Counted from the stretch's first letter, positions 1 to 64,000 are shown. The stretch: 64,000 nt of DNA from Candidatus Latescibacterota bacterium (GCA_965237525.1 CBDEFO010000006.1:413434-477433); one strand, 5' to 3'. The notes: generated by a model from the sequence alone, not told the origin. A program made the numbers and translations.

Positions 1-308
1 GCAGCGGCAGGTTTATATCTTATCGTGCCTAACAGAGTAGCTGCCGCAAGTCGGATATTGTTCCTTTCACCTTTGTGCTCTCTGAAGTTCTTGCCTGTGT
101 ACCACGCGTCTGGAAGCCAGACGATTATCTTTCTGGCCGATGTCCTGTCAAATTCGATCAGTTTTTGCATCGTTTTGTTCCACACATCTGATCCTTTTGG
201 AGCCCAGGCTGCTCTGTCTATTTCATTCCTTATCTGCTCATCGGTGGTGGCACATCCAGATGCCAACAAAACGACAGAAAGGAACATCAACACTTTAAAT
301 GTGGGCAT
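1..308 (-). CDS. Lipoprotein, possibly HEAT-repeat type (partial, runs off window start)
   Basis: My translation from ATG 308: MPTFKVLMFLSVVLLASGCATT (lipobox LASGC)...NIRLAAATLLGTIRYKPAA; AAGGAGG RBS upstream; not in ORF track because it has no stop in the window. Confidence 0.65.
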   Translation of the reverse strand, partial: MPTFKVLMFLSVVLLASGCATTDEQIRNEIDRAAWAPKGSDVWNKTMQKLIEFDRTSARKIIVWLPDAWYTGKNFREHKGERNNIRLAAATLLGTIRYKPAA

Positions 309-325
309 ATCTTCCTCCTTAAAGA

Positions 326-510
326 AGTAGACAGTAGGCAGCAGACAGTAGACAGGGGAACACTTCCCCTCCCTGGAGATTGTCCCCGATTGCTTCGCTT
401 GGCTGGCAATGACAGTCGTAAGGGACTTACAGTGACGTTGCTTAGGTCTGTCATTTCCAAGGGTGTCCTCAGCGTCATAGCAAGGGCGCTCGCCCCGAAG
501 TAATCTCCCC
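326..510. repeat. Intergenic repeat cluster: AGTAGAC-type heptamers plus GATTGCTTCG...GCAATGAC repeat
   Basis: agtagacagtaggcagcagacagtagacag and gattgcttcgcttggctggcaatgac; relatives at 25750, 27583, 30165, 40056, 41998. Confidence 0.7.
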
Positions 511-518
511 GTATCCTG

Positions 519-1460
519 TCAAACAGCCTTCTTATAGATTTCCAGCCGGGTGCCTTTAAAAGGCTCCAGTCTCTTTACTAGAGCGTCCATTTCCTCTTTT
601 GACATCGGGCTGAAAGATTTAGCAGAGTTTACGTTCTCCTCTAAAAACCGCACCTTTTCGCACCCGGATATAATCATTGACACAGGGAGACTCCAGACAT
701 ATCTGAGACATTCTCCAGCGGTCGCCGCGCCCTTTGTGACCAGATTGCCCCCTGCTGTGGTCTTCATAGCCAAAACGCCTACGTCATTCTTGACCAGCTC
801 CGGAAGGATATGCTCTATAAAGCTTAAATAGTAAGGATCTACGGGGTTTATGGGCATCTGGAAGGTGGATAGATGCTCGAGGTACTTCAGGGCCTCCAAG
901 AACGCCTGTGGATCGCGATGACCTGTTATTCCTATATACCTTATCTTTCCCTCTCTTTTTGCCCTATCGGCGGCCTCCATCGCTCCGCCGGGCCCGAAGA
1001 TGGTTTGCACCTCTCCAGGGGTATCTATCCCGTGAAACTGCCAGAGGTCTATGTAATCGGTATTGAGGCGTCTCAGGCTCTCGTGGATGTGATCCCACGC
1101 CACTTTTTGCCCTCTGTTCGTATCTTTGCTCATCACGAAGACATCTTTCCTTCTTTTCCCCAGTGCCCTGCCCAACCTCTCCTCGCTTAGGCCGCGGCCG
1201 TAGTTCCAGGCGTTGTCGAAGAAGTTGACCCCCAAGTCCAGGGCCTTATGCACGATCCTCTGTGCCCCCTCCTCATCGGGCTGGCTCAAATGGGCTCCGC
1301 CGAGTCCGATTATGGTCACCATCTGGTCGGTCTTTCCGAGACGCCTTTTAGGTATCTCGTCTCCCCCGAGCTGGCTTTCGGCGAAGCTCTCCGCATAACT
1401 GCCGAGTCCGATGCCGACCGACCCGGTAAGGGTGCTTTTAAGAAAATCTCTTCTGTCCAT
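519..1460 (-). CDS. Aldo/keto reductase with Tat signal
   Basis: MDRRDFLK twin-Arg motif; GLGG, FFDNAWNYG, LNTDYIDLWQFH, GKIRYIGITGH motifs. Confidence 0.9.
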   Translation of the reverse strand: MDRRDFLKSTLTGSVGIGLGSYAESFAESQLGGDEIPKRRLGKTDQMVTIIGLGGAHLSQPDEEGAQRIVHKALDLGVNFFDNAWNYGRGLSEERLGRALGKRRKDVFVMSKDTNRGQKVAWDHIHESLRRLNTDYIDLWQFHGIDTPGEVQTIFGPGGAMEAADRAKREGKIRYIGITGHRDPQAFLEALKYLEHLSTFQMPINPVDPYYLSFIEHILPELVKNDVGVLAMKTTAGGNLVTKGAATAGECLRYVWSLPVSMIISGCEKVRFLEENVNSAKSFSPMSKEEMDALVKRLEPFKGTRLEIYKKAV

Positions 1461-1508
1461 TTGTTTCCCCTTTCGTAGAAGAGATGTAACCTTGCCCTTA
1501 CTTCGCCA

Positions 1509-2228
1509 TTATAATATCCCTAACGGCGGCGTCATCCATATCTCGTCTGTAGTTATCCCCTCGCTCTGGTATAGCACAAATAGGACGGTCTCAGCCACCC
1601 TTTCTGGCGGCGTCATATCTTCTCTTGAGGGCTTTTCTTCTATGCTATCCCAAAAGGGGGTATCCGTGGCTCCGGGGCACACAGCTGTGACCCTTATGCC
1701 TTTGTCTCTTACCTCCTCTGACAAAACCTTTGTAAATCCCAAAGCACCGAACTTGGAGGCGCAGTATCCACTGGCAAATTTGAAGGGCACTCTCGCCGCG
1801 ATGGAGATGACGTTCACGATGTGCCCTTTCCCTCTTTCGAGCATAGGCACAAGGCCGTATTTGGAGCAAAGATACATTCCCTTTAAATTTGCGTCCATCA
1901 TCCTGTCCCAGTCCTCCGTCTTCGACTCTGTGATAGAGCCAAAGACTCCGAATCCGGCAGAGTTGCAAAGGAAGTTGATGCGGCCGTAGCGCGAAATAGC
2001 TCTTTCTATGAGATTTTCCACCTGGTTTTCATCTGTTATATCCGTGCGGACAGGAAAAGCGTCTCCCCCTTTACTCTGTATCTCATCTGCCGTCAGTGCA
2101 AGATCCTGCTCAGTCCGAGCCGCAAGGACTACACTTGCACCCTCTTGAGCCAGGAGCACGGCGACCTGCCTGCCTATCCCCCTGCTTGCTCCCGTCACCA
2201 CTGCTACTTTACCCGCAAGGTCACCCAT
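1509..2228 (-). CDS. Short-chain dehydrogenase/reductase
   Basis: TGASRGIG, NSAG, YCASK motifs. Confidence 0.9.
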   Translation of the reverse strand: MGDLAGKVAVVTGASRGIGRQVAVLLAQEGASVVLAARTEQDLALTADEIQSKGGDAFPVRTDITDENQVENLIERAISRYGRINFLCNSAGFGVFGSITESKTEDWDRMMDANLKGMYLCSKYGLVPMLERGKGHIVNVISIAARVPFKFASGYCASKFGALGFTKVLSEEVRDKGIRVTAVCPGATDTPFWDSIEEKPSREDMTPPERVAETVLFVLYQSEGITTDEIWMTPPLGIL

Positions 2229-2233
2229 ACAAG

Positions 2234-3121
2234 CTATTCTCCCAAATATTCAAAGCAGCTTTTGGGCGTTTCCCAGAGCCTGATCTTATAGAGCGAACCC
2301 CGGGGCATCTGCTCATTTAACAGATCCCATATAACCATAACCACGTTCTCGGACGTCGGGTTCAAATCCTTGAACTCTGCCACGTCCATATTCAGATGCT
2401 TGTGGTCGAGCCTTTTTATTATCCTGTCCTCGACCACGCTGTCTACATAGCCCAGATCTACTGCCATTCCCGTTTTGGGGTCTATCTCTCCCTTAACGAG
2501 AACCTCCAAGCGGTAGTTGTGCCCGTGACCGTTGGGGTTGTTGCATTTTCCGAACAACTCTTTGTTCTCCTCGTCGCTCAACTTTTGACTGTGGAGCCTG
2601 TGAGCCGCGCAAAAATCGAAGATCCTCGTAAGGTATACCATCTTGTTCTCACTTCCGTAGTATTCTGAAAGCAGGTTCTCCTCCTCCTCCACTCTGACCT
2701 TGAATAGCTTGCACGTTTCTATCTTTTCCTCCAACCGATCCCATAGATATATGGCTAGGTTCTCTGTGGTGGGGTTTTTATCTTTGAAATACGGATGGTC
2801 CTCGTTTATGAACTTGTGATCCAGTTCGCTGTTTATAACGCTCTTCATTATGTCGTCCAGGCCCTTGATATCCATCACCATCCCGGTTGAAGGCTCTACC
2901 TTCCCTGCCACCGTGGCCTCACAGACGTAGTTGTGCCCGTGTCCGTGGGGATTGTAGCACTTGCCGAAAAGTCTCAGGTTTTCCTCCTTTGAAAGGTCCG
3001 GGTCACAGTAGCGGTGCGACGCCTCAAATGCCACTGTGCGGGATAAAAATACCGTATCTTTTTCCCCAGAAAGTTCTCCGTTGCGTTCCAAAACTTGTGG
3101 GGAGTCCCGTTCGCTCATCAT
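2234..3121 (-). CDS. 6-pyruvoyl-tetrahydropterin / 6-carboxytetrahydropterin synthase, tandem two-domain form
   Basis: Two T-fold domains each with C-x-N-P-x-G-H-G-H-N-Y, LDHK and PT(T/S)EN; start placed at ATG 3121, overlapping the permease stop (ATGA). Confidence 0.85.
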   Translation of the reverse strand: MMSERDSPQVLERNGELSGEKDTVFLSRTVAFEASHRYCDPDLSKEENLRLFGKCYNPHGHGHNYVCEATVAGKVEPSTGMVMDIKGLDDIMKSVINSELDHKFINEDHPYFKDKNPTTENLAIYLWDRLEEKIETCKLFKVRVEEEENLLSEYYGSENKMVYLTRIFDFCAAHRLHSQKLSDEENKELFGKCNNPNGHGHNYRLEVLVKGEIDPKTGMAVDLGYVDSVVEDRIIKRLDHKHLNMDVAEFKDLNPTSENVVMVIWDLLNEQMPRGSLYKIRLWETPKSCFEYLGE

Positions 3122-4086
3122 TCTCTCCTGTAGGGTCTGGCTAAGGCAGCAGGCGCTGTGGAGCGTCCCACGAATCCCGCTAAAACCAACAGTGTAAGGA
3201 TGTAGGGCAACATCAAAAAGAACTGGTAGGGGACATCCAGTCCCAAGGCCTGAAACTGAAACTGAAGGGCGTTGGCGGCTCCGAAAAAGAGCGCCGCTCC
3301 TAACGCCCCCCACGGATGCCACTTTCCGAATATGACGATAGCTAACGCTATAAATCCTCTCCCTGCGGACATCCCCTCAATGAACGTGTTTGAATACGCC
3401 AGCGAAAGATAACTCCCCGCACAGCCCGCCGCAAATCCGCTTATAAGGATGCATATATAGCGCATCTTCACCACGTCTATGCCCGATGTGTCCGCCGCCT
3501 GTGGATGCTCTCCAACCGCTCTGATGTGAAGCCCCACCCTCGTCCTAAATAGTATAAACGCAGCTATCGGTACAGACACGAAGGCCATATAGACAAGCAG
3601 GTTGTGCTGGAAGAATACCGGTCCGAAAAAGGGTATGTCCTTTATGAAGGGAATTTTTTCTGTCTGGAACGTCTCCACCATCAGTGCCGCGCCCGTAACG
3701 CCGAACATCGCTCTGTACAGGACTCCCGTTATCCCTAAGGCGAATATATTGACTGCCGTCCCGACCACGACCTGATCTGCGCCGAGTGAGATGGACAAAA
3801 GGGAGAATATAAGGGCTAAGGCCACACCTCCTAAAGATCCTACGATAAGGCCGACCCAGGGATTACCTGTACAATATGAGCCGACCATCCCGAAGAAGGC
3901 ACCAGATAGCATCATCCCCTCAAGCCCGATGTTTATGACACCTGAGCGTTCTGCAAATATCTCCCCAACTGACGTCATCAACAGGGGAACGGACATCGTG
4001 ACCGCTGACCTCGAAAAGCTCGTAAAGATTAGGTATAGACTTCCTAACTCCAAGTTATTTCCTCTTTTCAAGCAGACAGCCAACAC
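3118..4086 (-). CDS. ABC transporter permease (nucleoside/sugar, BPD_transp_2)
   Basis: ERSGVINIGLEGMML, RAVGEHPQAADTSGI, GRGFIALAIVIFGKW. Confidence 0.88.
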   Translation of the reverse strand: MLAVCLKRGNNLELGSLYLIFTSFSRSAVTMSVPLLMTSVGEIFAERSGVINIGLEGMMLSGAFFGMVGSYCTGNPWVGLIVGSLGGVALALIFSLLSISLGADQVVVGTAVNIFALGITGVLYRAMFGVTGAALMVETFQTEKIPFIKDIPFFGPVFFQHNLLVYMAFVSVPIAAFILFRTRVGLHIRAVGEHPQAADTSGIDVVKMRYICILISGFAAGCAGSYLSLAYSNTFIEGMSAGRGFIALAIVIFGKWHPWGALGAALFFGAANALQFQFQALGLDVPYQFFLMLPYILTLLVLAGFVGRSTAPAALARPYRRE

Positions 4087-4143
4087 GGGAAGGCAGGGAT
4101 ACCTACATACTGTCTATTTGCCTTGTCTTATACGTAACGTGGG

Positions 4144-4512
4144 TTACTCGATAAAGATAATTGCCTTTGCTTCCCCTCTTTTCCAGTCCCTGGTCTTGTG
4201 TTCAGCAGAAGTGATCTTCACATCGACAATAGCGTCGGCCCCGTTCTTTCTGGCCACCTCCTTTAAGAGTTGAACTATCTCTTCAGGTCTGACCAGATCC
4301 CAGTGAGATTCGGAATCGGCTTCTTTTTCAGCGTATACCATCCCAATCATCTCAAATTCTTCCGTGGGAAGATCACCCTCAAAGAAGACCAAGACATCGT
4401 ATTCCTCAGGCTTCGAAGGATATTCTTCACGTCCGCTCCTGACAAAGTCGGTGAGCGTTGCACCGCATCCGCACAATAAGAATAGGCAGAACGCTGCAAG
4501 AAATTTTGGCAT
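4144..4512 (-). CDS. Small lipoprotein (YbjQ/heavy-metal-binding-like fold)
   Basis: Signal MPKFLAAFCLFLLCGC; C-terminal LKEVARKNGADAIV...GEAKAI; true start likely 4512. Confidence 0.6.
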   Translation of the reverse strand: MPKFLAAFCLFLLCGCGATLTDFVRSGREEYPSKPEEYDVLVFFEGDLPTEEFEMIGMVYAEKEADSESHWDLVRPEEIVQLLKEVARKNGADAIVDVKITSAEHKTRDWKRGEAKAIIFIE

Positions 4513-4519
4513 GTCTTTT

Positions 4520-4650
4520 CTCTTTCCTAAGTCAGCACAAACCATCTCTGTTATCTGAAATTCTTCCGCGGGACGATCATCCTCAAAGAAGACCAAGACA
4601 TCGTATTCCTTAGGGTATTCCTCAAGCTTCGGAAGATATTCCCGCAGGAG
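4520..4650 (-). pseudogene. Degenerate partial copy of the adjacent lipoprotein gene (middle part)
   Basis: ctcaaagaagaccaagacatcgtattcct and flanks duplicate 4345-4430. Confidence 0.7.
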
Positions 4651-4670
4651 ATCACCGCCGGTTTACGATG

Positions 4671-5552
4671 CTAGGCATCACCGTGCGCAGTCGCGCGTAC
4701 CACCTCGGGGAACCATTCGTCGAAGGGCGTGAAGTGAAATCCCTCACGCTCCGTCTTGGCCATATCCAGCGTCCAATCGTCCTCGGAGTACCAATAAGGC
4801 GAATGGTCCAGCTTCCTGCCGCGCGGGACTAACTTCGGCGCCTGTCCCAAAACCTGCGCAATCCGTTCGACCATCTCGGCAGCATCTAAAGCATAGGTGG
4901 ACGCACCGTTATAGGGACCGACGCGACCCGTAAGCCCCAGCCATACCAGAAACCGGCCGGCGTCGTTGGCTTCGACGTAGGTCAGCCGCCCGCACGGCCT
5001 GCGTACCACGATCGGCTTCCGCTGCATCACCCGCTCGACGTGGAACTGGACCCGAGCCGTGGGGTCATCTGGTCCCAGAACGATGGGGAATCGTGCCGCC
5101 GCAACCGGGAACGACGCGTGTTGAAAGAGATACGCTTCTGCCCGTTTTTTGCCCTCGGAATAGCCCAGTTTCGTCTTGCGTCCACTTCCCGGTGAGATAG
5201 ACATAGGATCGAAAGCCTCTTCTATCAGACGCGAACCTGGAAAGGCATATACCGCATTGCTGGAGGTAAAGACGTAGTGACCAATCTTGCCCGCAAAGAC
5301 ACGGCAGGCATCTGCCACGTCGTCCGGCGCAAAGCCGATCTGGTCAAAGACCGTGTCGTAGCGTGAAGCCGAAAACACCGCCTCCATGCTGGAAAGGCTG
5401 GTTCGGTCGAAACGCAGCCGCGCGACTCGATCTCCAAAAGAGTCAGGTGTGCGTCCGCGGGTGGCGATCGTCACCTGACACCCTTCGTCCAGCAGATGCG
5501 TGACAAGCCTTTTGCCAAAGAACGTGGTGCCACCCATGATCAAGACATTCAT
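4671..5552 (-). CDS. NAD-dependent epimerase/dehydratase family protein
   Basis: GGTTFFG, YVFTSS, YSEGK motifs; more GC-rich than neighbours. Confidence 0.85.
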   Translation of the reverse strand: MNVLIMGGTTFFGKRLVTHLLDEGCQVTIATRGRTPDSFGDRVARLRFDRTSLSSMEAVFSASRYDTVFDQIGFAPDDVADACRVFAGKIGHYVFTSSNAVYAFPGSRLIEEAFDPMSISPGSGRKTKLGYSEGKKRAEAYLFQHASFPVAAARFPIVLGPDDPTARVQFHVERVMQRKPIVVRRPCGRLTYVEANDAGRFLVWLGLTGRVGPYNGASTYALDAAEMVERIAQVLGQAPKLVPRGRKLDHSPYWYSEDDWTLDMAKTEREGFHFTPFDEWFPEVVRATAHGDA

Positions 5553-5649
5553 TCGGCTACTGCACCTCACTCATCTGAGGCCACCATCGAGTGCGACAGC
5601 ATCCTGAGGTCACGCGTTGGCTCCGCAGCGGGGATGCGCAGCCCGCCTC

Positions 5650-5787
5650 GCTTTTGACAAAGTGCGTTAGTGTTGCATCGGATCCGCAAAGTGCACCGAG
5701 GAATAGCACTGCAGAAAAGTTGGGCACGTCTCTTCTCTCTCCTGATGAAAGTCCGTGAAGTATACTTGTCTGCGCCAGAATTCCCAA
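5650..5787 (-). pseudogene. Degenerate 5' copy of the 4144-4512 lipoprotein gene
   Basis: RRDVPNFSAVLFLGALCGSDATLTHFVKS aligns with RKDMPKFLAAFCLFLLCGCGATLTDFVRS. Confidence 0.65.
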
Positions 5788-5797
5788 TTGTGTAATA

Positions 5798-6955
5798 TCA
5801 ATGCCGACTATCGATCAGTCTCTTAATAGCTTTGTTCTTTTCGCTAACTGCAATACGGCTCTTGTTCACTACCTCTTTCATTATAGAAATAGTCTTATCG
5901 TAGGTCGTGCAGTCAACTGGATACGGAGTGGCATCTTTGCCGCCGTGAGCAAAGGAGTAGCGGGCCGGGTCTTCATACGAGGGCACCGCGCCGTAAAGAA
6001 TCTCTGCCACCAGCGCAAGAGCCCGCACTGTTTTAGGACCGACGCCGCGGGTGGCTAGCAACTGCTCGTAATTTTCAGGCACCTTGTCGCAAAGTTTGGC
6101 CAATATTTTCTCCAGATACTTGCTTTTGGCGAAATCCTCGTATATAACGGGATGAAATTTAAATTCTCTATTTTCTAAGTTTAGCAGACTTATTTCTTCG
6201 TCTTCGAATCGAAGCGCAACCATTTGGCTTAAAGGCGAGGAGTGCTTACGGATGATCTCTATTTCCTTCATCAGTGGTCGGTAACCTTCGCCGATGACCT
6301 TGACGCTCGTTTCGCGCGTATCGGTGCTCTTCCTAGCGGTCAAATTGAGCGTCATCTGTCGCCCTTTTTGTGAAACGATGCCGACGTGCGGTTCACAGAC
6401 CAGATCTTTGATATTCTCCGAAAACCAGTGGTAGCGTCTGGCTGTGGCGTTGGCTTCGTTCATGCCCTGCTGCACAACTGCCCAGGAACCGTTTCGTGAA
6501 AAGAAGAAGCTGTGATGATAGATTTGATAATCGTCTTGCACCAGTGAGCTGTCTACTTTGGCGCTCATGCGGGAATTATAGACCAGGTTTTCTATATGCG
6601 GATCGGGCAAGCTTAATCTCTCTCCCCAGGATTGGATTTCGTCTGGGGTTTTTCGTGAGGTTCTGCCCTTGCCGCCGCAGATGAAGATGCCCAGGTCGCG
6701 CTCCTGCCCGCGAATTGCTTCTTTGAGCGAGGCGGTCAGAATTGTTGTCAGGCCCGAGGCATTCCAATCGAAAGCCAGCACCGTTCCCAGCGATTGAAAC
6801 CAGACCGGGTCTGCGATGCGTTTGACAAATTCATCCGGTCCGTGCTCAATTACAATCACCCGCGCCATCTCCCGCCCTAACTTAACCATGCGTTCAAACA
6901 ACCAGCGCGGACAGCGGCCGGTGTCCAGCGTAAATGTGGCGATGCCTCGTTTCAT
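5798..6955 (-). CDS. DUF763 domain protein
   Basis: DPVWFQSLGTVLAFDWNASG, SAKVDSSLVQD, VVQQGMN, ARYSFAHGGKD family motifs. Confidence 0.85.
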   Translation of the reverse strand: MKRGIATFTLDTGRCPRWLFERMVKLGREMARVIVIEHGPDEFVKRIADPVWFQSLGTVLAFDWNASGLTTILTASLKEAIRGQERDLGIFICGGKGRTSRKTPDEIQSWGERLSLPDPHIENLVYNSRMSAKVDSSLVQDDYQIYHHSFFFSRNGSWAVVQQGMNEANATARRYHWFSENIKDLVCEPHVGIVSQKGRQMTLNLTARKSTDTRETSVKVIGEGYRPLMKEIEIIRKHSSPLSQMVALRFEDEEISLLNLENREFKFHPVIYEDFAKSKYLEKILAKLCDKVPENYEQLLATRGVGPKTVRALALVAEILYGAVPSYEDPARYSFAHGGKDATPYPVDCTTYDKTISIMKEVVNKSRIAVSEKNKAIKRLIDSRH

Positions 6956-7009
6956 GGTTTTATATTGTCAGCGTTGAGCGCGACCGATACTTTGAAAGAA
7001 ATGTTCTCT

Positions 7010-7100
7010 TCAAATGATCCAGTTTTCAATTCTTAGCCTTTGACTTCTAAGAAAATCAGTATCGGCTGAGCAAAGAGTAATGATGTTTGTATGAGTGTTG
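7010..7100 (-). pseudogene. VapC/PIN toxin C-terminal relic
   Basis: Reverse strand reads ...TNIITLCSADTDFLRSQRLRIENWII*; nucleotide-similar to 8901-8960. Confidence 0.55.
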
Positions 7101-7119
7101 CATTCCCTGAAGCAAATGA

Positions 7120-8233
7120 TCAGGTAGTGAGTAGTCTTGTCAGTTCTGGCAAGATATCGTCAGCGAGACCCTCGACAAACCAGTCTTGTGCATGCATGAA
7201 GCCCGGCCTTTCTGGATCTATGACGGCGATTTGGAGACCATTGTCTCGGGCATAATCCAGCAGACCGTTATCTGCATCCATCGACACGCCTGTAACCAAG
7301 GCTACCTGACCTTCCCGAATCCAAGCCCGTCCCTCATCTGAGCCCTTAAAGTACTTAGGTTCGTTGATATGCACTTTTTTGCTGCCGGCCCGTTCGTGCA
7401 GCATGTCAAAGTTGCCCGTAATGATGTGTTTCAGTATCCCGTGTTGCTCCAACTTTGCGAAAGCTCCGTGAGCCTGGGTGGGACAAGCTGTCATGAAACG
7501 GGTATAGAACCTTCCAAGTACTAAAGCCGTCTCACGAGGTCGGTGTATCATCCAATCAGCAACGGCACCAGGAAAACGGTAAATGTCAATAGGAAATTGC
7601 TCCTGCAGCCCGCCTTTCCCTTCGAACGTGGGAATGCCTGAGGAAGCCGATACGCCGGCACCTGTGAACGCGACCATGGCCTTAACCTCGAGTGCGCTGT
7701 GCAAGTTCTACCACATCAACAACCTCAGCCTGCTCAGGGGCTTGCTCTGGATTTACAGGATAGTAACCCCCTGGCGTTTGCTTCACAGACTTCTGACGGG
7801 CACGCTCAGAGCGGAGTTCAAAGTTATCATTGAAATAAGGCTCTCTAAATAAGGTAGGATCGTCGTGTGAGAGCAACAGATGCGTTGCAACCGTTCCATC
7901 ACGCGTTGGTTCCGAAAAAAACTCCAACCTAAACTCCTCCCAGGCTGCATCGATCCGGTTTTCCTGGCGCAGTGTGGCAGACCACCGGTTGCCCATCATA
8001 GTCTGTCGCAGGCCACTAATCTCTGCAATCATCTCGTCCTCTTCGTGTTCACAGGAATGAGCTACCAGAAGGTTTGCCAAGTCAACCTGCCCATCGCTAG
8101 AAATATCAAACTCACCGTAGAATCCGAAAAAACCCGATGGTCCTCCAAAGTTGAAATCCATTCCATAAAAACCGCCTGTTTTTCTTTGATACCACTCCAG
8201 CTGTTCGGTGGTTATTTGAGTCAGCCAAATCAT
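7120..8233 (-). pseudogene. Sir2/sirtuin-domain protein with N-terminal extension, apparently frameshifted near 7690 (or two overlapping ORFs)
   Basis: FTGAGVSASSGIPTF and ITGNFDMLHERAGS in 7120-7704; no CxxC Zn subdomain; upstream ORF 7682-8233 overlaps in another frame. Confidence 0.6.
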
Positions 8234-8404
8234 ATGTCCTCAATTCCTTTTCCCATGTCCTCTAACGTCTCGTCCATCCACGAACGGCCGAAGGCCGCTG
8301 CCCCCAAGGGTCAAGGAGCGAAGGGACGCAGCGTGGATGGTGCTGTTAGACGTCGTGGCTCCAGAATCATCGGTCAACTTCGCGCCACCGGTCAATCCGT
8401 TGAC

Positions 8405-8461
8405 CCTTGGGGGGACCGGTGGATGGGCAAGATCAAGATACTCTGTCCAATCAAAACTCAC
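8405..8461 (-). pseudogene. Truncated HEPN-type toxin N-terminus
   Basis: MSFDWTEYLDLA start coupled to the upstream ORF stop; then becomes unrelated sequence. Confidence 0.5.
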
Positions 8462-8823
8462 AGAAACTCCACATCAATACAAAGATCGCCCTTCGACCTA
8501 TCCATAGCGTCTAACCACCATTCATCATCTAATAGATCCAACTTATCCAGGGCGTCATCTGGCTGAAGATTTGTACCGATGAAGATGAACAACTCGCGAT
8601 CATCGGCTGCTTCGGGATCAGTTACGACTTGAAGAAACACCTGTTGATTTGATCGAAAGTGTTGCTCGATATGGCTGGAAGCTTCGAACAATAGCGGGAC
8701 AAGAAACGAATGAGCCTGTAGAAAAGAGGACACCTGTTGTGGGTTTCGGAAGGTATAACGTTGCTGAAGTGTTCTGATGTTTTTCTCCTCTACAACCGGT
8801 GGATTTTTATATTTTCTGCTCAT
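8458..8823 (-). CDS. Hypothetical protein, probable antitoxin partner of the HEPN relic
   Basis: 121 aa ending DALDKLDLLDDEWWLDA...IDVEFL; overlaps the HEPN-like start. Confidence 0.55.
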   Translation of the reverse strand: MSRKYKNPPVVEEKNIRTLQQRYTFRNPQQVSSFLQAHSFLVPLLFEASSHIEQHFRSNQQVFLQVVTDPEAADDRELFIFIGTNLQPDDALDKLDLLDDEWWLDAMDRSKGDLCIDVEFL

Positions 8824-8900
8824 TTTACACCTGTCTATTCGTCAGATCTATCCTCTGTAACCTCGGATTGTGCGTTATCCCCGGAATTCTCCCGGTCTCC

Positions 8901-9014
8901 TCAAATCAGCCAGTTTTCAATTCTTAGCCCTTGAATTCTATGAAAATCAGTGTCAGCATCTTCATTCTCTTTTACGATCGCTGTAATGATATTTGTATCG
9001 AGTACATAGTTCAT
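8901..9014 (-). pseudogene. VapC PIN toxin with large in-frame internal deletion (37 aa)
   Basis: MNYVLDTNIITAIVKENEDADTDFHRIQGLRIENWLI*: PIN N-terminal LDTN motif joined directly to the C-terminal D.DF.RI.GL.IENW motif. Confidence 0.7.
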
Positions 9015-9208
9015 CCGAAAAGAGGCCTTCTTTTTATCGCTTCTTTGAAGATTTTCATCTGTTCAGGGGTTAAATCACTCAAGAGTCCCGACAAAGACTT
9101 CAGAGCATCGATCCTCTCTTTAATCTTCTCCGGATCCTGTACTTTTGATGCTTGGATAGGTTCGACTGCTTCTGTAGGAATCGGTGGATTTTTATATTTT
9201 CTGCTCAT
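9011..9208 (-). CDS. Small VapB-like antitoxin candidate
   Basis: 65 aa, stop overlaps the vapC-relic start; shares MSRKYKNPP N-terminus with 8458-8823. Confidence 0.5.
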   Translation of the reverse strand: MSRKYKNPPIPTEAVEPIQASKVQDPEKIKERIDALKSLSGLLSDLTPEQMKIFKEAIKRRPLFG

Positions 9209-9259
9209 TTTACGCCTCCCGTCCGCTCAAATAGATGAGCAGTGTGGCAGCGCACCCTT

Positions 9260-10288
9260 TTACACCTGCCTATTTGTCAGATCTATCTTTTCTAACCTCG
9301 GATTGTGCGTTATCCCCGGAATTCTTCCCCTTTTGGCGATCGGCTTTCCGTTTACTTCCTTAATATCCCCCGTGAAATCTATAGGATTAGGTCCGCTTAT
9401 GGCGCTCCCTACTCCGAATGAGTCCACTGGTGCGTCGCTCTCTACGAATTGCCTTATCCTCTCCACATCGAGTCCTCCGCTCACCACGATCTTCACCTGG
9501 CCATGTCCAGCGCGGTCGAGGCGAACCCTTACCTCTTTGACCAAATCAGGGGTCACTCCCCCTCTTTCTGCTGGCGTGTCGAGCCTGACGCCCCAGAGTC
9601 TTTCGCCCAAAGCATCAGCTACCCTTATGCTCTCTTCTGCCTCATCCTTGAACGTATCCACCAAGGCTATCCTCCTGATCTCCATCGGCATATGTCTGTC
9701 GAATGCTTTTAAGGCTTTGAGTGTATCCCCGAAGATCAGGATCACTGCGTGAGGGATTGTTCCCTGTGCCTTCCGTCCTGCTAACGCCGATCCCGCAGGT
9801 GTGGCGCACCCTGAACAGCCTCCGACTATGGCCGCATATTCCAACCTGTGCGATATATCGGGATGAACGTGCCGTGCGCCGAAGCTTATAATTGGGATGC
9901 CCGCTGCTGCTTCTACGCAATCTCTTGCAGCCGTCGCCCATCCACTTTCGCTTGCCAATATTCCCAGAAGCGCTGTCTCATAGATGCCGAAAGCGCTGTA
10001 CGGAGCCGTGATCCTCAGGACGATCTCCTTTGACTCCATCATCTCCCCCTGGTTCAATGACCAGATATTGGAACCTTCGGGGAGTACTTCTGCCAGAATA
10101 TCGAGCACTTCCTCTATCCCGCATAGGAGTCCCACCCTGCTCGGGAATATCTCCATCGTCACGTCTGCGTCTATGCCCTCAGCCTTCAATATCTTCTGTG
10201 CGTGAGAAAAATAGACATCCGCCCTGTCCTGTGAAAGGGCGGAGTGAAAGAGCACGTCCTTACCCATCCGTGTCCCTGATCTATTCAA
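9260..10288 (-). CDS. pncB: Nicotinate phosphoribosyltransferase
   Basis: DVYF, SFGARHVHP, GTIPHA, ALVDTF, GVRLDTP, IVVSGGL, FGVGS, AKRG; adjacent to pncA. Confidence 0.85.
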   Translation of the reverse strand: MNRSGTRMGKDVLFHSALSQDRADVYFSHAQKILKAEGIDADVTMEIFPSRVGLLCGIEEVLDILAEVLPEGSNIWSLNQGEMMESKEIVLRITAPYSAFGIYETALLGILASESGWATAARDCVEAAAGIPIISFGARHVHPDISHRLEYAAIVGGCSGCATPAGSALAGRKAQGTIPHAVILIFGDTLKALKAFDRHMPMEIRRIALVDTFKDEAEESIRVADALGERLWGVRLDTPAERGGVTPDLVKEVRVRLDRAGHGQVKIVVSGGLDVERIRQFVESDAPVDSFGVGSAISGPNPIDFTGDIKEVNGKPIAKRGRIPGITHNPRLEKIDLTNRQV

Positions 10289-10805
10289 CTGTCACAAGCT
10301 GTGCCCCTAATATCTTCTCTATGTGATCGAGGGCAAACTTGTGTGCAGTATCGTCGAATGTAGCAACGCAGTTCTTATAGACTACTACCGGATAGTCCCT
10401 GTTTCTGGCGTCTGCTACCGTGTGAAGAACGCAAATATCTGTGCAGACCCCGCAGACCGAGATCCTGTCAGGATTTAGCTTTTTGAGCCTATCTGAAAGG
10501 TCTGTCCCGTAAAATCCGCTGTATCTGGACTTTTCTAACCTCTCTGCCGGATAAGTTGAAAGCTCAGGGATTATGTCGCACTCAGAGGTCCCTCTCACGC
10601 AGTGCACCGGGAACATCTGAAATTCCTTGTCGTCGGGGTCGTGGGTATCTATTAAGAAAATCACCTTCGATCCCCTGCTCAGTTCCTTATCTAAAAGCTT
10701 CTGGACGTTGGGTATGGTCTGTCTTGCTGTAGGTCCACAGTAGAGAGGATTCCCCTCCTGGCAAAAGCCCCTGAGCATATCCACAACTAACACTGCGTCA
10801 GCCAT
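10281..10805 (-). CDS. pncA: Nicotinamidase / isochorismatase-family cysteine hydrolase
   Basis: VVDMLRGF, DTH, FPVHC, KSRYSGF, GVCTDICV; coupled to pncB. Confidence 0.8.
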   Translation of the reverse strand: MADAVLVVDMLRGFCQEGNPLYCGPTARQTIPNVQKLLDKELSRGSKVIFLIDTHDPDDKEFQMFPVHCVRGTSECDIIPELSTYPAERLEKSRYSGFYGTDLSDRLKKLNPDRISVCGVCTDICVLHTVADARNRDYPVVVYKNCVATFDDTAHKFALDHIEKILGAQLVTVE

Positions 10806-10874
10806 GACTGACCGCTCCTCTCTTTCCTTCCAGCACGAAGTAAACTGGGAAAGGTGCCACCTACCTACTTTTTA

Positions 10875-11798
10875 CTACTCATCGAACAAAAAGGTAGACT
10901 CAGCGTAGAATCTGACCTGTCTACTGGCGTTCTTTTTCCTTATATACTCTCCAAGCCAGAGGTTCTTTTCGTCTAAAGTCTTTGAGTCGAAGAAGATATC
11001 AAGGCTCAAGTTGACTCTTAAGGCACGTCGGGGGATCACGTGCCTGGTTATGCCAGTGGGGAGCTTGATGTCATTTGTGGCAAGGCTCGCTATTTCTCCC
11101 TTGGTATATTGTGGAAAGACTACAACAGCGGTGGGATTGTCGTAGTCCTCCTTTAACGTCTCTATCCTGTCTGTCCTGACTCTGTATATCGGCGCTTTTC
11201 CTTTGTAGGTGCTCACCATCTTGTTCAGGGAGGCTATTTGAGATTCTAAATCGTCCCCACCCTCAAACGCAAAGGTGCCGTTGTCCTTGAAATCGGCGTA
11301 GCTAATGATCCGTCTTTCCTTCAAAAGAGTCTCAGCCTCTTCGTGTTCGGTGCTGTACATCTCTATTCCGTAGATTTCATTTATCTTTTGAAAAAGGTCG
11401 GTTTCTGTCCGATCTACCACAAGATGATACCATGTCGAAAGCTCAATCTCAGGATCGAAGTAACCCACGATCTGAACCAGAGCATCGCGGCAGTTCATCT
11501 CTTTCAGGGCCGTGATCCTGTTGGCGCCGTCCAGCACCATATAGAGTTCACTTTCCAGCTTTGCCACAATGGGTGGATTGCGAAGGATCTTATCTTGTCC
11601 TAATCTTTGTAGGAGTCCATCTACTCTGTAGGGATCTGCGTCCTCGTGAAGCAAGACCTTGTTCAACGGGACAATCTCTAAATGTGGGAGATTCTGGCTG
11701 TGTGAAATTGGATCTTTTTTGCTTGCCCTTTTCAAATCCTGCGCGGTGAGCATATTTACCTCATTTTCAGGGCAGATACACTGATCTGTCCTGTACAT
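10875..11798 (-). CDS. ParB/Srx-fold protein resembling SbnI/SerK free-serine kinases
   Basis: LLHED...RNPPIV...YMVLDGANRITAL...VQIVGY and C-terminal LPTGITRH. Confidence 0.6.
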   Translation of the reverse strand: MYRTDQCICPENEVNMLTAQDLKRASKKDPISHSQNLPHLEIVPLNKVLLHEDADPYRVDGLLQRLGQDKILRNPPIVAKLESELYMVLDGANRITALKEMNCRDALVQIVGYFDPEIELSTWYHLVVDRTETDLFQKINEIYGIEMYSTEHEEAETLLKERRIISYADFKDNGTFAFEGGDDLESQIASLNKMVSTYKGKAPIYRVRTDRIETLKEDYDNPTAVVVFPQYTKGEIASLATNDIKLPTGITRHVIPRRALRVNLSLDIFFDSKTLDEKNLWLGEYIRKKNASRQVRFYAESTFLFDE

Positions 11799-12408
11799 CG
11801 TAAGATGGTTTGTTTCCGTTCTTGGTGGATTTAATATAACAGGAATTGGACATCAGCGCAAGAATTAAAAGGTAGATAGGGCATGCTCCTATCCCTGTCC
11901 ACTTATAGTGTGCTGTTAACCTGAGTTCGCCTAACTAGCGCTTATACAGTTTTCTATGCTAAGAACCTATATACAGCTATTTGAGCTATATAAGACCCCA
12001 CTGAAATATTAAGAAAACACCTGTAATATCAAAATTAATATTCTGTTAAGTCATAATTGTCATAACTTTTGTTGGAATTATATACAGACTGTATAAACTT
12101 GCCAAAGAAGATAAGAAAGAAAATAGTGGATGTCAATGAAAAGTTCTCAGTCCAAAACCATTGCAAACTTCTCACTTTAAAGTGAGCACTCTTGTAAATG
12201 ACCAAAGATAAAGCCCGCCATTGATTTCTGACGGGCTTTGTATTCAATACTCTATGAAATTTTGGGAAAAGGGATAAGCAGCTTATTTCATCAATAACAG
12301 CTTCCTTTGTAACATCGGTTAACACACTTTGATGGACGCAGAATTGCTCAGGCAGACTTGCTCAGATAGAAAGAGAAAAAGGACTATAGATATAATACTA
12401 CGATTTAG

Positions 12409-13927
12409 AAGCCTTGTGAAAAACCCTTAGATTCAGAAAATAGTATAAAACAAGCATTGATAAAGCAGCTCCGATGTATTATATTATGTTATTGATAATA
12501 TTATACATGGAGGAAACAATGACCCCACAAAAGCAGGAACAGACAAATCCGATGTTTCGCTATTTTCAGATGGAGGATTTAGTTCCCGAGGATCATATCC
12601 TTCGTCAGATTGATGAGGCAGTTGATTTTTCATTTGTACGAGACGTTGTATCAGATTGTTATTGCCCTGACAATGGCAGACCCGGTATTGATCCTGAATT
12701 AGTTGTTCGAATGATCCTTATTGGCTATCTGTATAATTTGAGTGAGAATCGGCTCTGTCAGGAAGTGGGGATGCATGCGGCATATCGGTTGTTTTGTCAT
12801 CAGACATTTGATGATGCGGTTCCGGATAGGAGCACGATCAACAAGCTTCGCAATCACAAGTGGGCATCCAGTGGGTTGTTTGAACGGATAATGCGTCAGG
12901 TAGTCCAGTGTTGCATAGATGTCGGTCTTGTGAGCGGTAAACACCTTAGTGTCGACGGCACTCAGATACAAGCTGATGCTTCAGTGAAAAGTATTGAGCC
13001 GATAGAACCCCCTGTTTCTCTTGATGATTATCTCAAGGGAATCGGTTTTGAAGGTGATAAGACAAAGGGTAGGTCCGGGCATCCTCAGGATAAAGACTTT
13101 CATGGTGAAAAGTGGACGAACCAAACACACCGTTCGACTACAGACCCCGACGCGCGCTTATACAGCAAATCGAAGGGCAAAGGGGCTTTTCTCTCGTTTA
13201 TGGGCCATGATCTGATCGACACAAAAAGCAGAGTAATCCTTGAGACTCAGGGCACGCAGGCGACAGGGACAGCAGAGCCCGAAAGTGCCCTTAAGATGGT
13301 AGATGACCTTGAAACATACACCATGCCCAAAGACATTCAGACACTTAGTGCCGATACCGGTTACGGTTCTGGTAATTTTATCGCTGATGTACTTGACCGG
13401 GGAATCATACCCCATATTCCTCTGCGAGCCGATGAGAAGATTGAACCGATTCCTACATGGAAAAACAAGACAAATTCAGCACATATTCAGGCCGAACGGG
13501 ATAGAAAAGTGCGAGAGGCGAAAGCCAGAAATCATGCACGGTCTATCTCATTAACAGCTGACTACAAACTCTCCCGGAGACTCCGTAAACGCAGTGAACA
13601 TATCTTTGCTGAAGCCAGGCAACAACACGGTATGGGACGAGCCCGTTATAGAGGACTAGCCTCACTGAATGAACAGTTGAATCTTGTTGCAACAGTACAG
13701 AATCTCAAGAGGCTTGTATCTTTCATAAGAAGGGGGAAAGCGTCTATGTGTGCCCTGTCTGTCAAAGACAGTGCATCCTGTTCTTCAAACAGCTCCTGTT
13801 CCTTGCTGACCAGAACTCTGATAAGACTATTTTGCTTATTCCACAGCAAAACGATACGATATGCTACTCTTTGACCCATAATCGGCGCTTCAGACGCTGC
13901 CTGGGACATAACTATTTCACAAGGCTT
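12409..13927 (+). mobile_element. IS1182-family element, copy 1 (1519 bp)
   Basis: Terminal IRs AAGCCTTGTGAAA / TTTCACAAGGCTT; flanks TTAG/TTAA do not match. Confidence 0.92.
12474..13874 (+). CDS. IS1182-family DDE transposase
   Basis: DUF772-like GRPGIDP, VDGT, SADTGYG, RKRSEHIFAEARQQHG. Confidence 0.92.
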   Translation: MYYIMLLIILYMEETMTPQKQEQTNPMFRYFQMEDLVPEDHILRQIDEAVDFSFVRDVVSDCYCPDNGRPGIDPELVVRMILIGYLYNLSENRLCQEVGMHAAYRLFCHQTFDDAVPDRSTINKLRNHKWASSGLFERIMRQVVQCCIDVGLVSGKHLSVDGTQIQADASVKSIEPIEPPVSLDDYLKGIGFEGDKTKGRSGHPQDKDFHGEKWTNQTHRSTTDPDARLYSKSKGKGAFLSFMGHDLIDTKSRVILETQGTQATGTAEPESALKMVDDLETYTMPKDIQTLSADTGYGSGNFIADVLDRGIIPHIPLRADEKIEPIPTWKNKTNSAHIQAERDRKVREAKARNHARSISLTADYKLSRRLRKRSEHIFAEARQQHGMGRARYRGLASLNEQLNLVATVQNLKRLVSFIRRGKASMCALSVKDSASCSSNSSCSLLTRTLIRLFCLFHSKTIRYATL

Positions 13928-14475
13928 TTAAAGAACGCATGTTCTTCAGAACGCAGTACAAATTCAACATAAAGATTGCTTGTGGCTTTGTGATTGCTGT
14001 CTTTAAAGAATCTTCGCAAGTAAGCAATTCGAACATAAGATGAATAAAATGCTGATTGTTTTTGTTCTATACTCCCGATATTGACAAGCCCCAAGAACAT
14101 TTCCCCATTGAATATTTTAAGGAATGGTAGTGGTGAGAAAAAAAGCGATCTTGATGAATCGTCATTTGAATATGCTTTCACGTTAAGTGCAATGCCTGCA
14201 TCTGATAATCTCTCTTGTGCTGAAGATACAGTGTCAGTGTTTACGTCTGACAAAGCTACGTCTACATTTGACATCATAAACACCCGACCACTGTAATTAA
14301 ACTTGAAATAAAGATCAAAAAATTCTGTATCAGGTTTCTTTCCAGCTATAGATTTTATGGCCGATGTAGCAGCATAACTTGGGTCACGTGAATCTTCCCC
14401 AGCCTTCGTGTGAGTTGGAAGAAAGAATAGCACGAGAAATAGCAGCCAGAAAAGAAGATGCTTGCTAGAAGTCAT
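13928..14475 (-). pseudogene. Secreted hypothetical protein, 3' end cut by the IS
   Basis: Signal peptide MTSSKHLLFWLLFLVLFFLPTHTKA; ORF runs into the IS end. Confidence 0.55.
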
Positions 14476-14676
14476 GGTGAGTAGCCTCCCTCCCTAGGTA
14501 GTTGCTCCTTAGTTACAGATGATAGGAATTTGCTTTTCTGCAATTCATACATATAAAACTATGCGTTACATTTCAAGTCCTACTTCTCTATACATGCAGC
14601 TCCTCAACCAGCTATTTTGTTCCGACAATTGCCATTTTAGGAAACATACATTATTTCAGCCTCCCGACGAGCCTTT

Positions 14677-14860
14677 TTATCTGGTTCTATCTTTCGCCGA
14701 CAGACGACCCCGACTATATACCCGCTTCCAAGTCCGTCTTGTATGTTTCTCCAGGTAGGTGTCGAGTTCCTCTACTCGGAAGCGGTTACTGTTCCCTATC
14801 CGGGTATGCAGAATCTCCCCAGAGCGGACCAGCTTATACAGCTGGTTTCGGGAGATCACC
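14677..14860 (-). pseudogene. Excisionase-like HTH_17 remnant
   Basis: ISRNQLYKLVRSGEILHTRIGNSNRFRVEELDTYL; normal N-terminus missing. Confidence 0.6.
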
Positions 14861-14869
14861 AAGCTAACA

Positions 14870-14945
14870 ACAACTATCACTCTTGAAATCTACGCACATA
14901 CTTTCGTAAGAAAGTTGCCGGTGTCCATATAGTGTCCATAGCCAG
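14870..14945 (+). pseudogene. Tyrosine integrase C-terminal remnant with arm-type-like direct repeat
   Basis: Reads TITLEIYAHT (catalytic-Tyr motif), followed by gtgtccata-ta-gtgtccata. Confidence 0.45.
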
Positions 14946-15059
14946 TCAACAGTGGTATAAAATCATCTAACCCCATAATAATACATAGAAGTAATAAAGT
15001 CAAGTGAAATAGGGTCTTATCACGTATCTTGCTATCTTACAATACGTTAAACAAACCCC

Positions 15060-16409
15060 TTAAATCCTACTTGATATGGGCGGGAATTTCTCCTTTACAA
15101 GCTGGAGGGCTCGGTCTTTTGTTGCTACGACTCCTTCCAACTGCAGGTCCTCTGCAAAGGTCAGGATCTTTTTGAAAATAGGCCCTGGAGTATAGCCTGC
15201 TTCTATGAGGTCGTGACCATTTAGAAGGGGAAGAGGACTTATCTGATCCTGCTTTAAGGTCTCAAACTTTTCTCTGCAAAATTTCCAGTTGCTCAAATCC
15301 CCGTGGCTGGCTTTGCAATCTACCCTGTGCAGTTCGAGATGATCGCCGAACTTGTCCATTCTTAAGAATCTCTTTAAGGTGCTTTCTTTCATGTCTTTTA
15401 CGTGCATAAACTTGAGATGATTTCTCACCAGTTGGGTTATATGCTCCGTCTGATCGTTCGAGAATTTGAGTCTTCTGCATATCTTCTCGGCCATCTCTGC
15501 TCCGACTCTGGCGTGGTTGTCGAACCTTATTCTGTCTGCGATGCGAAATGTAGGGGGCTTCCCCACGTCGTGCAGTAGGACTCCCATAGCAAGCTCAGGT
15601 GATGGGGATTCTAAATAGTCCAGCAACATTAGTGTGTGGGTCAAGACGTCACCTTCAGGGTGGAACTCTGGCGGCTGTTCTACGCCGTCCATCTTGCCCA
15701 CTTCGGGGATTATGTGATCCATAAGACTCGTCTCTATCAGGAGCCTTACACCACGGGAGAGACTGTAATCAGTAATTATCATTATAACTTCATCCCTAAT
15801 CCTCTCGGGGCTGACCTGTTCAATTTTATCAGACATCTCTTCTATTGCGCTTAAGGTCTCCTCCTCTATCTTATAGCCGTAGCGCGACGCAAATCTAACC
15901 GCCCTTATCATCCTTAACTTATCTTCTTCGAATCTCTTTCGGGGAGCGCCTATGGCCCTTATTATTCCATCTTCGATGTCCCTAATCCCGCCGACGTGAT
16001 CTATTATCTCGTCCTTTGCAGGGTCGTAGAACATACCGTTTATAGTGAAGTCCCGCCTCAGGGCGTCCTGGCGTATTTCCCTCTGCTCCTGAAGAAATTC
16101 TACCTCTTCCGGATGCCTTCCGTCTTTGTAAACTCCTTCCTTCCTGAATCTTGTCACATCGTATTCCTGGCCGTCCATAACCACTATCACCGACCCGAAC
16201 TTGCTCCCTATGGGGATGGTTCTGGGAAAAATGGAGGTTATCTGTTCAACGGGAGCGTCTGTGGAGATGTCGTAATCGGTAGCCTCAACGCCACGGAGTC
16301 CACGCTGGATCATAACCATATCCCTGACACATCCCCCGGCAAAGAGGGCCGCAAAGCCCCTTTCCTTGAGTCCATTGACTATTTTAAGGGCATTTTGATA
16401 AGATTTCAT
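15060..16409 (-). CDS. cca: CCA tRNA nucleotidyltransferase with HD domain
   Basis: GGCVRD, DYDIST, DALRRDFTING, RFEEDKLRMIRAVRF, HPEGDVLTHT, LLHDVGKP. Confidence 0.9.
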   Translation of the reverse strand: MKSYQNALKIVNGLKERGFAALFAGGCVRDMVMIQRGLRGVEATDYDISTDAPVEQITSIFPRTIPIGSKFGSVIVVMDGQEYDVTRFRKEGVYKDGRHPEEVEFLQEQREIRQDALRRDFTINGMFYDPAKDEIIDHVGGIRDIEDGIIRAIGAPRKRFEEDKLRMIRAVRFASRYGYKIEEETLSAIEEMSDKIEQVSPERIRDEVIMIITDYSLSRGVRLLIETSLMDHIIPEVGKMDGVEQPPEFHPEGDVLTHTLMLLDYLESPSPELAMGVLLHDVGKPPTFRIADRIRFDNHARVGAEMAEKICRRLKFSNDQTEHITQLVRNHLKFMHVKDMKESTLKRFLRMDKFGDHLELHRVDCKASHGDLSNWKFCREKFETLKQDQISPLPLLNGHDLIEAGYTPGPIFKKILTFAEDLQLEGVVATKDRALQLVKEKFPPISSRI

Positions 16410-16463
16410 GGCAACAATTGCAAGGATATTTTGAGCTTGATTACTTATATGGCGCTAGTTAAG

Positions 16464-16492
16464 AATATAATTTCTCCAGCTTTATTTGTCAA
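16464..16492 (-). promoter_or_regulatory. Sigma70 promoter for cca
   Basis: TTGACA-17-TATATT on the minus strand. Confidence 0.6.
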
Positions 16493-16499
16493 TTTTTCG

Positions 16500-17050
16500 G
16501 TGGCTGAATAAGTCTTCGGACGTTCTCAAAAGGTGGGCAAACATAATGTCAGGTCCACGATCTGCGCCCTGACCGCTCTGCGAAGATGCTCTTGGGCGTC
16601 CGCCACATCGCCCTGGAGAATAGGGTCCCGATCCTTAATTCAGAAGTTCGGAGACGGGGATCCAAGTGTGCGGCCTGAGCTAACAATACAACAGGGGAAC
16701 CGTTCTGGTTCCCCTGTTTCTTATGTGACTGCTCCCACAGATCTACCCGCGGGCTTCTTCTTGCCGAAAATCTCTCCTACCACTTAGTGAATTGCCCCAC
16801 TTCGTGCTCCCTTGTCTAACGAGGTGGCAGCAACGCAAGCAGTGCCCCCACATCCTACTTGGGGGGCCGATGGGCCCAAGGCAGTATGAGCACTGTGCGT
16901 AGAAAGTACAGCCGACTCTCACAGTATTAATAATATATCCATCAGTTACTTCCACTAAAGCAGAGAGCTTTCCACCAGCTTTTCTTATGCCCGCACCCAG
17001 CGGTCTCGGAGAGTTCTATCGTGTAAGACATTAGACAGAATAAGCCAAGG
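16500..17050 (+). ncRNA. Candidate large structured non-coding RNA (unidentified)
   Basis: No credible ORF; many nested stems, a cUUCGg loop, G-U pairs favouring the + strand, long-range closing helices. Confidence 0.45.
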
Positions 17051-17141
17051 TACCCTGTGTACTATCTGCTGTCTACTATTTAGGGGTGCTTGCCGTGCCA
17101 GGCTGCCATAAAGGCGAATATTCCTGGAACCGCTAACATCA

Positions 17142-17900
17142 CTATGACTTTTCTCCTCTTATTTCTTTCAGTTCGTCTCTAAGCTGCACGGCCCTTTCAA
17201 AATCCTCTCTTTCGAGGGCTTCCTTAAGTTCCTTTTCTAATTTTTGCTCTTTGGTCAGGGGTTTGTTGGCCTCAACTTCGTCGTACCAACTCGTCAGTGC
17301 TCTAAGTTCGATGCTCATTTCGATTAGGTCTTCTCTTTTGTATCCCTTGTAGAAGTCCTCTATTTGTCCTATTCCTTCTTGTATTTTGTCAAGTGCCTCT
17401 TGGTGGTCCTTTCTGTCCAGGCTTATAAGGGCATCGGCTCTGGTCATTTGCATAGTTACAAAAGGTCTCCACCGATCTACCTCTATTTTGTACTGCTCTT
17501 CCTGTGCGTATTCTTTTATTAGATCCATAATCTGTAGGTTGTGTTCTGCATCCCCTATAGCCTTTTGGTACTCCTCTAACTCCAGAAAACTTATGCGCCT
17601 TTGGTAGTACTGCATCAATTCCATCTGTAGCTTCACACAGTCGTCGTTGTCCAGTTTGAAATCTTCGCCTGTGTCCCTTTTTTCGTGTTCTTTTAACAAC
17701 GATAGATAGTAGTCCAAAAGGGACTCTGAGCCGTAGGGTCTCGTGCCATCGGGTTTACCTTCCAGATCCATCTGTATAACGCCTAACTCCACCCTCATCT
17801 GTATCTTCTCTTTTCCATCTAATCCTCTTATCTTCCTGACTAAAAGCCCTTTAGGATCAAATTCCCAGTCTTCTAGTATAACGTCTATATCTTTATGCAT
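17142..17900 (-). CDS. UvrB/UvrC (UVR) motif-containing protein
   Basis: KIQMRVELGVIQM...PDGTRPYG; C-terminal LKEALEREDFERAVQLRDELK. Confidence 0.8.
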   Translation of the reverse strand: MHKDIDVILEDWEFDPKGLLVRKIRGLDGKEKIQMRVELGVIQMDLEGKPDGTRPYGSESLLDYYLSLLKEHEKRDTGEDFKLDNDDCVKLQMELMQYYQRRISFLELEEYQKAIGDAEHNLQIMDLIKEYAQEEQYKIEVDRWRPFVTMQMTRADALISLDRKDHQEALDKIQEGIGQIEDFYKGYKREDLIEMSIELRALTSWYDEVEANKPLTKEQKLEKELKEALEREDFERAVQLRDELKEIRGEKS

Positions 17901-17972
17901 GGTCTTCCTCTAAGCAGGTAGACACCGGCCAAGGGCTCCTCTCCCTGCTCTAGTACGCTATCTGCCCAAGAA

Positions 17973-18329
17973 TGGTGGAGGTGGCGGGAATCGAACCCGC
18001 GTCCGCAGATAATTCAAAAGGAACGTCTACACGCGTAGTCTATCTATTTAATCTTACAATTTGCACCTCCAACAGACAGGATATACAAATTGCCAGCTCT
18101 TTGAAATCTTACCCGATAGTCAGGAGCAGAAGATCGAGCCAGCCTGCCTTTTCGACGCTCCTTAGAACCCCGCAGGCAAGTGTCCTAAGGAACGGGTCAG
18201 CTAATTAAGCTGCCAATGCATACGAATAATCGTCTGCAGTTGAATTTTGTCCCAATTGTTTTACGAGTCACTGGGATCTCGGCGCGCAGTTCCTCTCTCC
18301 TCTATCCCCGTCGAATCCAATTCACCCCC
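17973..18329 (-). ncRNA. ssrA: tmRNA; tag peptide (A)DDYSYALAA*
   Basis: 5' GGGGGTGAATTGGATTCGAC; 3' GGTTCGATTCCCGCCACCTCCACCA; resume codon GCA followed by GAC GAT TAT TCG TAT GCA TTG GCA GCT TAA. Confidence 0.95.
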
Positions 18330-18348
18330 GTCTTTAGGTAAAGAGTAC

Positions 18349-19651
18349 AGGTTGAATATCAAATGAAATCGGTGCACCTAATTTGATCTTTGTTTAGAGT
18401 ATTAGTAGATTAAGTTGAGTTGATTGTCTTAACTTTAATCTACGGAGTCCTATGGACAAAGAGAGATTGGCCGTATTAAGACAAGAAGTCAACGAGATGT
18501 ATTTTAAGAAAGAAATGTCAAAGCGAGAAGTTATCAAACAAGCGAGAGTTTCCAATGATTTCGTTACGGCTTGGACTAAATCTCTGGATCAGGATTTTGC
18601 CATGGATAATCGGGGTTGGCCAAAAGGAAAAAGGCGAAAATTGGCTAAAGTTGACGAACAGAGAATCAAAGAGATTTACCATAGCTTAGAGGACGATCCT
18701 TATCAGTTCTATTCAGGAGCCACTGTTATTGAACAAGAATGGAGGAATCGATATTCTAGCACCCCTCCTCCGTCGTTGCCGACTATCGGCAGAATGCTTT
18801 CAGATTTAGGACTTTCCCAGAGAAGGAAGAAAGGTAAAAACAAGGGTGCATCTCGTTATCTTTGTTATCCAGAGTATACCATTTACTATCTTTCAGGAGG
18901 CAGAGTCCTAGAATCAGACTTTATTGGTAAAAAGTATCTTACCGGCAGAACTGAGCCGGTCAACTTCGTTGGATTTTCCTTTAAGAAAGAGCCTAAGTTA
19001 AGGTATTTTCGGCGGGTTGACGGTCAAACAGCAACTAACTTTATCGAGAAGTGTCAGTCTTTCTTTGACAGGTTTGAAAAACCAGATTTCGTTAAGGTGG
19101 ACAATTGCTCGGCGACTATTGGCAGTGTTTCAGGTAAAAGGAATGTCAGCAAAGCAATGCAGTTTCTCTTGAAAAATCAAGTGATTCCGATATTTGCCGT
19201 TCCCAGAAGGCCCTTTTCTCAAGCATCTATAGAAGGCAACAATTCTGTATTTTCAAGGAAGTTCTGGAACAGAATTCAGTTCAAAAGCTTACAAGAAGTT
19301 GATCAGAAGTTAGAATGGTTTAATCTTTCATCACAGAGATACACCGGCTACCGTCCACCTAAGCAAGAGAAGTCAAACGAGAAAGATTTCATTCCCAAGA
19401 CCTATTTTATCAGACAAGTCAAACAGGACACAGAACAGACAGATAAAGCCTTTATCGATGTCCTAAATGAGAAAGTATCTCTTCCCTCCTCTTACACCAA
19501 CTACTTTGTCCTGGCTGAATGGAACCTAAAAGAAGAACAATTATACATCCATTTTGAAAAAGAACAGAAACCAAAGATTGTCGAAAACCTATCATTCAAG
19601 ATCAATCAAAGATCGAAAGAGAAGTGCACCGATTTCATTTGATAAATAACC
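18349..19651 (+). mobile_element. 1303-bp IS (rve/DDE transposase), copy A
   Basis: IRs AGGTTGAATATCAAATGAAATCGGTGCAC / GTGCACCGATTTCATTTGATAAATAACC; 5-bp TSD AGTAC. Confidence 0.9.
18452..19642 (+). CDS. Transposase with integrase core (DDE)
   Basis: N-terminal HTH; ESDF, KVDN, QASIEGNN; three near-identical copies in the window. Confidence 0.8.
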   Translation: MDKERLAVLRQEVNEMYFKKEMSKREVIKQARVSNDFVTAWTKSLDQDFAMDNRGWPKGKRRKLAKVDEQRIKEIYHSLEDDPYQFYSGATVIEQEWRNRYSSTPPPSLPTIGRMLSDLGLSQRRKKGKNKGASRYLCYPEYTIYYLSGGRVLESDFIGKKYLTGRTEPVNFVGFSFKKEPKLRYFRRVDGQTATNFIEKCQSFFDRFEKPDFVKVDNCSATIGSVSGKRNVSKAMQFLLKNQVIPIFAVPRRPFSQASIEGNNSVFSRKFWNRIQFKSLQEVDQKLEWFNLSSQRYTGYRPPKQEKSNEKDFIPKTYFIRQVKQDTEQTDKAFIDVLNEKVSLPSSYTNYFVLAEWNLKEEQLYIHFEKEQKPKIVENLSFKINQRSKEKCTDFI

Positions 19652-19696
19652 AGTACAGAGTAATAAGAGGGAACATCTCCCCATTTTCTGTCTACT

Positions 19697-19725
19697 AATA
19701 TAAAGTTTTTCGGTGCGTTTGTCAA
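19697..19725 (-). promoter_or_regulatory. Probable native ssrA promoter, now separated from the gene by IS copy A
   Basis: TTGACA-17-TATATT on the minus strand just past the rel stop. Confidence 0.6.
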
Positions 19726-19732
19726 GTGCCCC

Positions 19733-22090
19733 TTAACTGTCAAGCGCTTCTGGCTCATCTAAACGCTTTACGTCGATGACGTCGTCGATCTTCGATAGCT
19801 TCTTGATCAACCCACTGAGGTGCTGGAGATTTCTGACATCTAACTCAAAATTGTTGTATGAAATGTCCTCTTTGGTACCTAATGATCCGCTTCTGATGTT
19901 CGTCCTAGTCTCGGCAAAGACCCTGGTTATGTCTCTTAAGAGGTTTTTCCTGTCTACTGCCTGAACAAGTATCGGCACGATGAACGACTGGCCCTTTTCG
20001 GTGTCCCATTCTGCAGGGACTATCCTTTCGCTGGCTGGATCGTCATCTGCAGCGTGGAGCATCGCAAGGCTGTTAGGACAATCGACCCTGTGGATCGAGA
20101 CACCTCTGCCTCTGGTTATAAGCCCCACAATTCCGTCACCCGGGACGGGATTGCAGCATTTGGCAAATTGAATCATCATATTGTCCAGACCCTCAATCCT
20201 GATGCCTTTGCCTTTGACCTTCTTGTCAAACAATTCTTCCGATACTTTTTTGGGACCCTGAAGTGTCTTGCCCGTCATGCCAGGGATGTCTGACCTTTTC
20301 ATTCCTTTATGGGAGGGTTCGGACATAATCTTGCTGGTAATCCTGCCGGTGGTGATCTGACCGTTCCCCACATTGGCAAAGAGGTGGTCAATGTCCTCTT
20401 CGCCGCAGCTTTGGGCTATATCCAGGAGCTCGTCCTCTTTAACCTTGATTCTTAATCTCTTGAATTCTCTTTCGAGCATCTTCTTGCCGAGTTCCACGCT
20501 GTGTGTGTACCTCTTCTCCTTCAGCCAGCGTTTGATGCTGGACCGGGCTTTGGAGGTCTTTACTATTTCGAGCCAGTTTGTGTGGGGTTCCTGTTTGAGG
20601 GAGGTTATAATCTGGACTGTGTCGCCGCTTTTTAGCTCTGTTCCCAAAGATGACATCTTCCCGTTGACTTTCGCTCCCAGGCTATGTATCCCAACATCTG
20701 TATGAACACTGAAGGCAAAGTCCAGCGGCGTGGCACCTCTTGGCAGTCGCTTTAGAGCCCCTTTGGGGGTGAAAACGAATATCTCGTCTTGGAATAAGTC
20801 TATCTTAAGTTCCTCCATAAAGTCCTTCGACTCTGTATCCTGCTGCCATTCGACTAACTGCCGAAGCCATACCATGTGTTTGTCCAGTTCGTCTTCTTTT
20901 GTCAGCCCTTCTTTATATCTCCAGTGAGAGGCTATGCCTTCTTCTGCGGTCTGATGCATCTTGTTGGTCCTGATCTGAATTTCTACCATCTCGCCACTTG
21001 GCCCTATCACCGTGGTGTGCAGAGATCGATACATGTTAGACTTGGGTGTAGCGATGAAATCTTTGAACCTGGCAGTCACTGGAGTGTACATGCTGTGCAC
21101 TAATCCCAGAACGTAGTAGCACTCTCTTACGGTTTGGACTATTACCCTTATGGCAAAAAGGTCGTATATTTCCTCAAAGGGCAACCCCCTCCTTTTCATC
21201 TTGCCGTAGATGCTGTAAAAGCTCTTGGGGCGTCCTGTGATCTCAGCCTCTATCCCGTTGGCCATAAGCTCCTTTTGCACCGGGACCTTGATCTCCTCTA
21301 TGTATCTGTCCCCCTCCTCTTTTTTTAAGGCGATCTTTTCTCTTATGCTTTCGTATGCCTCAGAATCGAGGTATTTAAGGCTTAAATCTTCAAGTTCTGA
21401 CTTGACCCTGGATATTCCCATACGGTGTGCCAATGGTGCATACACTTCTCTAGTCTCAAGGGCTATTCGTTTTTGCTGGTCGGGGTTCAGAGATTCTAAT
21501 GTCCTCATATTGTTTAAACGGTCCGCAAATTTAATTAAGATCACTCTTATATCCTTGACCATCGAAAGGAGCATCTTTCGGAGGTTCTCGGCCTGTATAA
21601 TCTCCTGTGTCTTTTCAGTGGGAGACTTTGACGACTGCGTCTGGGAAATCGAGTCTTCCTCTGAAAGGCTCTCTGATACTTTTGCAGAATCCCAGACGGA
21701 GTGGGCATCCCACTCGGTTATCTTCGTCACGCCGTCTACTAATGTGGCTATCTCCTCCCCGAACTCCGCGCCCACCTGCTGGTGGGTTATTCCCGTGTCT
21801 TCGACTATGTCGTGCAAAAGCCCCGCCGCTATGGTCGTCGAATCTAAATGCAGATTGGATAATATCCTGGCGACCTCGATGGAATGGATGATGTAGGGAC
21901 GCCCTGATTCTCTAAACTGTCCTCTGTGAGCAAGGTCGGCAAAGTGGTAGGCCCTGGAGATCGACTCAAAATCCGCTCTCTCGTTGTAAAAGGATACCAC
22001 TAAAAGGAGTTGTTGTAGTTCGGGATGCTCGTTTTCCTTTTCCAGTACTTCTTCTACTAGTTCTGTCTGTTCCAAAAATGTAGTATCCAT
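19733..22090 (-). CDS. rel: Bifunctional (p)ppGpp synthetase/hydrolase (long RSH)
   Basis: LLHDIVED, KFADRLNNMRTL, GRPKSFYSI, YRSLHTT, EIQIRT, TGS, CCNPVPGD, ACT. Confidence 0.93.
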   Translation of the reverse strand: MDTTFLEQTELVEEVLEKENEHPELQQLLLVVSFYNERADFESISRAYHFADLAHRGQFRESGRPYIIHSIEVARILSNLHLDSTTIAAGLLHDIVEDTGITHQQVGAEFGEEIATLVDGVTKITEWDAHSVWDSAKVSESLSEEDSISQTQSSKSPTEKTQEIIQAENLRKMLLSMVKDIRVILIKFADRLNNMRTLESLNPDQQKRIALETREVYAPLAHRMGISRVKSELEDLSLKYLDSEAYESIREKIALKKEEGDRYIEEIKVPVQKELMANGIEAEITGRPKSFYSIYGKMKRRGLPFEEIYDLFAIRVIVQTVRECYYVLGLVHSMYTPVTARFKDFIATPKSNMYRSLHTTVIGPSGEMVEIQIRTNKMHQTAEEGIASHWRYKEGLTKEDELDKHMVWLRQLVEWQQDTESKDFMEELKIDLFQDEIFVFTPKGALKRLPRGATPLDFAFSVHTDVGIHSLGAKVNGKMSSLGTELKSGDTVQIITSLKQEPHTNWLEIVKTSKARSSIKRWLKEKRYTHSVELGKKMLEREFKRLRIKVKEDELLDIAQSCGEEDIDHLFANVGNGQITTGRITSKIMSEPSHKGMKRSDIPGMTGKTLQGPKKVSEELFDKKVKGKGIRIEGLDNMMIQFAKCCNPVPGDGIVGLITRGRGVSIHRVDCPNSLAMLHAADDDPASERIVPAEWDTEKGQSFIVPILVQAVDRKNLLRDITRVFAETRTNIRSGSLGTKEDISYNNFELDVRNLQHLSGLIKKLSKIDDVIDVKRLDEPEALDS

Positions 22091-22360
22091 TTTTCTAGTA
22101 ACCGTTAAAAGTAGATAGGACGTCCTACTTTACCTGTCTACTTTGTAGTAACGCCTGAACATATCGTTCTGTTCCTTTTTAGAACCTGTGCAAATCCCAA
22201 AATTGATCTTGACATCTGCTGCATATCCCCTTAATTTCAGTAGACAGTAATCAAAGTAGGATAGCCTTTTTGTTATCCCCATTTCATAAAGAAATATAGT
22301 AATTTAGCTTAAAATCCGCAAGATGAGATTTTGACTTTTAAGGAAACCCCAGTGGCTATA

Positions 22361-23663
22361 GGTTATTTATCAAATGAAATCGGTGCACTTCTCTTTCGAT
22401 CTTTGATTGATCTTGAATGATAGGTTTTCGACAATCTTTGGTTTCTGTTCTTTTTCAAAATGGATGTATAATTGTTCTTCTTTTAGGTTCCATTCAGCCA
22501 GGACAAAGTAGTTGGTGTAAGAGGAGGGAAGAGATACTTTCTCATTTAGGACATCGATAAAGGCTTTATCTGTCTGTTCTGTGTCCTGTTTGACTTGTCT
22601 GATAAAATAGGTCTTGGGAATGAAATCTTTCTCGTTTGACTTCTCTTGCTTAGGTGGACGGTAGCCGGTGTATCTCTGTGATGAAAGATTAAACCATTCT
22701 AACTTCTGATCAACTTCTTGTAAGCTTTTGAACTGAATTCTGTTCCAGAACTTCCTTGAAAATACAGAATTGTTGCCTTCTATAGATGCTTGAGAAAAGG
22801 GCCTTCTGGGAACGGCAAATATCGGAATCACTTGATTTTTCAAGAGAAACTGCATTGCTTTGCTGACATTCCTTTTACCTGAAACACTGCCAATAGTCGC
22901 CGAGCAATTGTCCACCTTAACGAAATCTGGTTTTTCAAACCTGTCAAAGAAAGACTGACACTTCTCGATAAAGTTAGTTGCTGTTTGACCGTCAACCCGC
23001 CGAAAATACCTTAACTTAGGCTCTTTCTTAAAGGAAAATCCAACGAAGTTGACCGGCTCAGTTCTGCCGGTAAGATACTTTTTACCAATAAAGTCTGATT
23101 CTAGGACTCTGCCTCCTGAAAGATAGTAAATGGTATACTCTGGATAACAAAGATAACGAGATGCACCCTTGTTTTTACCTTTCTTCCTTCTCTGGGAAAG
23201 TCCTAAATCTGAAAGCATTCTGCCGATAGTCGGCAACGACGGAGGAGGGGTGCTAGAATATCGATTCCTCCATTCTTGTTCAATAACAGTGGCTCCTGAA
23301 TAGAACTGATAAGGATCGTCCTCTAAGCTATGGTAAATCTCTTTGATTCTCTGTTCGTCAACTTTAGCCAATTTTTGCCTTTTTCCTTTTGGCCAACCCC
23401 GATTATCCATGGCAAAATCCTGATCCGGAGATTTAGTCCAAGCCGTAACGAAATCATTGGAAACTCTCGCTTGTTTGATAACTTCTCGCTTTGACATTTC
23501 TTTCTTAAAATACATCTCGTTGACTTCTTGTCTTAATACGGCCAATCTCTCTTTGTCCATAGGACTCCGTAGATTAAAGTTAAGACAATCAACTCAACTT
23601 AATCTACTAATACTCTAAACAAAGATCAAATTAGGTGCACCGATTTCATTTGATATTCAACCT
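22361..23663 (-). mobile_element. 1303-bp IS, copy B (transposase 22370-23560)
   Basis: Near-identical to copy A, inverted; TSD CTATA. Confidence 0.9.
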
Positions 23664-23766
23664 CTATAAAGTGACTATCCAGTGACTATTTGGTTGTTTT
23701 TAACGGTATAGAAAGTCGTAAGCACTTGAGTTTCATACACGGTAACTTCGATAAGGAGGATGAATT

Positions 23767-24831
23767 ATGAAAACAATAAGGGGCAGGCTCATTGTATCGA
23801 CTATTGTCACATTCGTGGGGTGTTTGTTCTTGTCTCACTATTCTGTGAGAGCACAGACCTCTGAAGAACAAACGATAGACACGAATCTCTCGACTGTATT
23901 CCTCGGGGGAAAAGAGGATGACCCATACGAAGCGTTTCACCGACCTTCCGGTGTAGAGATCGATGGGGAGGGCAACTTTTATGTCCTTGATAGCGGGAAC
24001 GGAAGAATCGTAAAATTCGATTCAGTAGGGACATTTTTGAGGGAAATTGGAAGGACAGGCGTAGGCCTGGGAGAATTTAGAAGGCCTGTGGATTTAACCT
24101 TTGATAAAGAGGGCAATATTTACGTACTTGATGTTGATATATCTTCTTTCAAAGTCAAAATAATGGATAAAGACGGTAAACACTTAAATAGCTTTGATGT
24201 TAGTGCCACTTATCAAGATTGCGGATCACGAATTGCAGTTGATGATCAGGGCTTGATATATTTGAACCTGCCGATGGAAGGAGCCTTGTTTTCAGTCTAT
24301 ACAAAAGAAGGCCAGAAGGTCACTTCCTTCGGAGAGATTACCTATTACGAGAATACAACTAAGAACATTGTCTTCAACACTGTGATGTTCTTTGTTGACG
24401 AGAGGAATTTTTTAATTTCCCTGGATTATGCTAAACCAATTTTGAGACAATACGATAGAAATCACAGGTTGGTTTTTCAGAAGGAGATTAAGAGCCCTGA
24501 AATTGAAGTGATTAATGAGAGCGCTGCAAAATTATGGGAAAGAATAAAAGAAACAGAAATCAATAGGAAGAAAGGGGTGAGTTATATTTCTTATTTCATC
24601 GATGTTATTTTGATAGATGATGGAGATATTCTTGCCCTGTTAAGCACATGGTCAACTTTCAACCGTCTTGATCTTGAAGGAAACGTAAGGACAAGAATTA
24701 ATCTGAAAAAACCTTATGAACCTAAGAAAGCTTCTATAAGAAGAATATCTATGGACGCGAAGGGAAGCCTTTATGCACTAAACTCTGACAACGCCATAGT
24801 TTTCAAATATGAACAATTTCTGAAGGATTAG
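23767..24831 (+). CDS. Secreted NHL-repeat / 6-bladed beta-propeller protein
   Basis: Signal peptide; FHRPSGVEIDGEGNFYVLDSGNGRIVKFD repeats. Confidence 0.8.
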   Translation: MKTIRGRLIVSTIVTFVGCLFLSHYSVRAQTSEEQTIDTNLSTVFLGGKEDDPYEAFHRPSGVEIDGEGNFYVLDSGNGRIVKFDSVGTFLREIGRTGVGLGEFRRPVDLTFDKEGNIYVLDVDISSFKVKIMDKDGKHLNSFDVSATYQDCGSRIAVDDQGLIYLNLPMEGALFSVYTKEGQKVTSFGEITYYENTTKNIVFNTVMFFVDERNFLISLDYAKPILRQYDRNHRLVFQKEIKSPEIEVINESAAKLWERIKETEINRKKGVSYISYFIDVILIDDGDILALLSTWSTFNRLDLEGNVRTRINLKKPYEPKKASIRRISMDAKGSLYALNSDNAIVFKYEQFLKD

Positions 24832-24921
24832 GTTGAGAAACCTCATCCTTATCAGTACGCATTAAGAATATCCGACATTGTGCTGATAGAATTAGCTCTA
24901 CGTAATGAAAGGAGAACTCCT

Positions 24922-25713
24922 ATGGATCTGGGTTTAAAGGATAAAGTGGCTGTAGTAGGTGGTTCGAGCCTGGGATTGGGGAGGGCCTGCGCTATGGGCC
25001 TTGCCGAAGAAGGGGCTTGCGTCGTAGTCAGTTCTCGAAACGAGGAGCGACTGCACCAAACCGCCGAGGAGATAAGGTCGAAGACGGGCGCCAAAGTGTT
25101 GGCAGTCCCCACTGATATGTCCAAAGCTGAGGATATTGAGAATCTTATTGACAGGACTGTGGATGAGTTCGGACGAATAGATTGCCTGGTCAATAACGCC
25201 GGTGGGCCTCCTGCTGGTCTCTTTATGGAACAGGGCGAAGATCAGTGGGAGTTAGGCTGGAAGCTCACGTTTATGAGCATGGTGAGGAGCTCAACCAAGG
25301 TTGTGCCTATTATGCAAAGGCAGGGAGGAGGTTCTATTGTGAATATAACTTCTCTTTCGGTCAAACAGCCTGTGGATAGCCTTATCTTGTCCAACTCCTA
25401 CAGGTCGGGTGTGGTAGGTGTGGCCAAGACGATGGCAAATGAACTGGGACAATACAATATCCGCATCAATAACGTGTGCCCCGGATATATCAGGACCCAG
25501 AGGCTGGAAAGCCTGCTTTCTGGTAGGGGAGAAAAAACTGGACAGTCTTTGGAGGAAGTCATAGATGATATTTCCGGTGATGTTCCCCTTGGCCGCCCGG
25601 GGAAGCCTGATGAATTGGCCGATATGGTGGTCTTTCTATCTTCGGACAGGGCAAGGTACGTGACGGGCGTCACTGTGCAGGTGGACGGAGGCGTAGTTAA
25701 GGGCATAATGTAG
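24922..25713 (+). CDS. SDR oxidoreductase
   Basis: MDLGLKDKVAVVGGSSLGLG, NNAGGP, VDGG. Confidence 0.88.
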   Translation: MDLGLKDKVAVVGGSSLGLGRACAMGLAEEGACVVVSSRNEERLHQTAEEIRSKTGAKVLAVPTDMSKAEDIENLIDRTVDEFGRIDCLVNNAGGPPAGLFMEQGEDQWELGWKLTFMSMVRSSTKVVPIMQRQGGGSIVNITSLSVKQPVDSLILSNSYRSGVVGVAKTMANELGQYNIRINNVCPGYIRTQRLESLLSGRGEKTGQSLEEVIDDISGDVPLGRPGKPDELADMVVFLSSDRARYVTGVTVQVDGGVVKGIM

Positions 25714-26064
25714 GTAGTCAGTAGGAAAGACAGTTCTGCCCACCCCTTTAGATTGCTTCGGCGTAAATCTCCTCGCAATGACGCAGACTGAGTGATGTCA
25801 CTGTGAGCCAAGCGTTGCAATCTCTTAGTCAGTAGGTCGGGCCGTGGCTGCCCATCCCTGCCCGGGATGTCTGCGGAAGATGATAGAGGATCTTGATAAC
25901 GCTTGTAAATCTCATCTGAATCAGGCGCGGGTTCTTCTTTCTAAAGGCCTATAGAAATACGATTCCCACAACAAAATAGAAGGACGGGACATAAGAGTTT
26001 GAAGTATCATGAAATCGTCGTCAACTCGAGTAAGTGTCTAATATAAGTAAGGAGAAGAAGAGCT

Positions 26065-26403
26065 ATGACAGTTCAACAACTGATAGTCAGATTTCCGGAA
26101 ATCCCGCAGGACCTTCACGAAGAACCGCTGCTTGCCCAATTTGCGGAGACCTTTGGAGACCTGCTCCAGGTCGCCCAGGATCCGAGTGCCTGTTCGGCCG
26201 CGCACGATGCGGGCAATCACTTCTATCTCAAACTGATCAGCCCCATGAAAATCTATATGTACGGACTCTCCACCAAGGAGAAGGTAATAGGGCAACTGCA
26301 AGCGCTGCTCGATCAGCACCGGTCCGACCCCGAAGGATTCGCCCCAAGCCTCCTCCCTGCCGATACGGCAGAAAAGGAGGTCAAGGGTCCGGGATGTGCA
26401 TGA
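26065..26403 (+). CDS. Hypothetical protein
   Basis: RBS AAGGAG; 112 aa with PSACS and C-terminal GPGCA. Confidence 0.6.
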   Translation: MTVQQLIVRFPEIPQDLHEEPLLAQFAETFGDLLQVAQDPSACSAAHDAGNHFYLKLISPMKIYMYGLSTKEKVIGQLQALLDQHRSDPEGFAPSLLPADTAEKEVKGPGCA

Positions 26404-26538
26404 CCCGTCTTTCCAGATATGACGGTAGGTAAGGAACCTCACGAAGCTTCTCGGGGACGCGTATATCGGCATAAGGGATTGACGTGAGTTGACCTTACCA
26501 GTAGAGCACAGACCAAATTAGATTAAGGAGGGAAAACT

Positions 26539-27300
26539 ATGGCGAGTATTACGATTAACTTCATAGGACACGCTTCGTTTGTGTTCGAGACGGACGAGGG
26601 ACAAACGATCTACATCGATCCATGGTTGGATGATAATCCTGCGTCGAACTTGAAGGTCGTGGATGTGACTGAGGCTGATGTCGTGTGCGTGACACACGGC
26701 CATGTAGACCACCTAGGGGACTCCATCCAGGTAGTAAAACAGACTGGGGCTGTGCTTATCGGCAGCCCTGAGATCGGGTCTTATGCAGCGCAACAGGGTA
26801 TTACATACGACGGGGCGCCCGAAGAAAATGAATGGTATTCGTGCCCCCTAAATACCGGAGGATCCTGTACGATCGGTCCCACGACATTTACCATGGTGCA
26901 GGCTCTTCACTCCACTGCCTTGCATACGGCTGAGTGGTTCAACTCCATGAAGTATGAACCTGATGGGAGCGTCGCCGGGTATGTGATCAGGACGGACAGC
27001 GGTATAAGTTTGTACGATACGGCGGATACGGGTCTTTTCGGTGATATGGCGCTGATCAGTCAAATGTACAGCCCCCAGATCGCTATACTCCCGGTCGGCG
27101 GCAAATATACAATGGGGATAAGGGAAGCCGCAAGGGCAGCATCTTTGATCAGACCAGAAATCGTGATCCCCTGCCACTACGACACTTTCCCGAATCAAAG
27201 GGCCGATATAGATCAACTGAGAGAGGAAGTCCAGTTCCTGTCTCCTGGGACACAGGTGATTAAGCTAACGCCGGGTGAATCGTATGAATACAGTAGGTAA
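26539..27300 (+). CDS. Metallo-beta-lactamase-fold hydrolase (UPF0173-like)
   Basis: GHASF, IDPW, THGHVDH, ADTGLFGDM, IPCHYDTFP. Confidence 0.88.
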   Translation: MASITINFIGHASFVFETDEGQTIYIDPWLDDNPASNLKVVDVTEADVVCVTHGHVDHLGDSIQVVKQTGAVLIGSPEIGSYAAQQGITYDGAPEENEWYSCPLNTGGSCTIGPTTFTMVQALHSTALHTAEWFNSMKYEPDGSVAGYVIRTDSGISLYDTADTGLFGDMALISQMYSPQIAILPVGGKYTMGIREAARAASLIRPEIVIPCHYDTFPNQRADIDQLREEVQFLSPGTQVIKLTPGESYEYSR

Positions 27301-27329
27301 TAGTCAGTATATATGATTAGCATCAAACA

Positions 27330-27885
27330 GTAGCTCCCGATAGAATCCCTGATTGAGGCTACCGCCCCTACATTCTGTGTACTTCCCAATAATCTCCCCA
27401 ATAATCTGAAAGTCTACTGGGCGAACACGTGGGCCTGTCCCCGAATGCCTCAATCGGGGATCGCCACTACGTTCGTCTGTTGTTGTAGGGGCAGACCCGT
27501 GTGTCTGCCCAAGGGGCGAGTGAACCTCACCCCTACATTCTGTGTACTGTAACCGAGACCTGTCCTCGAATGACTTTATCAGGGATTGCTTCGGGGTGAA
27601 CCCCCTCGCAATGACACCTCTGCCATTAGTCATTGCGAGCCCCCCGATGGGTTCAATCGGCGACGCCCCTACATTCTGTCTACTGCCAAATAATCTCCCC
27701 AATAATCTCAATGTCTAATGGGCGAACACGTGGGTTCGCCCCTACATTCACCCCCCTGTATCCCCCTTAATAAGGGGGGTAGCAGACCCGTGTGTCTACC
27801 CAAGGGGCGAGTGATCCCCGATAGGATCGTTCGGGGACAGGCCCCCGATTCAACCTTTCGGGGGCAGGCCTCGCCCCTACGCATG
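27330..27885. repeat. Dense composite REP/palindrome cluster
   Basis: GTAGGGGCAGACCCGTGTGTCTGCCC, CGCCCCTACATTC, GATTGCTTCG..CTCGCAATGAC, CCCCCTGTATCCCCCTTAATAAGGGGGG and CCCCGAT..ATCGG units. Confidence 0.8.
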
Positions 27886-27937
27886 CGCGGGTTAGTCAGA
27901 ATCGTTACGTCATTAGCAAAACTTAGAGCGTATTGAC

Positions 27938-28080
27938 TTTCGTGATCGGCCTTCGGGTCGTCCACAGACGAGAGATTCATGGGCATCAGCCTGATCCGCT
28001 GCCAGAGGGCAGAGTCGTAGGCGTTGGCCTTGGGCTTGTGCTTGGTCTGCAGAAATAGTGTAAATGTCGGTCGAAACTCC
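27938..28080 (-). pseudogene. Fragment of a P4/D5-family primase gene
   Basis: EFRPTFTLFLQTKHKPKANAYDSALWQRIRLMPMNLSSVDDP matches 52218-52360 with mostly synonymous differences. Confidence 0.8.
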
Positions 28081-28105
28081 TGTGAAGCGTTAAGCGAAAG
28101 AATTC

Positions 28106-28180
28106 TTTCCCAAATAGGAAAATAGCGGAAGATAGCGAACCCTGCGGTTTGACTAACCACAGGGTTTGTTTTATATTTAT
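28106..28180 (+). promoter_or_regulatory. Promoter motif copy 1, upstream of terS
   Basis: GCGGAAGATAGCGAACCCTGCGGT-TTGACT(28149)-17-TATATT(28172). Confidence 0.7.
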
Positions 28181-28225
28181 GTCTGTACGGTAAATAGTGA
28201 ACTTTTGTTTAGCAAGGAAGGTGCT

Positions 28226-28633
28226 ATGTCTGATTTTAAACCGAATCAAAAACAAAAGGCCTACTTTGAGGCGCTGATGGATGCAGATGTCCAAGGAGAT
28301 AGGTCAAAGGCGCTTAAGAAGGCAAAGGTCAGCATAACGCTTTATAACAAATGGCAAAGGGACAGCAGCTTGGTGGATTTCGAGCAGGACCTTACGGAGC
28401 AGTACCTGAGGTCTTTGGAGTTCAAGTTCGTTATGAGATTACAAGAGCAGATGGATGAGGGGAATATGACTGCTTTGAGTCTTTATCATAAGATACTAAG
28501 TGAGATTAAGGATAAAAAGGTAGAGGAAGTAAGCAGCGGAGAGGATAAGCAGAGATTGATCAGAAGTGAACTTGAGGACCTGATCGAAGGAAAGATCGAT
28601 GAACTCAAAGAAGCGCTACAATCAGAAAGTTGA
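28226..28633 (+). CDS. Terminase small subunit-like HTH protein
   Basis: RBS AAGGAAGG; HTH-like ALKKAKVSITLYNKWQRD; overlaps terL. Confidence 0.6.
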   Translation: MSDFKPNQKQKAYFEALMDADVQGDRSKALKKAKVSITLYNKWQRDSSLVDFEQDLTEQYLRSLEFKFVMRLQEQMDEGNMTALSLYHKILSEIKDKKVEEVSSGEDKQRLIRSELEDLIEGKIDELKEALQSES

Positions 28634-30161
28634 GGCTGTCATTGATGAACTCGAACGGCAGGCTGAATGGCTTCCGTCCGTCCTTGCAAAGTATGAGCCT
28701 CATCAAAAGCAGAGGCTATTTCACAGATCGACTAAGCGTAATCGTTGGTTTATCGCAGGAAATAGAGCTGGGAAGACAGAGGCTGGCGCTGTAGAGGCGG
28801 TTATGTTCGCTCTGGGAAGACATCGCTTTACTCCCCAGCGGAATATCCCAGTCCCAAATTTCGGGTGGGTGGTGTCGTCAGACTTTTCTTCGTCAAGGGA
28901 TGTCGCAGAAGGTAAGATCAGAAAATATCTTCCCGAATCTGAGATAGATGTCTGGAACAGAACCGACCGGATCGTTAAGCTCAGAAATGGGTCAGAGATA
29001 GGCTTTAAGTCGTGCGACTCCGGAAGAGACAAATTCCAGGGCGTAACAAGACACTGGATATGGTTCGATGAGGAGCCGCCGGAGGATGTCTATCGCGAGT
29101 GTTTTATGAGAACAGTTGACGTAAAGGGCGAAATCTGGGGGACTATGACACCCCTTAAAGGGTTCACATGGTTCTATAGGCACATATACAAAAATAGCTC
29201 TGACCCTGATATAGCGATATTTTCTGCGGCGCTCCACGATAATCCTTACATCCCCAAAGAGGAAATAGAACGGGTGGAACGGAACTATTCAGAAGAGGAG
29301 AAGGACATAAGGGTCAGGGGGCGCTTTGTCTCCATAAGTGGAAGATGTGTGTTCGATACCGTCCTCCTGAGGGTGTCGTTAGACGGTTGTAGGGATTGTT
29401 TGACGAGAGGCTTTCTACATATGGACACGATTTCTTCCGAAGGGTTCAGACCTCCCGATCTACCTGCGCGTTCGGACACGCGTTCTAGGCCCGTCCTGGA
29501 ACATTCCAAAGATGGGCCATTAACGATATGGGAGCCTCCGCAGAATGGCGCTCTTTACGTGATCGGCGCCGATGTATCAGAGGGACTTGAAAAGGGTGAT
29601 TACTCGTCCGCTCAAGTGGTCAGAAGAGATACGGGGGAGCAGGTGGCTGAATGGCACGGCCATACCGATCCTGATCTGTTCGGGATCGAACTTTTTAAGT
29701 TAGGGAGGTTCTACAACGATGCCTTTGTAGGTGTGGAGGCAAATGGCCACGGTTTGACTACTTTGGTTACGCTTAAGCGCTACCTTGGCTATCCCAATGT
29801 CTACTACCGCCAGACAGTGGACAGGGAAACTAAAGGCTCACCGTCAAGGTATTCCCGAAAATTAGGATGGCTGACTAACGCCAGAACTAAGCCCTTAATG
29901 ATCGACGAACTTGCGGGAGCATTAAGAGATGAGGGGGTTACCCTGAGCAGCAGCGAGACTGTGGAGGAGATGTTTACTTTTGTGAGAGATGAGACTGGCG
30001 GTATGGGTGCGCAGGAAGGATGCTACGATGATAGAGTGATCGCTCTGGCTATTGCCCTGCAGATGCTCAAGACCGCACCTGTGATGCCATCACCGCGGGT
30101 CGGCAGTACAACTGCTGGAAGACGACAAGCGTTGACCCGAAATAGGATCACAGGATACTAA
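28599..30161 (+). CDS. terL: Terminase large subunit
   Basis: PHQKQ, AGNRAGKT (Walker A), WFDEEP (Walker B), TMTPLKG, GADVSEG..GDYS, GVEANGHG, YDDRVIALA. Confidence 0.92.
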   Translation: MNSKKRYNQKVEAVIDELERQAEWLPSVLAKYEPHQKQRLFHRSTKRNRWFIAGNRAGKTEAGAVEAVMFALGRHRFTPQRNIPVPNFGWVVSSDFSSSRDVAEGKIRKYLPESEIDVWNRTDRIVKLRNGSEIGFKSCDSGRDKFQGVTRHWIWFDEEPPEDVYRECFMRTVDVKGEIWGTMTPLKGFTWFYRHIYKNSSDPDIAIFSAALHDNPYIPKEEIERVERNYSEEEKDIRVRGRFVSISGRCVFDTVLLRVSLDGCRDCLTRGFLHMDTISSEGFRPPDLPARSDTRSRPVLEHSKDGPLTIWEPPQNGALYVIGADVSEGLEKGDYSSAQVVRRDTGEQVAEWHGHTDPDLFGIELFKLGRFYNDAFVGVEANGHGLTTLVTLKRYLGYPNVYYRQTVDRETKGSPSRYSRKLGWLTNARTKPLMIDELAGALRDEGVTLSSSETVEEMFTFVRDETGGMGAQEGCYDDRVIALAIALQMLKTAPVMPSPRVGSTTAGRRQALTRNRITGY

Positions 30162-30536
30162 ACAAGTAGAGAGTAGACAGCAAACAGTAGACAGGTGATA
30201 CAACCCCCCATCCCTTGCGATTGCTTCGCTATCCCCGATTGAATCTATCGGGGGCTGACTTGGCGAACCAACCCACTATGAGTCGTTTTGAAAACTCCAT
30301 CGATTCCAAAGACCTCTGCAAAAAAATATTCTAAACCCACAAACCCCAATTGACAGAGTATCTGTCGCTCCATCAGGGGGGTGAGTATGCTGGGATTGTA
30401 GCCAGGAATTCTATGTACGTGCTGATAACGTCTGTTGCCCGTATTACCTGAAAGGGTGATCGTTATTTTATGAATGCGCCGGTTATGCGGCGATATCATT
30501 TCATTTCAACTGTATTATTCGTTCGGTTTAAAAAAA

Positions 30537-31106
30537 CTACGGGCAGTGATCTGATATATACATACCAATGGCTAAACCAATGCCTAACAAGAGCATATAC
30601 CCCAGGGAGAGATATACCGGCCATATCACGAAAGACCATAAGACTTCCTTCCCATCGGTCCTGGGATCTATCACCGACCGCTTCGGATTCTTAGGGTCAT
30701 AATAGCTCCAGAGCTCCTTGTTTGGTAGGTATTGCTGCATCTTATCCCTTTTTCTTATCTTCCTTAGCCATAAATTTCTCTCAGCCTTATCTTTTTTCAG
30801 CTTCCACCGTTCGATTGTGCTCTGATGAGGAAGCCGAAAAAAATCCTCTTGAAGGTACAAGGTCTGGCTGGATTGGTACTTGACCCCCAAGACCTCATAT
30901 TCATAAAGCACTTTGGGGATCAATACTCCATACCTATCGTCGGTTTCGGGATTCCTGTGCTCAAAATCCAGGATTTCTGATTTTAGTATAACGCCCTTCG
31001 CTTGAGGCCATCTCTTTCTAACAAAGCCTCTCAGGACCTCGCGTATACCACGAAGGATGCAGGCTGCACCGATGACAACCAGACCTATGGCCCACCACTC
31101 CATCAT
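30537..31106 (-). CDS. DUF3592-type membrane protein
   Basis: N-terminal TM, WPQAKGVILKS, YEYEVLG, YYDPKNPKRSVI, C-terminal TM. Confidence 0.7.
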   Translation of the reverse strand: MMEWWAIGLVVIGAACILRGIREVLRGFVRKRWPQAKGVILKSEILDFEHRNPETDDRYGVLIPKVLYEYEVLGVKYQSSQTLYLQEDFFRLPHQSTIERWKLKKDKAERNLWLRKIRKRDKMQQYLPNKELWSYYDPKNPKRSVIDPRTDGKEVLWSFVIWPVYLSLGYMLLLGIGLAIGMYISDHCP

Positions 31107-31558
31107 ATCACTATCTCAATTGTATTCTATTTATTCTGCAAGCAACCCAAATCCGGGTCTTGTGCTACCTATGCCCGTTTGGGATGGATTCTGTATAGTG
31201 CCTCGGTTGCCGCCCAACTAGGGCTTATACCGTTTTCTATGCTAAGAACCTATATGCAGCTATTTGAGCTATATAAGACCCCACTGAAATATTAGAGGAT
31301 GTCGCTAAATTAGTTGTGTAGTGCCCCCTTGGAAAGCGATATCGATTAAGCAACATGAGGCAGCAGACAAACTTCCTTCTGTACAAAGCTCGATCTTGAA
31401 ATACTTGTCGCTCTGTCAAGAGGAGCGGTACGAAAGACGCTTCGGAGTCCCATAATGCCAAACTTGTAATTCCCCTGAAGCAGAGTCATTACCGCTTAGT
31501 CAAATTCCTCCTCTGACTCTTGGAAATAAAACCTTGTTGATGTCCGCACACATTCAAA

Positions 31559-31667
31559 CCGTCATTCCCCATATCACATTCATGAAGGATTATATTTCGA
31601 TACAATCTTGTTAGTGAATGAATATTATCACTTCTATATTTATCAACAAGTACCTTTTTCAATCAAA
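31559..31667. repeat. ~110-bp direct repeat, copy 1 (copy 2 at 35229-35337)
   Basis: ccgtcattccccatatcacattcatga..tatcaacaa near-identical in both places. Confidence 0.85.
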
Positions 31668-32003
31668 ATAGCATATTCCTCTGAATTATCACCTTCTTTG
31701 TATGTAAATCCTCCAATTAGACGCACTTTGTCTAAAGTGAGCACTCTTGTAAATGACCAAAAAGAAAGCCCGCCAGAAATGACGGGCTTTCTTGCTTTAC
31801 AAAGCGCCGAAGGCATTTGGGTGAAAGAAGCGAACCGAAAAACACGCTTTATACGCCGTCGCCCCTCTATCACTTGAATTGGAAGCAGAACGACACGTGC
31901 ACTCTGAAGCGTGATGTTGTGCTCCTTCAACTTCTCCATAGATATGCACCTCTTTTTGCCCGACTTCGACTAAAGGTGCTGACCTGGATAACTCTACCCA
32001 AAC

Positions 32004-32933
32004 TCAGGAGTCTGATTTACCCATTCCAATGACTTCGTAAAGGGTGTGTTCGCCGCTTTTTCCCCTTAGCGTGATGGGAAAGCTTCTGTTCACCCGCACG
32101 TGCTTTTTCACCTGGATGTAAGTGGCTTCCGAGATAAGGAACTTGGCGCCCACTTCTTTATTCACGTCCTCAATACGGCTAGCGATGTTCACTGAATCGC
32201 CGACGGCCATCACCTGCTCCATATTGCGGCAACCAACGGTACCCACCACAACTTCTCCGTAATGCACCCCGATAACGATCTGGAATCTTGTTTCATAGGT
32301 AGCCTCTAGGTAGCAATTGAGCTGTTCCACTTCCACAAACATCTCGAGACCTGCTTCGACAGCTCGTAACGCTGCTCCGGAGGGCTCCTCCATCCCAAAC
32401 AGAGCCATCAGCCCATCTCCCCTGTAGTCTCCGATGTAACCGCCGTGGCGATTTATCACCTGACCCATTCGAAGGAAGTATTTGTTCATCACATGGATGA
32501 CATCGTATGGAGGTAGGGCTTCAGCAAAAGCGGTGGACCCACGGATATCTGCAAATAGGATGGCAACCTGTTTCTCTTCGCCTATATACCCGGGTGTCGC
32601 ATTAGCTCCTAATTGGCTCGTCAGTTCTGCATCCTCTTCATCTAGCACCAATCGTCGCAGTTTCACGTTTCCGGTAACTGTGGTCTGGCAAGCCAGCCGA
32701 ATTGTCGGACCAAAGCGCAATCCCTCAGAAAGAGCTTGCTCTTTAGCATTTCGGGGAGAACAGAATTCGAGGCCCTCCAGAATCATCACACGACATGTGG
32801 AGCACCGGGAATTCCCACCGCAGGCATGCGTATGAGGAATATCAACTTGCAATGATGTCTGGAGAATGGTTGTCTCTGTATCCGTCTCTACTTCCCTCTC
32901 ATCGGACAGATAATAAATGTGCGGCATATCCAT
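32004..32933 (-). CDS. 2Fe-2S ferredoxin-fused class III adenylate/guanylate cyclase
   Basis: CGGNSRCSTC..RLACQ; FADIRGST, GDG, GVHYG, GDSVNIASRIE. Confidence 0.88.
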   Translation of the reverse strand: MDMPHIYYLSDEREVETDTETTILQTSLQVDIPHTHACGGNSRCSTCRVMILEGLEFCSPRNAKEQALSEGLRFGPTIRLACQTTVTGNVKLRRLVLDEEDAELTSQLGANATPGYIGEEKQVAILFADIRGSTAFAEALPPYDVIHVMNKYFLRMGQVINRHGGYIGDYRGDGLMALFGMEEPSGAALRAVEAGLEMFVEVEQLNCYLEATYETRFQIVIGVHYGEVVVGTVGCRNMEQVMAVGDSVNIASRIEDVNKEVGAKFLISEATYIQVKKHVRVNRSFPITLRGKSGEHTLYEVIGMGKSDS

Positions 32934-33101
32934 CTCCCATAGTATACAAAGGTGATTTAGATTGTCTCACCTGGCAGGCACTTTCGGCCAACTCCTCGGC
33001 ATAGCTGAAGTTCGCCGAAGGCATTTGGGTGAAAGAAGCGAACCGAAAAACATGCTTTATGCGTTGTTGCTCCTCTGTCACTTGAAATAGATGACTTTTT
33101 G

Positions 33102-34865
33102 CTAAGGCTCTTCATACAGGCGTTCGCCGCGGTAGAGCCGGAGGGCAATCTGATACGTCTGCCCTTGCGCCCGAACCGTCGGAGCATGGGCTGCCAGATA
33201 CCGCGCTGCAGCCAACAGTACGTGCGCCTCAGCTGGCGTCCCGCGCAGCAGCCCGTATTGACGGAAGGACGCTTCGACCATCTGAATCGTGTGAAAGTCG
33301 CGATCCTCGCGCAGCAGCAATCTTCCCAGCACGGCCAACAGCCGATCCGGGCTGCCGCCACTGTACAGATAGCGTGCGACCAATTCGCCTGCCTTGTTCA
33401 CTTGCTGCTGCTGGTCCAACAGCGCTGAGAGTTGATCCAGAAGCGCTTCAGGATTCTTGACTGTGTCATCTGGCCCGGGCAGGGGAACCGCGGGCACGTT
33501 CAAAAAGCGGTCGAGGTATATACTCATCGCCACGTCGAAGACGCCTCGCAGCAGCTCCGGCGACGCTATCCGCCTCAGCCCCTGGTGCACGGCGTTGGCA
33601 AACGTAAAGGTGTGCAGTGCCGTGTCCCAGTCTGCGAACTCGTTGCTGATATGGAAGCGGGCAATGCGCAGCGCTGCAGCGTAAGCCACCGCACTTGCCA
33701 ATTCCTCTTCGCTACCGCCCTCCCGCAACGCCTCTAACAGTGCGTCGGCAATGGCCTGCGGGTCCTCACCCAAGAGCACTGGCACCAGTGTGTATCGCGA
33801 CCCGTCCATGTCCCGCGCTGACCCTGGCCCGTCTCCAGCGCGGCTGGCAGCGCCTCGAAGGCGCGCTCCAGGATTATAATCAGATCCACCGGGTTGCGCC
33901 AAGTGTTGGATTCCTCCATCCGATCGGCGTTGGCATAGCTGGAGACCAAGCTGGTCAGTACCGGTTCTGCGTACTCCCACCCCGCTGTATCGAGTGCCTC
34001 CAGCGCCTTGTTGGTAAAGTCAGCAACATGGCCGATGTCGATATAGCGGTGGTCGGTAGCGGCGGCAAAGAGCATATCGGCCATCTGCCGATGGTCGGCG
34101 CCGGCTCGCACGGCCGATACAATACAACGCTCGGCACCCTCAGAGTCACGCACTTCGACGAACTGGCGGAACCAGCGCTTGAGCGTATCCAGGTCCGTCG
34201 CGAGGGTCGGGAGCGGGTGAATCTCGAAGCGCGGCGGCATGCCAGCACACTCCCCAGCAACGGCCGCCAGACCGTGGTAGAGGGCGCGCGGTCGGTCTTC
34301 AGCATCCAGATGTGGCAGCAGGTTCATCATGCAGGTGTGCATGGTCAGACCTTGCCCCCAGCCGGACTGCCGATAACGCGCCCCGAAGTCGAGCCCAATG
34401 CGAAATGGCTCAGCCGGTTCTCCGTCATCATCTAACAAGGTGATGATGGCCTTCCCAATGACCAGTGAGATGGCTCGCTCCAGCCCATCCTGCAGACGCA
34501 GACGCTGACGAGCGCGCGGGTCTACGCGCAGCGCCAGGTCCACCCACACCTCACCGTCGCGGATTTGCACAGGGAAGCTGCGCACATCGTCGGCCCACTG
34601 GTCGAACGTTCCACCGCTGGCCAGGTCAAAGCGCGCGTGGTGCCAATGACAGGTCAGAATACCGTTTTTGACAGTGCCGCGGTCGAGAGGGAAGCCCATG
34701 TGCGGGCAGCGGTCGTCCACAGCATAGATCTTGTCCCCCTGGGCGAACAGCGCCAGCGTGTGCCCATCGACCTGGACGTGCACAGCCGGTAGCTTGCACC
34801 TCAGCCAGACGGGCGGCACGCACGTAGTTTTCGGCGCTCGTTGACATCTTGAACTTTTTACTCAT
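33102..34865 (-). pseudogene. Rieske 2Fe-2S + helical (questin-oxidase-like) protein, two frameshifts
   Basis: CPHMGFPL..CHWHHARFDL; homologous text continues across three frames, with shifts near 34790 and 33790. Confidence 0.75.
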
Positions 34866-35370
34866 ATTGCATCACCCTCCTGTAAGATAGCGTATAACGA
34901 TCTTTATTCTGGATTTTGGGACCAAAATTCCAAAAAATTGCCATCCAGATCATAGAAGTAATATGCAGTGGATGTGCTCCTTCATATCAGTACCTCATCT
35001 CAGGGTGAATGCCTTTTTATTCTTTATTTTCTGACATATAGCTCAGATAATACAGTAGTTCACATCTTTGTGTGCCATTCGCATGTTTCCAAATCTCAAC
35101 CGCTATATCAGCCAACGTCAGAGTATGCACATCATCAACACCCCCTGCCACCAGTTTCAATAGAGCGTACTCGAAATCTTCCTCATTAACAGACTGGGCA
35201 TAGATGCTTTCATCAAACTCGATATTAGCCGTCATTCCCCATATCACATTCATGAGGGATTATATTTCGATACAATCTTGTTAGTGAATTAATATTATCA
35301 CTTCTATATTTATCAACAACTACTTTTTTAAATCAAACCCAGCTATCCAGTCCCTTTGCTCTACAAAACT

Positions 35371-36339
35371 TTAGCGCCCCTGTTGCTGAGAGATTTCATC
35401 GCGCAGGTGTGCAAGGCTTTTCTGGACTTCCTCCGGATTCCCACCTATCTGTTTAAGCCATTCTTGCGTCTCTTTTTCCTTCAGAGTCCTCTCGGCTTGT
35501 TCTAACGCTTCCGACGCCTTGTCAAGTTTTATGCCGAACTTGAGACGCCATTTGACAGCATCAGTGTAAGCCACTCCGGACCACTGCTTTGCGCTTCGAC
35601 TATAGGTCAGATGCGCTTGTAGGTAGCGGTCTATTAGTTCATCGAGGTACTCGTCATCCGCCAACCCACTTTCCTGCTCTGCTAATTTCAGCATTTTTGT
35701 ATGCGCCTCGGCATACCATAGCGAAAGTTCAGGGAAATCCTCAGCCGTAGATTCATCAATTATGCGCCGGTAATAGTCCCATTTTTCACGCGGCTTATCG
35801 CTCTTCTCTGCTAAACCCAACAATGCTGAAAGCCAGGCCTCAGTTTTGGGATATTGCAGCATCCTGGTAAATAGATCTTCCGGGACATTATCGGTGCGCC
35901 CATACCCGGGAAGAAACATATAGCCCCAATAGGCTGTATCCAACGCCTTTGGTGTTTCTTTGTGCGATTCGAGGAACGCTTCGATTTTACTACTTATTTG
36001 TTGGCGCAATTCAGGTGGAGCCAAGATTGTTATTTTTTGGCGCGCTCCAGGTGGAGGCACAATTTCTACGCGAGTCCCCCATAGTTCGGCGAGAGTTGCC
36101 CAGCGTATCGTGTAGGCATCATAGGCATCTCGGTCGGCTTCTATCGCACGAGTGCAGGCCGCCAAAGCCTCCTTATATTCTTTCCTCTGCACATGCGCCC
36201 TGGCTTCGGAAATCGCTTTTGCAGCGTCTTCCTGACGCTTTGACTCCGTAGCACCCTGTTCTTTTTCTCCTCCGCAGCTTGCCAAGGATAGAGAGATCAC
36301 AATCACGCAAGCTGAGGTTATGAAAGAGACTTTGTTCAT
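35371..36339 (-). CDS. TPR-like lipoprotein
   Basis: Lipobox LASC; YKEALAACTRAIEAD helical repeats. Confidence 0.65.
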   Translation of the reverse strand: MNKVSFITSACVIVISLSLASCGGEKEQGATESKRQEDAAKAISEARAHVQRKEYKEALAACTRAIEADRDAYDAYTIRWATLAELWGTRVEIVPPPGARQKITILAPPELRQQISSKIEAFLESHKETPKALDTAYWGYMFLPGYGRTDNVPEDLFTRMLQYPKTEAWLSALLGLAEKSDKPREKWDYYRRIIDESTAEDFPELSLWYAEAHTKMLKLAEQESGLADDEYLDELIDRYLQAHLTYSRSAKQWSGVAYTDAVKWRLKFGIKLDKASEALEQAERTLKEKETQEWLKQIGGNPEEVQKSLAHLRDEISQQQGR

Positions 36340-36629
36340 GTCTTACCCTCCTTAGTTTAAGGCCCTTAAGGCTTTCTAAGCCCATCAGGCTTTCTAAGCC
36401 CGTAAGGCATTGTAAATCATTATGATATACACAGAATGATATAAACAATCATCAGGAAGATAATACGAACATCAAATTGATAAGTCAAGGACTATTTCAA
36501 GCAACTATTGTTATTCGGAAAGGTTGCATTTAGCGAATTAGTCGGACATTCGGCAAACCTGAAGCCTCCTAATAGGCTATCGAAAGTAAATGTAGAGAGA
36601 GGATCATGCCGCCCTTGGAGCGAGTGGAC

Positions 36630-36750
36630 CGTCGCCGACTGAATCTATCGGGGATCAACCTTTCGGGGGCAGGTAGTAGGGTTTCATGGCATCCCTGGAT
36701 TCCCGTTTCCACGGGAATGACATTCATTTCGGGGGCAAGCCTGGCCCCTA
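36630..36750. repeat. Composite repeat with dRS3-like ATTCCC-N8-GGGAAT core (second copy at 40080-40200)
   Basis: ccgactgaatctatcggggatcaa...catggcatccctggattcccgtttccacgggaatgacattcatttcggg in both. Confidence 0.8.
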
Positions 36751-36783
36751 CGATTCCTTACCGAACGCACTCGCTATTTTTTT

Positions 36784-36857
36784 TCTCCAAACAGGAAGAT
36801 TGCGGAAGATAACGCATCCTGCGGCTTGACTAATTGCGGAGTTTGGGTTATATTTAC
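36784..36857 (+). promoter_or_regulatory. Promoter motif copy 2, upstream of portal
   Basis: GCGGAAGATAACGCATCCTGCGGC-TTGACT(36826)-17-TATATT(36849). Confidence 0.7.
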
Positions 36858-36935
36858 TCTCGATGAACAAATGAACAGTAAACAAGCGAGTAGTAGATAG
36901 AAAATCCTCTATAATCATCTTCACAGGGAAAGGCT

Positions 36936-38798
36936 ATGGGACAAATCAAACTGACGGAGACTATGGAAGAGGCGATCGTCCAAAGGGTCCTGGACGACTA
37001 CAACCGCGATACGCAAAACAGGGACGAATGGCTCCACAAGAGGGCGGACTACAGAAAGCAGTACAGGGGTGCAACCGAGCCGAAGTCGTGGCCGTGGGAG
37101 AACGCCTCCAATCTCCACGTCCCTGTGACGGGTACGGTTGTAGATACGCTTGCGCCCAAGTTGATGAAGGCTCTTTTTGACTCCTCGCCTATTGCTAATG
37201 TCAGGGCGATAGAAAAGGGCGATGTCGAACGGGCAAGGATCCTTGAGCAGTTTCTGCACTGGGAATTGAACAATCACATGAAGGTCTACTGGACTTTCTA
37301 CGACATCGTTACGCTGACCCTGATTGACGGCACTGCTTGTGGTAAGCTTACGTGGGAGAGGGTGACGCGGACTGTAAGGGAAGATGGATCAGGGCATACA
37401 CATGGGCCTGCCCCTACAGCCACAGCGAAAGGGAATAAGCGGGAGATCGTGGTATATGAGGGGCCGAGGTTCGAGGTGGTGGATACAGCCGATCTTATAA
37501 TCCCGTCTAATGCTAAAGATCTGCAAAGCTGCGATCACCTTATCCACAGGTGCTGGGTCAGATTCGATGACCTCAAAAAGAGAGCAGCCGAGGGTATATA
37601 CCAAAATGTGGATGAGGATCTCAAGATCTTTGCAGACGACAATAGCAGGTCTGATCCTCAAGATGCTATCAGAGTGGTAGAGGATGATCTGGAAGGGGTT
37701 ACAACCACTGGATCGGATGAGGCAAATGAAATAGAGATATTGGAGTGGTACGGAAGATACGATGTTGATGAAGACGGCTTCGAGGAGGAATGTGTCTTTA
37801 CGGTGGCAAAGGAGGCAAGAAGGCTATTAAGGGCTGTCTTTCTGGACGATCTCTTTCAACACGGGAAACGGCCATTTATAGACTTCCACTTTGTCCGGGT
37901 CCCCGCAAGGTTCTACTCCATCGGGATACCAGAAAGGATAAGGGACCTCCAGGAGGAGATAAATGCCCTACACAATCAAAGGATAGATTCCGGGACGGTT
38001 ACGAATATCCCCTATTTCTTCTACGAGCCGACCTCGACCGGACTCCCCGAGACACTTAACCTCGAACCGGGAAGGGGATACGCTGTCTCTGACGTAAACG
38101 GGATTCTCTTCCCGAAGCATCCCGATGTGACGTCCTTCTACTTTAAGGAGGAGCATCTAGTACTGGCTTACATCGAGCGCATCCTCGGCATTTCTGACTT
38201 TCTGGTGGAAAGGTTTCCCGACACACCTAATGCCCCAAGGACGGCTACAGGGACAATGGCGGTTATCTAGGAGGCAAATGCCAGAATAGATCTAATCATC
38301 AAGGGAATACAGGAGTCATTCAGGGAGTTCTTGGAGCAGGTCGTGCAGATCAATCAGCAGTACATAGCTCCAGAGACTGTAATTCGTGTTACAGGAAAAG
38401 ACGGGAAGGATGTATTTGAGGAGATCCCAAGGGAATCTATCCAGGGAAAATTCAACTATATACTCTCTGGCAATACTCAAAGTATCAATAAACAGGCCCA
38501 AAGGCAGACCTCTGTCTTTCTGTACGACCGCCTGATCAATAATTCTCTGATTAAGGGCGATCCGTCCAGGGTCTTTGAGGTCACAAGGAGACTCCTTTTG
38601 GCACACGACGAAAAGGATATCGCGGGGATTATAGGTCAAAGACCCAAGGAGACGCTTCGAGATCAACGCTCGACACAAAATGGTCGTAAACGGAGTCGCA
38701 ATAGAAAAACCGCACAACGTGACGGAAAAGCGTCAACGCTCGGCCTGACGTCTTATCTTGAGTCTCTACAGGGATCTTATGATGAAAAGATCGAGTGA
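36936..38798 (+). pseudogene. Podovirus-type portal protein with in-frame TAG at 38268-38270
   Basis: PWENASNLHVP, GTACGK, FYSIGIPE..LQEEINALHNQRIDSG, RTATG; frame continues through the TAG (I*EANARIDL) into ORF 38331-38798. Confidence 0.85.
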
Positions 38799-39042
38799 GG
38801 AAAAGACCAGGCGTATAGAGGACACTGAGGTCATAGAGGAACTCATGCGCCACCCCGGATGGGAGGTACTATCCAAAAGGATTGAGGCTTACAGGGAAAT
38901 GGAGACGAACAAGGTCATAAGTAGCCATTCGTGGGAAGAGGTGCTCTATCATAAGGGGAAACTCCACGCGGCTTTAGAGATTATGAGTATCCCCAAACAG
39001 GTGATAAAGGAGGGAAAACTCGATGATGTCTCCACAGACTGA
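38779..39042 (+). CDS. Small conserved phage protein downstream of portal
   Basis: ELMRHPGWEVL...YHKGKLHAALEIMSIP. Confidence 0.6.
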   Translation: MMKRSSEEKTRRIEDTEVIEELMRHPGWEVLSKRIEAYREMETNKVISSHSWEEVLYHKGKLHAALEIMSIPKQVIKEGKLDDVSTD

Positions 39043-39283
39043 TACCAAAAAGGCTAAGCTTGCCGACCTTTTGATCCCTTCGATCAAAAAGACTGTGTCG
39101 GACAAATTAGAGGCGTATATCAAATGTGATCTTTTGATGAGCATGAAGGCTGTAGGCGTGTTCGAGGAGATTATCGAGGGCGCAGTCTCTGTGGCCCTCC
39201 AAACGGTGTGCAGCTCTATGAAGATAGAGTCGAATGAGGACGAGAAGGCTATAACTATCATAATTACGCTAACGAAAAGATAA
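39023..39283 (+). CDS. Hypothetical phage protein
   Basis: RBS GGAGG; overlapping operon arrangement. Confidence 0.5.
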   Translation: MMSPQTDTKKAKLADLLIPSIKKTVSDKLEAYIKCDLLMSMKAVGVFEEIIEGAVSVALQTVCSSMKIESNEDEKAITIIITLTKR

Positions 39284-39297
39284 ACAAGGAGGATGCG

Positions 39298-40046
39298 ATG
39301 TCTCGACAGACTGAATCTCTACAGGATAAATCTCTACAGACTGAATCTCTACAGACTGAGTCTTTGCAGACCAAGGATGATGACACAAAAGATCAGGTGC
39401 AAGTCCGTGATGAACAAGAGGATACAGGCGACGATTCTCATCTGTCGCGGGAGGATCTCCAAGAGGTCGTTGAATCGTACTTTCACGATCAGAATATTCT
39501 GGAATATTCTGTCGAACCTGATGACGCACGTCGGTCTGAAAGGTCTCCGATAGATTCAATCGGGGATCAACTCCCTCAGGGAAAAGGTAAAGAACTCTTC
39601 AAAGAAGAAAGCCAAAAAGCGAAGCCCGTAAAGCTCGAATCTCCTTCTCAACGCTACGAGGACTTCAACGAGATGATACCACAGATGATAGAGGTGACTC
39701 AAAGGACGCCTGCTTTGCAACAGTTAAGCCAGATCGATCTGACATCTGCTCTGGATATTGCCTATCGGTTAGCCAGGGCGTCCAGGACAAGTAGACAGCA
39801 AACAGTAGACAGGGAAAGGAAAAAGAAGCAAGGAAAGAGCAGACAGTGGATGATGCGATGGCGGAAAGTGAGACGTCCATTGAATACTCTATGCCCTTTG
39901 TCGAGAGCCCCTCTTCACCGAAAGAAGAAAAAGAAAGTGTAGGAGCTATCGGGAGGTCGATAGCAAAAAAGTTAGGACTCTCCGAAAAGGATTTGGTTGA
40001 CGGTGCGTCCGAAATGAGAAGAGAAGGATTTAGAGGCAGCAGATAG
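39298..40046 (+). pseudogene. Scaffolding-like acidic protein, frameshifted near 39800-39850
   Basis: Acidic; LDIAYRLARA, then the frame moves to FVESPSS...IAKKLGLSEKD; heptamer repeat at the break. Confidence 0.55.
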
Positions 40047-40225
40047 TGGACAGATGAGATTGCTTCGGGGTGAACCCTCCCCGATTGAATCCATCGGGGA
40101 TCAATCATTCGAGGGCAGGCAATAGGGTTTCATGGCATCCCTGGATTCCCGTTTCCACGGGAATGACATTCATTTCGGGAACAGGCCCACGTGTTCGCTC
40201 AATAGACAGTAGATAGGAAACGATA

Positions 40226-40921
40226 ATGGTAAATCCCAAAGACGTGTTCCTTGCAATTCCGACTACAGGATGGCTGCACCGGGGGACTGTCAGGCATATT
40301 TTGACGCTCCGAAAGGCTTATCCCGATCTATATATAACTTTCAAGGATGGACATCAAGGATCGCACGTGGTAAGAAACGCCATAGTTGCCGATTTCCTTA
40401 AGACAGATAAAGAATGGCTCTTGATGATCGATGATGATGTCGTTCCGACTGCAGATCCTCTCAAATTAGCCACGTCTGGACACGACATCTGCGGCGGGCT
40501 GTGCTTATCAACTTATAAGCCATTAGACGTTCCAGGCCCCTGTATATACTACTACAGCTCCGAAGATGAAGCCTTTACTATCGTCAATCCGGAAGTCTTT
40601 GGCGGGATTTATGAAGTAGATGCCGTCGGAGCAGGATGTATTATGATACACAGAAGGGTCCTGGAGCATGCCGATATGAAGATACCGTTCGACCTGTGGC
40701 TGAACGCAGATGGGACAGTCAAGGTGGGATCAGATCTCTATTTCTGCATAAGGGTGAAGGCTTGTGGGTTTAGTGTAGCCGTAAATCTGGATGTCCCGTG
40801 CGATCATATCTGCCGGGCTTCTCTCTTGCATATCAAGCAGTCGTACGAACAGTCAACTATAAATATACTAAAGGAGCAGAGAGCACTATGGGAACAGGAA
40901 AGGAACGAAAAGATAAGATAG
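40226..40921 (+). CDS. GT-A fold glycosyltransferase
   Basis: RNAIVADFL, WLLMIDDD, VGAGCIMIHRRV, GSDLYFC. Confidence 0.8.
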   Translation: MVNPKDVFLAIPTTGWLHRGTVRHILTLRKAYPDLYITFKDGHQGSHVVRNAIVADFLKTDKEWLLMIDDDVVPTADPLKLATSGHDICGGLCLSTYKPLDVPGPCIYYYSSEDEAFTIVNPEVFGGIYEVDAVGAGCIMIHRRVLEHADMKIPFDLWLNADGTVKVGSDLYFCIRVKACGFSVAVNLDVPCDHICRASLLHIKQSYEQSTINILKEQRALWEQERNEKIR

Positions 40922-41337
40922 AGGTGGTAGCCGAGTGGACAAGGCCTGATCTTCTGGCCCTCGATTCTGATCTTAAGAAGCAGAAGGAAAAGGAGGGCAA
41001 ACGCTTAAGATGGGTCGTAACTGAGAACCTTGAGACTAAAAAGTACGACGGTTGGAATCCCGTCCAGGCAAAGGAGAAGAAACAACACGATCCCCAGAGT
41101 GGATCGCAGTTGACCTCTGGTATTCAACGCAGGGAGATGACCCTCTGTGAGATGCCCGAGGAGTTGGCGGAAAAAAGGAACAGGCACTTCCAGGAGGAAA
41201 GTTCATCTCAAGTCAGGAAGCTTGTGGACGATGTTGACGAGGCTATAGACAGGGCTCAGCACGCTCTGAGACACAGTGGAATGAGTAAAAAGGAAGCCGA
41301 AGAGTTCGTCTTCGGAAGATTAAGTATCCAACGCTGA
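40888..41337 (+). CDS. Conserved podophage head-module protein
   Basis: LRWV...GWNPV...MTLCEMPEELAEKRNRHF pattern of genes preceding capsid genes. Confidence 0.6.
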   Translation: MGTGKERKDKIEVVAEWTRPDLLALDSDLKKQKEKEGKRLRWVVTENLETKKYDGWNPVQAKEKKQHDPQSGSQLTSGIQRREMTLCEMPEELAEKRNRHFQEESSSQVRKLVDDVDEAIDRAQHALRHSGMSKKEAEEFVFGRLSIQR

Positions 41338-41407
41338 ATAAGAATGTAGGGGCGAGATTGCCGCGCCCGTACAAAAACGCTCGTCAGAGCAAGAAGAGGA
41401 GGTAAAG

Positions 41408-41914
41408 ATGGCAAATGTAGATAGTCCGAGAGGGTTAAGTCCGATCCAGACCAAGCAGGGCGGACCGCCGAGGCTCATCAAGTATACAAAGGATAATTCG
41501 GCGTCAGCAATTTACATCGGAGATTCCGTGAAGCTGGAGGCGGACGGCTACGTGGCTGCGGCTGCGGCCGGCAATGCCCTTTTGGGTGTAGCGGGAAACT
41601 TCAGCACTGCTTCTAAGACAGACTCGGTCTGGGTCTATGATGACCCCGACACTGTCTTCTCTGTCCAGGACGACGGAGCAGCTGTTGCATCTGCGCAGAC
41701 TCACGTGGGAAACAACGCAGACGTAGTCGCCGGAACGGGAGATGTGGACAGCAAACTGTCCGGGCACGAACTGGACATATCCGGGGTTACGACTGGCTCT
41801 GCTCAATTGAGGGTTTTAGGTCTCCATAAGGTGGTCGGAAACGCATGGGGATCGTGGGCCAGGATCGCTGTACAGATCAACGAGCATCAGCTCAAGCAGA
41901 CAACTGGAGTGTAA
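41408..41914 (+). CDS. Capsid decoration/cement-like protein
   Basis: MANVDSPRGLSP, IYIGDSVK, VYDDPDTVFSVQ, VQINEH; directly before MCP. Confidence 0.65.
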   Translation: MANVDSPRGLSPIQTKQGGPPRLIKYTKDNSASAIYIGDSVKLEADGYVAAAAAGNALLGVAGNFSTASKTDSVWVYDDPDTVFSVQDDGAAVASAQTHVGNNADVVAGTGDVDSKLSGHELDISGVTTGSAQLRVLGLHKVVGNAWGSWARIAVQINEHQLKQTTGV

Positions 41915-42256
41915 TTTAGTGTCAGACAGATCCCCGAATGAATCTATCGGGGGGAATGTCTGACCCACCAGCAATAGACAGTACACTGTAGAAAGCCAGA
42001 TTGCTTCGGGGTGAACGCCTCGCAATGACAGTTTAGTCCACGCTGGTGTGTAATTACTTCCCAGTGTGTCAGGGCAGACACACGGGTCTGCCCCTACGAA
42101 AAACGCACGTTTAGCCAGATTGCACATGGGTGAACCCCAGATAGAATCATTCGGAGGCAGGCCACCTCGCAATGACAGTTTAGTCAAAGCTGGAGTGTAA
42201 TTTAGTGTCAGACAGGAATGTCTGACCTACCACTACCATATCAAAGGAGGAAATAG

Positions 42257-43159
42257 ATGGCATCAATTTCGCCAAACTTTGAGTTTCTGTTAGCCGCTGG
42301 ATTGAGGAAGGTCATCTTCAATAAGTATAAGTCCTATCCAGAGGAGTACTCTTTCATATTCAACGTCCACTCCTCGGACAGGCAGTACGAGGAGGACGCT
42401 TCGGTCAGCGGATTGGGGCTCTTCTCCACAAAGGACGAAGGTGAGGCGATCAGCTACGATGACCCTGTTCAGGGGTTCAAAAAGCGATACACTCATGTTA
42501 CCTACGGACTAGGCTTCAGGGTCTCTGAGGAGATGAGGGAGGACGACTTCTACAGCCCTATGAGGCGGATGGCAAGGGCATTAGGAAGGTCTGCGGCTCA
42601 GACTGTCGAGATCGTCACCGCCGATGTCTTCAATAACGGCTTCAACACAAGCTACCCCGGCGCTGACGCTAAGCCACTATTTGCGACAGACCACCCGCTT
42701 GTAAAGGCAGGCGGCACCGAGCAGAACAAGCTCTCAACCGACGCCGACCTTTCCGTCACGTCGCTTCGTCAGGCGATAAACGACTTTGAGGACTTCACAG
42801 ATGACGCAGGGCTGAAGATGGCCGTAAAGCCGAGACTTTTAGTCGTGCCTAACGAGTCAGAGTGGGACGCCTTCGAGCTTTTGAAGTCTTCGGGCCGTCC
42901 CGATACGGCAAATAACGCTGAAAACGCCTTTCAGATGTTAAGCTTACGGCCATTTGTGTGGCACTATCTGACCGACCCTGACGCCTGGTTCTTAGTAGGG
43001 GAAAAGGACGATCACGAACTGAATTTCTTCTAGAGGAAGAGGTTTACCGTGACGCCGGGTGAGGACTTCGATACAGGCGATCTGAAGATAAAGGGCACTA
43101 TGCGCTTTGGCGTGGGATGGAGCGACTTCAGGGGCGTCTTCGGATCTCCAGGAGCGTAG
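42257..43159 (+). pseudogene. Major capsid protein (Mu gpT-like family) with in-frame TAG at 43031-43033
   Basis: KDEGEAISYD, YTHVTYGLGF, GADAKPLFATDHP, LTDPDAWFL; through the TAG reads RKRF..EDFDTGDLKIKGTMRFGVGWSDFRGVFGSPGA*. Confidence 0.88.
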
Positions 43160-43291
43160 AACCTGTAGACAGCAAAGAGTAGAGACGTAAGGCAGGGGGC
43201 AGGAAGCACCTCAACCCCTGCCTGTCTACTGCGGGCGAGTGGACCTCGCCCCTACATACTGTCTACTACTTACTTAGAATAAGGAGGAGAA

Positions 43292-44254
43292 TTGATGGGA
43301 TTGACAAATTTCGGTGTATTAAGCGTTGACGCTATCATCGGGGGGAATAGTTGCTATTCCTCTCTTACAGGTAAGACATTCTTTGTAGCGCCTACCACAG
43401 GGCATGTAGCTCATCCGGAGGGCAAGGGTCCTTCTGATAATAACGATGGGGAAAGCCCTTTAACTCCCTTTGCTACCGTCCAAAAGGCTCTCGATTCGTG
43501 CGTATCAGGAAGAGGGGATACAGTTGTGCTTTTGCGGGGGACGCATACACCCGGTGGTGTTCTTACTATTGATAAGGACGATGTCCGGCTTCTGGGCTAT
43601 CCCCCCGCACCCTACGGGTACGGCTGTCCATCGTTGGACGGGCCAAGCGGTACTGTCAATGAACTAGTGGCAGTAGAGGCTGATAATGTAGAAATAGGGT
43701 TCTTCAGGATCGGTGTAAGTGCTCAAGCTCTCCACGGTATCATTGACATCGCAGATACAGCAGCGACCAGCTATACGTATCTTCACGACATGTTCGTTGC
43801 AGGATGGAACGAACAGGCTGGAGGCAACGGAATACGTCTGGGAGACGGTACAAACGACCCCGTCGAGTGTATAATCGAGCGGTGCTTTTTTGCTCCCAGA
43901 TTTGACGGCGCTGACATCGTCTGGGATTCGACAAGGCCGATCATAAAGGACTGTTTCTTTATGATGGACGACGGGGATACTGCGATAACTGTGCCGACCA
44001 AGACAAATGCGACGACCAGATACGGTGCGTTCATAGTAGATAACTTCTTCCTGGGCGCAACTGACGCCGGTGATGAAGTGGGAATCACCTTTGAGGCGGC
44101 AGAGGCAAACTCCCCATTGGGAGTCATAGCCAGAAACTACTTTGCCAACTGCTCGGCGACAGCCGTCACTCAGGACAGACACCCTGAGCGAGTGGTTGAA
44201 AACTACGTCGGAGACACAGCAGGCGGCGCTAAAATCGATCCTACGGCAGTATAG
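43292..44254 (+). CDS. Virion-associated parallel beta-helix (pectin-lyase-like) protein
   Basis: SDNNDGESPLTPFATVQKALD..GRGDTVVL motif followed by beta-helix-like repeats. Confidence 0.65.
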   Translation: MMGLTNFGVLSVDAIIGGNSCYSSLTGKTFFVAPTTGHVAHPEGKGPSDNNDGESPLTPFATVQKALDSCVSGRGDTVVLLRGTHTPGGVLTIDKDDVRLLGYPPAPYGYGCPSLDGPSGTVNELVAVEADNVEIGFFRIGVSAQALHGIIDIADTAATSYTYLHDMFVAGWNEQAGGNGIRLGDGTNDPVECIIERCFFAPRFDGADIVWDSTRPIIKDCFFMMDDGDTAITVPTKTNATTRYGAFIVDNFFLGATDAGDEVGITFEAAEANSPLGVIARNYFANCSATAVTQDRHPERVVENYVGDTAGGAKIDPTAV

Positions 44255-44492
44255 TAGATAGGGGAAACATGTAGACAGTAGAACAGTAGACAGGAGGCCT
44301 ACAGTAGAACAGTAGGTAGGAGGACCCCCTTTTGCGACCCGTTTTGGTTAGGCCCCCTTAGCCGACCCGCTGTGGTCGTGCCATCTGTCTCTATCTACTG
44401 TCTACTCCCGATTGAACCCCCCTGTAGACCCCCTTATTAAGGGGGGAATAATAAGGGGGTCTACATAAACATAAACAAAAAGGTGATAGATT

Positions 44493-44762
44493 ATGGCAGG
44501 ATTTACTAAAGAAAGAACGACCTCAGGGCAGGTTACTACAGGACTTGCCACAGTACAAGGGGCCACGCTGACTGCTGGCGCTGATGCTGCTTCGGCGGCT
44601 CTATATGACAATACAGCAGGCAGCGGTAATCCGATAGTGACGCTTAAGGCATCCGCGAACACTACGGTCAACGCCTCTTTCCCAGAGGGAATCAGAATTG
44701 ACATCGGTGTCTATGCGACTTTGACGGGGACGAGCCCGTCTGTCTTTGTGCATTATGCGTAG
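44493..44762 (+). CDS. Small virion protein
   Basis: LYDNTAGSG..PEGIRIDIGVYATL; RBS AAGGTG. Confidence 0.55.
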   Translation: MAGFTKERTTSGQVTTGLATVQGATLTAGADAASAALYDNTAGSGNPIVTLKASANTTVNASFPEGIRIDIGVYATLTGTSPSVFVHYA

Positions 44763-44910
44763 ATCAAGAATGTAGGGGCGTCCCGGATAGATTCAATCGG
44801 GGATCACTTGCCCCTAAAAGTGTAAGACAGGAACCCCCCTGTATCCCCCCTTGGTAAGGGGGGAATTAAAGGGGGTCTGACCCACTACCAAAAACGAAGG
44901 AAATATAAAT

Positions 44911-45873
44911 ATGCCATCCAGAACTTTGCTATCGCTCGTAAATGAGGTGCTCACAGAGGTCCACGAGCCGACTTTAGGCTCTATTCCAGGGAGTCCGTCG
45001 GGGCTTACCAGGGTCAAAATAGATCAGATCAATCGGGCGCAGGAGGATGTGCTTTCCAGAAGGCGATACCGCTGGCAGCAGAAGACAGGTGTCTTTCAGA
45101 CGAAGGCCGTCTATAGTGCCGGTACTGTGAGCGTGACGAACGGTGATGCGACAGTGACGGGAACAGGGACGGCCTTTTCGGCAAACGTAAACGCAGGCGA
45201 CCGGTTCAGAGTAGATGGCGACGATACGTCCTACGTCGTAAGTTCCATAACGAACGATACATCACTTGAGCTTACCACAAACTATATCGGCACGACTGCA
45301 ACGGGTAAGAGCTATTCCATCTTCCAGAGGGAGTACAGCCTCGCCTCTGATGTGGACGAGATAATGGAGATGGTTCACACGAAGCTACCGGGGGCAAGTC
45401 TCATTCTGGGTGGAGACAGCTTCCCTGCTTTAAAGAAGATGGACATAAGGGACCTGGAGCAGAGCGTCCCCGATCTGGATGCCAATACTTCTGGGATTCC
45501 GAGCATCTACTGTGAAGTGAGAGACTCAAATGGGGCGCTTCAGGCTCTGTTCTATCCGTACCCCAGAGAGGTAATACAGATTTCCTACCGCTACTACAAG
45601 ACCCTTTCGGAGCTTTCTTCGACAAACGATACATCAGGTCTGCACGCTAAGTACCACAGGCTGCTTTATCTTAAAGGGCTGGCAGCGGCCAACAGATGGC
45701 TGGATGACCCTTATGCCGAAGACGCGGAAAGGCTGTACGAAAGCCGATTGAATACCCTCGTCTGGGAGGACGCCAGAGACTACGATGGAGGCATCAGAGT
45801 AAAGCCCGTAGGCCTGAGAAGGAAGGGACGACATCTGAGGGGATTCTCTAACATTCTATTTGACAGGACGTAA
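44911..45873 (+). CDS. Head-tail adaptor-like protein with Ig/FCCH-like insertion
   Basis: LLSLVNEVL..INRAQED; GTVSVTNGDATVTGTGTAF; FYPYP..ISYRYYK. Confidence 0.6.
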   Translation: MPSRTLLSLVNEVLTEVHEPTLGSIPGSPSGLTRVKIDQINRAQEDVLSRRRYRWQQKTGVFQTKAVYSAGTVSVTNGDATVTGTGTAFSANVNAGDRFRVDGDDTSYVVSSITNDTSLELTTNYIGTTATGKSYSIFQREYSLASDVDEIMEMVHTKLPGASLILGGDSFPALKKMDIRDLEQSVPDLDANTSGIPSIYCEVRDSNGALQALFYPYPREVIQISYRYYKTLSELSSTNDTSGLHAKYHRLLYLKGLAAANRWLDDPYAEDAERLYESRLNTLVWEDARDYDGGIRVKPVGLRRKGRHLRGFSNILFDRT

Positions 45874-45988
45874 GACAGTAGACAGTAGACAGGGAAAGGC
45901 AAGGGCAGACACACGGGCCTGCCCTCGAACGATCCCATCGGGGGTCTGCCCCTACAACAGTGGTCTTGCATATAGAGGATGCAGAATA

Positions 45989-47497
45989 ATGACAACGTCT
46001 AAAAGGAAAAAGAGCTACATCGAGGTCCCGTATGTTGACAACACGGGAGGCCTAAACAGCAAGGCATCTGTCGGGTCGTTTCCAGATAAGGACGCTGTCC
46101 AGTTGGACAATATTCATCTGGACACAAACGGCGCATGGGTAAAGAGAAAGGGGCACGAAAGGCGAAACTTGACCTCTATCTCTGCCTCTATAACCGGAAT
46201 CTACGACTACGTTAAGAAAGATGGGACAAGGGCGATTATCGTCACGGCGGGTACGCAGGTCTACAAGTACAACACTTCGACTCTGGAGTTGGATTCTATT
46301 GCTACGGGCTTGACCAACGGCCTGCTGTGGGGCTTTGAGACCTTTACCGATCTATTGATTCTGACCAACGGGACGGATAACGTCAAGAAATACGACGGCA
46401 CCACCTTCGCCGATCTGGGAGGGTCTCCTCCAAAAGGCAAGTTTTTGAAGCTATTCAACAACTATCTCTTCCTGGCGGGGAATTCTACCGATCCATCCAG
46501 GCTCTACTACTCCAACAAGAACAATCCTGAGGTATGGACTTCCGGCGACCACATAGATATAAATCCGGACGATGGAGATCAAATCAGCGGACTTGCTGCC
46601 CTCTTCGATCAGTTGGTCATCTTCAAGCGCAACTCTATATATACGCTGTCGGGCGATTCGCCCTCGATCTTCAAGGTATCCCAGATCACGTCTGACGTGG
46701 GATGCCTCGCGCAAAACTCCATACAGAACATCACGGATGATTCATCTGGCCCTGACAGCCTCTACTTCTACGGCGAAAGGGGAGTCTACGCCTTTCGGGG
46801 AACAGGAGTGGACTACATCTCCGAAAAGATCGAGGACCTCATCTCGTCTGGCCCTGACAGTCCGACCCCGCTTAATCTGACGCGTCTGTCCAGGGCCGCA
46901 TCTTGCCACAACCGAAAGAGAAATCAATACTGGATCGCTCTGACGCCGTCGGGAGGCTCGAATAATACCATCATCTTCGTCTACGACTATCTCAACAATG
47001 CCTGGACGAAGTTCACAGGGATCACGGGGAACGCACTTGCCTACGTTGCAGATCCGCTTCTGTCGGGCATCCCGATAGAGTCACAGATAGTATGGACAGG
47101 AGATGGGACAGGCTTCGTCTCACAGGCCGACACGGGCCTCAACGATCCGCCCTCGGCAGACATAAGCATAACGATTAAGACCAAAGCCTTCGATTTGAAG
47201 CGTCCCCGATTTAATCTTTCTGGGATAGCGACCAAGCTTTTCAGATATGCCTACATCTTCGTGGAGGACGCCCACGCAAGCGGAGTGACGTTGACAGTGG
47301 AGTGGTTCGTAGATTTTGCGGCGACAGCCACAGGCAGCTACTCTCTTACGGGAGTAAACTCCAGAAGCGTCCACAGAGTGCCGCTGGACGGTGCGGCAGG
47401 AAGATACATACAGTTTAAGATCAGCGAGTCCTCACAGCGAGACTTTTCGCTCGGCGGACTGTCCATTGTGGCAAACGAAAGGGGATTCAGAGGATAG
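45989..47497 (+). CDS. Podovirus tail nozzle / DNA stabilization protein (P22 gp10/T7 gp12-like beta-propeller)
   Basis: TGGLNS, KRKGH, RLYYSNKNNPEVW, LVIFKRNSIY, VGC, ISEKI, GRYIQFKI. Confidence 0.7.
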   Translation: MTTSKRKKSYIEVPYVDNTGGLNSKASVGSFPDKDAVQLDNIHLDTNGAWVKRKGHERRNLTSISASITGIYDYVKKDGTRAIIVTAGTQVYKYNTSTLELDSIATGLTNGLLWGFETFTDLLILTNGTDNVKKYDGTTFADLGGSPPKGKFLKLFNNYLFLAGNSTDPSRLYYSNKNNPEVWTSGDHIDINPDDGDQISGLAALFDQLVIFKRNSIYTLSGDSPSIFKVSQITSDVGCLAQNSIQNITDDSSGPDSLYFYGERGVYAFRGTGVDYISEKIEDLISSGPDSPTPLNLTRLSRAASCHNRKRNQYWIALTPSGGSNNTIIFVYDYLNNAWTKFTGITGNALAYVADPLLSGIPIESQIVWTGDGTGFVSQADTGLNDPPSADISITIKTKAFDLKRPRFNLSGIATKLFRYAYIFVEDAHASGVTLTVEWFVDFAATATGSYSLTGVNSRSVHRVPLDGAAGRYIQFKISESSQRDFSLGGLSIVANERGFRG

Positions 47498-47584
47498 CAT
47501 TGAGATGTCAGATAGGAATGTCCCCTATAGAATCAATAGGGGATTCATTTAGGGAACGGGGTCTGACCGCCCGGAGATAAGATA

Positions 47585-48199
47585 ATGGGATTCATTGCCA
47601 AACCTTACCAGATAAGAACATTAGGCGGAAATAGCGCATACGCCATAAACCGCAACTTTGACGTCATCTATACCGAGTTCAACGGGAATATAGACATTGA
47701 TAATCTGAAGGCCGGCAATTTGGTTCGGGCATCGCTCTGGGGAGCAATCAGGCTGGATGGGACGAATCCACCCGCCGAAGCCCTTGCAGGCGATTATCCC
47801 GGGCTGGACTTCTCTGCGACTGCTACAAATACCGTCAGGGCATCGTTTGAAGTCCCGCACGACTGCGACATAACCAAGCCCATAGCGATAGTCCTATCAT
47901 ACGTTATGACCACAGGCCATAGCGGGAATGTGGAACTGTCCTTTTCCCGTACTGTTACGAGCCTGAACTCATCGCTGGAAACGCCGGCATCATCTGCCAA
48001 CACCTTGAATCCTGATGACAGCGGCAATGTGTATGAACAGGACAGCACCTTTAACGTTCCGGCTGCTGCACTCTCAGCAAAGACCGATATTGCAGCCATC
48101 AAGTTGGAGCGTCAGGGGGCAAGTGCGAACGACACTCACACGGGGCTGTTCAGATTATTGGATCTGGAGATAGAGTATACCACGGATGGAACTGTGTAG
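47585..48199 (+). CDS. Putative tail/virion protein
   Basis: INRNFDVIYTEFNGNID N-terminus typical of tail-appendage proteins. Confidence 0.5.
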   Translation: MGFIAKPYQIRTLGGNSAYAINRNFDVIYTEFNGNIDIDNLKAGNLVRASLWGAIRLDGTNPPAEALAGDYPGLDFSATATNTVRASFEVPHDCDITKPIAIVLSYVMTTGHSGNVELSFSRTVTSLNSSLETPASSANTLNPDDSGNVYEQDSTFNVPAAALSAKTDIAAIKLERQGASANDTHTGLFRLLDLEIEYTTDGTV

Positions 48200-48321
48200 G
48201 GACAGACAAAATGTCTGTCCTACCAGCCACATTCTCAACTCACTCTGTGGTGGGTGAGACCCCCCTTTAATTCCCCCCTTATTAAGGGGGGCTATAGAGA
48301 GGTCTGACGTGGAGATACCTA

Positions 48322-48573
48322 ATGTCAAAAATTGAACTCACAGCCGAATGGGACAAGGAGAAACAGGAAGTCATCAGATACCATCCGCCTCGGCGGGTCT
48401 GCTCCTTTTGCTACGAGGGCATGTTATACGATCCCCAAAAGGGCATATGGGAGTGCATACATTGTATATGTAGACAGGGAGTGGAGGAGATGCCCTGTCT
48501 CCCCCGATTGAATCTATCGGGGGCTACTGTCTACAGTCTACTTGGATGTGAAGGGCGGAAGGGATGTACATAG
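48322..48573 (+). CDS. Small Zn-ribbon protein, 3' end invaded by palindrome
   Basis: CSFC...WECIHC. Confidence 0.45.
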   Translation: MSKIELTAEWDKEKQEVIRYHPPRRVCSFCYEGMLYDPQKGIWECIHCICRQGVEEMPCLPRLNLSGATVYSLLGCEGRKGCT

Positions 48574-49049
48574 TCTGGCATGCCAGCGATTCAACGTTCG
48601 GATCGGCGATCACAATAGATGGCTGGCACAGAGAAAGAGGCTGGGCAAGGATCGGATACGGAGCCGTCATCCTGAACGGTTATCTGACCTCACAGGACAG
48701 GAAAGAAAGGCGATACGCAGCGCATCTGGATGGTCTGCTGGAGACGGGCAGGCCGCTGGATCAAGATTCGGAGCTGGAGGCAGATGAGATGCAGGCTCAC
48801 GCCTACGGTCTGAATAGAGAGTCCATATCCATCTGCCTTATCGGAAGTGGCGGAGACTACACACTCAACCAGATCTGCACTGCCCTCCGGCAGACCCAGA
48901 GATGGATGAGACAGTTCGGCGTTCGCCCCCAGAACGTGATAGGGCACTACGAGATCGGAAGGGTCAAGCCGAACTTTGCAACCAGTAAGACGTGCCCCGA
49001 TATAGATATGGATCAGATTCGAGAGATCATCGGGAGGTTCTCAAAGTGA
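48564..49049 (+). CDS. N-acetylmuramoyl-L-alanine amidase (T7 lysozyme-like endolysin)
   Basis: IDGWHRERGWARIGY, AHAYGLNRESISICLIG, VIGHYE, KTCP. Confidence 0.85.
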   Translation: MYIVWHASDSTFGSAITIDGWHRERGWARIGYGAVILNGYLTSQDRKERRYAAHLDGLLETGRPLDQDSELEADEMQAHAYGLNRESISICLIGSGGDYTLNQICTALRQTQRWMRQFGVRPQNVIGHYEIGRVKPNFATSKTCPDIDMDQIREIIGRFSK

Positions 49050-49288
49050 ATGATAACGACAGACAAAGAGGTCGCTTTGAGGGTGAAGTTGTAGCCCGGC
49101 TGGACAATCTGAACGAATACATCGAATCGGTGAGCCGTGATGTGAAGGAGAATAATCGAATGATCATCGGGATCAAAGAGGATCTCGCTCAACTCAAGGT
49201 CAAATCGAGCCTCTGGGGGTCAATAACAGGTGGAGGAGCAGCAGGAGTCATGATGGCGCTAAAATCCATTTTACGAGGTGACAAATAA
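49046..49288 (+). CDS. Coiled-coil + C-terminal TM protein (holin/XhlA-like)
   Basis: Follows the amidase; LKVKSSLWGSITGGGAAGVMMAL. Confidence 0.5.
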   Translation: MNDNDRQRGRFEGEVVARLDNLNEYIESVSRDVKENNRMIIGIKEDLAQLKVKSSLWGSITGGGAAGVMMALKSILRGDK

Positions 49289-49534
49289 TGTTCGACTGGA
49301 TTATGGGAATAGGGCCAGGAAGGCTGGCGCGGCGCAGTCACAGGGATAGGTCTCTTTGCCACCGTGTGGTATAAGCGGGCCAGCAAGGCTGCAAAAGAGT
49401 GGGAGGATGTAGTAAATAGCATAAGAGCCAACAGAAAAGACGGCTGGACTCAGGAAGAAGTGGAGGAAGTCATAGAGGAACTGGCAGAGGCGTTTTCGGC
49501 GACTGTGCCCTTCTTCGGGAGGTTGTTGAGATGA
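49288..49534 (+). pseudogene. Small membrane protein, apparently frameshifted
   Basis: MFDWIMGIG, then the +1 frame reads GAVTGIGLFATVWYKRASKAAKEW..FFGRLLR*. Confidence 0.4.
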
Positions 49535-49956
49535 AAATATCCACGTTTACGGCGTTCTTGATGTTCATTATCGGCTGTGGAGAAGCGCCGTTAGAGTCAA
49601 TAGAAGAAACGCTTGCAGCAGAGGAAGTAGAACACTTTCTGGTCGGCGATCCGTGGGTTGCCACAGGCACAAATAGATACGGCAATTGGACTAACACCAA
49701 GACTTACGAGGATAGCGGCAGGTTCATCCACTTGTTGCGGTATGACGCCCGATCCCCGATTGAATCTATCGGAGATGCGGGGCAGGAGTTTCAAGAGGCG
49801 GGCAATTGGAGGCTGAAAGAGGTCAACAAGGCTATAAAGGTCGTCCACCTGATGGACGATGGTCACGTCTTTTTTCTCACGGTTCTCTATATAGACGATG
49901 ACTACCTGGAACTGGGGAGCCTGCAATACGTGCGAGAGAGCAAGTGGCAAAGGTAG
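49531..49956 (+). CDS. Lipoprotein
   Basis: Lipobox IIGC; in-frame palindrome insert SPIESIGD. Confidence 0.6.
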   Translation: MKISTFTAFLMFIIGCGEAPLESIEETLAAEEVEHFLVGDPWVATGTNRYGNWTNTKTYEDSGRFIHLLRYDARSPIESIGDAGQEFQEAGNWRLKEVNKAIKVVHLMDDGHVFFLTVLYIDDDYLELGSLQYVRESKWQR

Positions 49957-49971
49957 TCAGGTAGTTTGCTT

Positions 49972-50397
49972 CTATTTGGCCAGATTGCTCAATTTCTGCT
50001 CCATCTGATCCAGACGATGTCTGAATTCTGCAATATCCTTGATCTGCTGATCCCTTTCTTCTGAATGCCGGCTCTCCCGGCGCAAGGTTACAAACTGAGG
50101 TATTCCCAGGACGGTCACTACTATGACCAAAACTGCCCCGACCATCCACTGGAGTAGGCCAATTCTTTTGTCCATCTCGTCTATCCTGGTGTTTACATCC
50201 TTGAACTCAGCCTTGAACTCGGTTCTTACAGATTTAAATTCAGCGTTTACTGCAGAGATCCTCAGATCTATATATTCCTTCAGCCTGTTTTCCATCTGCA
50301 GGAGATCCTGTTTGGTTATCTCCTCCGCAGATGGGGATGATGGATGGAACATCCACAGCGCTGTAAAAAGGACAGATATTGTTAAGATCTTACGCAT
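49972..50397 (-). CDS. Secreted coiled-coil protein with TM (DUF1640-like)
   Basis: Signal peptide; EFK repeats; VNTRIDEMDKRIGLLQWMVGAVLV. Confidence 0.6.
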   Translation of the reverse strand: MRKILTISVLFTALWMFHPSSPSAEEITKQDLLQMENRLKEYIDLRISAVNAEFKSVRTEFKAEFKDVNTRIDEMDKRIGLLQWMVGAVLVIVVTVLGIPQFVTLRRESRHSEERDQQIKDIAEFRHRLDQMEQKLSNLAK

Positions 50398-50475
50398 TGT
50401 TCAACCCTTCCTGATGTCAACGTGGTAGTATAATGAATTCGTGGGGGAAAGTCAAGAGAAAATGGGGAATGCAAA

Positions 50476-52728
50476 GTGGCAAATGAACTCTTAGAGGCGG
50501 CCCTGTGCTATGAATCCATCGGGTGGTCTGTGATCCCAGTGCGGCCGGACAAGAAGCCCTATATCTCGTGGCGTGACTACCAGAAGGTCAGGGCGACGCA
50601 GGAGCAGATTAAGCTGTGGTGGAGAGAATATAAAGACGCACAGATCGGGATCGTGACAGGCCAGATTTCCAATATCGTGGTGGTGGATCTGGACGCAGCA
50701 GAAGGCATAACCTCATTCGACAAGCTGGACGACGGGCAGCCTACTGTATGCAGCAAGACCGGCTCCGGCGGCTGCCACTACTTCTACGCTATGCCGAAAG
50801 AAGAAGATGAAGCCAAACTGCTGCGCAATTTCGCCAGACGGATGGGCATAGACCTGAGAGCAAACGGCGGATACGTGGTCGTGCCTCCGTCGCAGAATCA
50901 AAAAGGGCAATATGAGTGGCGCATCTCTCCCGACAACCAGAACCCCTCAGACTGTCCAGTGTGGGTAATAGATGCGTGCAAAGTAGGTCAGACATTCCGC
51001 CCGATTGAATCTATCGGGGGCTGCGGGAAACAAGAACAGACATTCTTGTCTGTTCTACCGTCTTTAGAAAATGGCGTGGATAAAGGCAGTAGAAACGATT
51101 CTGCTGCAAGACTTGCCGGACACTTCTTCAGGCAGGGGAAGACAAAGACAGAGGTCAGCGCAGAGTTAGTCGAATGGAACGCAAAGAACAGGCCTCCGCT
51201 TGAGCTTTCGGAGCTGGAGGGCGTCGTGGAATCCATCGGCAGGACGCGTGCCTACAAGGCAGGCACGAATGACTGCAACGCAGGCGCCCATGCCTGCAAG
51301 GCAGAGGCAAAGAGTGACGTCCTGTGTGCTCTCTCTGAGGGCGAGCGCGGAGATGCCAAACTATTCGTCAAGCTCTACAGAGACAGATTCTGCTACGACA
51401 GCTCCGAAGGCACATGGTACGAGTGGAAGGGGCACTTCTGGGCGCCCGACAGGATCAGGGAAGCGAGGGCCTCCGTAGAGGGCGTGATCCAGATCTATAA
51501 AGACGAACTCCACAGACAGAGTCACACAGACAACGAGACGAAGACGAAGGACCTGACGAGGAGAATCACACAGCTCAGCACGAGGAGGCGGGCAGACGAA
51601 TGCCTTGAACTCTCAGCAAGCGGCGCTAACTCCCTGGCGATAGAGGGCCACGAATGGGACGTAGACCCCTACCTTCTGGCATGCCCAAACGGCGTCATAG
51701 ACCTCAGAACGGGAGAGTTGAGACAAGGCAGGCAGCGGGAATACATAAAGACAGTCTGTCCCACGGAGTTCAAGGGTACAGACATCGGCTGTCCCAAGAA
51801 GGGGACAGACGCTCCCTGTCCCGCATGGGAGGAGTTCCTGTTTCAGATATTCGACGAGGATCAGGAGTTGATCTCCTACGTCAAGCGGCTGCTGGGCTAC
51901 TCTATGTTGGGGCTTTCGACACAGCACGAATTCTATATCTTCTGGGGACAGGGAAGAAACGGCAAGGGGACCTTGTTTCAGGTGCTGTCAGATGTGCTGG
52001 GTCCCTATGTCTCGCAGGCCCCCAAGGAGATGCTCCTCTATAACCGCTTTCGGCCCGCAGCCTCTTCTCCCAGATCGGAGCTGATGGCCTTGAGGGGCAA
52101 ACGCCTCGTCTGGGCGTCGGAATCCGATGAAGGACGGCATCTGGACACCAGCCAGGTCAAGTGGCTCTCAGGCGGAGACTCCCTTGTGGCAAGAGAGGTC
52201 TACGGGAGGCACCAGGTGGAGTTTCGGCCCACGTTTACGCTCTTCCTCCAGACAAATCATAAGCCGAAGGCGAACGCCTACGATTACGCCCTCTGGGAGA
52301 GGATCAGACTGATACCCTTTAATCTCTCATTTGTGGACGACCCGACAAGAGACCACGAAAGGAAAAGAGACCCGAATCTGGTGGATAAATTGAAAGTAGA
52401 GGGATCGGGGATACTCTCGTGCCTCGTCCAGGGCTGCCTCGACTTCCAGGAACACGGCCTTCTGCCGCCTGAGACTGTAAAGCTGGCCACGAAGGCGTAT
52501 AAAGATGAGGAGGATATTTGGGGCCAGTGTACAGAGGAGTGCTTTAGAAAAGACGAAAAGGCAAAGGTTGAGGCGGGATCAGCTTATCCAATGGTTGTAA
52601 ACTGGTTCGACGAAAATGGATATGATTCGCCCAGCAAACAAATGTTCGGAAAAAGAATGGGAGAACGGTTCCACAAGGTTAAGCTTAGCGGAAAGGTTTA
52701 TTACCTGGGTATAGGAATGCTTGATTAG
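50476..52728 (+). CDS. Primase-polymerase / PriCT / D5-type SF3 helicase (P4-family primase)
   Basis: VVVDLD, TGSGGCHYFY, GGYVVVPPS; GSRNDSAARLAG; LACPNGVIDLRTG; GQGRNGKGT; VKWLSGGD. Confidence 0.9.
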   Translation: MANELLEAALCYESIGWSVIPVRPDKKPYISWRDYQKVRATQEQIKLWWREYKDAQIGIVTGQISNIVVVDLDAAEGITSFDKLDDGQPTVCSKTGSGGCHYFYAMPKEEDEAKLLRNFARRMGIDLRANGGYVVVPPSQNQKGQYEWRISPDNQNPSDCPVWVIDACKVGQTFRPIESIGGCGKQEQTFLSVLPSLENGVDKGSRNDSAARLAGHFFRQGKTKTEVSAELVEWNAKNRPPLELSELEGVVESIGRTRAYKAGTNDCNAGAHACKAEAKSDVLCALSEGERGDAKLFVKLYRDRFCYDSSEGTWYEWKGHFWAPDRIREARASVEGVIQIYKDELHRQSHTDNETKTKDLTRRITQLSTRRRADECLELSASGANSLAIEGHEWDVDPYLLACPNGVIDLRTGELRQGRQREYIKTVCPTEFKGTDIGCPKKGTDAPCPAWEEFLFQIFDEDQELISYVKRLLGYSMLGLSTQHEFYIFWGQGRNGKGTLFQVLSDVLGPYVSQAPKEMLLYNRFRPAASSPRSELMALRGKRLVWASESDEGRHLDTSQVKWLSGGDSLVAREVYGRHQVEFRPTFTLFLQTNHKPKANAYDYALWERIRLIPFNLSFVDDPTRDHERKRDPNLVDKLKVEGSGILSCLVQGCLDFQEHGLLPPETVKLATKAYKDEEDIWGQCTEECFRKDEKAKVEAGSAYPMVVNWFDENGYDSPSKQMFGKRMGERFHKVKLSGKVYYLGIGMLD

Positions 52729-52819
52729 GACGATAAGGACGTTTTACATGTAACTTTTCTAAAAAACGAAAGTTTTTTAATATACAAAAGTTTGCTACAT
52801 ATCGTCCTTATCGTCCTAA
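52725..52819. other. Candidate replication origin
   Basis: 17-bp perfect IR TTAGGACGATAAGGACG / CGTCCTTATCGTCCTAA around an AT-rich core, immediately after the primase. Confidence 0.55.
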
Positions 52820-52896
52820 ATGAGAGGCCATTTACTTTATGATTGACATCTGATGGTTGGAGAAAGACAAACTCACGTATTCAAAAGGAGGAAAAG

Positions 52897-53079
52897 ATGG
52901 ATACCCAGGAAATGCTTACAGTCAAGGAGGCGGCTAAGTTCCTAAGGTGCTCAGAAAGGCACCTGCGTCAACTAATACACTGCGGATTGCTCACAGCCTA
53001 CAAGCCGGGGAAACAGTACCTCCTGCCCAGAAGCAGTGTCCTCGGCTACTTTAGGAGATCCAAACACGCCCCCTTTTAG
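52897..53079 (+). CDS. Excisionase-family HTH_17 DNA-binding protein
   Basis: MLTVKEAAKFLRCSERHLRQLIHCGLLTAYKPGKQYLLP. Confidence 0.8.
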   Translation: MDTQEMLTVKEAAKFLRCSERHLRQLIHCGLLTAYKPGKQYLLPRSSVLGYFRRSKHAPF

Positions 53080-53115
53080 TAGGGGGCCTGCCTGTCCCCG
53101 AATTCTAACGCCTAC

Positions 53116-55941
53116 AGGTTGAATATCAAATGAAATCGGTGCACCTAATTTGATCTTTGTTTAGAAGCCTTGTGAAATAGTTATGTCCCAGGCAGCGTCT
53201 GAAGCGCCGATTATGGGTCAAAGAGTAGCATATCGTATCGTTTTGCTGTGGAATAAGCAAAATAGTCTTATCAGAGTTCTGGTCAGCAAGGAATAGGAGC
53301 TGTTTGAAGAACAGGATGCACTGTCTTTGACAGACAGGGCACACATAGACGCTTTCCCCCTTCTTATGAAAGATACAAGCCTCTTGAGATTCTGTACTGT
53401 TGCAACAAGATTCAACTGTTCATTCAGTGAGGCTGGTCCTCTGTAACGGGCTCGTCCCATACCGTGTTGTTGCCTGGCTTCAGCAAAGATATGTTCACTG
53501 CGTTTACGGAGTCTCCGGGAGAGTTTGTAGTCAGCTGTTAATGAGATAGACCGTGCATGATTTCTGGCTTTCGCCTCTCGCACTTTTCTATCCCGTTCGG
53601 CCTGAATATGTGCTGGATTTGTCTTGTTTTTCCATGTAGGAATCGGTTCAATCTTCTCATCGGCTCGCAGAGGAATATGGGGTATGATTCCCCGGTCAAG
53701 TACATCAGCGATAAAATTACCAGAACCGTAACCGGTATCGGCACTAAGTGTCTGAATGTCTTTGGGCATGGTGTATGTTTCAAGGTCATCTACCATCTTA
53801 AGGGCACTTTCGGGCTCTGCTGTCCCTGTCGCCTGCGTGCCCTGAGTCTCAAGGATTACTCTGCTTTTTGTGTCGATCAGATCATGGCCCATAAACGAGA
53901 GAAAAGCCCCTTTGCCCTTCGATTTGCTGTATAAGCGCGCGTCGGGGTCTGTAGTCGAACGGTGTGTTTGGTTCGTCCACTTTTCACCATGAAAGTCTTT
54001 ATCCTGAGGATGCCCGGACCTACCCTTTGTCTTATCACCTTCAAAACCGATTCCCTTGAGATAATCATCAAGAGAAACAGGGGGTTCTATCGGCTCAATA
54101 CTTTTCACTGAAGCATCAGCTTGTATCTGAGTGCCGTCGACACTAAGGTGTTTACCGCTCACAACACCGACATCTATGCAACACTGGACTACCTGACGCA
54201 TTATCCGTTCAAACAACCCACTGGATGCCCACTTGTGATTGCGAAGCTTGTTGATCGTGCTCCTATCCGGAACCGCATCATCAAATGTCTGATGACAAAA
54301 CAACCGATATGCCGCATGCATCCCCACTTCCTGACAGAGCCGATTCTCACTCAAATTATACAGATAGCCAATAAGGATCATTCGAACAACTAATTCAGGA
54401 TCAATACCGGGTCTGCCATTGTCAGGGCAATAACAATCTGATACAACGTCTCGTACAAATGAAAAATCAACTGCCTCATCAATCTGACGAAGGATATGAT
54501 CCTCGGGAACTAAATCCTCCATCTGAAAATAGTGAAACATCGGATTTGTCTGTTCCTGCTCTTGTGGGGTCATTGTTTCCTCCATGTATAATATTATCAA
54601 TAACATAATATAATACATCGGAGCTGCTTTATCAATGCTTGTTCTATACTACTTTCTGAATCTAAGGGTTTTTCACAAGGCTTTTAGAGTATTAGTAGAT
54701 TAAGTTGAGTTGATTGTCTTAACTTTAATCTACGGAGTCCTATGGACAAAGAGAGATTGGCCGTATTAAGACAAGAAGTCAACGAGATGTATTTTAAGAA
54801 AGAAATGTCAAAGCGAGAAGTTATCAAACAAGCGAGAGTTTCCAATGATTTCGTTACGGCTTGGACTAAATCTCCGGATCAGGATTTTGCCATGGATAAT
54901 CGGGGTTGGCCAAAAGGAAAAAGGCGAAAATTGGCTAAAGTTGACGAACAGAGAATCAAAGAGATTTACCATAGCTTAGAGGACGATCCTTATCAGTTCT
55001 ATTCAGGAGCCACTGTTATTGAACAAGAATGGAGGAATCGATATTCTAGCACCCCTCCTCCGTCGTTGCCGACTATCGGCAGAATGCTTTCAGATTTAGG
55101 ACTTTCCCAGAGAAGGAAGAAAGGTAAAAACAAGGGTGCATCTCGTTATCTTTGTTATCCAGAGTATACCATTTACTATCTTTTAGGAGGCAGAGTCCTA
55201 GAATCAGACTTTATTGGTAAAAAGTATCTTACCGGCAGAACTGAGCCGGTCAACTTCGTTGGATTTTCCTTTAAGAAAGAGCCTAAGTTAAGGTATTTTC
55301 GGCGGGTTGACGGTCAAACAGCAACTAACTTTATCGAGAAGTGTCAGTCTTTCTTTGACAGGTTTGAAAAACCAGATTTCGTTAAGGTGGACAATTGCTC
55401 GGCGACTATTGGCAGTGTTTCAGGTAAAAGGAATGTCAGCAAAGCAATGCAGTTTCTCTTGAAAAATCAAGTGATTCCGATATTTGCCGTTCCCAGAAGG
55501 CCCTTTTCTCAAGCATCTATAGAAGGCAACAATTCTGTATTTTCAAGGAAGTTCTGGAACAGAATTCAGTTCAAAAGCTTACAAGAAGTTGATCAGAAGT
55601 TAGAATGGTTTAATCTTTCATCACAGAGATACACCGGCTACCGTCCACCTAAGCAAGAGAAGTCAAACGAGAAAGATTTCATTCCCAAGACCTATTTTAT
55701 CAGACAAGTCAAACAGGACACAGAACAGACAGATAAAGCCTTTATCGATGTCCTAAATGAGAAAGTATCTCTTCCCTCCTCTTACACCAACTACTTTGTC
55801 CTGGCTGAATGGAACCTAAAAGAAGAACAATTATACATCCATTTTGAAAAAGAACAGAAACCAAAGATTGTCGAAAACCTATCATTCAAGATCAATCAAA
55901 GATCGAAAGAGAAGTGCACCGATTTCATTTGATAAATAACC
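53116..55941 (+). mobile_element. 1303-bp IS, copy C (transposase 54742-55932), carrying a nested IS1182
   Basis: Both IRs present; length 2826 = 1303+1519+4. Confidence 0.9.
53165..54683 (-). mobile_element. IS1182-family element, copy 2 (transposase 53218-54618)
   Basis: TSD TTAG; empty site tttgtTTAGagtatt is visible in copies A and B. Confidence 0.93.
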
Positions 55942-56240
55942 CACTACAGAGTAGGCCAGATGGCTGCATATATTATACCTTGGTTCAACAACTGACATTC
56001 TTATTATACCTTTATGCTTAAAAGTATAATAACGAATTGCTTTTGTCAACCTTAATTTACGGTACAAGGGAAAAGCTCAGTTGCCGCTACAGAACATCTA
56101 AGGCCAACTTCCCTTTCAGCCTGCATTCAACAGGCAAAAGGAGTCCTGCCCCCGAACGATTCTATCGGGCCTCTCCCCGAATGGCTCAATCGGGCGTCTA
56201 CCTTTACCTTCATTGCACCGACGCCTTCCCCTTCTTCTAC

Positions 56241-59200
56241 TTACTCAGGTTCCACTGTCAAAGCTCTGGAGAGCGTCACGCTCTGGTCGTCCGGGTTCGT
56301 CACAGTCACGTCGTAGACCCCCTCAGGCGTCGTCCCTGGAATCGTGGCCATGAGAGTAGTAGAATCAACAAACGTAACAGCCAGCATGATCCCGTCAATA
56401 GATACCCGGATTCCATCCGGCCTAATGGAATCCGGCGTATTGAAGAAATTAGAACCTGTGATAGTCACCACACTATCCATTCCCAGAGGCACATGATCCG
56501 GAACGACAGCATCTATCGTCGGAGCGGTACCGTCCTCTTCCACACCTTCCACTGTCAAAGCTCTGGAGAGCGTCGCGCTCTGGTCATCCGGGTTCGTCAC
56601 AGTCACGTCGTATTGCCCCTCAGCTACCGTCCCCGGAATCGTGGCCCTGAGAGTAGTAGAATCACCAAACGTCACAGCCAGCGCAATCCCGTCAATAGAT
56701 ACCCGGATTCCATCCGGCCTAATGGAATCCGGCGTATTGAAGAAATTAGAACCTGTGATAGTCACCACAGCGTCCGTTCCCGTAGGAACACTATTCGGAT
56801 TGACAGCATCTATTGTTGGGGCCTTTCCCTCCACTTCACCATTCTCGCCGTCGTCCTCTTTTCGTTCTTCCTCTTCAGACTCAAACTTAACTTCAGTGGC
56901 AAAAACCGAGCCGTCGGTTTGTCTACTTCCTTCTCCTTCGACTTCAACCTCTTTGCCTTGAGACAGCAGACTCTCGACGCTATCCAAGCTTACAATCGAA
57001 CCCTCAAAGATTGTAGTACTGTCCGTCACAACAATCAAACTATTAGTAAGTGTGAAGCTATTGTTGTCCAGGTTAACAGTGGAGACATCTCCTTCAAAAT
57101 CAAGCTCTCCATCCCCGTCATCATCTTCAAAGGCCTCAAAAGATTGCGCAATGTTCTCCGCGATCTGTTCTATGATTGTTGGATCCGTTAGATTTAAAAG
57201 TTCAGTTGGATCAGAACCAACTAACCAATTGGTTACATTTACCATCAAGGAGAGATTTGTGGCAGATGTGTCCGAAGCTATCTCCAGAGGAGGTATTAAT
57301 TCGGTTTCCTGCTCAAAATCTTGTTCAATAGATAAGGTGAAACCAACTGAATTATGAATTCCCTCGATAATGATGCTTTTTTCAGTGCCTGCAAAATCGG
57401 CGAATTGTGGATCGTCTGGGTCGGCATCGTCTGCATCCAGTTTCTTCACCTTAAATTCAAATTTGTTATATATCCCTATTGGGATTGATCCAGCACCAAT
57501 CTGGGTTATGGCTCCCTGCAAATTTAAGTCGACAACAACCGGTCCTATTTTGAAATCAGCAATGTCCTCCACTGATGTCTTAAGCTTTACCTCTTCCAGA
57601 AGGAGTCTTACCCGGGTAATAGCGATGCTCTGGTTCGAGCCTGGTGCTCCCACCACTTTGGGAGAGACGGTTGGAGCTTGCAAAGGAACGCCAAGACTTA
57701 AAGATACATTCTCAGTGGGGCCGGTTAATGCTTCTGTTCTGCCAAAATTGTCAATAAAGATAACGAAATCACCAAGGCCGACTGTACCATCGTTATCTAA
57801 ATCATATCTTGCATCTGATGTGCCAAACCCATCTAAAAATAATACGAAATCACTAAGGTCAACTTTGCCATCTGCATTAAAATCACCAGTTAAAGCAGAT
57901 GCAATTTGTGGGTGAGTTAGCAATATAAAAACAATCATACTAAAAGCCTTGTGAAAAACCCTTAGATTCAGAAAGTAGTATAGAACAAGCATTGATAAAG
58001 CAGCTCCGATGTATTATATTATGTTATTGATAATATTATACATGGAGGAAACAATGACCCCACAAGAGCAGGAACAGACAAATCCGATGTTTCACTATTT
58101 TCAGATGGAGGATTTAGTTCCCGAGGATCATATCCTTCGTCAGATTGATGAGGCAGTTGATTTTTCATTTGTACGAGACGTTGTATCAGATTGTTATTGC
58201 CCTGACAATGGCAGACCCGGTATTGATCCTGAATTAGTTGTTCGAATGATCCTTATTGGCTATCTGTATAATTTGAGTGAGAATCGGCTCTGTCAGGAAG
58301 TGGGGATGCATGCGGCATATCGGTTGTTTTGTCATCAGACATTTGATGATGCGGTTCCGGATAGGAGCACGATCAACAAGCTTCGCAATCACAAGTGGGC
58401 ATCCAGTGGGTTGTTTGAACGGATAATGCGTCAGGTAGTCCAGTGTTGCATAGATGTCGGTCTTGTGAGCGGTAAACACCTTAGTGTCGACGGCACTCAG
58501 ATACAAGCTGATGCTTCAGTGAAAAGTATTGAGCCGATAGAACCCCCTTTTTCTCTTGATGATTATCTCAAGGGAATCGGTTTTGAAGGTGATAAGACAA
58601 AGGGTAGGTCCGGGCATCCTCAGGATAAAGACTTTCATGGTGAAAAGTGGACGAACCAAACACACCGTTCGACTACAGACCCCGACGCGCGCTTATACAG
58701 CAAATCGAAGGGCAAAGGGGCTTTTCTCTCGTTTATGGGCCATGATCTGATCGACACAAAAAGCAGAGTAATCCTTGAGACTCAGGGCACGCAGGCGACA
58801 GGGACAGCAGAGCCCGAAAGTGCCCTTAAGATGGTAGATGACCTTGAAACATACACCATGCCCAAAGACATTCAGACACTTAGTGCCGATACCGGTTACG
58901 GTTCTGGTAATTTTATCGCTGATGTACTTGACCGGGGAATCATACCCCATATTCCTCTGCGAGCCGATGAGAAGATTGAACCGATTCCTACATGGAAAAA
59001 CAAGACAAATCCAGCACATATTCAGGCCGAACGGGATAGAAAAGTGCGAGAGGCGAAAGCCAGAAATCATGCACGGTCTATCTCATTAACAGCTGACTAC
59101 AAACTCTCCCGGAGACTCCGTAAACGCAGTGAACATATCTTTGCTGAAGCCAGGCAACAACACGGTATGGGACGAGCCCGTTATAGAGGACCAGCCTCAC

Positions 59201-59506
59201 TGAATGAACAGTTGAATCTTGTTGCAACAGTACAGAATCTCAAGAGGCTTGTATCTTTCATAAGAAGGGGGAAAGCGTCTATGTGTGCCCTGTCTGTCAA
59301 AGACAGTGCATCCTGTTCTTCAAACAGCTCCTGTTCCTTGCTGACCAGAACTCTGATAAGACTATTTTGCTTATTCCACAGCAAAACGATACGATATGCT
59401 ACTCTTTGACCCATAATCGGCGCTTCAGACGCTGCCTGGGACATAACTATTTCACAAGGCTTCTAATGAACGCGGCAAAATAGTAGATTCTACCTTTGGT
59501 CTTCAT
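56241..59506 (-). pseudogene. Secreted surface protein (dockerin/EF-hand-like, DUF4382-like, DUF5666-like, 2x IPT/TIG), interrupted by IS in its signal peptide
   Basis: Removing the IS restores MKTKGRIYYFAAFISMIVFILLTHPQIASA-LTGDFNADGKVDLSDF; duplicated ~297-bp IPT units at 56250-56820. Confidence 0.8.
57944..59462 (+). mobile_element. IS1182-family element, copy 3 (transposase 58009-59409)
   Basis: TSD CTAA. Confidence 0.93.
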
Positions 59507-59811
59507 GTTGACCCCCTTTACAAAGTTTATTAAAACGCGATCCCATTGTGACATCTTCTGTCATAGTCTGCCTGTCTGCTGGGCGAGCGGCTCTTGCCCC
59601 TACGTTAGTGTATGCTCAAAAACGAGATTGGCAGCAGAAAAACTGTGCTTGACATAGGGTAAAAATATTGTATCTTGTTGAATCAAGCTGTGATTCATGT
59701 CACACCATCTTTCCTAAAACAGCGTCTTTACTAAAAATGAACGATGTTTCCAAAAATAAGTCTAATAAGAGAAAGTGAACCCAGACCTGGCATTGAGGAG
59801 AGCAAACCAAT

Positions 59812-59997
59812 TTGACTGAGGAACCGACACCGAAAGAAGATCCTTCTGAAGAACACAAGAGACGCTTTCGTGAAGCCCAGGAGAACGTTAAGAGGATACG
59901 GGAAGAACTTGAGTCGCAACTTAGACGCCTGAAGTCCCGGCAATCTTCAACCGAAGAAGATCCTGATTCTGAAAGTCCTGAACCTGCCCTCGAATGA
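59812..59997 (+). CDS. Small hypothetical protein, paralog of 61042-61245
   Basis: HKRRFREAQENVKRIREELE vs QRKRFREAQKSFEELQKEIE; RBS GAGGAG. Confidence 0.5.
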   Translation: MTEEPTPKEDPSEEHKRRFREAQENVKRIREELESQLRRLKSRQSSTEEDPDSESPEPALE

Positions 59998-60135
59998 ATG
60001 TGTCGGCGATCAGAGTCCCCGATCGGGAGCAGAAAAAATGTGATTGACATCACACAGCCGTTTTCGTATCTTTTCCTTGAGATGTGACCTGTGTCAGAGA
60101 TTATTTGCCAAAACTGACTGATAAAGGTATAAGCA

Positions 60136-61035
60136 ATGGCCAAAGAGAAAGTGGATCCAGTTTTAATCCAGGTTGGAAATGAACAACGTCAAGAACACGA
60201 TACGAGAAAAAGGATCTTTGCCAAACTCTAACAGCAACTAGAGAGGCCAGTCGTATCCCTCTTTACCAGCTTTAGATATCCAGTTGCTCTTGTAGATGAA
60301 GACGCTGATATGTTAGAAGGCGTTTTGCAAGAGATGGATTTATCGAGAGGGTTTGCTTTGTTTATAAGCTCTCCTGGTGGTGATCCGCTTGCGGCTGAAC
60401 GGATAATTAATATCTGCCGAAATTATAGTGACACAGAAGAGTACTGGGCTATTGTCCCGGGCAAAGCTAAGTCTGCTGCCACTATGGTTTGTTTGGGGGC
60501 AAGCAAAATTATTATGGGCGCGACTTCCGAGCTTGGACCTATTGACCCCCAGGTACCAATATACAAAGAGGGCGTCATAGATAGGTGGACTTCTGCATAT
60601 AATTTGGTCACAAGTTATGAAGATTTATTCGCCAGAGCGGTCGAAGAAAAAGGGAACTTGCAGCCGTATTTACAGCAGTTAGCAAACTATGATGAAAGAG
60701 AAATAGCAGATCGTCGAGCGGATCTGTCTTTATCAAAGGATATTGCGGTAAGGGCACTTTCCCGTGGTATGATGCAAGGCAAGCCTGAGGAGAACATAAT
60801 GGAAAAAATAGAAAACTTTGTAACACCGGAACAGACGAAGACGCACGGGAGGGCTATTTACAGCGATGAAGCATCTGATAGTGATCTCAAAATAGAAGAA
60901 ATAGGTGTGAACGATGGCCTTTGGGAATTACTTTACGAGTTGTATATCCGCACGAACACTTACGTATCGACAACTGTTGCAAAGTGCACTGAAAACAAGG
61001 AACATTCATTTGCCATTTCACCGCCCAGGAGGTGA
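60136..61035 (+). pseudogene. ClpP-class (SDH_sah) serine protease with in-frame TAA at 60229
   Basis: ISSPGG, AKSAATMVCLGA, SELGPIDPQ, THGRAI; upstream frame MAKEKVD..AKL*QQLERPVV. Confidence 0.8.
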
Positions 61036-61041
61036 GTCAAA

Positions 61042-61245
61042 ATGAGTAAGAAAGCTACGCCGTTAAAGGAGATTCCAGCAACACAGCGAAAGCGCTTTCG
61101 TGAGGCACAAAAGAGCTTTGAGGAACTGCAAAAGGAAATCGAGCCGTACATAAAACGCCGAGAACTTAAGCCGATTGCCAAAGCAGAAGAATGGCGAAAG
61201 ACGACCAGTCTCCATTCTCAAACTTCTGAGGCGGACGCATCGTAA
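61042..61245 (+). CDS. Small hypothetical protein
   Basis: RBS GGAGG; coupled to the protease gene. Confidence 0.55.
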   Translation: MSKKATPLKEIPATQRKRFREAQKSFEELQKEIEPYIKRRELKPIAKAEEWRKTTSLHSQTSEADAS

Positions 61246-61301
61246 CCGTACGCTCTGGAACGTTGAAGTCCACTGCCCTCCTATCTACCCCCGATCGGGG
61301 A

Positions 61302-63457
61302 CTACTTTATTTGCCTTACCATAAGATCGTGCATATTCAAGTGCGGAACGGACAAGTCCAAAAATGCCTGGAGAAGCTGGGAAGGCGCAAGATCTGATGT
61401 GTCGATAGAAATGTTGTGCCGAATCCAGGAGGCTTTAACTTCCTGGCTGGAGCGATCGAGCAACATTTCTATGTCCGCACTTTTTATGATCGTATATTTA
61501 TGCGGATTTTCCTCCAGTCGCTTTAAAAGCCTTGTGAAATAGTTATGTCCCAGGCAGCGTCTGAAGCGCCGATTATGGGTCAAAGAGTAGCATATCGTAT
61601 CGTTTTGCTGTGGAATAAGCAAAATAGTCTTATCAGAGTTCTGGTCAGCAAGGAACAGGAGCTGTTTGAAGAACAGGGTGCACTGTCTTTGACAGACAGG
61701 GCACACATAGACGCTTTCCCCCTTCTTATGAAAGATACAAGCCTCTTGAGATTCTGTACTGTTGCAACAAGATTCAACTGTTCATTCAGTGAGGCTGGTC
61801 CTCTATAACGGGCTCGTCCCATACCGTGTTGTTGCCTGGCTTCAGCAAAGATATGTTCACTGCGTTTACGGAGTCTCCGGGAGAGTTTGTAGTCAGCTGT
61901 TAATGAGATAGACCGTGCATGATTTCTGGCTTTCGCCTCTCGCACTTTTCTATCCCGTTCGGCCTGAATATGTGCTGGATTTGTCTTGTTTTTCCATGTA
62001 GGAATCGGTTCAATCTTCTCATCGGCTCGCAGAGGAATATGGGGTATGATTCCCCGGTCAAGTACATCAGCGATAAAATTACCAGAACCGTAACCGGTAT
62101 CGGCACTAAGTGTCTGAATGTCTTTGGGCATGGTGTATGTTTCAAGGTCATCTACCATCTTAAGGGCACTTTCGGGCTCTGCTGTCCCTGTCGCCTGCGT
62201 GCCCTGAGTCTCAAGGATTACTCTGCTTTTTGTGTCGATCAGATCATGGCCCATAAACGAGAGAAAAGCCCCTTTGCCCTTCGATTTGCTGTATAAGCGC
62301 GCGTCGGGGTCTGTAGTCGAACGGTGTGTTTGGTTCGTCCACTTTTCACCATGAAAGTCTTTATCCTGAGGATGCCCGGACCTACCCTTTGTCTTATCAC
62401 CTTCAAAACCGATTCCCTTGAGATAATCATCAAGAGAAACAGGGGGTTCTATCGGCTCAATACTTTTCACTGAAGCATCAGCTTGTATCTGAGTGCCGTC
62501 GACACTAAGGTGTTTACCGCTCACAACACCGACATCTATGCAACACTGGACTACCTGACGCATTATCCGTTCAAACAACCCACTGGATGCCCACTTGTGA
62601 TTGCGAAGCTTGTTGATCGTGCTCCTATCCGGAACCGCATCATCAAATGTCTGATGACAAAACAACCGATATGCCGCATGCATCCCCACTTCCTGACAGA
62701 GCCGATTCTCACTCAAATTATACAGATAGCCAATAAGGATCATTCGAACAACTAATTCAGGATCAATACCGGGTCTGCCATTGTCAGGGCAATAACAATC
62801 TGATACAACGTCTCGTACAAATGAAAAATCAACTGCCTCATCAATCTGACGAAGGATATGATCCTCGGGAACTAAATCCTCCATCTGAAAATAGTGAAAC
62901 ATCGGATTTGTCTGTTCCTGCTTTTGTGGGGTCATTGTTTCCTCCATGTATAATATTATCAATAACATAATATAATACATCGGAACTGCTTTATCAATGC
63001 TTGTTCTATACTACTTTCTGAATCTAAGGGTTTTTCACAAGGCTTTTAATATTACCTTTTTGCTCGCCGTCAAATGCACAAGGATAGTGTCAACGGGCAT
63101 ATGGGCTTCAGGCGTACTGACAAAATGCTTTCGGGTCTGGACACCCCCTACATCCGCATAGTAGTAGAGCGGGCCGTACACCTCCTCCTCAATGTGAAAA
63201 CCGCCTAAAAGGATATGTTCATAGTAGTTTAAAAGGTGGATATGATAAACAATTTGAAATCGCTGGAATCGCTCTTTTAAATTGGGAGTTAGGTTCACCA
63301 TCGCCTCTTGATCTTCTTCTGAAAGGTTTTGGTAATCTGGTATGGAGAAATGATCGTCCAGGTGATGATTGATGCCCTTCTCTTTCCCCCAAGCCATAAG
63401 GCCCTCCAAAAGTGTCGTAACTCCCGTATATTCGCAACCTACCGCAACAACACGCAA
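61302..63457 (-). pseudogene. P-loop kinase-like hypothetical protein split by IS
   Basis: VVAVGCEYTGVTTL; removing the IS joins ..KKVILK to RLEENPHKYTII.. Confidence 0.7.
61527..63045 (-). mobile_element. IS1182-family element, copy 4 (transposase 61580-62980)
   Basis: TSD TTAA. Confidence 0.93.
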
Positions 63458-63636
63458 CTTGCTGCCCTCCTCTCTATAGTAATAAAGCTGTTTTTTCTAT
63501 TTGGACAGATGCTGCAGTTTCTTCTCCGCCTGTTCGTTTCAATCCTTGTTTTAATGGATAGGAGCCCCATCCTTATGCCCGTCACCACAACTATCCTAAA
63601 AGAACGGAGATAAGTCAAGGGAATTGATACTTATCC

Positions 63637-63747
63637 TGCCTACACAGTAGGCACCTCATGCCTGCAACGCAGGCACTCCCGCCTGCAACGTAGGCCCTCC
63701 CGCTGCAACTAGGCCCTCCCGCCAGAGAGTAGGCACTCCCGCCTGCG
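63637..63747. repeat. Tandem ~21-bp hairpin repeat GCCTGCAACG(C/T)AGGC
   Basis: Five degenerate units. Confidence 0.75.
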
Positions 63748-63876
63748 CTACAATATCCACGCCCACCATCTTGCTCCACTCCTCAAGCAGTCTTGCAACC
63801 AGCGGCCCGGGCTTCCCATCTTTGATGGGTATTCCGTTTATCTTTACGACAGGCAGAAGGTAGTAGGGCGTGCTCG
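63740..63876 (-). pseudogene. Class IV aminotransferase C-terminal fragment
   Basis: STPYYLLPVVKINGIPIKDGKPGPLVARLLEEWSKMVGVDIVAQA. Confidence 0.65.
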
Positions 63877-63987
63877 GAAACCTTGTTAATTTCTGATTGA
63901 CATCACTATGAATGTTTGTATCTTTCAGATGTGGAGGTGCTTATCGAATTGTTTTATGCAAGAAATTTCTTGACTTTTAGTAACTAT

Positions 63988-64000
63988 AGGTTGAATATCA
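63988..64000 (+). mobile_element. Left end of a fourth copy of the 1303-bp IS (window edge)
   Basis: AGGTTGAATATCA identical to the left IR. Confidence 0.7.

Follow-up and report, generated by a model that had tools for sequence, protein, structure and literature searches.

The chromosome of a Candidatus Latescibacterota bacterium carries a set of genes for a short-tailed phage particle without an accompanying integrase, and the question raised by this locus is whether it is an ordinary decaying prophage or a particle system that its host lineage has kept. An earlier note had favoured the latter, proposing a vertically inherited podoviral system resembling a gene transfer agent (GTA). In the literature available on Latescibacterota together with prophages or GTAs, nothing on the present system was found; published sources are cited here from the parts of their text that were accessible.

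Genomes and sequencing runs compared

The window, i.e. the whole stretch of DNA analysed, is the final 64 kb of contig C6 of the source genome (G000). Comparisons were made within a set of 168 genomes of the phylum, of which only 52 are ≥90% complete and ≤5% contaminated. The sole relative of the same family in this set is a sister species with a closed chromosome of 4.54 Mb (G001), which is ~96% identical to G000 (median 96.5% across 132 single-copy orthologues). These orthologues formed the host background, and were obtained from twenty 20-kb samples of G001 (220 ORFs, 159 with a single full-length orthologue) after removal of 27 that were broken or short. Within the 159, 26 are broken in G000, some of them possibly as paralogue or assembly artefacts. 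The stretch is present, whole or in part, in 14 of the 15 listed sequencing runs, which come from five studies and include no RNA dataset, and five of these runs (among them X1, X2, X4 and X6) were aligned to it for strain comparison.

Gene content of the cluster

Pfam and PHROG scans confirmed the collinear packaging, head, short-tail and lysis genes that the earlier note had described, together with the primase-helicase, the candidate origin and the xis-like helix-turn-helix gene (Table 1). The names scaffold, decoration, nozzle and holin are partly our assumption, taken from position and podovirus gene order. The genes do not form one uninterrupted block as the note had it, since ~6.5 kb of non-phage genes lie between terL and portal. 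Most genes are indeed full length (17/21), the broken ones being portal, capsid, scaffold and the second holin-like gene, and each virion gene is present as a single copy in G000. The capsid of G001 gave a confident structural model (pLDDT 90.6, 120 sequences) resembling HK97-type capsids, from which the stop codon in G000 deletes the long C-terminal strands (254-297). Beta_helix was matched on a minority of the members of the beta-helix-like protein's cluster, and a homologue follows the capsid gene in phage loci L321-L323.

Table 1. Features of the cluster in G000, in window coordinates
Feature	Position	Strand	Remarks
Remnant of related primase-helicase gene	27937..28080	-	absent from G001 at the same site
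Promoter element P1	28097..28180	+	repeated GGAAGAT..GCGG units, then TTGACT-17-TATATT; 84/85 nt same in G001
terS, terminase small subunit (likely)	28226..28633	+	phrog_24579 E 2e-4 (weak); sits before terL
terL, terminase large subunit	28599..30161	+	Terminase_6N/6C, phrog_2; dN/dS 0.14
Non-phage insert dividing the late operon	30245..36741	.	DUF3592, Fer2-adenylate cyclase, frameshifted Rieske protein, TPR lipoprotein, host repeats
Promoter element P2, before portal	36775..36857	+	79/85 nt same in G001
Portal, SU10 type	36936..38798	+	in-frame TAG 38268-38270; G001 copy intact, 621 aa; dN/dS 0.17
Two small head-region genes, conserved	38776..39283	+	
Scaffold-like protein	39298..40046	+	frameshift near 39799; G001 copy intact, 248 aa
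Phage glycosyltransferase and 149-aa gene	40226..41337	+	order matches closest phage contig
Capsid decoration protein (likely)	41408..41914	+	phrog_37556, position; dN/dS 0.13
Major capsid protein, HK97-fold	42257..43159	+	PF25209/PF10124; in-frame TAG 43031-43033; G001 copy intact, 300 aa
Beta-helix-like virion protein (likely head fibre) and 89-aa gene	43295..44762	+	viral clusters
Head-tail adaptor, SU10 type, with inserted fibre-like domain	44911..45873	+	
Short-tail nozzle (likely)	45989..47497	+	phrog_3287 E 1e-41
204-aa virion protein after nozzle (needle or fibre base, inferred)	47585..48199	+	viral clusters, no Pfam; dN/dS 0.18
Zinc-ribbon ORF, lysis region and lipoprotein	48322..49956	+	
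Amidase endolysin	48564-49049	+	
Holin-like gene, XhlA-like (weak match)	49046-49288	+	
Second holin-like gene, frameshifted	49289-49535	+	16-nt insertion
Lipoprotein	49531-49956	+	mostly missing in G001
Primase-helicase, Prim-Pol/PriCT/D5, P4 family	50476..52728	+	full length
Replication origin candidate	52725..52819	.	inverted 9-bp iterons flanking AT-rich core
HTH_17 excisionase-like (xis-like) DNA-binding protein	52897..53079	+	many decayed paralogues in both genomes

Vertical inheritance and selection between species

A capsid profile search was positive in two of the 168 phylum genomes, G000 and G001, and the search of related genomes for a syntenic cluster that the note had called for accordingly found it in the sister species, with the other 166 genomes lacking it. 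In G001, relA, an SDR and a metallo-hydrolase likewise precede the cluster, placing it at the same site; gene order and internal junctions agree, and the TPR gene of the insert and host repeats are shared. It is thus endogenized in the sense applied to GTAs, as it sits at a single site flanked by host genes in either species and contains host repeats and genes. For the 17 virion and lysis genes, dS was 0.097 (bootstrap 0.070-0.127), against 0.097 for the 132 host orthologues, and dN/dS was 0.22 (0.175-0.305), against 0.25 for the host; the neutral expectation under the measured transition bias is 0.86, and 11 of the 17 genes were individually below neutral at p<0.05. As deletions and inserts are common to both species, this divergence accrued after grounding, and a dN/dS of 0.22 is far from the value near 1 of a remnant left to drift since then. 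These rates argue that the virion and lysis genes have been inherited vertically and kept under purifying selection after grounding, in a comparison that spans two species ~4% apart and from which the primase part is excepted. With the shared site and junctions, host-level dS and the lack of a close free relative, they support the vertical inheritance and domestication that had been suggested, and domestication in the broad sense is very probable. The codon usage of 11 cluster genes fell between the 10th and 97th percentile of host genes, which is uninformative given the weak bias of the host.

Host repeats, insert and promoter element

The host repeat families reported from the cluster are real, and the region at 326-510 has the same sub-motifs. 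The host palindrome has 17 matches in the window, compared with 0.01 expected, one of them in frame inside the scaffold gene (39545-39565) and common to G001. Short multi-copy elements number 16 in 18.4 kb of phage DNA versus a median of 5, with 14 of 243 other windows reaching at least 16. In the closest phage contig (L148) terL adjoins portal, whereas host-type genes intervene in the cluster; the TPR gene alone is common to the inserts of both species.

Both halves of the late operon thus divided carry at their start a common element that terminates in TTGACT-17-TATATT and is also located upstream of both primase copies of G001 and is missing before the G000 primase. With a matrix derived from the terS and portal sites, four in all, five sites were detected in G000 and none in three shuffled genomes, and the pattern was present in 2/168 phylum genomes. 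The other three sites in G000 precede an M6 protease (likewise in G001), a phage replication-O remnant and a patatin fragment, with no virion genes downstream of these further copies; the element is therefore not exclusive to the cluster. Its positions suggest that terS, portal and, in G001, the primase may be co-regulated.

Absence of integration and ejection genes

The absence of an integrase and an att pair from the window was borne out and extended beyond it, since none of the 15 Phage_integrase (PF00589) matches on the closed G001 chromosome comes closer than 300 kb to the cluster and the nearest on contig C6 of G000 is ~380 kb away. A profile search for the serine recombinase PF07508 gave no match near the cluster, flanking direct repeats among the 20 largest families were host repeats only, and inspection of the ORF lists revealed no repressor.

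The lack of large ejection-protein genes also held, with 1.07 kb separating nozzle from endolysin and the same genes there in G001. All eight related phage elements whose sequence continues for 5 kb or more past the nozzle (G168, G170, G171, G172, L318, L322/L323 counted as one, L324 and L329) have large ORFs in this position. Two of these elements gave a match to phrog_598, a 'DNA ejection' family, and one a weak match to an internal virion family, the remainder being called by size and position only. The family phrog_598 was absent from G000 and G001 in a search that detected it in two of three control genomes and that highly divergent ejection genes could escape. A search of G000 with 2238 ORFs from 191 related loci did not reveal dispersed virion genes: among the best 12 of 40 subjects, matches outside the cluster from at least two loci were ssb, groES, methylases and one terminase-like remnant. 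Matches to phrog_342 were rejected as virion genes, being generic lytic-transglycosylase domains. The locus consequently has neither the integrase and att sites nor the full podovirus virion set with ejection proteins of an active temperate prophage, and ejection proteins are needed for the infectivity of podoviruses (PMC8954989). The competence genes comEC, dprA and comM are intact in both G000 and G001; as such genes are common, with 10, 11 and 8 of 14 control genomes over or near the cut-off, their presence lends weak support to a role in DNA uptake.

The replication module

The history of the primase-helicase differs from that of the virion genes. The gene is full length in both species with a dS of 0.33 and a dN/dS of 0.33, and its C-terminus and the iterons differ between G000 and G001. 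There are three types of iteron set in three copies, the third type at the G001 paralogue, and each intact primase adjoins its own set, an arrangement comparable to SaPI origins, in which the inverted iterons surround an AT-rich core and are recognized by a C-terminal winged helix (PMC9371898). Remnants of primase and xis genes are scattered over several further places in both genomes, and G001 has an element with integrase, Prim-Pol and HTH_17 genes at 3.934-3.941 Mb in which no virion genes were seen. The high dS, the swapped C-terminus and origin, and the scattered remnants indicate traffic with mobile elements, and the primase-origin part appears not to have been simply co-inherited with the virion genes. 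By analogy, the module resembles the chimeric build of the Bartonella GTA, BaGTA (bioRxiv 2024.11.20.624540), and would also fit traffic with satellites. Contig depth across the cluster was flat (5-10 in X1 and 9-19 in X2, with 9.5 and 17.9 for the TPR gene), which is uninformative on a peak at the origin, contig depth being a poor measure and the system being dead here.

Loss in the species of G000

The description of the cluster as partly decaying in this strain was right as to decay and understated its extent, as the nonsense codon in the capsid gene is shared across populations and the listed variation looks neutral. The capsid TAG is present in X1, X2 and X4, from three studies, and in the database protein P0001, with a sense codon in X6 (one contig, depth 3). 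The portal TAG was found in X1, not in X2 or X4, while X6 has no coverage there; the scaffold frameshift occurs in X1 and X6, with seven extra bases at this place in X2 and X4. The start codon of the decoration gene is altered in X4 (depth 2.8), and the primase of another assembly is 648 aa long. The at least 35 coding variants listed in cluster genes comprise 29 nonsynonymous and 6 synonymous changes, located on both the G000 and X2 branches. This ratio differs from that between species (200 nonsynonymous, 268 synonymous; p 4e-6) and, among the listed variants, showed no difference from neutral (p 0.25).

Amber readthrough was rejected, as no CUA tRNA is found among the 46 tRNAs of G000 and both sites have sense codons in G001 and other runs. 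Assembly error was likewise rejected as the source of the stops, with contigs of X1, possibly the source sample of G000, showing zero differences from G000 at these places, and the capsid TAG recurring in X2 and X4. With portal, scaffold, capsid and the second holin-like gene broken, the G000 strain is not expected to build particles. By the state of its genes the system is dead in the species of G000, with portal, scaffold and capsid intact in G001. Breakage in the cluster (4/21) is similar to that of the host orthologues (26/159), so that genome-wide drift may be its cause.

Closest phage relatives

A free phage nearly identical to the cluster, which would have suggested an ordinary prophage, was found in none of the comparisons. 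The capsid reached 65% identity at best outside the genus, among 3700 matches, terL segments reached 54% in 32 viral loci and 50% in 45 metagenome loci, the nozzle 36% and the primase 48%. The capsid is 35-43% identical to those of HTVC023P/CRP-901-type podoviruses, and BLAST placed the terminase nuclease with the 933W group and related Vibrio phages (35-40% identical); a search of solved structures gave no placement for terL. As the 933W group has been called headful (PMC7317114, PMC6029569), the packaging mode of terL is probably headful as well. Uncultured phage relatives have the same gene order from head to nozzle. The podovirus and 933W relatives are complete phages of 35-65 kb, with large ejection-region genes in those examined, unlike the cluster, which lacks ejection genes, integrase and most early genes. 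Since the capsid relatives have genomes of 35-65 kb and the locus is ~25-27 kb, a head might have room for the entire 25-kb locus, in contrast to true GTAs.

Possible functions of the locus

The reading that we prefer, with a probability of about 0.5, is a GTA-like particle system of independent podoviral origin that combines in-place amplification, headful packaging and uptake by competence genes. On activation of the shared promoter element in a fraction of the cells, the iteron origin would be loaded with the neighbouring primase-helicase and, the element being unable to excise, the surrounding chromosome would be amplified in place by run-off replication. The 933W-type terminase would package this DNA by headfuls, and amidase and holin would free the short-tailed particles. 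As no ejection proteins were found, the DNA would probably get only to the envelope of the recipient, from which ComEC, DprA and ComM might take it up for homologous recombination; given the requirement for ejection proteins in podovirus infectivity, the particles may deliver no DNA at all.

This last point bears on two other uses of such particles. The host may keep particles and lysis for ends other than transfer, such as programmed lysis with DNA release, decoy or adhesion particles, or the killing of competitors; the loss of ejection proteins removes the normal route of DNA into a diderm cell (PMC8954989), and endolysin, head and tail genes are under purifying selection. We consider it unlikely, as terL, portal and an intact primase with matched origin are conserved too (dN/dS 0.14, 0.17 and 0.33), which would be costly without DNA loading. 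No more probable is a selfish or helper role, where the locus would package from its own terS in the style of lateral transduction or serve primase/xis satellites, with selection acting on the element and not on gene transfer by the host. The capacity of related capsids leaves room for the locus and its flanks, and the integrase-bearing element of G001, the scattered primase-xis remnants and the swapped origin also speak for such a role; particles without ejection genes at the locus or elsewhere in either genome would, however, be poor infecting vehicles, and a dS of the virion genes equal to that of the host speaks against spread between lineages. That the locus is an ordinary cryptic prophage now decaying, its low dN/dS dating from a time as an active phage or reflecting recombination with free relatives, is very unlikely, even though four of 21 genes are broken in G000, the listed within-species variation looks neutral and grounded prophages are common (PMC6379469, PMC13492144). 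The deletions, TPR insert, in-gene host repeats and second promoter shared by both species place grounding before their split, so that the dS of 0.097 accrued afterwards, no close free relative was found, and the decay may reflect the genome-wide drift noted above.

A more specific form of the GTA-like reading is possible though rather doubtful, namely an independently evolved, self-amplifying podoviral GTA with one promoter element, a run-off origin and an ejectosome-less particle feeding the competence machinery, in which origin and binding domain were swapped as in plasmid replicons. If true, Latescibacterota would have their first such system here, still living in one species and recently lost from its sister. 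Should the GTA-like reading in general hold, the Bartonella-type pairing of run-off replication with a particle would have evolved once more, in a different phylum and out of a short-tailed phage of separate descent, and loss of ejection proteins would mark the point at which infection gave way to delivery that depends on competence. As a natural before-and-after case of upkeep and loss, the two species show selection between them and apparent neutrality within one.

Comparison with known systems

Grounded cryptic prophages are likewise integrase-less, vertically inherited and partly deleted (PMC6379469, PMC13492144). The models cited in PMC13492144 have capsid, terminase and lysin genes disappear and accessory genes stay; in the cluster it is these core genes that are retained under selection. 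The replicons of SaPIs and P4 share with it a fused primase-helicase directly followed by inverted iterons around an AT-rich core. Phage satellites (PICI, P4 and cf-PICI) have an integrase and few or no virion genes, whereas the cluster lacks integrase and att sites and has its replicon joined to a full head, short-tail and lysis module.

RcGTA and CcGTA (Rhodogtaviriformidae) also consist of vertically inherited phage head, packaging and lysis genes, which in their case are under host control. Unlike RcGTA, the cluster has its own candidate origin, and its capsid matches PF25209/PF10124 and not PF05065, which we take to be the RcGTA capsid family. RcGTA particles have a 38-nm head, a 49-nm tail and 4 kb of cargo (PMC9662315). 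Of the six GTA criteria given in the accessible text of that source, full endogenization is the one that the cluster clearly displays, for which reason it is not filed as a GTA. The other five are virion-like particles formed by caudoviricete-derived proteins, to which the cluster offers homology at the protein level, packaging of mainly random host DNA, inability to package the own genome in full, vertical inheritance with co-diversification, and DNA delivery to further cells. A podovirus-like GTA has already been published, namely FpGTA of Faecalibacterium, which is similarly integrase-less with head and packaging genes of a short-tailed phage, and for which 40-nm particles with ~9 kb of host DNA were shown; it differs in having two operons, a monoderm host and, in the available part of its description, no replication module (PMC12946183).

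BaGTA of Bartonella (Bartogtaviriformidae) combines the bgtA-K capsid and packaging cluster with the ror run-off replication locus (PMC9662315; bioRxiv 2024.11.20.624540), and its import uses ComEC, ComM and DprA (PMC6899734). In contrast to BaGTA, the replication and virion genes of the cluster lie together within 25 kb and have a promoter element in common, no antiterminator was seen, and the 79 GTDB loci found by capsid alignment, a pattern-limited search, included no Bartonella locus as a sign of homology. What the two share is a chromosomal set of virion and lysis genes that does not excise, an origin of phage type close by, which in the cluster is a candidate, and competence genes available for import, and on its anatomy the cluster would work most like BaGTA.

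Apparent genome decay and mobile elements

A stop codon or net frameshift was found in 26 of the 159 host orthologues sampled across G000, the Latescibacterota genome holding the window. A single type of DDE transposase (466 aa) reaches very high copy number in G000, with four copies in the window, and this lineage looks to be degrading. Three near-identical 396-aa ORFs, which gave no Pfam match among the copies scanned, likely represent an integrase-core IS family. Host palindromes lie inside three phage ORFs, with the scaffold site carrying a 25-nt copy in the sister-species chromosome G001 versus a 7-nt unit in other strains. The nozzle gene 5′ end (first ~90 nt plus ribosome site) is duplicated in G001, with a repeat block between the copies, of which the second is complete. 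Elsewhere in G000, a decayed, unrelated terminase-like remnant is surrounded by methylase and restriction genes, with a tRNA-Thr close by.

Cluster surroundings and related elements

The tmRNA gene is separated by host genes from terS, 10 kb downstream, and is not an attachment site for this cluster, as far as seen. G001 contains an element combining an integrase, Prim-Pol and HTH_17, in which no virion genes were seen, and which is possibly a satellite. A second primase-origin-xis copy, interrupted by an IS, has iterons of a third type and also the promoter element. The Fer2-adenylate cyclase and Rieske genes of the insert are inverted and ~35 kb away in G001, where they adjoin another primase-xis remnant. 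The promoter element (~60–100 nt) consists of near-consensus -35/-10 sequences preceded 5′ by repeated units, and is genus-specific and common to phage and non-phage genes.

Coordinates of features in the window, G000 and G001
Feature	Window	Elsewhere
Palindrome, scaffold	39545-39565	
Palindrome, lipoprotein	49754-49774	
Palindrome, primase	50999-51019	
396-aa ORFs	18452-19642, 22370-23560, 54742-55932	
Promoter element	28097-28180, 36775-36857	G000 C8:1182370, C3:381328, C8:326013; G001 1887675, 628375
tmRNA	17973-18329	
Fer2-adenylate cyclase, Rieske	31746-35051	
Duplicated nozzle start		G001 ~3.0251-3.0254 Mb (L004/L005 boundary)
Integrase element		G001 3.934-3.942 Mb (L225:9250-17262)
Second primase-origin-xis copy		G001 1.888-1.893 Mb (L224:9749-15300)
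Terminase-like remnant		G000 C8 ~398-403 kb (L228:14370-19497)
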